DNA of 63,630 nucleotides, counting the filler, from Rhizaria sp. SCN 62-66 (taxonomy: Eukaryota): NCBI GenBank assembly GCA_001724265.1. It is 3 parts of 3 records of this genome, joined end to end, with 100 filler letters (N's around TTAATTAATTAA, not from the genome) between each part and the next. Parts side by side here need not be neighbours in the genome. Positions count along the whole stretch, not along the records: positions 1 to 21,539 come from MEDY01000448.1; positions 21,640 to 42,716 come from MEDY01000450.1; positions 42,817 to 63,630 come from MEDY01000453.1. One strand, 5' to 3'. This document shows, piece by piece, positions 1 to 63,630 of this stretch. The position numbers were made by a program, and so were the translations under genes. Within the stretch, counting starts at the first letter, position 1. The number at the start of each line of letters is the position of its first letter. The notes beneath the pieces were generated by a model that was given only the letters and a program-made list of their open reading frames with translations, searched no databases and was not told where the DNA came from.

Positions 1-2
1 AC

Positions 3-3000
3 GCCGCCGTGTCCGCCGCGGCGGCGCTGCGCGCGCAGCTGTCGGCGTCGCAAGGCGAGGTTGCGGCCGTGAGTGGCGCGCTGTCAGACGCACAGCGCGC
101 GGTGGCGGCCGCGGACCGGCTTGTGACGCGCCACGCGGGTGCCGTGCGCGCGGCCAACACCGACGCCGCGGCGGGCCGCGCCGAGGCCGCGAGCGCACGC
201 GCGGGCGCCGAGACCGCGCGGCGGCGGCTGCACCGCGCGCGCGTGCTGGTTCGGTACCAGGCGCACGTGCTGGCGCGCGCACAGTAGCAGGGCTTCGTGT
301 TTGCGCTGCCCACGGGCGTGCCGCCCAAGGTCCTGGGCGTCGATCCCGTGGGCTTCGCCGGCGGGCCCGCCGCGGTCGAGACGCTCGCCACGGCCGCGGG
401 CGTTGCTGCCGCCGGCCCGCCCGCCGCGGGCTCGGAGCGCGCCGCCGTGGCCGCGCTTGTGGGCCCGCCCGCGCCGCCCGTCTGGCTCGACGACTCCGCG
501 TCCGAGCCCGAGGACGAGGACGCAGACGCCGCAGACGCCACCAGCGAGGGCGGCGACGCCGCGCTCGGCGAGACCGAGGCTGAGCGCGAGGTACGCCGCC
601 GGCAAACCGCCGAGTCGCGGCTCGCGGCGCGCGAGGCGCAAGCCACGGCGCACGTGCTCACCTTCCGCCACTTCGTCCCAGGCCGCGGCATCAGCGGCGG
701 CGGTGCTGGTGCGGCAGCGGCGGTGGTAAGCTTTGACGACGACACGTCACCCGCGTGGTCGCCAGCCGTGTTCGCGCCCTCGCGCGGGTCCTCGGCCGTG
801 AGCGTTGCCGTCCCCACGGCCGCGCGCCGCACCGTGTCGGGCACCTCGATTGGGCCCGCGTTCCCCGGCGACGTCTCGCCGCCCGGCGGAGCACACGCCG
901 CAGCCGCGCGCACGCGCAACGAGCTCGAAGCCATCGCCAGCGGCACGCGCAGGCCCGCGCCCGCCGTCGCAACAACACCCATCTACGCCGTCGCAAACGC
1001 CGCGCCGCGCGGGGCCGCCGCGTCGCACGCGCACGCGCACTCAGTCGGCGCCGGTGGCGGCGTTGGCGGTGGCGGGTGGGGCGAGAGCGTGCACCCGTCG
1101 GTGGCGACGGCGCTGTCGCTGCACCCGGGGCTGCGGCGCGTAGGCTGGCAGCTCGAGATGCTGCACTCCGTGGCGGGCCACTCGCTGCCCGACAAGGCGC
1201 TCGAGCGTCTCGCCAAGGCTGCGCTGGCCGCGCCCACGCTGCCCGCGCTGCTCGCGCAGCTCTCGCAGCAGATGCGCGCGCGCGCGGCCCGCGCTGTGCG
1301 GCTGGAGCTCACGCCCGCGGTGCGCGCCTAGATGTGGCGCCGCGCGATGGACGAGGTGCGCGACGAGCTGTGGACGCTGCGCGCGACGCTGCTGCTCGCG
1401 CTGCGCCGGGAGCTCCGCGCCGAAGTCGCCGCCGCGCTGCGCGAGGAGCTGCGCCCCGCCGTGCAGGCTGAGCTGCGCCGCGCGCATGCTCCGCAGGTCC
1501 TGGCTGAGCTGGGCGACGGCGTGCGCCTTGCCTGGGTTGCCGCGCTGCGCGCCAACGTGCACGCTGAGGTGCTCAGCGAGGCCACGGCGGCGGCAGAGCG
1601 CTCGGCCACGCTCGCCGCGCAGGCCCGCGTGGACGCGCGCGTCGAGGCCGCCGCGCTGGCGCAGGCGCGCGCGCAGGTCTCGGACGCCAAGGTTGCAGCG
1701 TTGCGCGCGCTGCTGTGGCGCGAGTCGCAGGCGCGGCTTTCGGCCGAGGTCGAGGCTCGCGTGGCGGCCGCGCGCGCCGAGATGGCCGCGCAGCGCGCCG
1801 CTGAAGACGCCGCTCTGGCCGAGGACGCCGCCAGCCTGGGGCTCGGGCTCGCGGGCGACGCGCCGGTCGACGCCGACGCCGCGGCGCAGTCGCGCGCCAG
1901 CGGGCCCTCGGGGATCGGCCTGGAGCAGGGGTAGGGGCCGGGATCGGGGCTGGGCGGCTCGGGCGCCGCGGTTACGCTGCGCCGCGCGTGGGCCCGCGGC
2001 GTCGAGACGGGCCAGAAGCGCGCCGCAGACGCGATCTCGGCGGCCGAGGCCGCGGCGGCGGCGGCGCGGCACGAGTCGTGGGCGCTGCGCAAGGAACTGC
2101 TGCGCGTCGGTGCGCTCAAGGCCGCCGAGGGCTCCGCGGAGGCCGCGCCGGGGCTGCTCACGCGGCCCATGTCCGGTAACCGACACCAGCGCCCGCCGCG
2201 CGCGCTCGCGGCCGCGCTGGGCGTCGACGCGCGCGATATCAGTCCGCCACCGCGCGGTGGCGGAGGAGGAGGACACCAAGAATGGGGGGGACAGGGGAGT
2301 CCGTCAAAATGGGACGGGGGTAACAGTATCAACAGCACCGCTGACGCAGGGGCTGTTACCCCCGCGTCGCACACATTCCCTGTCACGGCCCGTGCCCGCA
2401 CGCTCCTCGCCAAAGGAGCCGTGGCGGCTGGTCCCCCAACCCCCCGCAGCACCGCCACTCGCACTGCGCCGCCCGCGCTGCAGCGGCCGCTGACTGCGCA
2501 CCCGCTGCCTCGAGGGCGCCACGCCGGTCTGTCAGGCGAGCCAACTGTGTGGCTGGTGCCGCCGCTGCTGGTGCGCGACCCGCTCGCGCGCGGTTCTGCA
2601 GTGCTGGGCGTTCACGCGCGCCCCGGCGCCGACGCTGACGCCGCCGGCGAGGCCGCCTCCGTGGCGGCGCGGCGGCGCGCGGCTGGACTGGCCGGCGCCG
2701 GCCTGGGCGGCAGCCTTGCGTCGCCGGGGGCGCTGCTGCGCGCCGCCGAGGAGGAGGCCGCCGCCGCTGCCGCCGCGCAGACCGCTGCTGCCGCCAAGGC
2801 CGAAGCGGAGGCCGAGGCCCGCCGGCGCGCCGCCGCGGGGGCCGCGCGGCTGGTGTGCGTGGCGCACGTGCTGGGGCTCGACGCCGACGCGCTGGCCGCG
2901 GCCCAGCGCGCCGCGGGCACCGCGTCGGCCGACCTGACCGGCGTGGGCGACGAACCGGGCGCGCGCGCGGCCGCAGCGATGGCCGCGACGCAGGCCGCGT

Positions 3001-3824
3001 GGCTCGACGCACTCAGCACGGCGGCCACGGCCACGGCGCAGACCGCCGCCGCTGAGGAGGCTGCTGCAGCCGCCGCGGCCGCTGCTGCCGCTGCTGCTGC
3101 GGCGGCGGCGGCGGCAGCGGACGACGACACGGGCGACCTGGACGCTGAGGCCGCGATGGCGATGGCACAGGCAGACATGGAGGCCTCTGCGGCCGCTGCT
3201 GCGGCGACGGCAGCTGCGGAGGAGGCTGAACGTGAGCGTTAGCGCCAGCGCGCGGCGGCCGAACCTGCTGCATCTGCGGAGGCCATGGCAGCTGCACGCG
3301 CTCTCGAGCAGGCCGACGCCGAGGCCGTGCAGGCGGATGCGGAGGCCCGGGCAATGGCGGAAACGGCTGCGGCTGCTGAGCGAGAGGCCGACGCGCGGAT
3401 GGCTGAGGAAACGGCCCGCCTTGCTGCCGAGGCCGCTGCCGCCGCCGCTGCGGCGACGGAGGCCGAGGCCGCCGCCGCCCTACAACGGGAGGCGGAGGCC
3501 GCCGCCGCTGCCGCCGCAGCTGCCGCAGCTGCTGAGCTCGAGCACAGCCGACTGCAGGCCGCGGCCGAGCAGGAGGCTGCCGATGCTGCGGCGGCGGCAG
3601 CTGCAGCGCTTGCCGCTGAGACTGCGGCTGCCGCGGACCAGGCCTCGGGGCTCGCGGGGCTTCTGCACGCGCACGTCAAGACGGCGGTGTTGCTGAGCGA
3701 CGCGCTCGCGCCCACAGTTGTCGTCGCGCTCCAGCCCGAGCCCTAGCTCCCCGCGGCCGGCAGCGTCGCGCCGCCGGGTGCGAGCCGCGCCTTACCGGCC
3801 GCCGCCGCGAGCGACGACTTGGCC

Positions 3825-3863
<39 letters not shown>

Positions 3864-4640
3864 GCGGCGGCGACGGCGGCGCAGGGCAACGACGGCGGTC
3901 CGACGGCGCTGGCGGCAGCGGCGGGGCTGACGCGGGCGCCGCCGCTGCTGCGCGGACTGCTGGTGCACACGCGGCAGCGGCGCGCGGCGACGCAGCGCGC
4001 GGCAGCCGTGCTGGCGCAGCAGGCGGCGCAGGGTGTGCTTGCGGGCGGCGCGCCCATCACGCCTGGTGCGCGCGCGGACATGATTGCCACGCAGGCGCGC
4101 GCGCTGCATCTGCCCTTCGCGCTCGCGGTCAACCGCCCCACGCGTGACCCTCCCGCTCTGCGCGTACACAGTCACGGCCAACCGCAGTCCCAGCCAGCCT
4201 TTGCAGCTGCGACGGCGACGGCGCCGACGAGGGCGGCAGCGCGCAGCCACGAGAAGCTTGGCGCACCGCTGGAGCTTTCGACCCACCTCATCGCGCCCGC
4301 CGCTCCGCCCGCGCACACAGGCGCGGTAGCGGCGGCGGTGACCCCGCTCTTTGCCCGCGCCGGCGCGGGCACGAGCGCGGAGCTGGGCCTGGTTGTGGGC
4401 CGCGTGGGCCGAGCGGGGCACGCAGGACCCGGCGGCAGCACCGTGCGCCGCGGGCGCCGGCCGGCGAGCGCGAGCGCGGAACTTGGCTCGGCCGGCAGCG
4501 AGAGCTTGAGCGCGGAGCTGGCGCGGGCGGGGGCCGGGGCTTAGGTTGGGGCCGACGCTGCGCGGGGAGCAGGCGCGCCGCAGCTCGGGGCGGTGGTAGG
4601 TGCCGCGACGCGGTTGCACCCCTTCAGCGGCTACCGATGA
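3..4640 (+). CDS. 5'-truncated large Ala-rich/coiled-coil hypothetical protein (>1540 aa) with 6 in-frame TAG codons
   Basis: Track ORFs 9-287, 297-1331, 1332-1934, 2169-3242, 3285-3746 and 3819-4544 share one frame. They are separated only by TAG (285, 1329, 1932, 3240, 3744, 4542); I translated the joins and found no other stop. The frame ends at TGA 4638-4640, where GC content drops sharply. It is open at the left edge. Confidence 0.8.
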
Positions 4641-5376
4641 TTGACATTTACAGCAAGGTTAACATTACACCACACCTTTACTTACTACGTAGCACTACTA
4701 GAATACAGTTTTTTTCATATCAGTTTTTTTTATCTTTCAATTCTAATGCTCGTTCAAACATAATACAAAAATGTGATAAGTAATCAGCCATTGGATATAG
4801 TCAGTAATAGAATTCCCGGGTTTCAAATACTGACTATATGCATTGATTTAACCTTTAGCTTGCTGTGAATGTGCGAAAATGAGTCAAAATAACGCGCAAA
4901 TGATAATGCACTTTATGCACTTTTTCAACAGTCCCTCCAACTCCAGGTTGGTCGGAGCCCTCCATGTGTCAAACGGATGTGACACTCTTCAAAAACGTGT
5001 TCAGGTTGAAGGGACATGTTGTTGCATGGAGAAATGCAATTTAGAAGCACATTTCACTTATCTTTTTCCGTATAATTATATAATAAGATAGCCTGAATCA
5101 TGGTTGGAGAGGATGAATTCGGCTGGACAATGTTGTCTTTTGAATCGTGCGGAGATTTGATGCGTCTGTCCTGAAATGGCGTTGATTGACGTAAAGACTG
5201 GATGACTAAGGCAAATACCTTAGCTCATCTACGAAGTAGTGGGTGTTAGACACGACTTGTGTGTTTTGTTCCGAAATGTCGAGTATTGAGGGCTGAAATC
5301 ACTTTCCTGGCAAGCTTGTCTCACTCACTTTGCACTTTTGCTCTGTCCGTTCACGCGCTGTTCATTTGTTGTAGCA

Positions 5377-8300
5377 ATGATACGCTCTATTAACTGCGTA
5401 GTCGTTGCGCTCTTTTGTGTCGTATTGACCTTCTTCGTTAGAGGTCAAAGCCTTCCTCCAACGCTGCAGTTCGTGTCTCCTGAGCTCATCATGACGCAGA
5501 GCAATATCACATTTAAGTGGAACGAGCTGTATGGTACACCTCCTCTGACCTCCGCGTCTAAGGCGCTCAAGCTCTCGCTCAGCGGTTCGGTTCCGTATCC
5601 TAACCCAATCACAAGTGTGAGCTCAGCTGCGTCCTCCGCCGGCAACGGCATCTCCGCGACAGCCTCTATGGCCTCTAACGGCGCAATCTACATCTCATTT
5701 ACGTTTCCTTCAGACCCCCTTATGCCAAGTGGCGCAGTCTCGTTCGAGCTTATTTATGACTTCGGCACGCCCTGCAACTCTTCGCTCAACTATTCCATGG
5801 CTGCCGACGACAATCAAGCCGAGTATATCGACGAATTCGGTGTCACGCTCCCCTCGCCCACCGCCACAGTTACAATTGACGACTGCGCCGCGCCCACGCT
5901 CTTTGACGGCGTGACTCTTGCTGTCGAGCGCGTCGGTGACGACTCAAGCACTGCCGCGCTTGCGCTCTCGTGGATTGCAACAACGCCCGATCCTGTGGTG
6001 CTAGCGCCCTCCGGCGTTGGCACCGACAACGGCACGACGGACGGCAACAGCACTGCGATGTTCGTCGTGATGCTGGACGATCCTTCACAGTTCATCATCG
6101 GCGTTGACGCGGACCTTATTCCACTGCCCGGCGGTGCTTTTGCCTCGGTCACATTGCGCGACGACGGTGCGCTGCTCATCACACTCACTGGCTCGCCCGG
6201 TGAAGGCGTCATCCCCTCCTCAGCCGCGCTCGTGCTAGAACTCGAACTGGCTGCAGGCCTCCCATGCGATTCCACCGTCTCGCCATTTGTGATGTCGGCC
6301 GCGGCTGCCACGGTGCAGCTACAGGCCGCCTCTGGCTCTCAGGTCTCGCTCCAAACAAAACTCGCTTTAGGCGCCTTGTGCCCCCCATCGCTGAGCGGCA
6401 TTACTACGATGTACACCAAGCAGGGCACTGAGCCGGCAGCCGTGACGATCGCTTGGAGTGACTTCTCGAACCCTAACCAGCTGCCCATCTCACAACTGTT
6501 TTTGGTGGAGCCTACAGTTGCCGACGCAGCCATCTTTACGGGCGTTAGCGCGGTCCGCCTCTACGATGGCGTGGATCTGTCGTCAATCGTGGCGACAGCC
6601 GAGGTCGACTCTGAGACCGGAGCTATCACTGTCTCGATCACCAACAGTACCTCCATGCCGACAGTGGGCGCCATCGTTATTGAGACGTTGCTTGTCGACT
6701 CGTGTGGCTTTGACAACACGTATGTCGTGAGCGCGGCGCTTGGCTCATCGGCAGTGGCACTGTCACCAGCGGACTCCTCCTTCTCACTCACCGTGCCGGC
6801 ATGCCCAGCCGTTCTTGTGGGTGCGGGACTTGTCTCGACTGTGCAGACAGCACACAGTTTTACGTCAGTATCGTTACTTGTACAGTGGACCAACTACACA
6901 AACACAAACTAGCTCAAGCTTGATGATGTACTCAAAATTGCACCGGCTGGCAACATTTCGCTCTTCTCTGGCGTTGTGGACAGTGTCATCGACCTGGGTA
7001 CTGGAGCATTTGTGAAGGTCAAATTCATTCAAGACAAGTTTGTCATTTCGATTATTGAGAGTGAGCATCTTCCCGTCTCTGGTAGTTTTTCATTTGACGC
7101 CGTTTTGTCTCGTAACGCACCCTGCGAGACATGGGCAACGTACCAACTTACCGCGCTAATGCCATCCGAATTGGAACTACAGTTAAACGATCCCAACGAC
7201 GCACTTGCAAATGTTGTGACGGGCACCTGCCCCCAGGCTGCAGTCTTTTCCGGGGTTACTCTCACAACTTCGACAGCGCCGGGTAACGTGTTTGGCGACG
7301 CCACATTAACAATTAGCTGGGCCGGGTTTAGCAACGACTATGGCTACATTTTGGAGTCTGTATTTGTTGTGACGGGTGCAGGTGCAAAATTTTTCACGAA
7401 GCTTGACATCTCACCGACTGAGCTCGCAGCTGACCTGACAGCAAGCGTTGCGCACAATTCCAGCGGCGACCTTACAGTGACCTTTTCGGGCAACGGTGCA
7501 GTCCCGCCGAGTGGCAGTTTTGTCATTGCAGCTATTGTGGATACAAGCGTTCCTTGCAACTCAGTCGTTACTCTTACACTTGACTCTGCTTCTCCCTCGC
7601 TTGTGAGCGTTGTCAACGGCGCCACTGGATCACCCTTGTCGGCCACATTTGAGGCTGAGCCTTGCCCCGCGATTTTCTACGGCGTTTCCATGTCCGCCAC
7701 TGCGAGCGGTGATCTTGCTTTTAACTGGACAAACTACCTCAACCTTGGCGCGCTCCCGATTACCAACTTCACTTTTATGGTTGATACTTTGCCCAACGTG
7801 ATTGACGAAGTCTCTCTACCCTTAGAGCTAAACGCAGTTGCCGGGTCCATTACCTGGACCAGTAACACGACGTTTGTTGTGCACATTATTACGCCGGCAG
7901 CGGATATTCCTGGCACTGGCTCGTTTATTTTTAAAGTGGCATATTCGGCGTGGGCCCTGCAGTGCGCGGTGCCTGCCCCAGAGTGGTTATATGTGGCTGT
8001 AGGGGCGCCCATGACCACCTCACCAGCACCCACCCTGAAAACCACACTTTCTATCTGCGACGGCCGCACCGCACCCGAGCTTGGTGGTGTGACAATCAAG
8101 TCTGTTGCAAACCAGAGCAACCCGCTTGAGACGATTGCGTTTAACATTAGCTGGTCGCAATTCACGCCTAGTGGCGATGCCTCGCTGGGTCTTGTCTTTG
8201 AGCTCGGTGTTGACGCCGCTGGTCAAGATTACTTTGATGGCGTAGCATCGCTTACTGGTAATTTTGACACTGCCAGCTCGGGTACCACGGTCTTATATGA

Positions 8301-11300
8301 GGCAGGCGTGTTTAAAGTTTTTTTCACGGCAAAAACTCTCCCTGACACAGGTTTCATTTTGCTTTCGCCGCGGTTCGTAGCCCCCACTCCGTGCAGCGTC
8401 TCAGCAGAGGTTGAGCTGGCACCTTACACCGCTGTCATTATTTCATCAGCATCGACGCCACTTACCGCTACTGTGTTGTTTGCGACCTGTCTTGTCACCT
8501 TTACAGACCTTGTGATTAGCGTACAGGCGCCGCAGTACACGGCAAATGAGCGTGTTCAGCTGGCGTGGTCGGACTTCACAAACACTGCGAATGTCACCGG
8601 AGTTCCTCTGCTTGCTGTGACCACCAATGCCGCTTCCAGCAACTTTCCAACTCCAGAGCCGCAAAGCGTGCTTGTAATCGATGATAATACTGGTCTTTCT
8701 GTGCCTGGTGCGACCGCAATGCTGACATTTGATGCCGCAACTGACGTGCTTAGCATTGCATTTAGCGGTCCGACGCCGTCACACGGCAGCATCTTTTTTG
8801 CGCCCGTGCTGTCTGTAGACGCTGCGTGCGGCGCATCCACTCTTCTAACAGTGTCTGTGCCTAACGCGCTTGTGTCCGCGATTACTGGCAATAACTCGAC
8901 TCTTGGCGCTGAGTACGTCATTGGCTCTTGCTCGCAGCTTACCGGACTTGAGGTCGCTTACAGTAACGGCAACGACGAGTATGCGTTCAAGCTTTCGTGG
9001 AGTACATTTACTGCAGGCACAGCGCATTCCGCTGAGGTCTTAATTTTGCTTACTGGCAACAATTCAGCGGCGATTTTTGTCCCGGGTGACCTGGCTAACA
9101 TTACTGTTGCTTCAGCTGCTGACGGGGAGCCCGTCAGCGACGTCGTTGTGACAGCAACATTGTCGAGTACCAACCTCGTTACTATTTCTGTTGCCGGACT
9201 ACTGCCCACGGAAGGCTCAATTGTTCTCCCGCTGGAACTTACAACATCGCCAGCTCATGTGTGCAACGCATCAGTAACGTACTCGCTAAGCGCCGCAGAC
9301 ACAAACACCGTGACTGTAACTCTTTCATCAGAATCGACGACTGTGACGGCGAATCCCGTGCAATGTTTGTACAACTGGGTTTGCAACAGCTCCTCTGGTG
9401 CCGCCTGTAGCGATAACGCGCCCAATCAATACTCTGCATGCTCCACGACATGCGGCAACGGCACTCAACACAACTCGCCTGAGTGCGGTGAATGGGTGAT
9501 GGGCGAGTACTTTGGTACGACAACAACTACAAGTTTTTGCTATCAGGCTGAGCCATCTTCTACTCTTGCTTGCACTGACTGGACGTGTCCACAAGCCTTC
9601 TGGGCATGCAACACGCCCAACACTCCTATTGCGTACCTGGAGCCGTGCAGCAATGATGATGGCCAGTTTGGATTTGAATGCCCGGCCTCCGACATTGGCT
9701 GCAAAGAGGGGTCGGCGCCAATGCGTGAAGTTCTCTGCTTAAGCAACCCAGTAAACCCCACAGTTCTCACAACTAACTGCCCTGTTGCGCGCATTGGTCC
9801 CGCACCCGCCAATCAATCCTCCACAACCTGTCCGCCTCAAGTGGGCATGTGCGAAGTCGACTTCACCGCTGGGTGCTACTCTGACGACGACAACACGCCG
9901 GTGTATTGTGCAGCTGCGGGCGAGCCAGTACCGGAGAGGCTTGGCCGATGCGTTGGCCCTGACGGTTTACCTCGGTCAATTTCGCTGTGCCAGGATGCTG
10001 GGCTAAGTTTAACAAAGTCGTGCTCTACTCTACCCCCTTGCGGCACAGCAGTCTCGTGGCAGCATACGTCAACCTCGGGATGTCTCCAAAACAGCAAAAA
10101 CAATAGTTGCCTTTCTTTTATTGAGTACGGCTTTAAGTGTGGCTATATTGCGAACAATAATACCACCGTGGAGGTGCCTGAATACTTGTGCGCAGATAAG
10201 TTGACACCTACACCGTATGTGCCGTGCGATACTGCGATCGTTTGTCAGGCTGGGCATGGCTCATGCACTAACTTTGAGCCACGCGTTGTCGGCGAGTACA
10301 TTTTTACAAACATCTCTGCCTCGTGCACGTGTCTTCCTGGCTTTGGCGGTGACGGCTGTGAAGTCGCAGCTACTGTCGCCAATGCGACAATGGGCCCGAT
10401 TCCCAATGCCGAGTTCGAGGGCGCGCTCGTTAAGTGGACCTCCAATCTGCCCAACCGTATTGCTGTTGTGGTCTATGACACGCGCGCGCTTACTTTACCC
10501 ATCACTGTTGGCTATGTCAACGCCAACATTCAAGAATACTCCTTGAATGCTTTCCTCTCTGACTTGCTGCCGGGCACCTATGTGGCCGAGCTATGGGTTC
10601 ACAAGTCGTTCATTGTGTCAGTATCTGGATGGTTTACTGTCACTCCCGACCGATGCAACAACCTCTGCAGCTTGCGCGGCGTGTGTGACCCGTTGGCCAA
10701 TGACGGGAGTGGTGGATGCAAGTGCCTGAACGGCTTTTCTGGCTCACTGTGTACAGAGTCGCCCTGCCTTACCATTGACTGCTACTTGCCGAATGTGAAC
10801 CTTAGCAACCCGAAGGCACAGTTCACCAACAGCGTGTGCTATTTAGATGCCCTAGAGCAGGCTTCGTGCCTCTGCGACTACAACGCAATTGGCGAAAGCC
10901 TCTTTAAGGACAAACGTTGCATTGAGCCTCTCGCAGGTTGCCCGGGCGTTACGTGCTACAACGGCGGCATTCCCGGTAGTTCTGTCGTCAACGGCATTGC
11001 TACATGCTCGGGCAGTTGTGTTTGCCCCTCTAACTCGAATTACAATGGGACTCAATGCAATGACTGTGCCATCCAGTGCAACTCTGCTGGTACCGCGCAC
11101 AGCAGCGGCTGCGGCTCTTGCGCGTGCCGCGGTGGCTTCGCAGGCCCGCTCTGCAACTGTCGCTACGCAACCTTAAAGCTGCTCTTTCCCAGCGCTACAG
11201 CGCCCTGGTTTTACAATAATTCCACGAGCTCCTCCACACTTGCGCAGCAAATTAGGTCATTTGAGCGCAGTCTAATGCGTGAGGTGCGTCATGCAATGAG

Positions 11301-12063
11301 CTATTTAAGCGACGCTCTTTCTTTGTCAGTCGCGTCATTGTCCGCAGTTAACTCAACTGTTGGAAATGCCAACATTAATGTTGTAATTAACGTCGGTCCT
11401 TATTGCCAAGAAACTGATGATGCCAATAGCAGCGGTGACTTCAACTCACTTTCCGTGCAAGAAGCTGTGACGGACTCGCTGTCCAGGCATTCACCTTTGA
11501 CCACATTATCGCTTGTGGCCGCGCCAACTGTCGGTGTCCGTGTGACTGCGCTGCCAGCGGCGGACAAAAGCATGAACACAACGTACGCCGCACTTAGCAC
11601 GTTTTTGACGGCGGTTACTACAGGGGCTGCTGTTGGCCCGCTGCTGCAGTATGTGAACGCAAGCAATATCGGAATCAGTGACGCTGGCTGTAGCGCCACG
11701 AACCAGTGTGCCAACGTGCCACAGGGCACGGGCACAGGCACTGTTGTGGAACCCGAGTCATCTTCGTCAAGACTCTCTGAAGGTGCCAAGATTGGACTCG
11801 GAGTCGGGCTCGGCGTCGGTGGTGCACTCGTGATTGTGCTCATTGTGTTGCTCTGCTGGCGCTTCGGCGTCGCATGCTTTGGCGGCGACAAGCTCACTGA
11901 TGCGCCGACAACCTGTCCTGCAACTGTACCCACACAGGTTGCCAATGTTGGTAATGCTGTGGCTACAAACGACGACGGCGCTGCAGCTGATGAGACAAAG
12001 CCTGTGGCGGCTGACAATGTCACTGACAGACCTGAGATCGAAATGGCTGCGTTGACTGTCTAA
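5377..12063 (+). CDS. Large type I cell-surface protein (~2228 aa): signal peptide, tandem beta-rich Cys-capped repeats, TSP1-like and EGF-like Cys-rich modules, single TM, short tail
   Basis: ATG 5377 starts a hydrophobic leader (MIRSINCVVVALFCVVLTFFVRG). ORFs 5338-6912 and 6976-12063 are in frame, separated by one TAG (6910-6912). TSP1-like YSACSTTCGNGTQ; EGF-like CTCLPGFGGDGC, CKCLNGFSGSLC, CACRGGFAGPLC; TM IGLGVGLGVGGALVIVLIVLLCW; ends TAA. Confidence 0.85.
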
Positions 12064-12876
12064 GCACTTCCTGTTAGGTTTATAGTCAGTAATATAAAGT
12101 CCCGGACTGTATATTACTGACTTTATCGTTGGTATTTTGTCATATTTTGTTTTCTTTCTTATGTGTTGATGTGTACACCTGTCCATTCAAATGCTTTTTT
12201 AAATCTAAGCGCCGCTCACCAAATTACTGTTACTCCACGTGGCAAAAAACCTTTTCAAGTGCAGCACCTCTGTATGCCTCGCTTCTTTTCTCAGCGTCAC
12301 TGGGGCGTTCTTTTTTACACGTGATGCAAGTGTCTCCTTCGTCACATTCTTTTAACTTGTGGATTCTCTTATTTGTTAGTCATCGAGTATTGTGTAGATG
12401 CAGTGTGCCATCCGACTTGCAAAGCCTAACGTCGCCTCAGTTGCCGCAAGTGTCGGACTTGCGTGCACACCTGTAATACTCACATGCTTAATCATGGCAA
12501 TGTCTCCATCAAAAGTGGACCGGTGCCTATTGAACAGCGCCGGTATCATAATCTTTAAGTTTATCCCATTCTATCTTTGTTTGAAACCACTATGCTCATG
12601 TGTCTGTGACTGGACCGCTTGTCAGTCCTATCGGTCAAATACAAAAACAGTTACTAAAAACACAGCATGTTTTAATCATGAGTGTGTATCCGTGAATTTG
12701 TATGTCAGAAGAGCAATAATGAGCTCATATGATGTACTACTATTGACTGAGCACACAACATGTGTGCATTCAAAGTTTTGAGCCATAGAGACTAAAAGTA
12801 GAAAGAAGAACAAATATGTTGAGACTAAGTGACATAAGAAAAAAAAACAGCTCGAAATAGGACGCGGTCGCTGCGC

Positions 12877-13689
12877 TTAGGCGGGCGAGATGGGGTCGTA
12901 AGGTTGCGAGTGCGCGTGCGCGCTGGCGGGCACGGCGTCGAGCGCGCGCGCGTAGTCGGCCTCGTCCTCGGCGGCAAGCGCGGCGTCGTCGGCGGCGAGC
13001 GCGGCGGCCGTGTGCGAGCGGGAGGTCGACACGCGGAAGCTGGAGCCGGCGCCCGCGCTTTGGATGGGCTCATAGCCGCCAGAGGAGGTGCAGACCTCGC
13101 TGAAGGCCAGCGGCGCGCCGCGGCGGTACGAGCCCTCGAGCCAGCGCCGCGAAAAGGAGCAGCCGTCTGACACATACCCGGGCACTTGGCGCCAGAACTC
13201 AATGTGCGGGATCGCAGCGACGCCGCGCTGAGGAAAGAGAAGCGAAAGAGTGGTAAGAGAGGACGAGAAAGCAAGATAAAAGAAAGAGCGATTAGAATGC
13301 GATATCAGTGTCAGATAAGCGTAAAGCATAGCGAGCAAGATTGTTCAAGATAATATGCATGATAGCGCAGATAGGCGACGTACGAGTCCGTCAGTGGTGG
13401 CGTTGTACCAGCAGCCGGCGATCATGTAGACGGCGAAGACGACGAGCACGAAGCCGATGAACGACCAGCCGGAGCCGCCCTGTGTGAGGCGCTCGCGGTT
13501 CGTCACGGGCACGCTGCCGGCGGGCACCGGCATCGGCATCGGCTGGTAGACGATGACGGTGCCGCCGGCCGTCGGCGGCGGGTACTGAGGCACGTACATG
13601 ACCTCAGTCTGCGGCGTCGTCGCCACGGTCAGCGAGTCGGAAAGCGCGACCAGCGCCGCTGCAGCGACAATGAAGACAAAGCGGGCCAT
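12877..13689 (-). CDS. Small type I membrane protein with ATG27/cation-dependent M6P-receptor-like TM and juxtamembrane region (~218 aa, 2 exons)
   Basis: Exons 13689-13384 and 13227-12877; intron GTACGT...CAG. The spliced product has a signal peptide, then WSFIGFVLVVFAVYMIAGCWYN..GLRGVAAIPHIEFWRQVPGYVSDGCSF, which resembles the ATG27/M6PR pattern Y..G..YN....G.RG...IP...FW...P..V.DG. YEPI and YDPI are YxxPhi sorting motifs. Ends TAA. Confidence 0.65.
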
Positions 13690-14606
13690 TAGGGCGGTGT
13701 TGTGTGGCAGGTTCGAAGAGGAGTTACGTTAATCACGCTGGACAAAGAGAGTTTTGCAACGATGAGACACGGTTGAAAAGAAGAGAAGGGCTCGGTCTGG
13801 GTGGAAAGATTGAGACATGTAGCGGGTGTATATGACGTATGTGAGATAATTTGAGCAGATACCAGCAGTGCAGCGCCTTAGCCACTCTTGAATACAGCTG
13901 GGATGCATTCGATGATGTTCGATCTAAGGCGCCCCTGGTTGATACGGAAAGTATCGCGGCGTGATTTTCATGTTCTGACCACTGCTCGGACTTGAGGGGT
14001 AAGATGAAGATCTACGCTACTGGAGTCCATGGATGTAGACTTGAACCATTGTAACAAGTTGTTTAGTGCAGAAAATGTGGTTGATTACATGTAGAACTTG
14101 ATCTATATGGAGGTAGACCCGACTTAGTGGTCTAGCCGAGAGAATGAAACATGTGCTACAAAGACCCTCACCAAGAACTTCTCCCACGCAACACAGTGAC
14201 GCAAGTCAGAAATGAAATTACATAACAGGCGTGACCGTGTATGACAAAATTTGCACAAAGTATCAAATCGCGCACTGTCGATTGCAATGAGTGATGTTAA
14301 CCTGGCCAAAGCTGGCCTTCGGGACCCTCTCTCGCCACCACAAGCCAGCCAGCCCGCCAGCCGCCGCCCGTTGGGTCATAACCGTTGGGGAGCCGCTCGG
14401 CCTGTTTTTGTCCCCGTTTTTTGCGGCCTACTGAGACGTCTATTTGAAACATGGTTGATTTCATGGTGCATATTGCTATTTTAATTCTATTTCTAATTTG
14501 GTTAATCTATGTATGACGTTTTTGTTCGACTTTTCGACATGCGAACCACCTGCACGGCTGCCCGCTCACCTCCGCTGTTCGTTGCTTCTTTGTGTCCGCT
14601 CTACAG

Positions 14607-17600
14607 ATGCTCATCAAGCGTATTGAGATTGATGGGTTCAAATCATACGCGTCACGCGTAGTGATTGATAACTGGGACCAGTCGTTCAACGCGATTACTG
14701 GTCTTAACGGCTCCGGCAAGTCCAACATCCTGGACGCCATCTGCTTCGTGCTCGGCATCAACAACCTGGCCCAGGTCCGCGCGCGCGACCCTAACGACCT
14801 CATCTACAAACAGGGCACGGCGCAGGTGCGTAAGGCATCTGTCTCCATTCTGTTTGACAACCGCGACAAGAAGCAGTCCCCCACGGGCTTTGAGCACAAG
14901 GACGAATTCACCATCACGCGCCAGATCGCGGTGGACCAGCGCGGCAAGTATCTCATCGACGGCCAGGTGGCGCAGCAGAACAAGGTGCACACGCTGCTGC
15001 AGTCTGTGCAGCTCAACGTCAACAACCCGCACTTTCTGATCATGCAGGGTCGCGTGACCAAGGTGTGCAACATGAAGCCCGAGGAGCTGCTGGGCCTGCT
15101 CGAGGAGTCGGCTGGCACGCGCATGTACAACCAGAAGCGCAGCGACGCCGTGCAGCTGCTCAGCCGCAAGGACACCAAGGTCGACGAGATCAACAACGTG
15201 CTGCACAACGACGTGCAGAAGACCATGGACAAGCTCGAGAAGGACAAGGTCAACTACGTGACCTTCATCTCCAACTCGACCGCGATCGAGCGCCTGCAGC
15301 GGCTGTGCGCGGCGGCCGACTTCGTCGAGGCCGAGGCGCTGATCGACGCCATTGAGCGCGACCTGGACCAGAACAAGGACCGGCTGAGCGCGGGCGAGGG
15401 CACCAAGTACAGTCTGGCGCAGGAGCGCGGGACTCTCGAGGCGCGGCTGAGCGAGGCCGCGACGCGTATGGCGGGCGTGCCGGAGGACTTGCAGCGCGAG
15501 CGCGACGTCGCACAGCGCGAGGTATCGACGGCCGAGGAGGTCATTAAGGCCGCGCGCGCGCAGATCGCGGCGTACCACGAGACGGCGCGCAAGCAGGCCG
15601 TAGAGCTGCTGGCCGTGGAAAAGAAGCGCGCCGCCGCCGAGGCCGTGCTGGGCAAGACGCGCGCCAAGAAAGACGCCGCGACGGCCGCGCTGGAGGAGAC
15701 TAAGACGAGTCTAGCCTCGCTCGAGTCCTCGCTGATCGGACTCGATCTGGAGGGCCGCGACGGCGCCGAGGGCGGGACTATGTCGGCGCAGCTGGCCGCC
15801 GCCGAGGGGCAGGTGACCGAGACGCAGGGTAAGATCGACGACGTGAAGCAGCGCAAGACGCAGATGGCGAGCGAGCTCAAGCGCGCGGGCACCGACGCCG
15901 AGAAGGAGCGCCGTGCATACAACGAGATGGAGGGCAGCATTGGCAAGCTGCAGCGCGACGCCGCGGCTGCGGGCGAAAAACAGGCCGCCGCCAAGCGCGC
16001 GCTCGAGGCGCAGAACCTGCGCGGCGACCTCGCCAGCGTACGCGCGCGCGTTCAGAACCAGTACAACGAGCTGGAGGGCGAGTTCCACCGGTTGTCGTCC
16101 GACGCCAAGCGCGCCAAGAGCACGGTCGAAGCGCGCACCAAGGTGAGCTACACGCCATGGGCGGGCCACCGCGAGAATTCGGTTAAGGGCACCATCGCCG
16201 GGCTCGTCCGCGTCAAGGACTCGCGGTGGGCGTACGCGCTCGAGATCGTGGCGGGCGCGAAGCTGCAGCACATCGTCGTCGACAACGAGATCACGGCGAC
16301 GGACCTGATCAAGCGCGGTCAGCTGACTTCGCGCGTGACGACGATCCCGCTGACCAAGGTGGCCGCGCGCACGCTGACGCCGCGGCAGCTGCAGCGCGCG
16401 GCCGAGCTCTCGGGCGGCGCCGCGATCCCGGCCGTGGACATGATCGACTGCGCGCCCGAGCTGCGCGACGTGGTGCAGTACGCGCTGGGCGGCGCCTTCA
16501 TTTGCGAGGACCAGCGCATGGCCGAGGCCGTGGCCTTTAACCCCGAGGTACGCGTGCGCTGTGTTACCATCGACGGCGACGTCTTCGACCCCCAGGGCAC
16601 TATCTCCGGCGGCTCGCGCATCGGCAACTCGGGCGTGCTGTCGCTGGCCGCCGACGTGCACCGCCTCAGCGCGGCCGCCGAGGAGAAGAAGCATGAGCTC
16701 GACGCTGTGGCCGCCAAGCTGCAGCTCTGCGACGCCGCCGAGGACTCGGAGCGCCAGCTCGCGCAGAGCCAGGCGCGCCTGGAGGACATGCAGAAGCGGC
16801 TGCGGCAAACGCGGTACGTGGCGCTGAGCGAGCAGGTGAACCAGCTCACGGCGGACCTGGGCGCGCTCGAGACGGAGCTGACGGCGCTGACGGGCGCGCG
16901 CAAGCGCCATGACGACCGGCGCAAGGAGCTGGAGGCCACGATCCGCGATCTCGAGCGCGGCTCCGAGGAGCGGCGCAAGCAACAGGAGTCCAAGATGGCC
17001 GCGCTCAAGAAGGACATCCCGAAGCGCACGAGTGAGGAGAAGGCCGCGGCCGACGCCGTGGTGCGCGCCGAGCAGGACGAGGTGTCGCTGCGCGACGAGA
17101 TCGCGCGCGTCACCGAGCGCAAGACGGGCGCCGAGCAGGCTGCCGAGGAGCTGGGCCGCGCCGACGCGGCCCGCGAGAACGCGCTGGCCGAGCAGCAAAG
17201 CGTGCTCGATGAAGTGCAGAAGCGCGTGCGGCGCGCCGAGGAGGAGATCGAGCGCAACAACAGCGAGCGTGAAGGACTGCGCAAGCGGCTGGACGAGCTG
17301 CGCACCGCTGCGTCAAACCACGAGGCACAGATGAAGCAGCTGAAGCGCGAGGCCGATGACCTTAGCTCCAAGCTTGGCGCCGCCAAGCGCTCTAAGGAGC
17401 GTCTGTTGCGCACGCACAAGTTCATCGCCGTAGACAAGAGCCGCTTCGGCCAGCGCGGCTCCGACTACGACTTCGATGCGCACAACATGGACGAGAAGCG
17501 CGAGGAGCTGACGCGGCTGCAGACGCAGCAGGCCGTGCTGCAGAACACTGTCAACCACAAGGTGATGCCGCTGTACGAGAAGGCGCAAGCTGAGTACGCG

Positions 17601-18137
17601 GACCTGGTCAAGAAGCGCGACATCATCTCCGGTGACAAAAGCAAGATCCAAGCCACGATCGACGACTTGGACAAGCGCAAGCAGGACGCGCTGGAGCGCA
17701 CCTGGGACAACGTCAACCAGGCCTTCGGTAAGATCTTCTCCACGCTGCTGCCCGATGCGATGGCGAAGCTGGAGAAGCACTCCTCGGCCTCTGGCGAGCT
17801 CACCGGCGTGGAGATGCGCGTCGGCTTCAGCAAGGTCTGGAAGAACTCGCTCTCCGAGCTCTCCGGCGGCCAACGCTCGCTGCTGGCGCTGTCGCTCATC
17901 CTCGCCATGCTCAAGTACTCGCCCGCGCCGCTGTACATCCTGGACGAGGTCGACGCCGCGCTTGACCTCTCGCACACGCAGAACATCGGCATCATGCTCA
18001 AGGAGCAGTTCCCGCACGCCCAGTTTGTTGTCGTCTCGCTCAAGGAAGGCATGTTCAACAACGCAAACGTGCTCTTCCGCACCAAGTTTGTCGACGGCGT
18101 CTCACAGGTCGAACGCGTCGTCAGCAGGCGCGCCTGA
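14607..18137 (+). CDS. SMC2: Structural maintenance of chromosomes protein 2 (condensin subunit), 1176 aa
   Basis: N-terminal IDGFKSYA, Walker A GLNGSGKSN, SMC2-type SVQLNVNNPHFLIMQGR, hinge VTIDGDVFDPQGTISGG, signature LSGGQRS, Walker B/D-loop YILDEVDAALDLSHTQNIG. No intron in the CDS; ends TGA. Confidence 0.97.
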   Translation: MLIKRIEIDGFKSYASRVVIDNWDQSFNAITGLNGSGKSNILDAICFVLGINNLAQVRARDPNDLIYKQGTAQVRKASVSILFDNRDKKQSPTGFEHKDEFTITRQIAVDQRGKYLIDGQVAQQNKVHTLLQSVQLNVNNPHFLIMQGRVTKVCNMKPEELLGLLEESAGTRMYNQKRSDAVQLLSRKDTKVDEINNVLHNDVQKTMDKLEKDKVNYVTFISNSTAIERLQRLCAAADFVEAEALIDAIERDLDQNKDRLSAGEGTKYSLAQERGTLEARLSEAATRMAGVPEDLQRERDVAQREVSTAEEVIKAARAQIAAYHETARKQAVELLAVEKKRAAAEAVLGKTRAKKDAATAALEETKTSLASLESSLIGLDLEGRDGAEGGTMSAQLAAAEGQVTETQGKIDDVKQRKTQMASELKRAGTDAEKERRAYNEMEGSIGKLQRDAAAAGEKQAAAKRALEAQNLRGDLASVRARVQNQYNELEGEFHRLSSDAKRAKSTVEARTKVSYTPWAGHRENSVKGTIAGLVRVKDSRWAYALEIVAGAKLQHIVVDNEITATDLIKRGQLTSRVTTIPLTKVAARTLTPRQLQRAAELSGGAAIPAVDMIDCAPELRDVVQYALGGAFICEDQRMAEAVAFNPEVRVRCVTIDGDVFDPQGTISGGSRIGNSGVLSLAADVHRLSAAAEEKKHELDAVAAKLQLCDAAEDSERQLAQSQARLEDMQKRLRQTRYVALSEQVNQLTADLGALETELTALTGARKRHDDRRKELEATIRDLERGSEERRKQQESKMAALKKDIPKRTSEEKAAADAVVRAEQDEVSLRDEIARVTERKTGAEQAAEELGRADAARENALAEQQSVLDEVQKRVRRAEEEIERNNSEREGLRKRLDELRTAASNHEAQMKQLKREADDLSSKLGAAKRSKERLLRTHKFIAVDKSRFGQRGSDYDFDAHNMDEKREELTRLQTQQAVLQNTVNHKVMPLYEKAQAEYADLVKKRDIISGDKSKIQATIDDLDKRKQDALERTWDNVNQAFGKIFSTLLPDAMAKLEKHSSASGELTGVEMRVGFSKVWKNSLSELSGGQRSLLALSLILAMLKYSPAPLYILDEVDAALDLSHTQNIGIMLKEQFPHAQFVVVSLKEGMFNNANVLFRTKFVDGVSQVERVVSRRA

Positions 18138-19813
18138 GTTCAGGCGCGGCACAGTCTGTCTGACTCACGCTCGCTGCAAATCTTGTTGCGTGACGTCGTT
18201 CTTCCTAACAGGTTGCTTTTGTAAACAAAAAAAGGGCCAGAACTTGCTGGTCTTGTTGTTTGTTTGGAATGAAAGTTTTGATACGTACACTTATAAAGTT
18301 GTGTTTAGCGTTGCTATTGTAGCCGGTGGACGACTGCACATGCTTCTCTTTTTTTCAAATCACAATTATGCTTCACTGTACAATACATGCGCGAAAATAT
18401 TTCAATTCACTTGATCTTACTAGACTCATTCATGCTGTGTCTGCTTACTCGGACTGGATATAGAAACAAGAATTGGTGTACAGGTTGATGGTTTTGTATT
18501 CTTATATTTTTGCGTAACATTTACTATACCTAAAAATCAGCGAGAGGAATCAGCTTAATGTCCTCTTCATTAACAGCAACACAGTCTCCGTGAAACCGCC
18601 AGAGTGTGTGTGGGGGTAACACGCAACGTGCAACACGCCCTCGAGCCTAACACGCCCGCGCCGGCCACCAGACTTCGGCAGCGTACTTTCATCGCGTCCG
18701 TAAGTCAGGAGACGAACGAAAAGACGTGCCGAGGCAGGTGGAAGGGCCTGCGCGCGGGGGGGCAGCGAGCAAGACGGGTGTCATTGCGGTACATAACATC
18801 ACAGTAGTTGGGCTAGGGCAGTGGGCGAGGACAGGAAAACTACGGGTACAACACAGTATTACAAAAATATAGAAATACAAGAAAAGAAACAAATTATACA
18901 ATACAGAGAACGACTACATACATATGTAAAGGAGATATACGAATACTACGTCTTTAAGATCTGCACCAAAGTGCGTGAGGCATTGTAACACAGTGGTGGT
19001 GCAGAACTATAATGGCCTTGTGTGCCCTCATGCACAGTCAGCAGCCTCAGAAACTAACTAACAGGGCTGACGCGCGGCGCAGAGTGGCAAATACTACGTT
19101 GATCAGATAGTGTGCACTCGAGCAAGAAGGTTACCGGTTATAAACTAATACAGACAACAGAATGAATAGAGATAGCATGACAAGAAAAAAAGAAAAAGAG
19201 AGAGATTGTAAAGGAAACAAAAAAAAATCATGTCAGGTTTTGCGTTCAGACGTGCTCCACTAAAAGCCACGAACAAAAGAGAGATTTGACGAGCGAACCT
19301 GCTCTCCAGCACCTGTCACGCACTCCAGAGAAGCCGGGACTCGGCAGATGCGTTGTATCGCTCAACAGCGTATCATGCAGTCAGTGCCACAGCGATGCGG
19401 AGTAGAATCGCAGTGATTACCGCCAGCCGTCACGATACAGTACGGCAGCGACGTTGGATTGCATCGGCGTATCGTCGCGTTGTGATGCAGCTCTGATCGA
19501 AGCAGGACTGCAGGGATGCAGCAACGCGACAAGGCAGTGGCGCAACGGAGCGACCGCGTTGCAGTGCGCAACAGAACGACAGCGCGACATAGCAGCAACG
19601 CAGCAGCAGCCAGTAGGGGCAACAACAGCGTCATACAGACCCAAAATGAGTGGGCAGAGTCGGAGATGAGGGTGGGTGAGTAGGTGGGTGCGGAGTCGTG
19701 CATGCAGTGCGCCGAACACAAAACGAGAAATTGAGAGACGAAAGTGGAGAGTGGAGAACGCTGAGTCGAGCGCTGAGTCGAGGGCACGCGCGAGGGGCGG
19801 ACGTCAGCAGCAT

Positions 19814-20784
19814 TTAGTTGGCGGCGAAGTAGACAAAGAGGTGGGAGAAGACGAGGGCGAAGAAAAAGACGCCCCACGAGGGCCAGATAATGGCAATAGC
19901 AACAACGAATGCAAAGAAGAGGGCGACAAGCTGGCGCCGCTTCATCGAGCTGGCCAGCGTGTCGGAGGCCGTGATGTACGACAGGTGCAGCGTCGTCGGC
20001 TTGGGCTCCTTACCGAGCGCAGAGGCCGAGAGCCAGTGCTGAGCGCGGACGAGGTCGTTGCCGCGCAGCAGCAAGGACTTGTCGAACTCGGTCTCCTCCC
20101 ACTCGCGCGCAGTGCAAAGCAGCTTGGTGTGGTAGCGCGCGTGGCGGATGTCGCTGTCGAGCGTGCGCTGCAGCAGCTTCATTGCCGCCTTGAAGTCATC
20201 GCCGTCGGAGCGGAAGAAGATCCAGTTCAGCGCGGCAATCTCCTTGCGCACAATCTTGAAGTCAACGTCGCGGCACACGACGGGAACAATGCGCTTACCG
20301 TTGCGCACGGCGTGGTCGATCTGCATGTTGCAGAACTCGGACTTGACGGAGTCGGGCGACAGCACGAAAATGAAGCAGTCGGACGTGTCGATACCGCGGT
20401 TCGTCTCACGAATCCAGTCGTTGGACGGGGGAATATCCTCCCAATCAACCCAGATCTTACGGTCGTCAACGGCAAGAGCGTCATGGAGCATCTTCACAAA
20501 GCCCTTATCTGTGGAGGAGAGTTGATAGGGAGTGGCAGAGATGCGTTAAAGAGGATGAGAGTGTGTACGCAGGATAGAGCGCCAGCTCAAGAACAAACAT
20601 TGAAGGATAAACAAGATCGCTAGAAAGACAGAACTACAGTGCAATCCAAAAACGTACCTTTACCAGAGAAACAGAGAAGAACAGAACACCCAACGAGGTG
20701 GGAATCAGCCTGATCAAGGAAAGTGCCTGATGAGAGGCCCTCCTTGAACGACTCCTCCCGCTGCTCGTCAGCTGCGGAACTCAT
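19814..20784 (-). CDS. Bacterial-type TIR (TIR_2-like) domain protein with C-terminal transmembrane helices (~273 aa, 2 exons)
   Basis: Exons 20784-20658 and 20508-19814; phase-1 intron GTACGT...CAG. Splicing restores the TIR start VLLCFSGK/DKGFVKMLHDAL, followed by WVDWEDIPP..DW..E...GI..SDCFIFVLSPDSVKSEFC. Then a helical linker HTKLL..AREWE...LLLRG.DL..A..WL and a hydrophobic C-terminus. Ends TAA. Confidence 0.85.
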
Positions 20785-21539
20785 CCTATGGTGCGATGCG
20801 AACAAAAGGAAGGGAAGTAAATGAGGGCAGATGAGCTACTGATGGGCAATATATGTCTCGAAGAGAAACCTGTGTGGCATACAGAGGCGAGGAAGCTGTT
20901 CACCCTCAGTGCCAGAGAAACGGTGGGCGGGAAGGGTAACCAGAAGTCATTCGCATGGCTCTGTGACGTAGCAGTTAAGAGCTTCAATACGCAATTTAAA
21001 ATCCTCGTTGCGTGAAAAATCCATAGTGCAACTAAAAGTGATTGCTGACGATCGGAGTATGCACAAACACAGCGGTTTAGCTTCCACCAAAGACGCCAAG
21101 CAGCCCTGGCCGCCCGAATCTTTCCAGGAGGCATTACGCCCCAACGAGAACGTCAGTATGCATAGGACTGGACAAAAGCGAAATTCGCGGCGTCGGAAAA
21201 TACAACATATTTGACTACTAGAAAACAACCACTCTGAACCACGCCAGCGGCCCGTTTAGTCTCACCCCACAAGAGCCAGCGACTGTGGGACTGGCAGCGG
21301 CTTATCATTTGTTGTGATCAAATTTTGACGGCTCGCTCAAACTTGTTCACTTCAATATCTCACCTTCAATTAAGCAATTTCTTTCGCTTTTTGATTTGGA
21401 TAATAATGTTCTGTCAAGATCAATAATTTTTGTAAACTGAAGTAGTATGGGGGGGAGCGGACTATAACTCACACGAACAAAAATGAGATATCGCATAAGT
21501 CATCACAACTCACACGATCATAACTCAGTCACTGAGGTC

Positions 21540-21639
21540 NNNNNNNNNNNNNNNNNNNNNNNNNNNNNNNNNNNNNNNNNNNNTTAATTAATTAANNNNN
21601 NNNNNNNNNNNNNNNNNNNNNNNNNNNNNNNNNNNNNNN
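21540..21639. other. Artificial contig-joining spacer (N44-TTAATTAATTAA-N44)
   Basis: Exactly 100 nt with a six-frame stop linker; identical in structure to the spacer at 42717-42816. Confidence 0.95.
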
Positions 21640-22260
21640 GATGTTCTTGGTCGTGTTGATGGGCTGCATGCCGAGGTAGCCGAAGGCCTGCTGCGACTCC
21701 TTGTACGCCTGGTACGCCTCACGGTTCAGGAAGCGGTCGGGCACGCCGAGCACGACGGCGGGCTGGAGCGCCTTGAGCTCGGCCGCCGAAAGGGGCTTGA
21801 TGGCCGCCGAGTAGTTGAACGGCAGCAGAGGGTTCGCGGGAGCATCCTCATCGATCTTGGCCTTGACGAGCGCGCCCACGGGCTTCGGGGCAGGGTTCGG
21901 GTTGCCGGTCTTGATGATCGAGTTGATGATCTCCGCCGCGGAGGGCTTGCCCGCGGTCGCAGGGATGGGCTTGCCATTCTCCGTCACGGGGTTCAAGCCG
22001 AGGTGGGAGAAGGGGCCCACGGGCTCGGGGTTGACCGCATTCGCGAGCGCAGCGCCGTCGAAGGCACGGATGAACCACGCCTTGTTGGCAGGATCCACAG
22101 CGCCAGCAGCAGGAGCGGGAGTCGCGGCGTCAGCAGGGGCAGCGAGCAGGGTGAGCTCCGCCGCCGTCTGCAGGTCCATGGACGACTCCATCTCGACAGT
22201 TGCCGCAGAAGCAACAGCCAACACCGCGACGAGCGCCAGAAGAATAATCTTGGAGCTCAT
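21640..22260 (-). CDS. Secreted Ala/Pro-rich hypothetical protein, 3'-truncated by the spacer
   Basis: MSSKIILLALVAVLAVASA signal peptide; strongly C/G-ending codons; the frame runs into the N gap. Confidence 0.75.
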
Positions 22261-22824
22261 CTCTATGGGCAATCAGAACAAAGAAGCGGCAAGGCAACAA
22301 CGCGACCAGGGAGGGCAGTGAGTACTAGTTTTACAAAGGAGGGCAAGCAGGCTCTGGTTGAAGTGGGTGGAGCTGCTCCAACGAGACGTCCCACAACACC
22401 ACGCACGCCGAAACAGAAGATAGGATATGAATGAAAGGGTAAAAAGAGCGCTGACGAAGCCAGAACAAAATCCAGAGTCCGAATCACACACATGGAGGCG
22501 CGCGAGAGGACGTTTCTTGGGGGCCCAAAGAGGGGCAGGGTGGTCCCCTTTCGATCGAAGACCCTTAGCCGCCTGACCGTGAGCAGCCCCCGAAAATGAA
22601 TTTTCTTTTTCGGCCCTTGCTCGTCTCTTCAAAAAAACAACTTAAATGTACTGCTTTCTTTGACTTCATCGAATTAAAAATGTTATAATTATGTATTTAG
22701 TGATTTGTTGAATCTAAAAAACTAGTTATCAATCGTACTTCAAAAGGGTGCTCCCTTAAAAGTCACGCTTTTTACTTCTCCACCACAAACGCGTTTTGCT
22801 TCCGCTCCGTGAGCTTTTGAATCT

Positions 22825-25800
22825 TCACTGCTCTCCGTTGGCCTTGCGCGCGCGCTTCGAGGCCCGCACTGTTCCGTTACTAAGCTCCAACTCGGACTCT
22901 GCGGCCTCGGCTGCAGCGGCCACAGCTGCAAGACCGCGATTGCTCTTGCGTGCTACTGCCTCCGTCTTGGTTGGAGCTGTTGCAGCAGTATCAGCAATAG
23001 TATCAGGAGCAGTATCAGCAGTAGTGCGCTTGCGGCCGCGAGACACGCCGCTAACAGCGGCATTAAAAGCAGATGCGTCTTTATCAACCGCGAGCGCAAT
23101 GTCGGGATCGACCTTGACACGAGCATTTGCCCGCGACCGCGACTGCAGCTTGGCATCAACTGAACCAACTTCAACATCAGATTCAGTATCAGACTCAGCC
23201 TTAGCTTCCGCATCAGACTCAGATTCGGATTCAGACTCAGCCTCGGAGCCAGTAGAGCCAGTGTCATCATTCTCGCTCGTGGCCTCGGCTGCCTTGGTGA
23301 TCTCTGACTTGACGCGAGTCGCACGAATATTTTTCACCTTAGTCTCGGTCACGGCACTACTCGCCTTCGCCATAGCAGCTGCGGCCTTAGCCTTGGTCTT
23401 CCCCTTTATCTCTGCACCTTTGTTGCCGCCCTTCACAGCCGCAACCTTCGCAGTCGCAGTCGAAACCGCAGTCGCCGCGGCAGCAGCAGCGGTGGCTGCG
23501 GCAGTGACCGCAGCGACAGGCGGCAGCGCACCCATGCCCGCGCCCGTCGCCGCCGCCGCCGCCGCCACGGCCGCGGCAACGCGCGTCCACCCGGCGACCA
23601 GCGCCAGCGCGCGGCCCGCGCCGGCGGCGGGCGCGGTTGGCGCGGCGGCCGCGAACCCAGCCCTGGCAGCGGCGCGCGGGCCCAAATGTTCGCTGCCCAC
23701 GGTCATCATCACCGCCGGGCCCAGCCACGCGCACTGCGGTGCAGCCACGCCGGCGGCGGTCGCGCTCGCGCCGTGGCCCGTGGCGGCGGCGGCGGTGGCG
23801 GCGGCCAAGGCGGAGAGCGCGGCGCGTTTCGGGCCCGCGGGCTCGGACGCGGCCGCGGTCGCGAAGGGCTGCAGATCCGTGGCCGCGGCGGCACGGGCCA
23901 CGCGTATCTCCGCGGCGTTCACGGCAACAGCGGCTGTGGGGGCCGCGTCGGGGCCGGCGAGGGCAAGCGCCGCCGACAGCAGCGATGACACTGCAGCGTC
24001 TGTATTGCGAGCAGTCAAAGCTGAAGTTGCAGTTGAAGTTGGAGGAAGCACAGGCACAGTGATAGTCAGAGGCAGCGCCAGCAGCGCGCGCGGGAGCAAA
24101 CCAGCGGGCGCCAGCGCAGCCACGACATCGCCCACCGCGCCCGCAAGCCTCGTCCTCTCATCTCCGCTCTCGATGTTCGTCGCGCGCAGCAGCGGCGCAG
24201 TGAGCGCGGCGGCGACGGCGGTCTGCCAGCGCACCAGCGGCGCCATGGCCGCGGGCAGCCGCGCAGCCGCTGCGGCAAGCAGCGGCCGCATGAACGCTAC
24301 CACCAGCGCCTGCGCGGGCGCGTCGGGGCCCGCGGCGTGCGTCAGCGTGCACGGCAGCGTCCAGCGCAGCGTGTCCAGCGGCAGCGGCAGCAGCGCGTAG
24401 TAACCCGCGGCCGCCGCGGCCTGCGCACGCAGCGGCACGGGCGCGGCAGCGTCAGTCTCGGCCGGTGCGGCGGCGGCGGCAGCGTCGGTGAGCGCGAGAG
24501 AAGCCGCGGCGGACTCGGCGGGCGCGTGCGTGAACGGCGCAAAAACGCCAGCCTGCAGCAGCCTCGCGGACTCGCGTACACGCGCAGCAGAGCTTGGCCC
24601 GGCACTCGCACTCGCGCTGCCGCTCTCCTCCAGCAGCGCAGTCGCGGTGGCCGTGGCCGTGGCGGCGGCGGGCGCGGCCGCGGGGCCGGCGACGTACCCA
24701 GGCAGGAAGACGGTGAGCAGCAGCGTGCGCACGAGGTCCAGACCGGCCACGGCGGCCGCAGCAGACAACAGGGCGCGCGGCGGCAACAGCAGAGCGCCGG
24801 GAACGCCGGCGACCAGAGAGCCAGAATGCGACTGCGACTGGGACTGCTGGGTCTTCGCGCGGACGTACGCGAGCGAAGCGTCTGTGACTACAGCAGTGGC
24901 CAGAGCGCGCTCGAGCACCAACAACGGGGCCGCGGCCGCGGACGCGACGCCCGCCAAAGCGGCAGCTGCAGCGGCAGCGCTGTTGCTGTCGCTGCCGCTG
25001 CTATTGTCCGCGGCAGTGGACTGCTCCAGCGCGGTAACGAGCGCAGGCAGAATGGCGTGGGTCAATAGGCTCTGCAGCAGCATCCAGCGCCGGCTCGCAG
25101 CGCCGCTCGCGCCGCCGATGACGGCGAGATTGGAGACGGTGGAGCCCGGGGCGGGCGCGGGGGCGCTGAAGGCCAGCGACAGGGCCAGAGCCGCCGCGGC
25201 AGCCGCGGGGGCCGCAGACTCGATCACAGCCGCAGAGGTGTTGTTCGCGGCGGGACTGGTGGCCGTGAGTGCGGGGACAAGCGTTTTGATGATGAACGTG
25301 TGGACGGCGATAGACTCAGCGCCAGCCCGCGCTTTAACGCGCTCAGTCTCACTCTCGGCCTCGTTCTCGTCCTCGCTGACATCGTCGCTGTGGGCCCTGG
25401 CGTCGGAGAGTGACACGGCGGGGAGTGAATGTGAGCAGTAAAGGGCGGCGGCAAACAGGGCGGCGCGCGGCAGCAGGCCAGAGCTGGCGGGAATGCTGAC
25501 GGAACGGTAAAAGCGGCGCGCACGGGCCGATGGGAGCGCGAATAAAATGCTTTCATCAGCAGTATCATCAACAACAACGTCGCTGTTAACAGCAATATCC
25601 AAGTCGGAGTCGGAGTCGGAGTCAGAGTCATGCATCGAATTGGCACGAGCACGGGCTCGAGCACTGACATCAGTATCGACAACAGGAGTGACGTTGACGA
25701 TACTAGCCAGAGCCAGCGAAGTCGCAGTGGAGGCGACAACGTCACCTGCAACCATGTTTTCACCAACATCACTGTTTGCGTCAGCAGAAGTCCAGACGCG

Positions 25801-26700
25801 CGTCGCAACGGCGGCGAGCGCAGGCAGCCATACCAGAGCGCCCGCATCGCAAGCGACCGAGGGCGTACTTAGCCTGGGAGCGCTAAGGGGCACCGCGGGC
25901 AGAGTGGCGGCGCCGATGCCGTTGACGCTGCCCAGCCAAACCTCCAACGCACCCGCAACAGCTTCCACACTCGCAGTCTCGGTGGGCGCAGTGAGCTGGC
26001 CGAGCGCGGTGAGCATGGCCGCGGCAGCGTTGACGTTCCCGGCCGCGACCGCCACAGCCGCGACCGTATCCGCGGTCGCCAACACGTGCGGCGCGGTCAG
26101 CTCGAGCGGCGCGCACTGCGCCGTCGCGGCGGCCGCGGCGGCCGTCGCGGCGGCGGGCGGCAGCGGCAGAGCACACGTGCGCAGGCGGCGGTGCAGCGCC
26201 CACGCAGCGGGCTGCGTCTCGTACGCCTGTGTGGCCTGCTCCAGCTGCCCGTAAAAGTAGCGTTGCGCGCCGGACACCGGGCCAGCGCCGCTGCTGGGGG
26301 TGGAATTGCCTGCGTACATGCTGCTCCCGGAGTAGCCTGTCATGCGAGAGTTCACGTTGTTGGAAGCGTTCGCGCTTTGCAGAGGTAGGACAGCGCCAAA
26401 GCACGAGCCCAGCCCGCCCGGCACCGCAGCGCCGGCGCTGGCTGCAGTCGTTGGCGTCGCGGCAATCACGCGCGAGATCGCAACGACGTCGAGCGCCGCC
26501 GTGGCGGCCCAGTCGTGGCGGCCCGCGCGCGCCGCCAGCGCGCCGTAGGCCTCGGCGCCCGCGGCGAGCGTGGCCAGCAGCTGCCAGCGCGCGACGCCAG
26601 GCCCCAGGTGCGGCAGCAGGGCGGCGCGCGCGCGCCCCGGCTTGGGCCCGCTGCGGAGCTCGCGCAGCACCCGCGCGCTCAGCGCAGCCTTCGCCCCCGC

Positions 26701-26745
<45 letters not shown>

Positions 26746-29700
26746 GGTTGCTTTGTGAGCGGCTGAGGGCTTCCCGCGAGAAACAGGCTTCTTGCGGGCA
26801 GCGTCAGCGTCGTCAAAATCGCTGTCAGCGTCGGCGTCGTCGTCTCTATCGGTGTTGCCGCCCGAGTCCGTGTCGTCGGCCCCGTCGTGCTCGTCGCCGT
26901 GGCCGTCGCCGCGGTCGCGCGGGGGCGCGTGTGTCAGCAAGGCCAGGTGCTGGCAGCCCCAGCGGCGCAGCTCCGCGCTCACCGCGCCCGCCGTCGCCGC
27001 CGCGCAGTCTACCAACAGCGGCCCACAGTCGCTTCCACGGACTCTACTGTCGCGGTCGCCAGTGCGCTCGTCGACAATGCGTTGTGCGGCCGTCAGCAGC
27101 GCGGCCAGCGCCCCCGCCACTCCGCGCGCGGCCGCAGACAGCGCGGCGGCCACTGCGGGACGCGAGCGTACCGTAGCGGCAGTCGCGGCGGCGAAGCGGG
27201 CGCGGGGCAGCGTCGTAGATGCGGTTGCGACCGCGGTGCCGACGGCGGCCACGGCAGCGGCGGCCACTAACGCGGGCGAGAGACGCATCGCCGCAGCGCT
27301 CGCGCCGCTGCTCCTGTCCGCCGCAGCCTCGTCGTCGTCGCTGTTGTTGCCAGCAGGGCGGGCGACTGTGAGCGCGTCCGCAATCGCGAGCGAGGCGATC
27401 TCGAGCAAGCGTCCGCGTCCCCTCCACTGGCCCGCGCCCGCCTCAGACTCCGCCTCATTCGCACTCGCTGTCGCTGTCGCGCCCGCGCCCTCGGTCTCGG
27501 CTAACTGTGAGTCCGGGGCGGTGAGCGCCGCGGCCGCGGCGGCCCCAGTGAGCACGAGCTACACCGCGCGCGCGAGCGTGGGCAGTGAGTGCGGCGCCGC
27601 GGCGGGCAACGCGACGTTATACAACGCGGAGAACGCGGCGGCAAGCGACTGGGCCTGGGCGCGGGCGCGAGGGTAAGATGTCTTCGGCTGCGACGGCTGC
27701 GACAGATATGAGCGCGGCTGCTTCTCAGGAACAGTCGCGACAGTGTCGGTCTTGACACTGCTTTTGACAGCCTTCAGCTTGACTGCCGCCTTGGCGTGAG
27801 CCTTGGTTGCAGTGCTGCCATCGGCGGCAGCGGCGGCAGCCTCAGCGGCGAGAATGCTCTGACGCGAGCGGGCAGAGACGATAGAGCTGACGTTCGTCAA
27901 TACATCCTCATCTTCTTCCTCCTCCTCATCATCGTCGCCGGCCTGCTTAATCTTGGACTCACCCTTGATAGAGACATGACGCTTAGTAACAGCAGAATCG
28001 CTGTCACTCATGTCACCGCCACGCGCAGCAGCAGCAGCAGCATGAGCAGGAGCAGTAAGAGAAGAAGTCGTCGTCTTTCTCGCGCCTCTCATCTTGCTGA
28101 CCGAGGCCACCGCAGCAGCCGCAGCGGCAGCGGCGGCAGCAGCCTCCTCCTCAGCCACTGCGGCAGCACCGGCACCTGCGTCCTCAGCAGTGCTGCCATC
28201 GGCGCCGCCAGTGAAGGCGCCCGCGGTGTCGAAATAACCCGACTGCAGCAACCATCCCACCTCAGCGTCCTCCTCCTCCTCATTGACTGCGCCCGCACTC
28301 GCGCTCGCGGCATCTGCGGCGCCATTGCCGTCGCTACCCGTGCTCTTGAGCGCGGCGCGGAGGGCGGCGCGCAGCGTCTTGTCGCTCTGGCGCAACGGCG
28401 CGAGCAGCCGCGTCGCTTGCAGACGCTGTGTGGAGCCGTAGCCGGCGTACAGCGGGCCGTGGTGCGCGCGCAGCCGCGCCAGCAGCGCGCGCTGCACAGG
28501 ATGCAGGTGCGGGTGCGGGGGGCCGCGCAGCTGCTTCTGCGCACGCCTCTGCGCCTTGGCGGCCGCAGAATCGTCGTCATCCTCATCGTTGTCGTCGGCA
28601 TCACTGTCAGACGCGTCCTCGTTCTCACCAGCGTCAGCGAGGGCCTCTGCCTCAGCGTCAGCCTCGGTTAGCGGCGCCGGCGCGACGTCGCCCGCGGCGC
28701 CCGGCATCACCGGCGCGAGAGCGTGGGCCGAGTCTGGCGCGAACCCGCGCGCCCCCGAGGCCTCCGCCGCGGCCGCCACACCCGCAGCGACGGCGCCCGC
28801 GGCGGCACCGCGCGCCGCGGCCGCGACCGCCGCCGTGCCGGCCGCCGCGAAGGCCGCGCGCACGCCCGCAGCGTCGGCGCGCATGGCGTCGGCCTCGGCC
28901 TTGGCGGCGGCGAGCGCGGCATCGAGCCCCGCGGCGCGCGCATCGGCCTGCTGTAGCTTCAGTGACAGGGCGGCGAAGTAGTCGCGCGCCTCGCGCTTCA
29001 TACTCTCGTGCTGCGCGCGCTGCGCCGCCATCGCGGCCTCGAGCGCGGCCGAGGCGGCGTCGAGCGCGTCGTAGTCGGCCTGCAGCGACGCAGACTCGGC
29101 CTTTACCGTAGCGAGCTCGCGCTGGGCCGCCAGCAGCGCGGCGCGCGTCGAGGCTAGCGTGCCCGTCTGCGCCGGAGCCGCCTCCGCCGCTGCTGACGCC
29201 AATGCTTCTGCTGTGCGTGCGTTTCTGTTGTTGCGCTTGGAAGCGGCTACGGACTATTTTTTTGCTGCAGGGGCAACAGCGGCAGCAGCGGATTCGTTGT
29301 CCGAGTCGGAGAGATCAGAGAAGATATCGTCGGAGTCTGACGCGACTGTAGCGCTAACGGATGGGGCACTGAGACCACTATCAGCAGGAGTATTTGTCAT
29401 GGGACGCGCAGAGGAGAAGGACTCAGACGTGGTTGCACCAGCAACGTTGGTATAACCATCGTCGTAATTATTGTTAGCATGACCTTTGGAGTCGTTGTGG
29501 TCGGAAAACCAGTCGTCGTCGTCTCTATCGTCAATGTTATCTCTGGCGTCGCCAACAGTCGCTGCAGAGCTTGCACTCGCGCTCGCAGTGGGAAGTGCGT
29601 TCACAGTACCAAACTGACCGTTATGATGGCCGGCTGCACTGCTGCTCGCACTGCTGCTGCCGCGACTGTTGCTAGCAACAGCGGGCATCGGAGAAGACAC

Positions 29701-29928
29701 CGCGTGGTGCGGCGCGCGGCCAATGAGTGGTGACAAAGTGGACGACGACGATGTAGACGAAGACGAAGATGAACTGTGCGTGGGGAAGAGTGTCGACGGA
29801 GAAGCAACTGTCGGAGGCAGCCCGGGGCCCAGAGACCCTGCAGGGAGGCCTGCCGCGCCGGCGTCGGGGGCACGAGGAGGCGTCGCCGCGCCTAGCACGG
29901 GCGAGGACAGGACCGGAGACGTGCTCAT
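22825..29928 (-). CDS. Very large Ala/Ser-rich hypothetical protein (~2367 aa) with an N-proximal coiled coil and 2 in-frame TAG codons
   Basis: ORFs 29254-29928, 27559-29202 and 22825-27555 are in frame, separated only by TAG at 29254-29256 and 27559-27561. Ends TGA 22825-22827. The basic C-terminus (RASKRARK) could be an NLS. Confidence 0.75.
26702..26745. repeat. (GCT)n trinucleotide tract encoding poly-Ala
   Basis: About 14 uninterrupted GCT units inside the minus-strand CDS. Confidence 0.9.
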
Positions 29929-30655
29929 TGCGTCGGCGGCGTCAACGGCGTCAGCGGCGGCGGCGGCGTCAGCTGCGACGAAGAACGGCAGACTTGGCGG
30001 TCACGAACGCCTAGCGACAGAGGATGCAGGTGTAATGGCCTGCTGTCACCGGTTTACAAATCAAAGGTGCTGTTTAAACAATTGGATCTTGTTTGATGGA
30101 GCTTTAAAACAGTCTGTGTGGCAGGCAGGAAGCGAAAATGAAAGAGAGGGAAGAAAACTGGTGAGCCGCAAATGACAAGAACTTCTGGCCGCGATAATTC
30201 AAAAATTTCAACAGATTATAAAGCAGAAAGTAAATATTATATAGAAAACGTCTATTCCTAAATTTACAGAAAAATCTACACTAAATTGTCAGACTCTCGT
30301 CGAGATAGTCATCGCCAAAGTTCGTGCCAATCAACTCCATCCGCAACCCACAAACTGCCGGCCTGATCATGAATGTTGTCATTACGGTTACGCTGGCATT
30401 AAACGACTCAAAGTCAGTCGCAAATCATCTTCTCAGCAAAAATAAACTTTGTATATGGATAATAGATCATACAATAATACAATATTTATTAACATAATCA
30501 ATACCAGATCCTATCTTCACGTCCTAGTCTGGCCCGGCGCACTTCGGTTCGCTTCAGCAGCTGATTGTCATCGAAGCTATCTGTCATATCACAGTTCTTT
30601 GTTCTCGCAAGCCGTTCACCCGCTCGCGCTCGTCCCGCGTGTCGCGCCATCGCGC

Positions 30656-32221
30656 TCACAGCGTGCTCTGGAAGCCCTTGCGCTGCTCGGCAGTGACCTC
30701 GGTGGGGAACTCGACGGTGATGGTGACGAAGAGCTGGCCCATCTGCGAGCCCTGCTGGTGCTTGGGCATGCCCTCGTTGGGGACCGTGATCACCGCGCCC
30801 GGTTGCGTCACGCCGTCGCGCGCAACCACCACGCGGCGCCCGTCCAGGTGCGTCAGCGTCTTGGAGAAGCCCAGCAGCGCCTCCTTGAGCGAAACCGTGA
30901 GCGTGGCGCGCAGGTCGTCGCCGTCACGCGTGAAGACCGGGTGTGGCACCGCGCGCAGCTTGAACACGACGTTGCCGGCCGCCTTGTCGGGGTGCTCGTC
31001 CGCAACGGCGTCGTAGGAGATGGTCTCGCCGTCCTTCATGCCGGGCTCGATCCACAGGTCGATCGTCTTGCGGCCCTTCTCGACCTTCTTGCCGCCGCAC
31101 TTACGGCACTTGACAGCGATGGTCTTGCCCTAAAGAAAAGAAATTATAGAGGATATACCATCATAAAACGTGAGATTATGCGAATATATGATAAATAATA
31201 TTAAAATCCACATGAATATCGCTGTGTTACAAAGATATAATGAATCATAGCAGAGAAATGTTGTTGAGATATCGTACCTGTCCGTTGCAGACGGGGCAGG
31301 GCGACTGGACCTGCTGGACGAAGCCGGGGGCGAGCTGATGCACCTGCATCACCACGCCCTGGCCGCGGCACCGCGCGCACTGCGACACGTGCTGCTCATC
31401 GTCGGCGCCCGTGCCCCGGCAGTGCGAGCACAGCGCCTGCGCGCGCACCTCGACCTCGACGGACCGGCCCAGGTACAGATCGCGCAGCGAGACGGGGACC
31501 TCGGCAGTCATGTCGGGGCCGCGCTGGCGCTCGCTCACGCCACCGCGGCGTCCGCCACCGCCGCCGCCGCCAAAGAACTGAGAGAACATGTCGAAGGGGT
31601 TGTGGCCGCCGCCGCCCCCACCCTGCTGCGCCGCGTGGCGCTTCAGGCCCTCCTCACCGCTCTGTGAACGGAGAAGATTCGGGTGCATTTGTTTAAGACA
31701 CGTAATTTAGAGAGAAAATTTGTGAGAATAAGACAGTTGATTTTTAAAAAATTGTTAAATAACACTTGAATCATAATATAGTGTAAATTCACCTTCAATT
31801 AATCCGATATTCATGCTTTACTGTTGTGCATAAGCAAGTGTAGGAAACGTACCTGGTCGTAGATGCGGCGAGTGTCCTTGTTGGAGAGCGCCTCGTACGC
31901 AGCGGCAACGTCCTGGAACTTATCCGCAGCGTCCTTGGCGCCGCCGTTCTTGTCGGGGTGGTACTTCATCGAGAGCTTGCGGTAAGCCTTCTTGATCTGC
32001 GCCTCGGTGGCCGAACGCTGGAGTTCGAGGATCTTATAGAAGTCGCGGTTGCCCGTGCCCGCGCCGCCGGCGGGGGCCGCGAGCGCGAACGACGCGAAGT
32101 CGCCAGGGAAAGATAGCATCACCAGCAGCGTGGAGAGCAGGAGCAGTGCCAGGGACGGCAGGCGCAGCGCGGGGCTGCTGCTGCTGCTGCTACGGAGGCT
32201 CTGGGAGTAGTAAGACAGCAT
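30656..32221 (-). CDS. ER-type DnaJ/Hsp40 (SCJ1/ERdj3-like) with zinc finger, ~408 aa, 3 exons
   Basis: Exons 32221-31853, 31661-31278 and 31129-30656; GT-AG phase-0 introns. Hydrophobic leader, J domain RDFYKIL...[16 protein letters not shown] region, four CxxCxG motifs ([30 protein letters not shown]), C-terminal [14 protein letters not shown]. Ends TGA. Confidence 0.92.
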
Positions 32222-33292
32222 TTCAGTCGGTCGGTCGTCAGAGGGACGAACTGAGGAGGAAGCAGAGGTGCGGCGTGGGGAAGCCCGTTACAGGAACGAA
32301 ACGGGGAACGTGGCAGAGAAGAGTATGTACAAACGCCTAGGATGGCGGTCTGGAGCGAGGAAGATTGAACGCAGAGCGGTGCGAGGTGGTTGGGTGAGGG
32401 TGGATGAGAGGACAGCGGTGAGTCGAAATGTGGGGTCAGGGGAGCGACTTCTGTGAGGCGTAAACGTGGGGTTTAAGGGCAGACATAGAGCTGTCAATAA
32501 ACAAAAAAACGCGGGTCAAGATGATACGCGTAGTTTAAGTGAACCACTATGCGTCTGTGGCGACAGGCGCGGTGCTGATAGGAAGCAAGACGACTCCAGA
32601 AGCACTTGGGCGGAGTGCAAGGGCGCACCGTGGAATCAGAGCGACACACGGTGTGTCAAGCAAATAAAAAGGGTTTTCCAAATAAAACACGCGTGGTACA
32701 GGCTACACAGAGAACTAGAACGCTTGTTGACCGAAGAACCTGAAGAAATCCACTCTACTCAAGCAGCTGATTCAGCACTGGCTGACCTACTTCGACGGCG
32801 CTCGCATTTTTTGCGAACCGATCTTGCTGCAATTGACTCCTCTCGACAGACCGTTGTGTCGTGTTTGCAGTGAGTACCCTGCGATCTGGAAGTATCGGAT
32901 ACGCATATTATAAGAGGATATTTTTTTCTGCGTTTTCCGATAACTTATTTTTCAATTGAGTACCAATTTGATGATAAACTCATTGCGACCTGCTTCTTTT
33001 TCAACTTCCCGACGTGTCTTTCCCAACGGCAGCGCGTGCAACCGAAACTTCCGCCCCTGCGCCCGCCCTTCTTTCGAAAAGCGTCTGCTTTTTGTGTCGC
33101 ACGCCTGCCTTTGCGCTTTTGCTTTAGGTTTGTCTGGTGAGACCTCTCACATCACAGCCCTTCACTTGCCCAGGCCGCTCTCAATCGCTTCAACCCACGC
33201 CTGCTCGGCTCGACCCTCACCTAATCTGCCGTATCTACCAGCCCCGGCACCTCGCCAGCTTTTTTCTGCTGCGCCGCTCTGCGCCCCGACCC

Positions 33293-36200
33293 ATGTCGTC
33301 GTCTCAGCAACCGCCCCGCGACATCTGGCAGCTTCCATCCGTCTCCGAGACCTCTTCATCGCTCTCCGCCACTACCCCCTCCCGCAGCAGCTCTTTGACG
33401 AATAACAACAATGCAGGCTCGCAGCGTGACCGCTCTGCGACGCCCAGCCGCACCACGACGAGCATGATGCCCGTCGAAGGCGCGCCGCTACCGATGCCCT
33501 TTAACTTCAACTCCGCGACCGCCTCCGCCGCCGCGTTGAGCAGCAGCTCTAGCTCAAGCAGTTCGAGTTCGAGCTCATCGCTTTCATCGTCATCATCGTC
33601 GTCCTCTACGTCGGGCTCCAGCAGCTCGTTCGCGCGCCGCCGCCGCCCGCACCAAGACGACCCGACGATGCCGTCTTGGGTGTCGAGCTCAGCGCTGCAG
33701 CACGCGCGTCTGCACCTGCGTCTGCGCGCCAACAACCTCGTCCCGCCAGAGGGCGAGATGTACACCTACGCCGTCTCGGTGCTTAACGGACGCAAGGTCG
33801 CGCAGTCCGCCGTCACGCTCGGCAGCTCCCCGGTCTACGACGAGGTCGTGTGCTTCGACGTCGCGTACTACGACCGCCGCGTGCCAGTCAAGGCCGCCGC
33901 CGCGCGCCGCCGCAGCGGGTTGCCCGCGACTCCGCTGCCGTCCTCGCTGCCGCCGCCGACACTGGACGACCTCTACGTCGTCCCGCCCGAGCCCGCGCCG
34001 CCGGGCGTGCCGGTCGCACCCCCCGCGCTGCCCTCTGCCTCCGCAGTCCGCCGCGGCACAGCCCCCGCCCCGTCCAAGACCGTGGTCGCGGCGGCAGCGT
34101 CCGCAGCGGCGGCGGAGAACGGCGAAGACCCGCGCGACGTGGCCACGGACCACAAGTTCTTCGGCGGCTGGCACCGGCACTCGGAGTGGCTGGCCACGCT
34201 GCCGATCCACAACGCGCTGGGCGTCGTCGTCATGACATGCTTCGACGGACAGGAGATGCCCTACTGCGCCGTGACCGTGCCCGTGTCGATGCTCATGCAC
34301 GCCGCCTTTTCACCACCGCCGTACCAGTTCCGCATGACGCTGTCGAACCCGCTACGGCCCGACACGGCCAAGACATTCCTTGCGCTCTGCGCCTCGATGG
34401 ACGTTACCGTCACGCTCACTCAGCTGCCCAGCTCGACCGCCGCCACGCGCCTGTGCACTGTCCCGCGCCCGCTGGCGATGGACCCGCTGGTGCGCGCGCT
34501 GATGCCCTACTTCAAGGGCGTGCTGGTGCCCGCAGCGATTGCGCCCGAGTCGGCCGCGCTCGTCGCCGCCGAGGCGGACCTCGCCGCGCGCCGCGCCCGG
34601 TTCGCGGCGCTGCGCGAGGAGCTCAAGAGCGAGCTGGACGCACTGGCGGCGGCCGAGGGCGTGGAACTGCTCGCCGTCGCCGCGCTGCCAGACCAGGAGG
34701 CCGGCTTCGACCGCACGCGCCGCGGCGCCTGGTCCCACGCCACCAAGGGGCTTGCCAACGCCGACGCGTCGACCGCCTTCGTGCTGCCCACAAAGGCCCT
34801 CGACAAGAGCGCCATCGTCAACAGCAGCGGCAATACTGGCAGTGGAGGTATCAATGGCGGTGGCGCGCTGATGATGACTCCGGGCGCGACTCCCTCCGTG
34901 TCCTCGTCCTCGCCCGCGGCAGCCGCGACGGCGCTGGCGACTGTGACGCGGTCGACGGGCAAGGCCTCAGTCTCAGCCGCCGTGACGAACCCGCACGGCA
35001 CGCTCCCGCCGCCGCCGCCGCCGTTCTCCGAGGACGAGCTGGCGCGCATGTTCGCCACGCTCGAGCCCCCCGCCGCGCGCGCAGGCCCCGCGGCACCGGT
35101 CGCCGCCGCGCTGCTGGCCGCCGAGTCGGCCGTGCACGAGCTCATCGACGCGCGCGCGCGCTGCTACCGCTGGTGGGGCGCGGGCTTCATCACCGACGCG
35201 CAGGAGCTCGTAGAGGAGCGTGCTGACGCATCGCGCAAGGAGTTCGCGAAGCTCTTCGCCGACATCCGCGCTCTGCAGCGCAAGCGCGCGCTCGCGCGCA
35301 AGGCCAAGAAGCAGCAGAACAAGGGCAAGCAGACTCAAGACAACGATGACGAAGAGGAGGACCCTGCGGTACTCGCGCAGGCCGAGGCCTTCGCGGCGCG
35401 GCTGCAAGACCTACTGCAGGCGCACGTCGAGTTCACCGCCGGGCTCGGCGCTGACCCGTCGCTGCCTAGTCTCTCCGCGCCGCTGCCCGCTGTCGCCAGC
35501 GGCGCCTCCGACGACGCTTTCGCCGCGCAAAACGGCTTCCCCCAGACACCGGTCAACAGCAACAGCAACAACAGCGGCAGTAGCGACGCGAATAACCGCG
35601 GCCGCGACCGTGAGCGCGAGAGCGGTGCATCGGCGTCCTCAGGCGCCTTGCTGCCGCCGCAGTCCCCTGCCTCCGCGCGCTCGCTGACCTCGGCGTCCCC
35701 ATCTGCGGCGCGCGCGCGCCAGTGGGCGTCATCTGCCTCGCCGTACCTGCCGACGCCGGCGCCGTCTGAGCGCCGCAGACACTACCTGACGCTGCCGCCG
35801 CGGTGCGCGCCGCTGGACCAGCGCCTGCTGTGGCTGTCGCAGCGCGTGCGCGCGGCGCGCGACGAGGCCGACGCCGCGCTGGCGGCGCTGCGCGACAACA
35901 CGTCCGAGGCCGTGCGCGGCGTGCCCCCGCTGGGCCGCCGCGTCATCTCGGCGCGCCGCCACAACCGCAACCGCACGCCCGCGCAGCTGGCCGAGGAGGC
36001 GCGCTTCGACCGGCTCGCGGCCGCGATGCCGCCCGTCGTCGCCTCGGGCGCCCTGATGCGCGCGCCCGGCGAGGTCCTCCGCGCGCCGCTGCTGCGCGCG
36101 GCGCCGCTGCGCGGCCCGCTGCCGCCCGCGGCCGGCGACACGCGCTACGGCGCCGAGTCGATGGCCAAGGAGGCGGACCAGCGGTGGCGCGACGACGTGC

Positions 36201-38542
36201 AGCGCGACAAGGCACGCGCGGAGCGGCGGACCGCGCTGGCTGGCGCCGTGCTCGACGGGAAGATGAGCCAGGCAGAGGCCGACGCTGCCGAGGCCGAGGC
36301 GCAGGCGTTCGAGGCCGCCGAGCTCGAGGCTGAGCGCGTGCTGCAGGAGACGCGCGCCGGCGAGCCGCTGCTGCCCGAGGCGACGGGGATGCTGCGCGCG
36401 GACGGCGCACAGGTGTACTACGCCACCGGCGTCAAGGAGTTCGGCGTGGCGTCGATCCCGGGCCGCCACGTGTTCATGACGACGACGGACGCAGCGACGG
36501 GCAAGCCCGTGCCGGTGCGTGTCACCACCGTGCCCGAGTGCCCCGAGAAGGGCGAGGCCGCGACCGTGCTCATGTGGCCGCCCGTGCCCGCGGCGCTGCT
36601 GCCGCTGCCGCCCGGCTCGCACGCCATTCACCCCGTGCTCGACACTTTCACCGGCACTGAGCGGCTCACGCAGGTGCCCTCGAAGCACAAGGAGGAGGCC
36701 AAGATGCAGACCATCGAGCGCGCGGCCTCCATCTCCGTGCCCCTGGCCGGCGCCGCGCAGGGCCAGCAGCAGCAGCAGCAGAAGAAGGGCCCGCCCGCCT
36801 CGCGCAGCGCCGGCAAGGGCGCCTCGGGCAAGGCCCCCTCGAACAAGGAGCAGCAGCAGCAGCAGCAGCTGGGGAGTCGCGGCGGTAGAAACGGCAGAGG
36901 CGTGCCCCCCGCGCTCGCTCTCACCTCCACGGGCCCGCTCGGCTCTATCGAGGAGGCCGAGGAGAGCGCCGCGTCCCCCGCGAACGCCACCGCCTCTGCC
37001 ACTGCTGCAGCGGCCGCAGAGGCGCAGTCACGCTCGCACATCTCGCACCGCCGCGTCGCGAGCATGGGCTACGACATCGCGCTCGCCGCCGCTGCCGCCG
37101 AGGCCGCGGCCGCCGAAAATGCCGCCAACGGCTCTAACCTTAGTCTGTGCATGAGCCTGAGCTCGAGCGCGGTCGTGCCCGCGGGCGCCACGCCGACTTC
37201 GTCCGCGCCGTCGACGCCGGGCCGCAGCGAGGGCGACGCTGCCAGCCACGCGGGCTCGGACGACCGCGACAGAGAGCGCGACAGCGAACGCAAGGCCGCT
37301 GCCGCCGCCAACGTCGCCGCGGCAGCCGCGCGCACCGCAGCCGCGCTGGCCGCCGCCGCAGAGGTCGCCGCCGCCGCGCGCGCTGGCATCGCCGCCGCCA
37401 TGGCCGCTGCCGAGGCCGACGCCGCGGCCGCCGAGGCAAAGCACGTGATCGTGATTCCCTCGCTTGGCCGCACGCTGTTGTCCTCTGCGCTCTCACACTC
37501 GCTGTCCAACTCGCACCTCTCTGTGTCGCAGTCGCTCGCGCACTCGCAGCTGTCGCTGGCGCAGTCGCAGTCGGGCGCGTCCTCCGCGGCCCCCTCGGCG
37601 CCCGCCACGCCCGTCGTCGCCGCCGCGCTCGCGCCGCTGCTGCACTCGCTCCCGCTGCCGCTGCCTTTCCCCCAGTCTCAGTCGCAGCAGCGCACTAGAG
37701 CGGCCAGCTCGCTCGCCGACTCGGCTGCCGACACGCCCGGCCCCTCTGCGCCGGCCTCCGCCGTGCTCGCGCCCGTCCCCGGCTCCAGCCCCGCGGCGCT
37801 CCCCGCGGGTCTGTCCGCGAGCGCGAGCGCGACCGGTTCGCCCGCGCTGCGGTCGCGGCACCCGCTCAAGGGCCGGCCCGACTCGGGCGCCAGCTCGCCC
37901 GCGCTCACGGCCACCGCGGGGGGCTCCGGCGCCGCGTCGCCGGCGCTGGGTCCCATGTTGTCGGCCTCGGCCTCGGGCTCCGCGCTCTCTTCCCTCGCCG
38001 ACTCCGCCGCTGTCGCTTCCGGTGCGTCTGCGGCGTCGCCCGCGTTCGGGTCCATTGCACTCGACGCCGGGCACCACGCCTCGCAGCACCAGCACCAGCA
38101 TCGGCAGCACAGCGCGCTCGCCGCGTACGCGCAGGCGCAGGCGCACTCGCACGCCGACGGCGGCGGTAACACCAGCGCCAACAGCGCGCTGGGCGCCTTC
38201 TACACTCCCGGCAAGGCGTCGTCGCTGCTGCTGTCTGCGCCGCGGTCGAACCGCCGCGTGCGCGCCGCCGGCAGTGCGGTCAAGGCCGGTGGCGGCGCGG
38301 GGCTGAACCCGCTGCTGGACGCCTTCAACCCGCTCTCGGTCGTCGCTGCGGGCGCCTCGCCCACGGTGAATAACACCGGTGCAGCGAGTGGGGACGAGTT
38401 CTCAACCCCGTTTGCGGGCGATGGGAAGAAGACTGTGAGCAGGACCGCTGGAGCTGCGCCGGACGAGCCTGAGCAGGAGCAGGAGCAGGAGGGTGAGAGC
38501 GGGGTCGGGCTGATGGGGATGCTCGGGCTGAGGTTTAACTAA
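33293..38542 (+). CDS. Large low-complexity hypothetical protein (~1749 aa) with a possible N-proximal C2-like domain
   Basis: Uninterrupted GC-rich ORF ending TAA. LRLRANNL...YAVSVLNGRKVAQSAVTLGSSPVYDEVVCFDV resembles C2 beta-strands, but the domain call is tentative. Start at ATG 33293 is assumed. Confidence 0.75.
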   Translation: MSSSQQPPRDIWQLPSVSETSSSLSATTPSRSSSLTNNNNAGSQRDRSATPSRTTTSMMPVEGAPLPMPFNFNSATASAAALSSSSSSSSSSSSSSLSSSSSSSSTSGSSSSFARRRRPHQDDPTMPSWVSSSALQHARLHLRLRANNLVPPEGEMYTYAVSVLNGRKVAQSAVTLGSSPVYDEVVCFDVAYYDRRVPVKAAAARRRSGLPATPLPSSLPPPTLDDLYVVPPEPAPPGVPVAPPALPSASAVRRGTAPAPSKTVVAAAASAAAAENGEDPRDVATDHKFFGGWHRHSEWLATLPIHNALGVVVMTCFDGQEMPYCAVTVPVSMLMHAAFSPPPYQFRMTLSNPLRPDTAKTFLALCASMDVTVTLTQLPSSTAATRLCTVPRPLAMDPLVRALMPYFKGVLVPAAIAPESAALVAAEADLAARRARFAALREELKSELDALAAAEGVELLAVAALPDQEAGFDRTRRGAWSHATKGLANADASTAFVLPTKALDKSAIVNSSGNTGSGGINGGGALMMTPGATPSVSSSSPAAAATALATVTRSTGKASVSAAVTNPHGTLPPPPPPFSEDELARMFATLEPPAARAGPAAPVAAALLAAESAVHELIDARARCYRWWGAGFITDAQELVEERADASRKEFAKLFADIRALQRKRALARKAKKQQNKGKQTQDNDDEEEDPAVLAQAEAFAARLQDLLQAHVEFTAGLGADPSLPSLSAPLPAVASGASDDAFAAQNGFPQTPVNSNSNNSGSSDANNRGRDRERESGASASSGALLPPQSPASARSLTSASPSAARARQWASSASPYLPTPAPSERRRHYLTLPPRCAPLDQRLLWLSQRVRAARDEADAALAALRDNTSEAVRGVPPLGRRVISARRHNRNRTPAQLAEEARFDRLAAAMPPVVASGALMRAPGEVLRAPLLRAAPLRGPLPPAAGDTRYGAESMAKEADQRWRDDVQRDKARAERRTALAGAVLDGKMSQAEADAAEAEAQAFEAAELEAERVLQETRAGEPLLPEATGMLRADGAQVYYATGVKEFGVASIPGRHVFMTTTDAATGKPVPVRVTTVPECPEKGEAATVLMWPPVPAALLPLPPGSHAIHPVLDTFTGTERLTQVPSKHKEEAKMQTIERAASISVPLAGAAQGQQQQQQKKGPPASRSAGKGASGKAPSNKEQQQQQQLGSRGGRNGRGVPPALALTSTGPLGSIEEAEESAASPANATASATAAAAAEAQSRSHISHRRVASMGYDIALAAAAAEAAAAENAANGSNLSLCMSLSSSAVVPAGATPTSSAPSTPGRSEGDAASHAGSDDRDRERDSERKAAAAANVAAAAARTAAALAAAAEVAAAARAGIAAAMAAAEADAAAAEAKHVIVIPSLGRTLLSSALSHSLSNSHLSVSQSLAHSQLSLAQSQSGASSAAPSAPATPVVAAALAPLLHSLPLPLPFPQSQSQQRTRAASSLADSAADTPGPSAPASAVLAPVPGSSPAALPAGLSASASATGSPALRSRHPLKGRPDSGASSPALTATAGGSGAASPALGPMLSASASGSALSSLADSAAVASGASAASPAFGSIALDAGHHASQHQHQHRQHSALAAYAQAQAHSHADGGGNTSANSALGAFYTPGKASSLLLSAPRSNRRVRAAGSAVKAGGGAGLNPLLDAFNPLSVVAAGASPTVNNTGAASGDEFSTPFAGDGKKTVSRTAGAAPDEPEQEQEQEGESGVGLMGMLGLRFN

Positions 38543-39099
38543 CCGCGGTAATGGAATGTCTGTAATCTCGTCTTGAATCCGACTTTCAGATACTACAAGT
38601 ATTTGCTCGCTCTCACGAAGTGCCACTGTCCAATGCTCTGACAACGGCACGTGTGTGTGTTCACACAACTGTGTGCGCGCGTTGTCGAGCCCCGCGACGG
38701 TGACACTTCCAATGGACACCGAATCTCAATACGAATCGCAATGAACTTTATATTATGACCAACAATCTGATTAAGAACGTTAATTTCATAGTGTCTTATG
38801 TTTTCTATTTGTGCTCAATCGAGTCGCTGAGGCTTGCAGCAGACTGCGTGTGCGTAACTGGCTGTACTCATAACGGTACTCACTTGAAGTATCGGACTAC
38901 ACTTGACAAAGCGCATGATAATCATCGTGGCTTCGTCCAATACAAAGAAACTATTCATCGTCTATGTTTCACAATAACTTTGAAATGTCTCATCAAAGTT
39001 ACAACAATCGCAATGAGAAAAAAAGTTTCTGGTGCCCTTAGGGTGACCAGAAAAAAGTTATCTATTAATATTAAAGCAATACTAGGACTTTCTGTCGTG

Positions 39100-41991
39100 T
39101 TAAAAAGATGAGTCACATACAATAATAGGACGACTTGCCTTCGTTACAACATCCTCTGACATGTTTGTTAGGTTGTTGTAATATAAACCAGAAGAGGCAC
39201 GTTGAGCAAACACTAAGTGATCTTGATGATCAACAACAAATGCGAACACATCTTCATCTTTGCTCGACTCAGATTCATCTTCAGCTTCAGTTATGTCACG
39301 CAGTAACAGGATTGGACGCGCAGCATGGCTATTATGCCCACAAAAAGAAACACGCCAACCATCGCGGGTTGCTTGGATTTTGTGTTTTTCTTGATCTGCA
39401 GGTGACAAAACATGTTGTCCTTCTTTGACACTATAATGTTTCTCTCCAACCCTATAACCTCGAACACTCCCACAAGAAAATTGACGGTGAAATCGCACAG
39501 CTTGTCCAGCATGGAGGCCCAGCTGACAAATGCGATCGCGTACTTCAGCAGAGGACGTATAAATTGTCGACATCCTTGTTGAGCTATCGCCATCAGCCTG
39601 CCACACGCCACGTAGAACTTCAAGGCATTGCTCTTGACTTAATAATCGAAACATCCAGGATGGGTAGTCTTTTGCACTACTGATTCGCCGTCGCCATTGG
39701 ACTTGTAAAATTTGTGCGCCGCGTTTGTAGTCTGCTCCGTGAGCATCGTGAAAAAACTTAAACAAACGTTTGTCTCCAATGTGCCAAACTCGATCGATGT
39801 TGTTTTTATCAAGTTTACCTTCCCATTCTGCGATATCAAGCAACTTAAACGCCGATTGCAGTGCCTCAATGTCAGCATCCTTACGTTGCTTGAATCGAAT
39901 CCAACCCATGGGAGCAGCAGATAGTTCGTCAGAGTCAGAGTCAAGAGATTCATATTCACTATACTCATCCTCTTCTTCTTCTTCCTTTACTCTTCCATCT
40001 TCTTCATCTTCTTCTTCATGTGTGTCACGGTCACGATGACTTATACTAGTACATGAAGTCAGAGTAGTACGAGGACTTGAAGGAGTATTCTTGTTGTCAC
40101 GGGAGCCAGACTTTTTACGAAGTGGATACGAAAGTGTACCATCTCCTAAGAAAAAACCATAAACAAACAGTAGCGAAGATACAAGCTACTCATATTTCAC
40201 ACCTTTAATCTAAGCAAGCTCTTCTGAAATACCGAGCGAGCTCATCATAAGCTTGAATTCATTCACTTCAGAATCAGTTATCAAAATACCATTTCGGGCA
40301 AAAGAAAGAAAACGCGCGCACTCAAGTTGGGAGATATCTCTACTCTTAACACGGTTTGCTTTAATCTTTGAAAACGTTGACCATTTGTTATATTTAAGAT
40401 CGCCCTTTCGCGAATGAATTTGTCCATCCCCATCTTTGCAGTTGCGATCTTTTGTGACTGTTGCAGTACCTTTCATCACAAACACGCCTTGATTGGGCGA
40501 AGCCATGAAGGATAAGTAGTTACTATAGGTTGTTAGTGATGATTGTTCTTCTGATTTTAAAGTTGGTATTTTCCCAAAAGCATCTGAAATATCTGGGCTC
40601 CATCGGTCTCGCTCACCTTGACTTGTGATACTTGCAGCGGTCTTGTTGCTTGGGCTGATTTCAGCTGTTTTCAGGAAGTGTACACTGAATGGACGGTACA
40701 TAATGTTCTGAGTCTTAACGTCATAGCACGCAAGTTTTAACGAAGCACTAGCTGCACTTGATACGATCTTAGCAATATCTGACACAAACATAAACCCAAG
40801 ACTAGTTAACAACCTAGTTGACTTGGTGAAGTAACTCTTTGGCAAGACACTCATCCCTTGGTGTCCAAGACTGTGAATAATTGTGTCATCGTCAGAGCTG
40901 TCAGCATCTGATGAGCTCGAGGCAGCTTCAACTTCATAACCTTCATTTTCATGTTTCTGACGAGACCGTCGCGACCTTTTAGCATCCCCAGAAACATTTG
41001 TACCTTCGAGAGATTGCTTCCCTCTTGTGTTTGATAGATGCTGAGGATAAGTATAAACAGGGACAGCGCTTGAGCTCTTCGTCAAGTTCACCTGCACACA
41101 GCTTTGAACACAAAACCGATTTCTTCGAAAAATACAATGACCAACAACAGCAGCTCCACGATGTCTCATACTATTAAGTTTAAGAACAATATACAAACCC
41201 CAATTTGCCGTAAGAACAAAGCCGAAGAGATAGTCTGTTTGACATGCAAGAAAGTTAAAAAATGGGTTATTCTACAGCTATGTTGTTGAACTGTTGTTTT
41301 TCTCACTTAAGTTTACAACGATTAAAAAACTGATACAGACAACGGCTGAAACTAGGTAAACAAGCATTAGCAGTCCTTCAACACTCCACATGAGAAGAAG
41401 AAGGCATATAAATTCAATAATGCAACCAATAATAGTATAGAAATTGATTGACTTCTTGGTGTTGCCTCCTGATACAAAGCTTGACACGCATGATTGTACA
41501 ATATGTGGTGAGTTGGAGTCAGCATCTGGAACGTTGCCGTGCTCGCTAGAGCAGGACATATTAGCATAAGTCCACTGCAGTTGCAACTATGACTGCACTG
41601 ACACAACACTGGTCTTCACGTATGTTGTAGTCAAGGAGCCGTCCAGCGCGAGTGTATGTGAGTCCTTGAGCGTGATGTGGGCATGTTCGAGCGATTCAGC
41701 CGTTGTGTTGTTAAACATTGTCGCGGAATGGCCCATAGACGCTGGCACGCACGCGGACTAAGCGCCAGCTAAGCCAATGAAGCGCAGGAATGTGCAAGCA
41801 GACTCGACGTTGTGCGTCTGTGAAGCATTCGCGTCAACGACACTTGAACTTAAAATTTGGATTGGTGCCATCACAAGCAGAATGGCTACTAAGAGAAGAT
41901 AATGGCTCATCCTAGTAGAATAGGAGGAATGAGAGACCAAGGTCGGGTCAGCATGGTCGGCTTGAAGAATGACTCCACTTGTGATTAACAT
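39100..41991 (-). CDS. Signal-peptide/multi-TM protein fused to a degenerate Hint (intein) domain and LAGLIDADG endonuclease (963 aa from ATG 41991; 936 aa from ATG 41910), 6 in-frame TAG codons
   Basis: ORFs 41758-41991, 41278-41586, 40210-41196 and 39100-39909 share one frame. The only interruptions are TAG at 41758, 41587, 41278, 41272, 40210 and 40186, with no TAA/TGA in 2.9 kb of AT-rich DNA. Intein block A-like YFTKSTRLLTSLGFMFVSDI; LAGLIDADG motifs LLFVYGFFLGDG and LEVLRGVWQADG; block H-like IYTSSAEVRDRICQLGLHAG; F/G-like VFAFVVDHQDHLVFAQRA...ASRPIIVCDS. Ends TAA. Confidence 0.8.
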
Positions 41992-42352
41992 TGTAAGCTT
42001 AACAGTGTACCACAGATGACTTAAACAAAAAATATTTCAAGTAGTTCATCATATAATAAACGACAACATCGCAAAAATCATCGGGTTAGCGAATATACGA
42101 GTCTTACTTAGGACTAGTATGATTGTGGAGACAGAAAAGTGGGTCCGTCCCACGGTCGAATTCTCACTTGCGGTAAGTGGTATTGTAAGCTTGTCACTAG
42201 TCACCACAAATCCACCTTTAGCTTGTGGCCTCGAACTGACTGCAGAGCTTTGCGAATTATATTATTTTTTTTAAAATTAAAAAAAAAAAAAAACACTGGG
42301 AGAGCATTTTTTAATGCATCCAGACGAAAATACGTCCAGACAAAAATATATA

Positions 42353-42426
42353 TGCGGATTCCGTGATTTGAACACGGGACCTTACGATCTTCAGTCGGAC
42401 GCGCTCCCAGTCTGTGCCAAATCCGC
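42353..42426 (-). tRNA. tRNA-Phe (GAA), copy 1
   Basis: GCGGATT TG GCAC AGACTGGGA GCGC G TCCGA CTGAAGA TCGTA AGGTC CCGTG TTCAAAT CACGG AATCCGC A. Perfect acceptor and T stems, GAA anticodon, downstream T5 Pol III terminator. Confidence 0.9.
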
Positions 42427-42516
42427 TTGTTGCTGTTGCTGCTGCACAACACACTTTGGTACGTAGATGTACGTAGCGATGTACGAGCTGATGGAGTGCA
42501 AATTGACAAAAATATA

Positions 42517-42590
42517 TGCGGATTCCGTGATTTGAACACGGGACCTTACGATCTTCAGTCGGACGCGCTCCCAGTCTGTGCCAAATCCGC
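42517..42590 (-). tRNA. tRNA-Phe (GAA), copy 2
   Basis: Identical to copy 1; followed by TATATTTTT. Confidence 0.9.
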
Positions 42591-42648
42591 TTGCGTTTAC
42601 ATCTACAATCAGAAGCAAAGAAGCAACGAAACAAGATGCAAAAATATA

Positions 42649-42716
42649 TGCGGATTCCGTGATTTGAACACGGGACCTTACGATCTTCAGTCGGACGCGC
42701 TCCCAGTCTGTGCCAA
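42649..42716 (-). tRNA. tRNA-Phe (GAA), copy 3, 5' end cut by the spacer
   Basis: Identical to copies 1 and 2 up to the N run. Confidence 0.85.
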
Positions 42717-42816
42717 NNNNNNNNNNNNNNNNNNNNNNNNNNNNNNNNNNNNNNNNNNNNTTAATTAATTAANNNNNNNNNNNNNNNNNNNNNNNNNNNN
42801 NNNNNNNNNNNNNNNN
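42717..42816. other. Artificial contig-joining spacer (N44-TTAATTAATTAA-N44)
   Basis: Same 100-nt structure as 21540-21639. Confidence 0.95.
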
Positions 42817-43995
42817 GACGTAGCCGCCGCCCGCGCCGCCGCCGCCGCCGCCGCCGCCGTCGTCGTCGCCGGCTGCCACGCCCGACTCGTCCGCGTCGTA
42901 GAAGGCGCGCGCCGCGCGGCGGTCTGCGGCGCGGTCCAGCGCGCGCGACATGCGGCCGCCGCGAGAGGAGTTGGACCCGCGGCTGCTGCCGTCTGCGGTG
43001 TATGCGTTTTCGTCGTTATGGTTGTTGTTAAGAGCGGCGCTCGTGACTTGTTTGCGGGTGAGGGTCGACAGCTCGTTATCAGCAGAGCTAGAGCTAGAGC
43101 TAGAACTAGAGCTGTTCGCGGCCTCGTTGGTTGCAGAGACAGCGGCAGCGGCCGCGGCGGCGCGCTGCGCGAAGCGGCCAGTCAACACGCCTGCACCTGC
43201 CCCTGCACCGGCACTGACGTTCGTATTGACCCTGGCGTTGGCGCTTGAGCTGGAGCTGGAGCTCGAGCTCGAGGGAGCACTGTGCTGTCGCTGATATGGA
43301 TGGGAGTGCGAGTGTGACGGTTGAGGGGGCCGGTCGGGGGCAAAGCCGCCGAAGCTGCGGATGTTCCCGCCGCGCACGTGGCCAGAGCTGCTGCTGCTGC
43401 TGCTGTTATTGTTGTTGTTGTTGTGGTGGTGGCTGTTGGCACTGGTAGCAGGAGCAGCAGTGTACTGAGGCTGTTGCTCCTGGGGCTGCGCCTGTTGGCC
43501 CCAGCGGGAGCCAGAGCCAGAGCCCGAGCCAGAGGCAGAGTGAGAGCTCGAGCTCGAACTAGAGCCGGAAGCTGAGTTTTCCCAACGATTGTTGCGCTCG
43601 CGGTCACGGTCATTCCGCTCACGGTCGCTGCGCTCACGGTCGCTGCGCTCACGGTCGCTACGGTCGCGCTCGCTATAGCCGCTGTAGCTGTAGCTGTCGC
43701 GGCCGCGGTCGCGGTCCCGCTCACGGTCGTGGTCACGGTTGCGATCGCGGTCGCGGTCGGTGCCGCGGTCGCGGTCAGCGAAAGGCCTGCTGTCGCGACT
43801 GTCCCTGTGGCCGTCGCGGCTATCACGGTAGCTGTCGCGGGGCGGAGAGCGGCGGTCGCGGTCGCGATCATGGTGACTGCCGTGGTCACGGTCACGATTG
43901 CTGTCACGGTCTCGGTCGCGGTGACTGTCGCGGTCGCGGCGTGAGCTGTCGTACGAGTCAGAGCGGCCGTGGCGGTCGCGCTCGTAGCTGCTCAT
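42817..43995 (-). CDS. RD/RS-rich protein N-terminus, 3'-truncated; possibly a Prp16/DHX38-like splicing helicase
   Basis: Long Arg/Asp/Ser dipeptide region with ERSDR repeats. ADRRAARAFYDADESG loosely resembles the Prp16 N-terminal DR.WY..DEG motif. No helicase core is visible before the gap, so the CDS is likely but its identity is weak. Confidence 0.6.
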
Positions 43996-44395
43996 CAAGA
44001 GGGCAACGCGGCGCCGGCCGTGCGGGGGCGCTGAGAGGTTGGTGCGGGGCTAGGTAAGGGGACTGCGGTGGGCGCGATGAAGCAATGTTTATGGTGGAAA
44101 AGGGGCACGACTAAAAGAGTGTCAAAAGAGGGGGTAAAGAGAGGCGGTGGAGGAAATAAAGTCAGATTTAAAGTAAAATGTAACATTTAATACAGAAAAG
44201 GCAACAGCAGCGTGTTTGACGAAGACAATGATTACCGGATTCAATTTGAAGTCAGAGCTCGCTCCGCAAGATCCAGCCAGCCGTTGCGGTGGGTAGTGTC
44301 GTTGGGGGGTCGTGATCAACCAACTTTGAACAGGCCAATCTCGCTACACATCCGTTTCCGTCTTTTGATTTTGTGACCAAGACATACCGTTTGCG

Positions 44396-46560
44396 ATGTC
44401 GTCTTCCGTAGCTGATGTGGCTCGTCTGCTGCACCTCGACGTCGAGGCGCAGACGCACGCTATTGTCGCTGACATGCAGGAGGAGCCCCGCCTCGTACGT
44501 CCTCTCATAATCCTCTTTCTCGCTCCATAATATCTTTTTCGATAGTGATTCATTCACACTTTATCTAAATATAACAATGTATCATATTAGTATCTCACGC
44601 TTAATTTTCTTATTGTCCTGTATTAACGCGCGCACAGACGAAGGACCGGATCAGCCGCGACCAGCGCATCGCGGCGCGGCTGGCGCAGCTCGAGTCGGAC
44701 TGGCGTCAGCTCTCGGACTTCTACGCCGACGCCGACGGCACGCGCCGCGCGCAGCTCGATGCGTACTCCTACACCGACTCGCTGTCGCCGTTTCTGCAGC
44801 GCGCGGCGGCCGTGCGTGCGTACCACGCCGCGCAGGGCGACCTGGCCGCGCTCGCCACAGCCCACGACGCCGCGCTCTCGACCTTCGTGCAGGCCTCCGC
44901 GGCCGCGCTGGCGGACCCCGTACATGCACCCGCCGTGCCCGCGGCCGCCGCGGCCGCCGCGGCTGTGGCAACCCCGGCGTCGCTGCGCTTCGCGCCCGCG
45001 GAGCTGCAGGGCCGCGTGCTGGACCTGCAGCCGCTGCACGCACGCTTCCTCAACCTCCCCCTAGTGCGCCCCCGCCTCACCGCGGCCGCCACTGCCGCCG
45101 CTGCTGCTGGTGCTGCTGGTGCTGGGAGCGGCGCGTCCGCTGCGATGACGGAGGTGTCGTACATGGACTTCTTGTCCCTGCTCGCCGAGCTCTCCTGCGC
45201 GCTGCCGGCCTCGGCCAAGCTCTCATTGTCCTCCGCCGCGGCGACGGTGTACCTGGCGTTCCTCCAGGACCTCTGCGCCGCGCTGGGCTCCTTCCACGCG
45301 CGCACGCGGCCGCTGGCGCCGCCCGCGGCCGCGCTCGAGGCCGAGGCCGACGCCGCGTGCGCCGCGCTCTGGGCCGCGCGCGCGCTCCCCGGGTGGTTCC
45401 CCGCCGCCGACGCCGCCGCCGCCGCCGAGGCCGTGGGCGCGCCGCCCACCGAGTACCCCGTGCGGCCCGCCGTCGCCGCGCTGCTGGGCGGCCAGACCGC
45501 GAAGCAGCTGCTCGACGCCAGCAACAGCAGCAACAGCAAGGATAACAACGCAGATGCTCAGGGACAGCAGCAGATGACGGATGGCAGCTCTGACTCGGGC
45601 TCTAGCTCGAGCTCTAGCGCCTCTGCTGCTGCTGATGCGCTGGGTTTGGACAGCAATCCGCTGTTTTGCGTCGCCTGCGACAAGCTTTTCCCCAAGCAAA
45701 CCGTGTTCGACTCGCACTTGACTGGCAAGAACCACCGCAAAAACGCGGAGAAGCGCGCGCAAAGCAGCGCCAACGCCGGCCATCACAACAACAGCAGCAG
45801 CAGCAGTGTCAGTAGCTCCAGCGCGAGCGCGAGCAGCTCTGCGTCTCCTGCGGCTGCATCTGCCTCTGCTTCTGCTGGTTCTGCTGAGGGCGCCAGCTTC
45901 AGTCGCAGCGCCTTCGCGGAGGCGGCGGCGCGGCTTGAATTCCGCGCGGCGGCGTGGTGCGCGCTGCTGCGGCCCGTGCTCGAGGCCACGCTGCTCTTCC
46001 TCGACAAGCGCCGCACGGCGTCATACGCGGAGCTGGCCGCGGGCGCGCTGGACGGTGCGGCGGGCGCGCTCGACGCAGCCGCAGAGATCTCGGCCGCCGC
46101 CGCCGCGTCCGCCGCGGGGGCCGCGGGCGGCGCGGGCGGCGCGGGCGGCGACGAGGACGACGAGGACGCGGCGGGCGCGCGGTACAACCCGCTGGACGTG
46201 CCGCTGGGTTGGGACGGGAACCCGATCCCGTTCTGGCTGTACAAGCTGCACCAGCTCAACCTGCGCTTTGAGTGCGAGATCTGCGGCGGCGAGAGCTTCC
46301 GCGGCACGCGCGCCTACTACCAGCACTTCCGCGAGTGGCGGCACACGTACTTCCTCAAGGCGCTGGGCATCCCGAACTCCGAGCACTTCGTCAACGTGGC
46401 CAAGGTGGACGACGCGCGCGCGCTGCACGCGCGGCTGCAAAGGGACCAGGCGCAGGGCCAGTTCCGCGCCGCGCAGCAGGAGGAGGTCGAGGACATGCTA
46501 GGCAACGTTTACAGCAAGGGCGCCTACGACGACCTCAAGAGCAAGGGACTTATCATCTGA
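44396..46560 (+). CDS. SF3A3: Splicing factor 3A subunit 3 (Prp9/SF3a60), ~673 aa, 2 exons
   Basis: Exons 44396-44494 and 44638-46560; intron GTACGT...CAG. Zinc finger FCVACDKLF.KQTVFDSHLTGKNH, YNPLDVPLGWDGNPIPFWLYKLHQL, FECEICG...FRG.RAY..HFREWRH, EEVEDMLGNVYSK..YDDLK.KGLI. Ends TGA. Confidence 0.95.
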
Positions 46561-47138
46561 GCCAGACAACACGCAGTGAGGGACTTTCGTGATCGCAAAG
46601 CTTTGTTGTTGCTGCGGCTGAACTGGACAACCAACTTTACCGTTGGGCCAGTGATGTTATTTGGTGTTTTTGTGAATTAATAATACGTTTATACAGTAGA
46701 GTGAAGAAAATACACACGAATACAGAAAGTTTCAGTCCCGTAATATGCGTTTATAAAGCGTGATATGTGTCGATAAGCATTTGCACGCAGTTGCCGGACA
46801 CAGACTAGCCGTTTTTGTGGGCTCGAGTGCCTCCTGCGATGACGATCAACAACTATGAAGAAGTCGGTGTATGGTCCGTTAATGAACAGGTTACTAGAAT
46901 GTCAGGATATTTTACTTACTTTCACGTTTGTTTTTCTTTTACCATTGCGGATAACGTTTTTTTGACTCCACTATATTGTTTTCAGTGGTCCTGAAACAGA
47001 CACCCAACTCTCTCCACAAGAGCGACGTAACGCTTCTTCCCTGCAGAGCCACGACGCACGCTACGCGCGTGACTGACATATAGCAAACTAAGCTTAGACT
47101 TATTGCTGAAAGCCGCCTTATTACTGGCGCAGGACGCG

Positions 47139-48022
47139 ATGCCAGTCTCAGCCGGCTCCCGCCGCCCCGACACTGCCCGCGCCCCTTCATCGTCGTCCGC
47201 CTACGGCGGCGGCGCGGGCGGCGCGGGCGGCGCTGGCGGCTCTGGGGCCTTGGGCCCGCTGGCAGGCACAGATTTGGACGCGCTGACGACGGACGAGCTG
47301 CGGCGGCTGTCGTCAGCCTTCCAAGACACGCCATCGCAGACGCTGCTGTTGTCGGCGCTCGAGCGCCGTCTGTCGTCCTTCTCGGCGCGCCCCGCCACGG
47401 CCCACACCGCGCGCCCGGTCGCCGCTGCGGGCGCCGCTGCGCAGTACGGCCCCTTACGCGCGCCCGCGGCCGCAGCGACGCTGCCACGCGGGTTCACATC
47501 TTTCGCAGCGCCAACAGAGGCATCATCGTCATCGTCGTCGTCGTCTCTCGCGCGCACGCTGCCTTCTGCTCGTGCCAATAACAGCGCTGCCGCGCAAAAC
47601 AGGGCGCGGCGCGGCGGCGCTGCCAGCGCGGTGCCCAACTTTCTGCGCCCCACGGCCGCGTCGAACTCCCAGGGCGCCGGCAAGCGCATCCTGCCGCCGG
47701 CCCTCATCGGGCTCAGCGCCAGTCACAGCGCCCGTCTCGGCGTCGGGGCGCGGCCGCAGCAGCAGCAGGTGCGGGCGCAGGCGCGGCAGCCGTGGCAGAG
47801 CTCAACCGCGACTGCGGCGGCTGCCGCTGCGAGCGCGACTGCCACAGGCCCACGTCGGCAGCAGCAGCAGCAGGCCCAGTCTCAGTCCCAGTCGGCGCGC
47901 GCTCAGTGGCAGCGGCCCTCGTCGCCGCCGTTCCCACGCGCGTACGCGCGCACCGGCAGCAGCGGCGCCGGCGGTGGCCGGGCCGGGCTCGACTCGACAG
48001 GCGCCTTCATCGCCGCCAACGA

Positions 48023-48055
<33 letters not shown>

Positions 48056-51000
48056 TGCCAGTAGCGTCGGCTTCGGCTCCGGATCCCGGGGCGTGTCGTT
48101 GCTGTCTCATCCCCCTAATGCCCGCAGCCAGGGCAACGGGGTCGACGACGTCGACGACAGCGCCGCTTTATACGCCGACGACGCCGCCCAGCGCAGCGGT
48201 CTGTATCGCGGCGAGCCCGCCACCTCCGGCGTGTGGACGGTTCCCGGACCTGCCGACGACGACAATACCAATCACGACAACAATGAGAATGACGACCCTG
48301 ACGCAGCGCACCGCAACGCGGAGGTCGCGGCGGTGACGCTGGCGCTTGAGGTGTGGGACGGCGAGCGCCCACTGCCCAACAGCAGCAGCAACGGCACCGC
48401 TCGCGGAGGCAACAAAAACGCGGCGCGTTTCAACCCTGCGGCCGCGGCTGCTGCGGCCGAGGCGGATGCGGCGCGCGCGCAGCTGTCGGCGCTGGCCTGG
48501 GAGGCCGAGGCCGACCGGCGCGCGGCCGCTGCCGCTGCGGCGGCCACGGGCGCGGGCGCGCGGCGATTCGCACAGGCCGCGGCCGCCGTCGAGAGGCTTG
48601 CTGTCGTCGCTGAGAACACTGCGCGCGCCGCGGCGAGTCAGAGCAAGCTCCAAAAGCAGCAACAGCAGCAGCAGTCGCTGCAGAGCAAAGGGACGGCGCC
48701 TGGGCTGAGTGCGAGTGTGCGGAGGACCAAGAGCAGCACCCGACGCGCGGATAGTGGTGACGACAACGACAACGACGAAAACAGGCGCAACGGCTGCAGC
48801 CCCGCGACTGCGCCCTCACAACCGCAACAACAGCAACAACTGCAACAGCAGCCGCCGCAGATGGCGCCGCAGCTGGCGCCGCCCTATCTGCCGCCCACTC
48901 CCTGGGGCGGCTACGGCGGCTACGGCGCCCACGGCGGCGGCGGCGGCGGCGGTGCGATGGGTATGGGCATGGGCATGGGGATGGGTGAGGCGATGATGAT
49001 GTCGATGCTTATGGCGCAGCAGCAGCAGTTTGCGTGGCAAATGTACACCCAGCAGCAGCAGCACCAACACCAGCAGCAGAAGGAGGCTGCGCGCCGCCGT
49101 CGCCGTCGCCGCCGCCGCCACCGGGGCGGTTACAGCGACGACGACGACGATGACGACGACAGCGACGGGAGCCGAGGTTACTCCGACTCGGACGCCGGCT
49201 CTGGCTCCGGCTCTGGCTCGGACCGTCGCCGCCGCAGCAGCCGCCGCCGCAGCCGCCGCGGCGCCCGCAGCGGAGGCAACGACAGGCGCAGCGGCGGCGG
49301 CCCCCCCGGCGCGGCGTCCCTGCAGCGGCGCGGGTCGATCAACCCGCTCGAAGTCGACCTGGACATGGATTTGGACTCGCCAGACGCGGTCACATACACC
49401 AAGCAGCCCCTCGCCAGCGCGGCGGCGACGGCGACGCCCAGGGCCGCGCCCGCGACGCCGGCGACGCGCGGACTCTCTTTGCTCTCGCCGGGCTCCCCGA
49501 ACCCCGGCGCAAGCGGCCTGGCGGACCGGCCCGTCTTGGGCGCGCTACGGCCCTCGCTGGCGTCCCCGCCCGCCACGCCCCGGGTCTCGCCACCGGGCCT
49601 CAGTGGCGGTGGCGGGCTCGGCGGGCTGTCGCTTTCCGTGCCGCCGACGCCGCAGGCCGCCGCGGGCGCAGGGCTTTCGCTCTCGGGCTTCGCGGTGCCG
49701 CCTGCGCTGTCGCTGGCGTCCTCTCTACCGCCGCAGCCGCCGCAGCCGCCGCTGCCGCCGCAGGAGCCCGAAGCCGAGACCGAGGCCTCTGCGCCCTACG
49801 CCACCCTCGCGCGCGCCATTAACGACAGCAGTAACAAAGGCACAGACGCGGTGCCGCCGCTGCGCGCGGCGGCCCCGTCGACGCGCAAGCACGCGCCGCC
49901 TGCGCTGACCGCGCGCGTGGCCGCGCTGCTCTCGGCGCCGCCGCTGCGGCTGGCCGTGTCGGCGCCCGCGCTGGCGCTGGCGCTGCCGCCGCTGCTGCGG
50001 CTCGCGGCCGCGCAGCTGCACCGCGCCGCGGGCCGCGCGCTGCTGCCCGCGACACTGCTGGCAGCCGACCCCGCGCTGGCGCTGGGCGGCGCCGCGCTCC
50101 GGGGCGGCTTCGCGGCGCTCGCGGCGACGACTGCCGCGGCATCTGCGCAACAGTCAGCCCATAGCGGTGCTGCTGCTGCAGACGGCGACGGCGACGGCGA
50201 TGACGAGGCCGCTGTGGCGGCGCACGAGAGAGACTCGCTGGACGACCTTGCGCTCGCACTCGCGGCGAACAACGCCAACAGCAATAGCGCAAGCGCTGGC
50301 AGTGCCTCTGCAGTCGAGGCGGCGCCGGCTCCGGGGGCTGAGGTGGCTGCGACTGCGTTTGCGGCGCGCTTTCTGTGCTGGGCCGCGCAGCTCGCCGCCG
50401 CCACTCTGCTGTCCCCCAACAGCGGCAGGGATAGAGGCAGCAACAGCAGCAGCGGCAGTCAGGCCGACGGGCCTGCGCTGCGGCGCGAGGCCGCGGCGGG
50501 GTTGCTGTGCGCCCTGTGGCACCACGCGCGCGCCGGCGCCACTATGGCGGGGACGGGGGTTCCTGCGTGCGAGACCGCCGCGCCGGGCCCCGGGCTGCTG
50601 CCGCTGCGCGTGCCGGCCGCCGCGGCGCTGGCGCTGGCCCGCGGCCGGCCCGGCGCCGCGGAGCTGGGCTGCTGGGCGCTGGCGCTGGCCGCCGCCGCGG
50701 CTGCGGACGCTGCGGCCGCGGGCGCGGTGATTCGCGAGGAGCCGGAGTTGGAGCCGGAGCGGGAGCGGGAGCTCGAGAGAGAGAGGCTGCGCGAGCGCGA
50801 GCGCGAGCGCGAAGCGAAGGCAGCGGCCGAGGCGAAGGCTGCTGCTGAAGCCAAAGCTGCCGAGGAAGCCAAGATTGCTGCTGAAGCTAAGGCCGCTGCC
50901 GAAGAAAAGGCTGCCGCCGAGGCCAAAGCTGCAGCTGAAGTCAAGGCTGCGACTGAAGTTAAGGCTGCTGCAGATGCGAAAGCAGCCACTAAGGCTAAAG

Positions 51001-52247
51001 CCGTCGCCGCCGCTGCCGCCGCCACTGCTGCCGCCGCAGCGGCTGCAGCGAAGCCCGCGCCACTGAGCGTTGTCAGCGGTGGGGAGAGCGAAAGCGAGGC
51101 GACCGAGGCGGAGACACCGCGGCCGGTGAGCGCGGGCGACGCGATGAAGCGCGCGCGCGAGGCCGCGGCGGCGCGCAAGGCGGCCAAGAAGGAGAAGAAG
51201 GACAAGCGGGACAAGAAGGACGTCGCTGCTGCTGCCGCTGTTACTGCGGTTGCAGAGCCGGCGACGCCAACGGGCAAGCAGCCCAAGAGCGCGCGCAAGA
51301 GCGTCACTGCCGCTGCCTCCGCTGCCGCCGCAACTGCTGCTTCGACTACCGCGCCCGCCGCGTCGTCAGCAGCGCCGGCGACGCCTTCGACCAAGGCCAA
51401 GTCTCTTAAGCCTGCAGCTGCTGCCGCCGCAGCCGAGCCCGCTGCGCCCGCCGCGCCCGCGCTCGTGGAGCCCCCCGCCGCGCCAGCACCGTCGTCGGTG
51501 GACACCGAGGTCCGCGCCACGGTCCGCGCGCTAGCTGCGGCCGCCACCGAGGCCAAGGCCCTGACGCAGCGCCTCGCGGCCGTCAACAACACTGTCGCTC
51601 ACAGCGGCAGCGAGGCGGCGGCGGCGACGGGGCTGCGCGCGCTCGCAGCGCGCGCGCTGAGCACCGACGACGAGCTGCGGCTCTCGAGGCCGCCCTTCGC
51701 GCTGCTGCACGGCGTGCTGGCGCTGCTGCACGGCGCGTGCCTCGAGGCGCGCGCGGGGTTGGCCAGCGCGCGCAAGCTGCCCAGCGAGGTCGGGCTCATG
51801 CCGCTCGCGCTGCTGCCGTCGCCGCTGCTGCTGGGGGCCGCGCCCGCGGCGCTGCTGGCGACCACGGACGAGGGCAAGACGCTGCGCCGGGGCTTTGTCA
51901 CCGCGCTGCTGCAGTGGCTTCACGCGGTCGCGCAGCGCCGCAACGACGCCAGCGACGCGTACGCGTTTCCTGAGGCGCGGCGCCTGCTGCGCGGCTGGTT
52001 CTTGCTCCCCGAGGGCGCGAGCACTGCTGCTGCGGCCGCTGATCATGCTGCTGCTGCTGTTGCTGATCCTTTTGCAGCGGTAAGTGGGAGCGCGCGTGCG
52101 GAGGCTGCGCGCGCGCTTGCGAGCGCGGCACTGGCGGGCAAGGGGCCCGAGAAGACGAACCGCGTGCTGCAGGCCGTGCTCGCGGTCACCGTGGCGCGGC
52201 TCCGCGAGGGCGTCCAGTTTGAGGAGGAGCAGGCGAAGAGCAAGTGA
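47139..52247 (+). CDS. Large low-complexity protein (~1702 aa) with EAKAAA repeats and a C-terminal IFT54/TRAF3IP1(MIP-T3)-like CH domain
   Basis: Uninterrupted ORF ending TGA. The C-terminal motifs LSRPPFALLHGV and LAGKGPEKTNRVLQAV resemble the IFT54 motifs LSKPPFRYLHDI and VAGHEPERTNELLQ. Confidence 0.75.
50811..51000 (+). repeat. Degenerate 18-bp coding tandem repeat (EAKAAA, about 10 units)
   Basis: EAKAAA EAKAAA EAKAAE EAKIAA EAKAAA EEKAAA EAKAAA EVKAAT EVKAAA DAKAAT in the translation. Confidence 0.85.
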
Positions 52248-52630
52248 TTTGACGAGCAATACTGACACATGTGATTCAGGGAATACTTAATGTTTTGTTT
52301 ACTTAGAGTACTATTTTCATCAATACAATGATCTTATTGATTATTTTCTTAAAGTGATGGACATTCAGATGCCTGTCATGCTTACTGATGAGATGATTTA
52401 CATAAAGTGAGCTGTATTTGTTTTGCTTTACTTTGCTTGTGACCGATTGAGCAGAGACTGCTCATATCCGTCTGTTGTTGTTGAGATACTCAGTTACAAG
52501 TACGACTTCTGTGTTCTTGTTCTTGCAATGTACATATGCAAGTTGTTCTTTAGTTTCCAAGCAAGAGGGACTTGCACAAATGATGAACGTTTTGTTTGAT
52601 GTGTACCGTGGCCATATGAACGCTGAGCGC

Positions 52631-53661
52631 TTACTTTTTGGTGGTGGCGCACATCTTCTCAAGGTTCTTGAAGTAGCGGATGGTGCGGACGCGGCACTCG
52701 AGCGTGGCGTCATCGTCGAGCACCAGCAGCGCGCTCTTGTGCATCTGCAGCACCGACATCGTGTACATGTGGTTCACGCCGAGCTCGATGCACTTCATCA
52801 CGGCGTCGGCCTTGCCGATGCCGGTGGTAGCGACGACGACTTCGCGCGCGTCCATGACGGTCCCGACGCCCACCGTGAGCGCCATCGTGGGCACGTTCGA
52901 CACGTCGTCGCCGAAGAAGCGCGAGTTGGCAACAATCGTCTCGTAGGCGAGCGTCTTGATGCGCGTGCGCGAGGTGAGCGAAGAGCCGGGCTCGTTGAAG
53001 GCGATGTGGCCGTCGGAGCCCAGGCCGGCTAAGAAGAGCTCGATGCCGCCGAAGCGCGCGATCGCGGCCTCGTACTCGCGGCACTCCTGCTCCAGGTCCT
53101 CCGCCTCGCCGTTGAGAATGTGCACGTTGGCGGGCACAATGTCGATGTGCTTGAAGAGGTGCTGCCACATGAAGGTGTGGTAGCTCTGCTCGTGGTCGCG
53201 AGGCAGACCGACATACTCGTCCATGTTGAACGTCACCACGTGCTTGAAGGAGAGCTCACCGGCCTGCGGGAGCAAATGTGTAAAGTACAACGAAAAGAAG
53301 GCACCATGTTGCAGAGGTTAGCAGAGTTATATATCATGCGTGAGATGTGTTGCGGTGCAGGAAGGTGTAGCGATGAGAGATTATGAAGTGACGCCAGCGG
53401 TGCCGAGAACGAGATTTTGGTGGTTTTAGGTGGGAGCTGAAGGAATAAAAACAAAAGATTATTGTAGACAAGAGTTGATTGTAGACGAACCTTGCAGTAC
53501 TCGACGAGCTTCTTGTAGATGGGGATGGGAGTGGAGCCCGTGGGAAGACCGAGCACGAACGGGCGCTCCTCAGTGGGAGCGAATGCATGAATGCGGTTCT
53601 TGATGTGCTCCGCAACATACAGAGCGACATCGGGCGCAACTTCACGAATGATGACACGCAT
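52631..53661 (-). CDS. GNPDA: Glucosamine-6-phosphate deaminase (NagB/GNPDA), 267 aa, 2 exons
   Basis: Exons 53661-53491 and 53263-52631; intron GTTCGT...CAG. Motifs FVLGLPTGSTP, VVTFNMDEYVGL, GLGSDGHIAFNEPGSSL.SRTR, VPTMALTVGVGT. Ends TAA. Confidence 0.96.
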
Positions 53662-54000
53662 AGTTTTTCAACAGAAAAGCAAAACGCAGCTTCACGATCA
53701 CATCTTTTCTACGACTCCTCTTCAAAATCATGCCGCCCTTCCGCCCTTTTGCGTTCCTGGGACAGTCAGCCGGCCAATAGCGTGGACAATAGTACTTTCT
53801 AGATTTTTCACAACGACAACAAACACAAACGAGTAAAATTCCGGACTATCTTAAAAATAAAGCTATCATTTATTAGATTTTATCATACTTTTACGCTATA
53901 ATACAAACATTCAAAACATATAGAACAATCATTTGTGGACATCACAACAGATTCTTTAACTAATCCCTCAAGCCTGGCGTTTCGCTCCGGCGTTGGGCCC

Positions 54001-55383
54001 TCACATGCGGCAGACGTAGCTGTTCGCGCGCGAGAGGTAGCGCACCCAGCGCTCCATCTCGTAGCCCTGCTGCGTGGCGGTGCGCAGGTAGACGACGCGG
54101 AGCCGCGAGGCCGAGTACATGGGCACCTCGAAGTGCATCGAGATGGGCCCAACTTCCTTGCGCACGGCCGCGCCTGCCGCGGCCGAGAGCGTCACGCGGC
54201 ACCGGATCAGGTGCTCCTGCGCGCCGTCGAAGCGCTTGATGTACCAGCGCAGCACCTTGGCCTTGTCGTCGTACTCGGCGACCTGGTCCTTGGGCGCGCC
54301 GCTGCCGCCGTCGCGGCTGCCAGGCACGGGCACGTTGCCCAGCTCGGCGACGACCGAGGTCGCCGTGCGCGGCAGCGGGATCAGCACCACGACGTTGGTG
54401 CCGTAGTTGGCCTCGGGGATGTCGGCGCGGACCTTGATCGCGAGCTCGATCTTGTGCGGCGACGCCAGCTCGAAGAAGGGGAACACGCGGAACGGGGGCC
54501 GGAACTCGCCCGTCACGCGGTAGTTCATCGCCACAAACTCGCCGTCAGGCGGCACCAGCGTCAGCACGCGCTGTGACTCCCAATCAGAGAGCCGCACGCA
54601 CTCGTGGAAGTTGCAGTCGTCGAGCTCCACGGCGTGTGCGCCAGCGTGCGCCGGCCGCTCAGAGCCGTCGCCGAGCACGACCAGGTCCTCGTTCAGCGCC
54701 AGCCGCAGCTCGGGGTTCCCGCCCAGGTAGGACTTGACCTGGATAGTCCCGTCCACGGCCTGGTTCAGCACGTGCCCCGCCGAGTCGAAGGTGAGCGAGA
54801 GGCGCTCGAAGACGTCGACGAAGACCTGGTTCTTCTGCCGGTCGCGCGTGCGGAACGTGATGGGCTTGTCGACCGCAGAGGACTGGATGGTCTTGCTCGC
54901 GCTGCTAAAGACGGCGGGCAGCTTGAGCCCGCCACGCGTCTCGGGCACGGCGTTGGCCACGGGCGCGGGGTCGTTGAAGATGAAGGCCTTGAGCGACTCG
55001 GTGGAGCAGGTCTGCGGGTAGCCCCAGTCGAAGATCTCGTCGAGCAGCTCGTAGATGAGCGTGAAGTTGGAGCGCACCGACTCCTCCGTGAGCACGCCAC
55101 AATAGTCCTTGAAGAGGCGCGTAATGCGCACGAGCAGCTCAATGGCTTCGGCGGGGGACTCGTTCGTGATGGTCGTCAGCACGAAGAAGAGCCCGGACTT
55201 CTTGATCCAGACGTAGTGCACGCCGTCCACGTTGAACACCGGCGGCGCCTCCTGCGCGCGCCCGTTCCAGAAGCGCACGTGACGGAAAAAGGTCTCAGCC
55301 GTGGAGCGGATCAGCTCGGAGCGGAACGAACGGAACACGATCGAGTCGCCGCGCGGGCCCAGCACGTAGAACTGAGAGAACAT
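54001..55383 (-). CDS. AP4M1: AP-4 adaptor complex medium (mu) subunit, 460 aa
   Basis: MFSQFYVLGPRGDSIVFR, FKDYCGVLTEESVRSNF.LIYELLDE..DWGYPQ, QVKSYL.GNPELRLALNEDL, LDDCNFHECV, PPDGEF.AMNYR, RWVRY...ANSYVCRM; these are mu4-type signatures. Ends TGA. Confidence 0.9.
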   Translation of the reverse strand: MFSQFYVLGPRGDSIVFRSFRSELIRSTAETFFRHVRFWNGRAQEAPPVFNVDGVHYVWIKKSGLFFVLTTITNESPAEAIELLVRITRLFKDYCGVLTEESVRSNFTLIYELLDEIFDWGYPQTCSTESLKAFIFNDPAPVANAVPETRGGLKLPAVFSSASKTIQSSAVDKPITFRTRDRQKNQVFVDVFERLSLTFDSAGHVLNQAVDGTIQVKSYLGGNPELRLALNEDLVVLGDGSERPAHAGAHAVELDDCNFHECVRLSDWESQRVLTLVPPDGEFVAMNYRVTGEFRPPFRVFPFFELASPHKIELAIKVRADIPEANYGTNVVVLIPLPRTATSVVAELGNVPVPGSRDGGSGAPKDQVAEYDDKAKVLRWYIKRFDGAQEHLIRCRVTLSAAAGAAVRKEVGPISMHFEVPMYSASRLRVVYLRTATQQGYEMERWVRYLSRANSYVCRM

Positions 55384-56124
55384 GACGCTGGCGTTACGGT
55401 CTCCTGATGTGCGTGTGCTTAGGGTTGTGTAGGTTGATACGGGTGCAGTGAGGATGGAGTGCCACAACAACAGACCAGAAAGAGGAGCTTAGGGTCGAGT
55501 AAGCGGCGTTGCTATGCCTTGACGGGAAGACGGAAAGCGAAGCAGGTCTGCAGACGGAGAATCAGCAACGAGACAGAAGACGAGAGACAAGGAGGGTGAG
55601 CACGAGGCTCGGGCGCATTGCATGTTGACGAGTTAAAACGCAAATTAAAAGAAATATCAACGCAGTATCTCGCGATACAAAGGCACTAGCACGTTGTTTG
55701 TGTCTTAGTTATTGAGATAACGCGGTAAAGAGAGAGGGAGACGTCTCCAGTCAGCAAGCTCCGACAGGGGCGAATCTTTTCTCATTGATCGACGCGAGGA
55801 TCGGCAGTGGCGGCAACGGGAATTTACTAAGATATTGTGCACATAACGTCCAAGCGACGAATCATCACACACAGGTATCAGCCGATATACAGCACGCATA
55901 ATCCGGATGCGAAATTTAGCTGCACACGCGAAACAGAGACGGCATTTTTTGCGAACCACCTCGTGGTAGCGCCAGAAAGTTGATTCGTGGTTGGCCAGGA
56001 TATTGCCTTCGCCATCTCGTTTTTCCCTTCGTCAACAGTCGTTTTACAGCGTTTTTTACGACCTTTAACACTTTTTATCTTTTTATTTTATTTTACACCC
56101 GCCCAATTTTGCGTTAACCAGAGC

Positions 56125-59100
56125 ATGAGCAAAGGAAAGAAAGGAGGCCCCATTTCGCTCTCCATGTCGCTGGGCGAGGAGCAGGTCTTCGACCCCGATG
56201 CGGGCCGCTTCATCGCTGCGCAGCCTGTTGCCAAGAAGCCTGCTGCTGCTGAGGGGCCCAAGTTTGGCCCCGCGCAGACCACGGGCGCCGCGGCCCCCGT
56301 GGTGATGCCCGCAGCAGAGTCCTCCCGCTCGCCGCCAGCGACCGCGACGACAGGCAAGCAGCCAGGCGCAGCAGCAGCAGCAGCTGCCAAGCCTGCTGCT
56401 GCTGCGCCGAAGCTTACCCCGGCCGAGGCTGCAGCCGCCGCGGCCCGCGCCGCGCCCGCGCCCGCTACTTCTAGGCCCCTCCGCGGCAATCACAACAACA
56501 AGCTCCACGGCCACGGCGCCAGCGACAACGACGAGGACAACGACGACGACAACGACGAGGGCGCGAGCGCGGGCGTCTCCACCGCCGCTGCCGCCGCCGC
56601 CGCCTTCCCCGCCGCGCCCGAACTCCTCGTGGCGGCGCCCTAGACCGCGCCGGAGCCCGACTTCGAGCCTGGGCCGGATCCCGACGCGCACATCGTGTTC
56701 GAGGTCGACGAGATGACTGCCAAGGCGCTTGCGCTCGAGCGCCGCTACGCGCGCAAGGCCGGCGCGCGCGGGGGCGCCAAGACTGCCGCCGCATTACCCG
56801 CGTCCGCCGCGTTAGTCTCGGAGGACGGCGGCACCGAGATCGTTGTCGTGCGCAGCAGCACCCGTTCGCGCTCGCGACCCCGCGGCACCGGCGTCCGGCC
56901 CGACAGTGACGACGACGACGACGACGACGGCGGCGGGCGCGGGCGCGGGCGCGCCGGGAAGGCCGGCAAGGACGATAAAGACGACGACGATGAGATGATG
57001 CGCAAGTTCACCGTCGTGTCAAACATCGAGGGCCGCTCTGGCGCCACGCTCGTCGTCGGCAGCGCCAGTAACAACAATGGCGGCAAAAGCACTGACAGCT
57101 CGAGCAGTGCGAGTGCTGCGCCTGCTGCGCCCTCGACTGCGACGGCTGCGCCCAAGAGCAAAGCCGAGGCAAAGGCTGAGGCCAAGGCTGCCGCGAAGGC
57201 CGAGGCCGAGGCCGCTGCCGCCGCCAAGGCTGAGGCCAAGGCCAAGGCCAAGACCGACGCCGAGGTCGATGCCCGCGCCAAGGCCGCGGCGGCGCGGGTG
57301 GCGGCGGACCGGCGCGAGTCAGAGGCCCGCATTGCGGCCGCCGCCAAGGCCGCCGCTGCGAAGCACCAGCAGCATCAGCTCGAGCTCCAGGGTAAGGGCA
57401 AAGGCAGCGCCAGCAGCACCAGCAGCACTGGCAAGGGCGGCAGCGGCAAGGTGAAGCACAGCTCTGCGCTGGGCTCCGGCTCCGACTCGGACTCCGAGGC
57501 TGGCGCTGGCCACCGGCGCGGCAACGCTGGCACTGGCCGGGGCAACGTCGCCGTCGCCGTCGCTGTCGCCGCTACTAACGACGGCGACGATGATGATGAC
57601 GATGATGACGACGACGACGGGCCTTTCTTGGACTTTGACGACGACGGAGGCCGCCGCCCCGCCTCCTCCAAGCCCGCTGCAGCCAAGGCCGGCGCGAAGC
57701 AGCCCGCCGCCTCCGCGACTGCGACCGCTGCGGCTGCAAAGCCCAAGACGAACACTACCAAGTCCACCGTCTCGGCGGCGACCGCGAGTGCGAATGGCAG
57801 CGCCAGCAGTTCCCGCGGCGACTCCCGCGGCGACGCCGCCACTGGCCCCGCCACCGCCTCCGGTTCGCGCGGCGACGGCGTGCGCTTCGGCGAGGCGCAG
57901 ACGGTCAGATTCGCGAAGGACGCGCCCCCCGCCGAGGTGGGCGCCGCCGCCGCCGCCGCCGCCGCCACCGCGTCCGCCACAGCGACGAGCTCGACCAAGA
58001 CTAGAGTGGGCGATAGCAGCCCCGCCGCGACCAAGACCCCGGCCACGACCACGTCTGCTACCGTCCCCAAGTCCGCAATCAAGCCCACGCCCGCGCCCGC
58101 GAAGCCCAAGGCGAAGAAGAAGAAGGGCTGGTTCTGCGGGCTCTGTGCGGGCGGCGCCGACGATGACGACGACAAGGCCTCCGTCTCAGCCGCCGCGGGC
58201 GCGGAGGGCGCCGCCGAGGGCGCGGCAGACGGCGTGGGCATGCAGCAGCGGCGCCCCCGCCCCGACACTATGCGCGGCACGGAGACGGAGCTGGCGCTGG
58301 AGCTGGAGGTACAGGCCGTGGCGGCGACGCGCGGGGACGCGGCCGCGCGCGCCGCTCAGTCCCGCGAGCAGGCGCGCGCCGAGGCGCTGGCGCGCGCGGC
58401 GGACCCCCGCGCGCGCGCCGCCGTTGCGCTGCACCACCCTGACGCGGCGCTGAACCGCATCGACCTGGGCGCGGACGACGACGACGACGACGGCGACGGC
58501 GGCGACGACGACAATGACCGGAAGGAGATGCGGGTAACCGTGGGCATCGAGCTGCCCGCGGCTGAGGCAGACAAGGAGAGCGCGGCGGCCGCGGCGGCGG
58601 CGGCGGCCGCGGCCGCCGAGGCCAGCGACCCCCTGACGAAGCCAAAGCCAGTTCCCGAGCCGGAGCCCGCGCCCGCCGCCGCTGCGCCCGCGCCTGCGGC
58701 CGTCGCGGCGGGCGCGGGGCTGTCTCGGCTGGCGGGCCTGCTGGAGGGCCGCGCCACCGCCGCCGAGGCTGAGGTGCGCGCCGCGCTCGAGGCCGCGCGC
58801 GCGGCCGAGGAGCGCCGCCGCCTGGCCGAGGCCGACGCCGCCGCGCGCGCTGCTGGCGCCGACGCCGCGCCCGCCTTTACGGCCGCGCTCGACGCCGCCG
58901 CGGCGGCCGAACGCGACGGGGAGCTCGAGCTCACCGATCGTGGGCAAAGTGACAGTGGGCAGGGTGACCGTGAGCACGGTGACCGTGGGCAAGGTCAGGG
59001 TGACGGTGGGGGTGAGGGGACCGAGTTCGAGCTGGCCGTCGTGTCGCGCCGCGGTGGCAAGCGTCGCAATACTGCTGGCGGCGACGACGACGACAACGAT

Positions 59101-61005
59101 GGCGAGGACGCCGAAAGCGCCGAAGCGGCCGCCGCGCGCCGCGCCGCCGCCGTCGCCGCTGCGGCGGCCGCTGCCGAGGCTGCGGAGGCCGCCGCCGCCG
59201 AGGCCGTCGCCGCGGAGGCCGCGCGCGCCGCGGCGGACGCCTGGCGCGCCGAGGTGAACGCAGCGCGACGCGAGCTGGGGCTGGCGATGCTGACCGACGC
59301 GCAGCTCGACACGGCTTTCACGGACACGTTCGAGCGCGCGGGCGGGCTGTGGAGCCTCTACGCGTCGCCCACGGCGCCCATTCCCGCCGCGAACAGCAGC
59401 GGCAGGAGCGAGAGCAAGAGCAAGAGCAAGGGCGAGGCCGAGAGCAAGAGCGAGGACGCCGAGGCCGCGGCCCCGGTGTCGCTCTTCGATCTCGTCGCCG
59501 CCACTGAACAACAGCAGCAGCAGCAGCAGGAGCAGGAGCAGGAGCAGAAGCAGAAGCAGAAGCGCGTCGGCGCGACCACCGTGGCGACTGAGGCCGCGGC
59601 AGAGCACCCTCTGTCCGAGGAGGAGGAGGCGGCGGGGCGCGCGCGGGAGCAGCGCCGCGAGATCAAGCGCGCCGCGGCCGCCGCCGAGGCCGCGGTCGCC
59701 GCCGCGGAGGCCGAGGCCGCGGCCGCCAGGACTGCCCGCAAGGCCGCGCGTAAGGCGGCGCGTCTCGAGGCTCTCGCGGCCGACTCTGCCTCTGGCGCTG
59801 CGCTTGCGCCTGCGCCTGCGCCCGCGTCGGTGGCGGGCGCGGGCGTGTTGATCCCGGAGCTGGAGGGCCTGTTCGACCCCGAGGCCTTCGTCGCGCGCGC
59901 CTTCGAGGCCGACGGCTCCGTGGACCCCCTAACGCACGCCGACGCGGGCACTGGCGCTGGTGCCGCTGCTGCTGCTGCCGCTGGCACTGGGATTAACAAC
60001 GCCGATCACGTCGACGACGAGGAGGAGCAGCGGCGCCTCTTCATGTCCGGCGCCGCCGGCGTCACCGCCGGCAGCGGCGACGGGCGCACCAGGAGCAAGA
60101 AGACCGCGGGCGGCACGGCGGTCGCGTCGCGCGCGAGTTTGTTCGGGCACGACGACGAGGCCGACCGCGATGACAGCGACGGACTCTTTGGCGCCAACTC
60201 CGACGCTCACTACAACAACACTAGTGCGCGCAGCAAGCGCGAGGCTGCCGCTGCCGCTGCAACTGCAACGGACGCTGGCGCTGGCGCTGAGGGCGGTGGC
60301 GGCGAGGGGCTGAGCTCGACGGATAAGCTGCTGGAGGAGCTGGTGCGGCTGCGTGGCGAGGGCGACCTGCCCGACGTGGGCGACACCGAGAACGAGCCTC
60401 CGCTCGAGGGCGACAAGCTAGAGGTACGTCGCAGTTTATACTCGTTCGCCTATCGTTAGCAAAGCATTGATGTGGCACAAGCTGTAATGAACATATCCGA
60501 AATCGAATTACGACATATTTTGCATATATAACATACTTCTACATCTTTATATTTCTTTGCTACATTTTTATCGCTATCTCACCAAGTTGTGTTCTATCTT
60601 GTCTTGTTTTGTCTCACACCACAGGCATTCCTGGTCGACACGGTGTGGCAATGGGACGAGGGCCTGGTCTGCTTCGCCGCCAGTGGCGTGCTGCTGACCT
60701 CCTCCGCGCCCGCCCAGTCCTCTTCGTCCGCCGCGGCGGCGCAGTGCGAGTGGCGCGTGGAGGGCGCAGTGCTGCGCGTGCTGCTGGGCGCGCACGGCGT
60801 CCACGAGCTGCGGCTGGCTTTGTCCCGCCGCGAGGCAGGCGGCGTGCGTCGGTTTGACTGGCGGCCCGTGCACCTCATGCTTGTCGGCGCAGTCAGGGGC
60901 GCGGCTGAGGCCGGGAACGGCTTCCCGCACGCCTGGCTCGCGCGCAAGAGCGCGGAGCTCGGCATGGGGGCCGGCGCCGCGGCCGACGGATGCGTCATAG
61001 TGTAA
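56125..61005 (+). CDS. Large Ala/acidic low-complexity protein (~1559 aa, 2 exons, 1 in-frame TAG) with a small beta-rich, possibly PH-like, C-terminal domain
   Basis: ATG 56125. TAG 56641-56643 joins ORFs 55987-56643 and 56695-60459 in frame. Intron 60424-60624 (GTACGT...CAG) joins in frame to exon 60625-61005. Ends TAA. Confidence 0.75.
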
Positions 61006-61485
61006 CCGGACACAGAAGAAATGTTACCTAGGATCAATAGTATCGAGGAGTATTAGTTTGGGAATAGTATGGAGAAATACACTTATTTAACTAATATTAT
61101 TTCACTTTTCATGATTTACGTTTCGTTTTGTTTTTAAACAGGTGGTTTATGTAGGCGAGAAACTTGGTATGATTACACTGTGCGGTGCGTACAGATTTAG
61201 CAATATCAACACAAACAGTGTGCCATTTTACATGGTCGTAAGTGAAAAATAACAACAAACACAAATGTAAATTCTAGACTTTTAACAACTCATCATTCTG
61301 GACTGCAGGATCATTCAAGCAAGCTGAGTCTGTAGAGGTAGTTGTCAACTTAACAAACTTTTGATGAGTAGAACAAAGTATTATAACAGAAAAGAACAGA
61401 TTTTCGTATAACCAAAACAGAGCAATGGAGAAGCAAAGATTGCCATCCAATCAGCGACCGCGATCGCGGCGCCGCCTCCGAGGCC

Positions 61486-63105
61486 TTAGTAGTACCTGGC
61501 CTTGACGGGCGTGACGTCGATGCGCACCGGCGGGCCGTCTTGCGCGACGGTGGCCGTGACCTGCGTGGCGCGCCCGCCCGCGCCCGCGCCCGCGCCCGTG
61601 GGCGTGCGCAGGTACGCGTTGGCCGCGGCTGAGGCGGCGGCGGACGCGGCCGAGAAGCGCGAGGACGCGGCCGACAGCGCCGCGCTCGAGGGCACGTACT
61701 GGTACGGACTCACGGCGCCGGCGGCCGAGCCCGCGGAGGACTGCATCACGGAGGCGGGCGCGCGCGAAGGGGTGCTCACGGCGCGCATGTGGGCCTTGGC
61801 CATGGCGGCGGCCGCCGCGCCCTCGGCCTCGGTGTTATCGATAACGACGTTGAGCTCGTTCTGCGCATTCTTGAGCTTGAAGCGGAGCTCGCGCAGCGCC
61901 TGCTCCGACTGGCGCGCCTTCTCGCGCAGCGCCTCGATCTCGGCCGCGCGCGCCGCCTGCAGCGACTCGAGCGCGGCCTCGTGATGCAGCTTCAGCTCCG
62001 TCACCTGCGCCGTGAGCGCCAGCTCCGCCTCGCCTGCCTGCCGCAGCGCGCGCTGCGCGTCGCCGAGCGCGCGCTTGAGCTCGTCGATGGTCTCGCCCGC
62101 CTCGGCCAGCTCGCCCGCGAGCGCGGCGCCGCGGCGCTGCTCGCGCACGCGGTCAGCCTGCTCATGCTCCAGCGCCTCGACCGTCTGCGCGCGCTGCTGC
62201 TGCGCGACACGCGTGGCCTCGCGCTGCTGCGAGAGGTCCTCGCGCAGCTGCTCGATCACGTCGCGGTGCTGCGACAGCTGCGCCGTCAGCTCCAGCTTCT
62301 CGCGGTGGTAGCCCTCAGCGTCGCGCTTCCACGCCGCAGCCTCGTCGCCGGACGTCGCAACCTGTTTCGACAGCGACGTCACGCGCGTGTTGAGCGCCGC
62401 GATCTGCGTCGTCTGCTGCTGCGACGCCAGCGTCAGCGCCTCCACCTTGGCGCGCGACTGAGCCAGCTCGCGCTGCGCGTCCGACAGCTCCGTGCGCTTC
62501 GCCTCAAGCGCGGCGAGCGTGTCCACCAGCGTCTTACGGTCGCTCGCGCGGTCCGCCTCGAGCGTGGTCACGCGCGACTGCAGCGCCTGCTTCTCGGCCA
62601 GCACCTGGCTGGCGGCGCGCTGGTCGGCAAGCCACTGCTCGCGCAGACGCGAGATCTCGCGCGTCAGGTCGTCCTGCAGGCGCTGCATCTCCAGCTGGTG
62701 CTTGTTGTTCTGCGACAGCAAGTCCTCGTGATGGCCGCGCTTGAGTTGGTCGAGCTGCTGCGTCAGGTACTGGCGGTCCGTCTGCGCCTGCACTTTGTCG
62801 CGCTCAGTCGCCTGCAGCCGCGCCTCGAGCGCCGCGTTCGCCTCGTCCAGCATCGACAGCCGGCTCTGGTACTTAAGCAAGCGCTGGTCCATCATCATGA
62901 CGCTCTGTTGCAGTGTTGAGATGGTGTTGACGGCCGCGCGGCGGTCAGAGTCAGTGGCCTTGTCGCGCGAGACCAGGAGGTCGTCCAAGTCGCGGATGCG
63001 CGAGCGCAGGCTCGAGTTGCGGTTCAGCAGCTCCTTGTTAATGCTCGCAAGGCTGGCCTGCTCGGACCGACTGAGGGCCAGAGCAGTGTCCAAATGCGGG
63101 TACAT
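61486..63105 (-). CDS. Long coiled-coil protein (at least 539 aa; an upstream exon is possible)
   Basis: Heptad-rich L/Q/E/R sequence over about 430 aa, then an Ala/Ser tail. Ends TAA. A pyrimidine tract and CAG just upstream of the ATG suggest a splice acceptor. Confidence 0.8.
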   Translation of the reverse strand: MYPHLDTALALSRSEQASLASINKELLNRNSSLRSRIRDLDDLLVSRDKATDSDRRAAVNTISTLQQSVMMMDQRLLKYQSRLSMLDEANAALEARLQATERDKVQAQTDRQYLTQQLDQLKRGHHEDLLSQNNKHQLEMQRLQDDLTREISRLREQWLADQRAASQVLAEKQALQSRVTTLEADRASDRKTLVDTLAALEAKRTELSDAQRELAQSRAKVEALTLASQQQTTQIAALNTRVTSLSKQVATSGDEAAAWKRDAEGYHREKLELTAQLSQHRDVIEQLREDLSQQREATRVAQQQRAQTVEALEHEQADRVREQRRGAALAGELAEAGETIDELKRALGDAQRALRQAGEAELALTAQVTELKLHHEAALESLQAARAAEIEALREKARQSEQALRELRFKLKNAQNELNVVIDNTEAEGAAAAAMAKAHMRAVSTPSRAPASVMQSSAGSAAGAVSPYQYVPSSAALSAASSRFSAASAAASAAANAYLRTPTGAGAGAGGRATQVTATVAQDGPPVRIDVTPVKARYY

Positions 63106-63630
63106 CTGTCTGCAAGACAGAGGCGAAACAACGACAAGGTGCGAAGGGCAGGTGAGTGTTAACGGTATTCAGACAAAGATTACAAACAAGTGGAGTGTAA
63201 ATAAGTGTTCTGAATGAGACATTAAAAATGAGAATGAATCATGTCGAGTTTTACAAAGACAAAGTATAAAATTTGCATCCGACGATGAGATGGTTGAGAA
63301 ATGTAGCATTTTTGACCTTGGCGTTTCACCCCAACGGATTCATCGCCACACTACATTGTTCTATTTCTTCTTCTTTGTCAACCACCGTCACCAATTAAGT
63401 CGCAGTCTTATTAATAGCTTAAAAACATTCATAAATAGGTGCGCGACAGCGATGTACACGCTCATATATTATATCTTATTAATTATATTAGTCGCAACTG
63501 TACTTGACACCGTTCAATTTCGTTCATATTTTGTTACCGCCGACATTCAGCATAAAATACCAAGTCTCACAGGCTCACACTGGGGCAAACACCACCCACA
63601 GCCGTTTCGGGGCGGGCATATAAAGGTGGC

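Follow-up and report, generated by a model that had tools for sequence, protein, structure and literature searches.

NCBI translation table 15 reads UAG as Gln, and nuclear genetic codes in which UAG alone is sense while UAA and UGA terminate are of a rare kind. One described case is Rhizaria sp. exLh (Sainouroidea, Cercozoa), known from transcriptome data of the bug Lygus hesperus, in which UAG encodes Leu, UAA and UGA are the stops, and 384 in-frame UAGs occur across 71 genes, many of them at conserved Leu sites (Panek et al. 2017, PMC5304391). Another is Iotanema spirale (Fornicata), with UAG encoding Gln (about 8% of its Gln codons) and the stops UAA and UGA (PMC5304391). UAG has also been reassigned in phyllopharyngean ciliates, and one ciliate has differing meanings for UAA and UAG (PMC11687900, PMC10553269); these cases indicate that the meaning of UAG can change independently of UAA.

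The window analysed here, 63,630 nucleotides in all, comprises three contigs of one binned eukaryote joined by N/TTAATTAATTAA linkers (Table 1), and the organism's DNA was found in bioreactor, wastewater and sludge runs. We take the window to come from the nuclear genome of a GC-rich, intron-poor protist that is uncultured and probably a cercozoan; one tree, that of AP-4 mu, which contained no sainouroid sequence, groups the organism with filosan Cercozoa. All three contigs carry the same TAG pattern and the same intron type. As in exLh, the host is rhizarian, only UAG is found in frame and genuine stops exclude UAG, and the likeness extends to a UAG use that is strongly gene-class dependent and lowest in highly expressed genes. 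Unlike exLh with its UAGs at conserved Leu sites and its origin in an insect transcriptome, the window comes from wastewater-type metagenomes and uses UAG as a rare codon, about one TAG per 1000 codons, with none in conserved genes. With Iotanema spirale the window would share a UAG-only reassignment and a low-abundance sense codon, although that organism belongs to another supergroup, Metamonada. The first-pass annotation had called such reassignment rare and named Iotanema, in agreement with PMC5304391. Ciliates have a different genome architecture, and nothing in the window points to one: its GC content is high, and its AP-4 mu falls among those of Cercozoa. Table 15 is formally the same code (TAG sense, TAA and TGA stop) provided that the amino acid is Gln, and assigning the window's code to it is provisional.

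Table 1. Features of the window, with in-frame TAGs, gene ends and the basis of each call
Feature	Position	Strand	In-frame TAG	Gene end	Description and basis
g1	3..4640	+	285, 1329, 1932, 3240, 3744, 4542	TGA at 4638	Ala-rich, 78% GC, 5' end cut by contig start; basis: TGA end
g2	5374..12063	+	6910	TAA at 12061	large secreted or membrane protein
ATG27-like membrane protein	12877..13728	-		TAA	one AT-rich intron containing TGA; Pfam ATG27 7.4e-07
SMC	14517..18137	+	none	TGA	intronless, 1206 codons; Pfam SMC_N 1.1e-68, SMC_hinge 3.2e-20
TIR-domain protein	19814..20545	-	none	TAA	Pfam TIR_2 8.1e-22
Artificial contig joint	21540..21639	.			N44-TTAATTAATTAA-N44; sequence
g3	22825..29925	-	27559, 29254	TGA at 22825	Ala-rich protein, 2366 codons
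DnaJ (Hsp40)	30656..32287	-		TGA	three exons, AT-rich introns; Pfam DnaJ, DnaJ_CXXCXGXG, DnaJ_C on three ORFs
g33	33128..38542	+	none in coding part	TAA	Ala-rich ORF, 1804 codons
g4	39100..41910	-	41758, 41587, 41278, 41272, 40210, 40186	TAA at 39100	43% GC; frame counts, intein homology
tRNA-Phe(GAA) tandem	42353..42716	-			42353-42426 and 42517-42590, third copy cut by contig end; ARAGORN, Rfam, sequence
Artificial contig joint	42717..42816	.			N44-TTAATTAATTAA-N44; sequence
SF3a60/Prp9 main exon	44638..46560	+	none	TGA	Pfam SF3a60_Prp9_C 1.4e-44
g47	47073..52247	+	none	TGA	Ala-rich ORF, 1724 codons
6-phosphogluconolactonase-like (6PGL) exon	52631..53317	-	none	TAA	Pfam Glucosamine_iso 2.5e-16
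AP-4 mu subunit	54001..55488	-	none	TGA	basis for placing the organism; Pfam Adap_comp_sub 6.4e-65, homologues, tree
g5	56125..61005	+	56641	TAA at 61003	exon 1 56125-60423 (with the TAG), intron 60424-60624, exon 2 60625-61005
g61	61486..63168	-	none	TAA	ORF, 560 codons

Our preferred reading, which we hold to be probable, is that UAG is a sense codon in this genome while UAA and UGA terminate. At each of the 16 positions listed by the first-pass annotation, the coding strand does carry a TAG (visible as CTA on the plus strand where the gene lies on the minus strand) in the frame of the long ORF, and the five frames proved to be free of internal TAA, TGA and frameshifts, as it had claimed, g5 being counted by exon. 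Internal TAA/TAG/TGA numbers, terminal stop excluded, are 0/6/0 for g1 (3-4640, +), 0/1/0 for g2 (5290-12063, +), 0/2/0 for g3 (22825-30000, -) and 0/6/0 for g4 (39100-42036, -), and exon 1 of g5 holds a single TAG; together the five genes span 8,556 codons. The off-frames are full of stops: 18-62 TAA, 12-29 TAG and 18-78 TGA per frame in g2, 15-23, 6-15 and 17-48 in g4, and 8-64 TGA each in g3. Position-specific base composition predicts 44.7 TAA, 154.8 TAG and 33.3 TGA in frame over 13 genes and 15,467 codons, compared with 0, 16 and 0 observed. The 15 definable gene ends divide into eight TAA and seven TGA, with no TAG, just as first reported, and an unbiased scan for a coding-like frame followed by a stop and then AT-rich DNA found two TAG cases, both of them the g5 intron. 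As a negative control, we used 13 loci of other organisms that carry related inteins; their longest frames bounded by TAA or TGA add up to 16,831 codons and hold only two in-frame TAGs, both at frame ends.

The best single case for UAG as a sense codon is g4, and the whole argument leans heavily on it. Composition predicts 17.1 TAA, 11.8 TAG and 10.3 TGA for this gene against 0, 6 and 0 observed (TAA and TGA together, 0 against 27.4). Besides hydrophobic segments and a signal peptide, its protein has a Hint+LAGLIDADG intein-like domain with 197 relatives in the representative library. Residues ~400-975 align with inteins, the alignment of the domain to P0006-P0009 continues across two TAGs (residues 609 and 617), and none of the 56 family-invariant columns is lost, even far downstream of the TAGs. 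P0006 is an intein in a protein carrying a PF16203 domain, which we take to be of the ERCC3/XPB type, P0007 lies within DNA polymerase B (precomputed Pfam adds LAGLIDADG_3 and Intein_splicing), and the other aligned inteins sit in other proteins. Common to g4 and LAGLIDADG homing endonuclease inteins is the block DHxDHL(I/V)(F/V)AQRA...VTKASRP. Unlike inteins, however, the g4 domain begins with Tyr instead of Cys, has no terminal G-(N/Q) before a +1 Cys and no recognisable flanking host protein; lacking Cys1 and the terminal Asn/Gln, it cannot splice by the standard mechanism. With these features, g4 is a degenerate selfish-element gene. With TAG as the sole internal stop triplet, never a gene end, and with homology spanning two TAGs in g4, the central proposal of the first-pass annotation, a UAG-only sense code, is supported, though indirectly.

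The other TAG-bearing genes contribute unequally. The g2 protein combines a signal peptide with an unnamed repeat, present eight times, and a TSP1/EGF-like part rich in Cys; its TAG sits in the third of the eight repeat units, and TAA and TGA are absent from the frame against 25.2 expected. In g3 the corresponding figures are 0 and 6.3. No Pfam family matched g1, its antisense frames are likewise long, and as merely 2.2 TAA and TGA are expected there, its open frame is weak evidence by itself. Because of this, and because TAG would make up 68-81% of nonsense mutations in GC3-rich genes, little is proved by the GC-rich genes taken by themselves. Genes differ greatly in their use of TAG, with 6 seen against 7.0 expected in g1, 6 against 11.8 in g4 and 1 against 22.1 in g2, and the codon is found mainly where constraint is weak or GC3 is low. 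Conversely, SMC (18.3 TAGs expected from composition), g33 (20.7), g47 (13.5), SF3a60, AP-4 mu, TIR, 6PGL and g61 have none against a summed expectation of 87.8. The conserved genes of the window being TAG-free, the standard proof, in which a TAG is matched with a conserved residue in an alignment, is out of reach. Contigs from runs of two other studies carry TAG 1329 (X4 record 17) and TAG 6910 (X2 record 11) unaltered, and the comparison of positions 1-20000 with other contigs reported no differing letter at any TAG.

If UAG is sense, it would be translated into an amino acid, leaving UAA and UGA to terminate all genes, and by analogy with the described cases the mechanism might involve a tRNA with a CUA anticodon together with an eRF1 that has lost efficient UAG recognition. 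Such a tRNA, which the first-pass annotation had named as a target, did not appear in the ARAGORN and Rfam search of the window, where tRNA-Phe(GAA) genes are the sole tRNAs. As to the amino acid, our guess would tentatively be Gln; a residue other than Gln or Leu is less probable, and Leu slightly less probable again.

All tests run inside the window favour UAG being translated with UAA and UGA terminating, and none of the other explanations (introns, separate genes, pseudogenes, RIP, sequencing error) suits the data well. The alternative that survives best, although we think it unlikely, is a leaky or ambiguous code, in which UAG would still be a stop in some contexts while a suppressor or near-cognate tRNA lets it be read through efficiently within genes, as in context-dependent stop/sense codes, rather than being cleanly reassigned. 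Ambiguous codes of the karyorelict and Condylostoma type are known, and the roughly 10-fold in-frame depletion of TAG and its absence from conserved genes would be expected if UAG decoding were costly. On the other hand, TAG ends none of the 15 genes, six read-throughs in each of g1 and g4 would leave hardly any full-length product unless decoding were efficient, and the bases 3' of the TAGs have no common context.

A standard code with the TAG-bearing frames as pseudogenes or nonsense alleles, TAG dominating through GC3-rich codon usage, is quite improbable. TAG would indeed account for a share of 0.73, 0.68 and 0.81 of nonsense mutations in g1, g3 and g5, all five TAG-bearing genes lack a Pfam family save for a sub-threshold TSP1 match in g2, and the splicing residues are gone from the g4 intein. 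The share is 0.43 in g2 and just 0.28 in g4, however, where six out of six has P = 5e-4, and the joint probability from codon usage that all 16 are TAG is 1.2e-5. Moreover, decay would have left 8,556 codons without a frameshift, TAA or TGA and every family-invariant residue of g4 intact downstream of its TAGs, g4 bears no RIP-like signature (TpA/ApT 0.75, (CpA+TpG)/(ApC+GpT) 1.25), and 5 of 15 genes being dead is unlikely in a compact genome.

The four recognised introns all have the 5' site GTACGT, and those whose 3' end is defined, three in number, measure 143-201 nt, have a GC content of 0.31-0.36 and end in CACAG. They include the phase-0 intron of g5 (GAG|GTACGT...CACAG|GC, 201 nt, GC 0.36), the DnaJ intron at 31852-31662 (GTACGT...CACAG, 191 nt, GC 0.31) and that of the SF3a60 gene at 44495-44637; the 5' splice site of the ATG27-like gene lies at 13383. 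Two further in-frame TAGs, absent from the first-pass list, were discounted: TAG 60457 is intronic in g5, together with a TAA at 60529, and TAG 33125 precedes the probable start of g33. The apparent in-frame TAG in DnaJ is the 3' splice site of an AT-rich intron ending in ...TTTAG.

A sharp GC drop marks real gene ends and introns. In g1, GC falls from 0.77 to 0.30 precisely at the TGA and at none of the TAGs, GC is 0.71/0.76 around TAG 27559 of g3 with no drop, and coding-like composition across TAGs, a further first-pass claim, holds at the seven tested in GC-rich genes, where the minimum 50-nt GC within ±200 nt is at least 0.58, well above the intron values. None of the 16 lies in an AT-rich GTACGT intron or in an AT-rich spacer at a real gene boundary.

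Removal of the TAGs before translation, whether by splicing of introns that are very short or non-canonical or by RNA editing (e.g. U to C, giving CAG), is given still less credence. Introns do exist, one apparent in-frame TAG each in DnaJ and g5 is intronic, and RNA coverage over the 16 sites is nearly nil, the one RNA contig to extend as far as a TAG (X6 record 26, 1681-1947) stopping 13 nt beyond it, short of the threshold of 31 letters. All 16 TAGs, however, are neither in nor beside segments of the GTACGT...CACAG type, no GTACGT site occurs near those of g4, g4 shows no insertion relative to P0007 around TAG609 or TAG617, the TAG-bearing repeat unit of g2 is of normal length, and no RNA joint falls at a TAG among the 15 listed of 153 joints in 1-20000. 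Chance, with not all frames coding, high GC leaving long frames open and TAG the likeliest interruption as the sole stop ending in G, is scarcely credible: it suits g1, with its low TAA and TGA expectation, near-expected TAGs and long antisense frames, but is already refuted for g2, g3 and g4 by their missing TAA and TGA and their stop-filled off-frames.

If UAG is sense, standard gene callers would cut this organism's genes into pieces. Such fragmentation, predicted by the first-pass annotation, can be seen in public protein sets, which split both g2 and g4 at TAGs: g2 is represented solely by a 1683-aa piece matching the region after its TAG (P0134), and g4 by pieces of 214 aa (P0136) and 269 aa (P0135).

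In 13 genes of the window, UAG is the only one of the three stop triplets to lie inside coding sequences, and genes end in UAA or UGA and never in UAG. UAG is thus tolerated within coding frames and absent from terminators, and it is probably a sense codon in this organism. All 16 in-frame TAGs reported by the first-pass annotation were recovered, each of them in frame. The five frames that carry them (g1 to g5) were confirmed to lack internal TAA, TGA and frameshifts, and the five alternative reading frames of each stretch are rich in stops. Expected numbers of in-frame stops, derived from the position-specific base composition of each gene (13 genes, 15,467 codons), amount to 44.7 TAA, 154.8 TAG and 33.3 TGA against 0, 16 and 0 observed, so that TAG is strongly avoided yet tolerated, and TAA and TGA are excluded. 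The 15 gene ends, also described earlier as free of TAG, indeed comprise eight TAA, seven TGA and no TAG, six of them from genes of Pfam families. This sample is small (n = 15), with a probability of 0.013 for finding no TAG if TAG made up the usual share of stops, assumed to be 25%.

Features of the window, with in-frame stops expected from base composition and seen
Feature	Position	Strand	TAA+TGA expected	TAA+TGA seen	TAG seen	Remark
g1	3-4640	+	2.2	0	6	7.0 TAG expected
g2	5374-12063	+	25.2	0	1	2229 codons
g3	22825-29925	-	6.3	0	2	
g4	39100-41910	-	27.4	0	6	
g5	56125-61005	+				intron-bearing
Intron	5' site 13383					
Intron	31662-31852					
Intron	44495-44637					
Intron (g5)	60424-60624					contains TAG 60457 and TAA 60529
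TIR-domain protein gene	19814-20545	-				TIR_2 8.1e-22
tRNA-Phe(GAA) tandem array	42353-42716	-				identical genes, ~90-nt spacers; third copy cut by contig end
Artificial joint	21540-21639					N44-TTAATTAATTAA-N44
Artificial joint	42717-42816					N44-TTAATTAATTAA-N44

The use of TAG is extremely uneven. Observed numbers are near-neutral in g1 (6 of 7.0 expected) and g4 (6 of 11.8), TAG is 10- to 20-fold depleted relative to composition in g2, g3 and g5, and none occurs in SMC, g33, SF3a60, g47, AP-4 mu, g61, TIR and 6PGL, where 87.8 would be expected. With its GC content of 78%, g1 is weak evidence alone, because its expectation for TAA and TGA is low and its TAGs are close to their expected number. 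No TAG was found in the conserved genes of the window, and hence none can be aligned to a conserved residue, which would be the standard proof. Strong differences in UAG between gene classes are likewise described for Rhizaria sp. exLh (PMC5304391). A code in which UAG is ambiguous or leaky is an unlikely alternative.

Positive evidence comes from regions that continue across the TAGs. Residues ~400-975 of g4 form a Hint and LAGLIDADG intein-like domain, with E-values of 1.3e-31 to the database intein P0006 and 1.3e-22 to P0007, homology in the Hint blocks and both LAGLIDADG motifs (FFLGDGTL and VWQADGDS), even though a Pfam search of g4 gave no match at E < 0.01. The alignment to the four inteins P0006-P0009 runs continuously and without length anomaly through the TAGs at residues 609 and 617, and all 56 invariant columns of the five-sequence alignment are kept in g4, including blocks hundreds of residues past these TAGs. 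In g2, the TAG falls inside unit 3 of eight repeats and the unit is intact around it. The continuity of the g4 domain and of the g2 repeat is positive evidence of translation past UAG. On the other side, the Cys1 of P0006-P0009 is replaced by Tyr in g4, and its end reads ...RPIIV-C instead of ...(V/I/S)G(N/Q)-C, the terminal G-N/Q being missing. g4 is a degenerate selfish-element gene, which counts against the reassignment case.

Among the hosts of the homologous inteins P0006-P0009 are a DNA polymerase B and, for P0006, a protein that carries an ERCC3/XPB-type domain (PF16203). This intein family is widespread, with 197 representatives, and its hosts are very different from one another; an RGS protein is one of them, besides the two just named. 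It occurs in two copies in some carriers and follows the pattern CF(G/P)xxTR(V/I/L)LT ... DHxDHL(I/V)(F/V)AQRA ... VTKASRP(I/V)(V/I)G(N/Q)-C. g4 itself combines a signal peptide and hydrophobic segments with the Hint/LAGLIDADG part, and forms a 43% GC island in a GC-rich contig; it is possibly a homing-endonuclease gene that stands alone or has been domesticated. Searching a representative library with g4 brought up 197 inteins, all of them distant, together with the two fragments of g4 itself, and no close paralogue. Thirteen loci (L001-L013) were obtained by scanning metagenomes with the intein alignment and served only as a negative control; with 22-29% identity and long frames free of internal TAG they were rejected as relatives and belong to other organisms. 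Their longest TAA/TGA-bounded frames add up to 16,831 codons, in which TAG occurs in frame only twice, each time at the end of a frame.

Several ordinary causes of the TAGs were considered. Separate adjacent genes with real terminators were rejected, since neither an AT-rich spacer nor a drop in GC occurs at the TAGs and domains and repeats cross them. True ends show a sharp fall in GC, from 0.77 to 0.30 at the TGA of g1 and from 0.73 to 0.32 at that of g47, whereas the TAGs in GC-rich genes are flanked on either side by DNA with a GC of 0.74-0.87. When coding-like frames closed by a stop and bordered beyond it by AT-rich DNA were sought without bias, TAG turned up as the stop in only two cases, both stemming from the g5 intron. 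Sequencing error was dismissed, as TAG 1329 and TAG 6910 recur unchanged in contigs from two other studies, and no differing letter was reported at any TAG within 1-20000. For the AT-rich g4, the indices (TpA/ApT 0.75, (CpA+TpG)/(ApC+GpT) 1.25) do not fit C-to-T decay of the RIP type either.

One alternative under the standard code is that the TAG-bearing frames are pseudogenes or carry nonsense alleles. Of the possible nonsense mutations in GC3-rich genes, 68-81% yield TAG, so these genes alone do not discriminate between decay and reassignment. In g4, however, this share is only 0.28. For TAG to be found at all 16 sites, the joint probability is 1.2e-5, and frameshifts are absent from the TAG-bearing frames, which makes this explanation improbable.

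Removal or editing of the TAGs at the RNA level is a further improbable route. Introns are scarce and very uniform: all four that were recognised have the 5' site GTACGT, and those whose 3' end is defined, three in number, measure 143-201 nt, have a GC of 0.31-0.36 and close with CACAG. The exons differ sharply from them, with a GC3 of 0.8-0.98. They account for TAG 60457 of g5, whose frame then runs to TAA 61003, and for one TAG in DnaJ; TAG 33125 lies upstream of the likely start of g33. None of the 16 TAGs is at a recognised intron or in or beside an AT-rich GTACGT...CACAG segment, and at seven of the 16 sites no 50-nt stretch within ±200 nt has a GC below 0.58. Short contigs of the polyA metatranscriptome run X6 cover g1 and g2 in part, and the sole one touching a TAG (1681-1947) ends 13 nt past TAG 1932. 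That the frames are open by chance is very improbable, as g2, g4 and g3 hold no TAA or TGA against the tabulated expectations.

Several observations bear on the amino acid that UAG would encode if, as we consider probable, it is a sense codon. Among 21 homologues of g4, the columns of TAG609 and TAG617 are variable, the latter holding E three times, T three times, A twice, Q twice, D once and K once, with nine gaps and nothing hydrophobic. The column of the g2 TAG over eight repeats shows Q, G, A, D, N and A, with one further unit not assignable. A classifier based on neighbouring context places A, Q and L almost level and leans mildly against Glu; its power is low, a true Q being ranked first in only 10% of trials. 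Searches with g2, g4, AP-4 mu and the intein alignment and in the Atlas revealed no close relatives from which TAG-to-sense substitutions could have been read. Our guess is Gln, at somewhat less than an even chance, ahead of a residue other than Gln or Leu, with Leu last; it draws on prior knowledge of known reassignments and on the possible rhizarian affinity.

By analogy with known cases (PMC5304391), reassignment would involve a tRNA with a CUA anticodon that decodes UAG and not UAA, together with an eRF1 whose recognition of UAG is weakened. In the eRF1 of exLh, Ala occupies the position that corresponds to human Leu69 (PMC5304391). The only tRNA genes in the window are those of the tandem tRNA-Phe(GAA) array, and no eRF1 gene was found within it. 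PMC5304391 gives UAG as Leu in exLh and as Gln in Iotanema, and UAG-only reassignments are also mentioned for some ciliates in PMC11687900 and PMC10553269. Nuclear code changes outside ciliates are known from a handful of lineages only, and a split of UAG from UAA is still rarer (PMC5304391), in agreement with the rarity claimed in the first-pass annotation. Full-text searches of the literature found no report of this organism and none of a cercozoan code change beyond PMC5304391. UAG-only reassignment itself is already known, and this organism would be a further, not yet proven case, rare but not of a new category.

A tentative reading, which we regard as possible rather than likely, is that of early codon capture in a free-living, cercozoan-like wastewater lineage. 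Here UAG would have been freed from termination and be gone from all terminators, it would re-enter near-neutrally the weakly constrained g1 and the selfish intein-like g4, and it would still be kept out of conserved genes. Such a change could have an origin independent of the insect-associated exLh, or it could be older and wider in Cercozoa. If true, early capture would offer a natural snapshot of a stop codon turning into a sense codon. One more UAG case, from a wastewater protist that is both abundant and uncultured, would in any event be a data point on stop-codon capture, and it might show an early stage.

The expected fragmentation of genes by standard-code annotation was borne out, as standard gene callers have already split genes of this organism in public sets: g2 is public only as a 1683-aa piece (P0134) and g4 only as pieces of 214 aa and 269 aa (P0136 and P0135, respectively). 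Eukaryotic bins from such metagenomes will suffer mis-annotation and misjudged completeness unless the code is inferred beforehand. The g2 product is a surface-type protein with eight copies of an unnamed ~140-aa repeat whose core, W-(S/T)-x-(F/Y), is conserved; after the repeats come a TSP1/EGF-like part rich in Cys and, at the C terminus, a transmembrane segment. No relatives of g2 other than its own fragment were found in the protein collection, and none usable in the Atlas. Pfam searches of the five TAG-bearing proteins gave nothing above threshold.

The window consists of three concatenated contigs, so that neighbourhood across the two artificial joints is meaningless, and it looks like a binned metagenomic assembly. 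Its DNA recurs in metagenomic runs whose labels are bioreactor, wastewater and activated sludge. Of its sampled words, 0.89-1.00 are present in four runs, one of which may be the source, and 0.17 in a polyA metatranscriptome run. Its genes are eukaryotic, with Pfam matches for SMC (SMC_N, 1.1e-68), SF3a60/Prp9 (1.4e-44) and an adaptor mu subunit (6.4e-65), as well as a three-exon DnaJ gene, a TIR-domain protein, a 6-phosphogluconolactonase-like exon and an ATG27-like protein. Exons are GC-rich (GC3 0.8-0.98, reaching 0.98 near gene ends), while spacers and introns are AT-rich. In a maximum-likelihood tree of AP-4 mu (24 sequences, single gene), the sequence of the window clusters with three metagenomic relatives, the nearest at 80% identity over 443 columns, and this group falls, along with the chlorarachniophytes Amorphochlora and Norrisiella, within a clade supported at 98/98. 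Two relatives represented by AP-4 mu proteins only, P0011 and P0013, show 78% and 68% identity. The organism is therefore probably a filosan cercozoan, a placement from one gene that is a lead and not a result.

A scan of genome contigs with AP-4 mu gave a single locus (L014, 1-18542) at 45% identity, on a contig of 858 kb that is catalogued as part of a bacterial (Actinomycetota) MAG. It holds a eukaryotic AP-4 mu stretched over 2 kb, as if intron-bearing, other eukaryote-like ORFs and a 793-codon frame that ends in TAG. The contig is probably a misbinned or misfiled eukaryotic one, from a different eukaryote that was rejected as a relative of this organism. The TIR-domain gene of the window sits in a protist genome, and high GC continues past its TAA, so its gene model may be incomplete. 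As the third tRNA-Phe copy is cut by the contig end, that array is probably longer and collapsed in the assembly.

Follow-up and report, generated by a model that had tools for sequence, protein, structure and literature searches.

Has the LAGLIDADG element at this locus given up protein splicing, and does it persist as a working gene of its own? The element lies on the minus strand of a contig of Rhizaria sp. SCN 62-66, within a window of 63,630 nucleotides (the whole stretch of DNA that was analysed). A preliminary description, made from the DNA sequence, had proposed that selection kept DNA cleavage or binding and discarded splicing, as in the domestication of HO.

An intein descendant and its reading frame

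Minus-strand positions 40833–39112 are the descendant of a large eukaryote-type LAGLIDADG intein family. A phmmer search against 1.84 billion representative proteins gave 207 matches at E ≤ 1e-3, 68 of them at E ≤ 1e-10, and the alignments of these relatives cover both flanks of the nuclease domain. The host proteins of the listed relatives include XPB, MetRS, CysRS, PolB, XRN, protein kinases, cyclin, Rpb1, Sec23 and others, and with hosts of such variety the family offers material for work on how inteins move in eukaryotes. Searched against the six-frame translation of the window, the family profile matched the element locus (E 3.6e-74) and nothing else, with no second family copy in the 63 kb. 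The Pfam search of the element returned only LAGLIDADG_3 (E 0.05, below the cut-off), NCBIfam no match and PHROGs chance-level rows only; among PDB chains, phmmer found no match and a profile search one chance row. In a protein atlas, the clusters nearest to the C-terminal piece carry LAGLIDADG_3 and Hom_end (score 0.92), which serves as a lead only. A pattern scan of prokaryote genomes turned up a single locus (L001), where a contig labelled Dehalococcoidales encodes a eukaryote-type kinase that contains two inteins.

Blocks A, B, F and G are common to the element and to family members such as the inteins of MetRS (P0008), CysRS (P0011) and PolB (P0010). Two LAGLIDADG motifs and the K..W motif are present in both, in identical order, at 25–32% identity. 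Family inteins, however, lie inside conserved host proteins, with Cys1, T-x-x-H and the block F Cys in place and a Gly-Asn/Gln end before a Cys, whereas the element has none of these residues and no C-extein. The Hint fold with its blocks flanking the endonuclease is thus present, and the insertion between the N- and C-extein of a host protein is not: three codons and a stop follow block G, as the preliminary description had recognized, and the part of the frame upstream of the element is without a family match.

The element occupies the 3′ part of the longest frame free of TAA and TGA (Table 1). This frame contains no TAA, no TGA and six TAG over 42036–39103; the other two frames of the same interval contain 18 and 23 TAA, 17 and 48 TGA, and 6 and 15 TAG. 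Candidate starts are the ATG codons at 41991, 41168 and 40854, and the element is without frameshifts throughout. The upstream 401 codons encode hydrophobic stretches, a basic cluster and an acidic Ser-rich patch, and neither a relative nor a family match was found for them. Reading by hand and translation placed all codons named in the preliminary description where it had put them. Overlooked in that reading were the block F Cys to Ala change, the two in-frame TAG codons, which under the standard code would put the LAGLIDADG motifs in separate reading frames, and the continuation of the frame, free of TAA and TGA, upstream to 42036.

Table 1. Coordinates of the element and of its reading frame in the window
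Feature	Position	Strand	Content
Genomic source of the element	21,640–42,716		MEDY01000450.1, Rhizaria sp. SCN 62-66; contig end at 42716
Longest TAA/TGA-free frame	39100–42036	-	978 codons (42036–39103), then TAA stop (39102–39100)
Upstream part of frame	40834–42036	-	401 codons, four TAG
Intein-derived region	39112–40833	-	574 codons; Hint N-terminal part, double-motif LAGLIDADG domain, C-terminal splicing part
Block A, YFTKSTRLLTSLGFMFVSDI	40774–40833	-	Tyr (TAC 40833–40831) at family Cys position
Block B, SNYLSFMASPNQGVFVM	40474–40524	-	SPNQ (TCG CCC AAT CAA 40500–40489) at family T-x-x-H position
Two in-frame TAG	40212–40210 and 40188–40186	-	Variable linker, just 5′ of LAGLIDADG helix 1
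LAGLIDADG motif 1, LLFVYGFFLGDGTLSY	40126–40173	-	GGA GAT GGT 40146–40138; acidic residue retained (GAT 40143–40141)
Ser/Thr-rich, then acidic insertion	39916–40089	-	3′ of motif 1; not in relatives; predicted disordered
Conserved Lys, SAK..P.W motif (SSAKDYPSW)	39670–39672	-	AAA; Lys in 116/140 of family
LAGLIDADG motif 2, CLEVLRGVWQADGDSS	39580–39627	-	GCT GAT GGC 39597–39589; acidic residue retained (GAT 39594–39592)
Block F, VFAFVVDHQDHLVFAQRA	39196–39249	-	Family Cys replaced by Ala; block F His retained
Block G, VVTKASRPIIVCD	39112–39150	-	Cys-Asp (TGT GAC 39117–39112) at family Gly-Asn/Gln position
Tail after block G	39100–39111	-	Ser-Ser-Phe (TCA TCT TTT), then TAA; no real C-extein

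Splicing and nuclease positions against the family

We checked the registers of all blocks against 15 complete inteins and all stretches matched in the 148 listed relatives; the Tyr of block A, the SPNQ of block B and the Cys-Asp end kept the places first assigned to them. Among these relatives, position 1 is Cys in 93 of 93 instances, and the element has Tyr there. The Thr (115/121) and His (119/121) of block B are replaced by Ser and Gln, so that T-x-x-H reads SPNQ, and the block F Cys (138/141) by Ala; the block F His (102/141) is retained. Cys stands in place of the penultimate Gly (128/139), and the last residue, which in 137 relatives is Asn 92 times, Gln 44 times and Lys once, is Asp. 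The +1 residue (Cys in 127, Ser in 8 and Thr in 2 of 137) is Ser, the only part of the Cys-Asp|Ser end acceptable in an intein. None of the five catalytic columns, which were chosen after the data had been seen, is retained, whereas 72 of 105 further columns with conservation of 80% or more are (Fisher p 0.004). These counts support the view that the changes at splicing positions are specific rather than part of an even decay, and support a loss of splicing in the element.

The identity of residue 1 bears on this reading. Family members have block A in two lengths: the TR pair is preceded by Cys+4 residues in 37 cases and by Cys+5 in 59, and the longer form would put the Ser that precedes the Tyr at position 1. 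The position matrix scores the Tyr register at +7.1 bits and the Ser register at −6.0 bits. In a tree of the N-terminal part, 16 of the 17 other members of the element's clade have the short form (support 0.92). Matrix and tree thus favour Tyr as residue 1, where an intein has Cys, Ser or Thr, and disfavour the Ser register that the preliminary description had itself raised; the Ser directly upstream keeps the assignment slightly uncertain. The same Tyr departs from autoprocessing domains of the Hedgehog/Hog type, in which a Cys at the first position drives self-cleavage.

Both acidic residues of the LAGLIDADG motifs and the Lys of SAK..P.W are retained, as proposed. In matched stretches of the listed relatives the first Asp is present in 89 of 130 and the second in 107 of 150, and keeping both is unremarkable by itself because about 0.68 × 0.71 of family members do so. 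The two helices each end on an acidic residue (GDG and ADG), in one continuous frame if TAG is sense and in frames split by the two TAG under the standard code. The predicted model contains the two-fold alpha-beta-beta-alpha-beta-beta-alpha core (TM on the I-DmoI target ~0.6). For the 584-aa reading as a whole, pLDDT is 82 and pTM 0.84, with high confidence outside the loop, and the best solved structures matched by Foldseek are the TliVMA and PhoVMA inteins, PI-SceI, PI-PfuI and I-DmoI; the two-domain fold of intein and LAGLIDADG nuclease is confidently predicted to be retained. The long acidic insertion described after motif 1 is borne out by query residues 248–317, which do not align to relatives, and by residues 256–313 of the 584-aa reading, where pLDDT falls below 50. 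This acidic loop of roughly 60 residues directly follows catalytic helix 1, a position that counts against the stand-alone ex-intein explanation preferred below.

Conserved columns are retained at 32 of 49 positions in the nuclease domain, 25 of 37 in the N-terminal and 15 of 19 in the C-terminal splicing part. By this measure conservation in the nuclease domain does not exceed that in the splicing fold, which goes part of the way towards the condition that the preliminary description had set against its own proposal, nuclease motifs as decayed as the rest. Overall, the element retains 65% of conserved columns (38 of 110 are missed) compared with 69–98% in intact members. The proposal that selection kept cleavage or binding and dropped splicing therefore survives in its second half, joined by selection on the whole protein; a preferential keeping of the nuclease is not supported.

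In trees of the family, P0013 appears as the nearest relative of the element (FastTree 0.966, IQ-TREE aLRT 93.7). The grouping joins two long branches, that of the element (1.52) ranking third of 107 terminal branches, and the 10 rare residues common to both, tied with P0006 and compared with a median of 4, are not distinctive. P0013 ends in Asp|Ser, has Val in place of the block F Cys and retains both LAGLIDADG Asp; its conserved Lys has given way to Gly. A homologue search under length limits for a close orthologue of the 269-aa piece of the element returned only the query, and a search for one of P0013 residues 1–330 returned, within the searched lengths, four distant inteins.

The reading of TAG and the state of the gene

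We consider it likely, judging from one 63-kb window, that TAG is a sense codon in this genome, because the 978-codon frame holds six TAG and neither TAA nor TGA, and TAG is also the only kind of interruption in two or more further genes of the window. Of all single-step changes to nonsense that the frame allows, a share of 0.283 leads to TAG, which gives p of about 5e-4 for six TAG out of six. The 255 codons upstream of 41272 contain no TAA or TGA, of which the other two frames have 11 and 10 over that stretch, and homology to relatives continues in frame on both sides of the two TAG in the element. Elsewhere in the window, the repeat unit that contains TAG 6910 can be aligned with four other units on through that codon (E 2.7e-13 to 4e-4), and TAG 27561 lies between stretches with GC3 of 0.8–0.9, the next ATG following 91 codons on. 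All three joins between frames of 300 or more codons apiece occur at TAG, one of them antisense to an SMC gene. The GC-rich genes lend the sense reading little weight because, of the stops that lie one step from their codons, TAG is the easiest to reach (share 0.43–0.82).

Both TAG codons of the element fall in variable alignment columns, the repeat alignments place Gly, Gln, Asn and Pro opposite TAG 6910, and no tRNA with a CUA anticodon was found in the 63-kb window. An intron around the TAG codons was rejected, the only GT..AG spans there being 6 and 17 bases long; an origin from an organelle or from a donor with sense TAG was not adopted, since the TAG pattern recurs in nuclear-type genes of the window. 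In the account of PMC5304391, few eukaryotes have reassigned UAG alone. Were TAG sense genome-wide, the organism would join the UAG-only reassigners described there (PMC5304391), and current protein predictions would be cut short at every TAG.

Since TAG is apparently translated in this genome, the gene is probably still intact. The explanation we prefer, at about an even chance of being right, is that of an ex-intein that has become a stand-alone, non-splicing gene, is not placed between the halves of a host protein and, with TAG as sense, is probably whole. Its ancestor would have been a bifunctional intein that combined the splicing fold with a two-motif LAGLIDADG homing endonuclease. The present protein may work on its own as a site-specific enzyme on DNA or as a DNA binder, in which the two LAGLIDADG helices would pack against each other, with the Asp of each facing the metal ions of a single active centre. 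Its splicing fold, now dead, would serve as a scaffold that holds DNA, a role that the splicing fold has in PI-SceI and HO. From the loss of splicing onwards, purifying selection would have preserved the protein as a whole. Simulated drift in which the two TAG count as stops fits only ~0.026 substitutions per site, or ~5% of residues changed; at 20% changed, two stops or fewer occur in only 1–2.5% of runs. So short a drift contrasts with the conserved columns missed and the terminal branch length given above, which supports a frame kept open over a long divergence by selection for the whole protein.

Were TAG instead an ordinary stop, the element would be a recent pseudogene, the dying copy of a once stand-alone ex-intein, and no working nuclease would be possible because two nonsense codons separate the LAGLIDADG motifs. 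We regard this as unlikely, for all that speaks for it: the standard code breaks the frame at 40212 and 40188, the protein library contains separate pieces of 214 and 269 aa, the latter beginning after motif 1, and two stops are compatible with a short drift. The GC3 of the element matches that of the surrounding non-coding DNA, and long GC-rich genes (SMC, SF3a60, AP-4 mu, 47073–52244 and 61489–63168) contain no internal TAG. The choice of TAG at all six interruptions, the 255 upstream codons clear of TAA and TGA, the other genes in which coding continues across TAG-only interruptions (at least two) and the lack of any frameshift in the element argue against a pseudogene.

A protein that kept the fold and lost its nuclease would not cut, and would serve a DNA-binding, regulatory or structural purpose, tethered to the membrane if the upstream part is co-translated. 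Conservation spread evenly over both domains instead of focused on the nuclease, the long disordered acidic loop after helix 1, the missing Lys of the sister P0013 and the hydrophobic segments upstream are compatible with such a protein. Nuclease loss is, moreover, common in the family, as ~30% of its inteins have already lost a LAGLIDADG Asp. Retention of both Asp and the Lys in the element, and of both Asp in P0013, speaks against it, nothing positive indicates another role, and we find this explanation improbable.

That the domain still processes itself, with the preceding Ser as residue 1 and an Asp end before the +1 Ser, and by cleaving or splicing frees the nuclease from the upstream part, is very unlikely: splicing is possible for inteins with a terminal Asp or Gln, the longer block A (59 of 96 instances) would supply the Ser, +1 Ser has its family precedents and the Asp|Ser junction recurs in P0013, but the matrix and the short-form neighbours oppose the register, the block B His and block F Cys are gone, no family member has Ser at position 1 (0/93) or Asp last (0/137, with P0013, whose end is unaligned, left out), and only three residues are there to be joined on.

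The stand-alone ex-intein could serve itself or the cell. The GC3 of the element (0.31–0.38, compared with 0.55–0.93 in neighbouring genes) is unlike that of a long-settled host gene. A zinc finger and kinship to HO/VDE are both absent. The data cannot tell HO-type domestication, the earlier proposal, from a selfish stand-alone nuclease gene: the role may be selfish and WHO-like or cell-serving and HO-like. Taken jointly, the fuller history is doubtful: a non-fungal protist would, independently of HO/WHO, have made out of an intein a LAGLIDADG gene that stands alone, does not splice and has long been held by selection, with P0013 and its Asp|Ser end as sister, in a lineage with a UAG-sense nuclear code, where standard-code calling cuts the gene in two, and with one of the largest eukaryotic intein expansions (kinases, cyclins, phosphatases).

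Comparison with splicing inteins and with HO/WHO

Over both domains of the element, the best solved matches are PI-SceI (the VMA1 intein), archaeal VMA inteins, PI-PfuI and PI-TkoII, with Foldseek E of 1e-6 to 1e-3, TM on target of 0.42–0.55 and identity of 7–12%. All of these splice, unlike the element in its predicted state. Among predicted viral structures, the inteins of Pandoravirus inopinatum PolB and Emiliania huxleyi virus (EhV) RNA polymerase match best (E 1.3e-19 and 4.9e-15); they are true inteins inside polymerases, with 13–14% identity to the element.

HO and WHO, found in a few yeast genera, are the only well-described intein-type genes without splicing in the account of PMC7282813, where WHO copies are often pseudogenes or orphans. 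Like the element, they combine an intein-like splicing fold with LAGLIDADG motifs, have no exteins, form a gene of their own and do not splice (PMC7282813), the last being for the element a prediction. Several features set the element apart. HO/WHO carry a C-terminal zinc finger and, as described in PMC7282813, lack motif G, whereas the element has no zinc finger and a recognisable motif G three codons before the gene end at 39100. A fragment of an adjacent gene duplicated in the manner of WHO was not detected when both flanks were compared with the window by blastn and tblastx, the contig ending at 42716. Descent from the VDE/HO lineage is not indicated, as the structural match reaches only 10–11% identity, and sequence kinship to HO/VDE is missing: the PDB chains, among which phmmer found no match, include PI-SceI. 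The hosts differ as well, budding yeasts for HO/WHO and what looks like a SAR-type protist for the element. This placement comes from the AP-4 mu protein of the window, which has one relative at 78% identity and, among named relatives singled out at about 49–52%, those of a chlorarachniophyte, a plasmodiophorid, a thraustochytrid, an oomycete and a dinoflagellate; a plant protein with 46% identity scores above these. If the element is indeed an independent case in a distant protist, the path from intein to stand-alone gene would be repeatable, and HO/WHO would be joined by a second system in which to ask what a dead splicing fold does for a LAGLIDADG nuclease.

Splicing and nuclease residues

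The element, an intein-derived region on the minus strand, is best read from its sequence as a stand-alone, non-splicing intein descendant that retains the active-centre make-up of a LAGLIDADG nuclease. A Pfam scan matched only LAGLIDADG_3 (E 0.05), and NCBIfam, PHROGs and PDB sequences gave nothing useful; a plain profile scan would thus have missed its intein nature. A HMMER search of 1.84 billion representatives returned 207 matches at E<=1e-3, two of them the window's own pieces (214 and 269 aa), and 68 at E<=1e-10, with alignments covering both flanks of the nuclease domain. Pfam recognised a host domain in 21 of the 27 best relatives (including XPB, MetRS, CysRS, family B DNA polymerase, XRN, dual-specificity phosphatase, protein kinases, cyclin, Rpb1, Sec23, SNF2 and KIN17), three of which match intein or LAGLIDADG domains as well; the other six match no family. 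Intein junctions (slashes) are legible in MetRS (...YI/CFSKSTRVLT...ASRPIIVGN/CGTDE) and CysRS (...IE/CFGEDTRVLT...ASRPIIIGQ/CSAMS).

The 148 listed relatives (P0004-P0151) make up an extensive intein family whose eukaryotic hosts are unusual (kinases, cyclin, phosphatase, KIN17, Sec23, MIF4G). Several carry two inteins in a single protein, and about 30% of family copies lack one LAGLIDADG Asp yet keep their splicing residues. A pattern scan of one genome per prokaryotic species (185,579 species) found a single locus, L001 (1-3065), in which one 1021-codon open frame codes for a protein kinase of eukaryote type that carries two family inteins; its contig, labelled as a Dehalococcoidales MAG, is probably eukaryotic DNA misplaced into a bacterial bin.

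Fifteen complete inteins, chosen from the 148 by a pattern that requires both ends and admits only the shorter block A form, served as the reference alignment, and every matched stretch of the 148 was aligned to the resulting profile. All codons named in the preliminary description lie where it placed them, and the long acidic insertion after motif 1 is present (residues 256-313). Because the nuclease positions are often lost in the family, the element shows the family pattern reversed.

Residues at splicing and nuclease positions in the family and the element
Position	Family	Element
Position 1	Cys 93/93	Tyr
Block B Thr	115/121	Ser
Block B His	119/121	Gln
Block F Cys	138/141	Ala
Penultimate	Gly 128/139	Cys
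Last intein residue	Asn 92, Gln 44, Lys 1 of 137	Asp
+1	Cys 127, Ser 8, Thr 2 of 137	Ser
LAGLIDADG Asp 1	89/130	kept
LAGLIDADG Asp 2	107/150	kept
Conserved Lys	116/140	kept

In the 15 inteins, 110 columns reach 80% conservation or more, and the element retains 72 of them: none of five catalytic columns, which were picked post hoc with the data already seen, versus 72/105 of the others (Fisher p 0.004). The proposal that selection kept the nuclease and discarded splicing is supported by these catalytic columns and by both Asp and the Lys, but conservation of the nuclease (32/49) is no better than that of the N-terminal (25/37, catalytic columns left out) or C-terminal (15/19) splicing part. Such even conservation suggests that selection held the whole two-domain protein rather than the nuclease specifically, in agreement with PI-SceI and HO, in which the splicing fold aids DNA holding.

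Block A has two lengths before the conserved Thr-Arg, Cys plus four residues (n=37) or plus five (n=59). In the longer form the Ser preceding Tyr would be residue 1, the case that the preliminary description had itself named as refuting its reading. Position matrices score the short register at +7.1 bits versus -6.0, and a tree of the N-terminal part places the element in a clade (support 0.92) in which 16/17 other members have the short form. Both results favour Tyr at position 1, with Ser a possible but less probable residue 1.

An AlphaFold2 model (30-row alignment; pLDDT 82, pTM 0.84) has one long low-confidence segment, the acidic insertion. Among solved structures it best matches the TliVMA and PhoVMA inteins, PI-SceI, PI-PfuI and PI-TkoII, with I-DmoI matching the nuclease core; among predicted viral structures, the best matches are inteins from Pandoravirus PolB and from an Emiliania huxleyi virus RNA polymerase.

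In-frame TAG codons and the genetic code

The preliminary description leaves out two in-frame TAG codons, which separate the N-terminal splicing part from motif 1. Read with the standard code, the locus becomes two frames of 353 and 361 codons stop to stop, and the 269-aa piece from the first ATG of the second lacks motif 1.

Coordinates of features in the window
Feature	Position	Strand	Remark
Element	40833-39112	minus	
Element, in-frame TAG	40212-40210	minus	
Element, in-frame TAG	40188-40186	minus	
Coding-like upstream stretch	40855-41271	minus	139 codons
In-frame TAG	6910-6912	plus	sole interruption of frame 5290-12060
In-frame TAG	29256-29254	minus	frame 22828-29400
In-frame TAG	27561-27559	minus	frame 22828-29400
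In-frame TAG	56641-56643	plus	frame 55984-60528
In-frame TAG	60457-60459	plus	frame 55984-60528
tRNA-Phe(GAA)	42353-42426	minus	near-identical copy
tRNA-Phe(GAA)	42517-42590	minus	near-identical copy
tRNA-Phe(GAA)	~42649-42716	minus	near-identical copy, cut by contig end
Linker	21540-21639		
Linker	42717-42816		

Our first reading took both TAG codons as stops in a recent pseudogene, and in a drift simulation two stops do match about 0.026 substitutions per site. Three observations speak against it: the element's own frame, other genes in the window, and joins between frames. Over 978 codons (42036-39103) the element's frame holds six TAG but no TAA or TGA, whereas the other two frames hold 18 and 23 TAA, 17 and 48 TGA, and 6 and 15 TAG. 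In the 255 codons upstream of 41272, TAA and TGA are absent versus 11 and 10 in the other frames. TAG makes up 0.283 of the one-step nonsense changes available to the frame, so that six out of six has p of about 5e-4.

Other genes in the window also show TAG-only interruptions: breaks in coding frames are TAG, never TAA or TGA, and frame ends are all TAA or TGA. Where two frames of 300 codons or more each are joined, the join is at TAG in every case (3/3), one of them antisense to SMC and hence noise. Out of frame, TGA outnumbers TAG about fivefold. The TAG at 6910 lies inside a repeat unit that aligns across it to four others (E 2.7e-13 to 4e-4), and it separates a signal-like N-terminus from a C-terminal membrane anchor. 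At the TAG at 27561, GC3 is 0.8-0.9 on either side and the first ATG beyond follows only after 91 codons. Against TAG as sense, GC-rich conserved genes contain zero internal TAG, and in GC-rich codons TAG is the most easily reached stop. Also against it, no suppressor tRNA was found in the window, and the columns at TAG sites are variable and point to no single amino acid. There are known codes that reassign UAG only, with UAA and UGA as true terminators and UAG sparse in highly expressed genes (PMC5304391). The TAG-only interruptions and TAA/TGA frame ends suggest a nuclear code with UAG as sense; we consider it likely that TAG is a sense codon in this organism, and the element's gene is probably intact in that code.

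The frame at 5290-12060 has 2257 codons, a lower GC3 (0.58), repeat units of about 200 residues, and a Cys-rich region with weak TSP1 and EGF-like matches; no family scores above its cut-off.

Divergence and genomic setting

The element retains 65% of conserved columns, whereas intact members, each omitted in turn, retain 69-98%, and its terminal branch (1.52) is the third of 107. Simulated drift of 20% of residues left at most two stops in just 1-2.5% of runs, and at 30% in zero runs; the element has no frameshifts. High divergence with few stops and no frameshift argues that most change, including loss of the splicing residues, came while the frame stayed open. In C-terminal trees (258 columns, 107 sequences) the nearest relative is P0013 (FastTree 0.966, IQ-TREE aLRT 93.7), a grouping that joins two long branches. 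P0013 ends ...VGD/S, carries Val in place of the block F Cys and retains both LAGLIDADG Asp. The two share ten rare residues, a count tied with P0006 (median 4) and not distinctive. A homologue search within set length limits found no close orthologue of P0013, whose predicted start (profile position 148) may be an artefact of TAG being taken as stop.

The window appears to be nuclear DNA from a protist, with long intron-free reading frames (GC3 0.55-0.93), spacers of 38-59% G+C and three frames whose products can be recognised as eukaryotic proteins (SMC, AP-4 mu subunit and SF3a60). AP-4 mu is about 49-52% identical to chlorarachniophyte, plasmodiophorid, thraustochytrid, oomycete and dinoflagellate proteins, selected among its named relatives; one plant protein (46% identity) outranks these by score and another protein is 78% identical. 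On this basis the organism appears SAR-type, nothing narrower. The contigs are chained by linkers, N(44)-TTAATTAATTAA-N(44), an all-frame stop spacer, so neighbourhood across them is meaningless. The element's contig thus ends at 42716, within a tandem tRNA-Phe(GAA) array with copies at intervals of 164 and 132 bp. Roughly 0.3 kb separates this array from the 978-codon frame, which lies downstream of it.

The element's stretch, flanked by a 1801-codon gene that ends at 38542 and by this array, has 37-52% G+C. The element's GC3 (0.31-0.38) is far from the values of neighbouring genes, as might be expected of a selfish, weakly expressed or newly arrived gene more than of a long-standing host gene. 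The coding-like stretch that directly precedes the intein-derived part (G+C of 0.52, 0.43 and 0.30 at the three codon positions) would encode a basic cluster resembling a nuclear targeting signal, then an acidic Ser-rich patch.

Comparison with HO and WHO

Inside the window, the family profile found no second, intact copy. Before the Anaeramoeba paper, the richest eukaryotic genome had four inteins (PMC10710043); a term search of that paper gave no mention of pseudogenes, domestication or free-standing forms. The consulted sections of a 2018 survey raise domestication solely for Hedgehog-type domains (PMC5784728), and literature searches on inteins and HO-type domestication turned up no non-yeast case.

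HO and WHO carry zinc fingers, according to the available text of PMC7282813. This makes noteworthy a long insertion inside the nuclease domain of two relatives, P0020 and P0025, which in the 15-intein alignment has paired Cys-X-X-Cys and is zinc-ribbon-like. The element itself, unlike HO and WHO, lacks a zinc finger and has motif G; no kinship with VDE was detected, and no duplicated target fragment adjoins it. The element may be likened to HO and WHO in its way of working, yet it stands outside their family.
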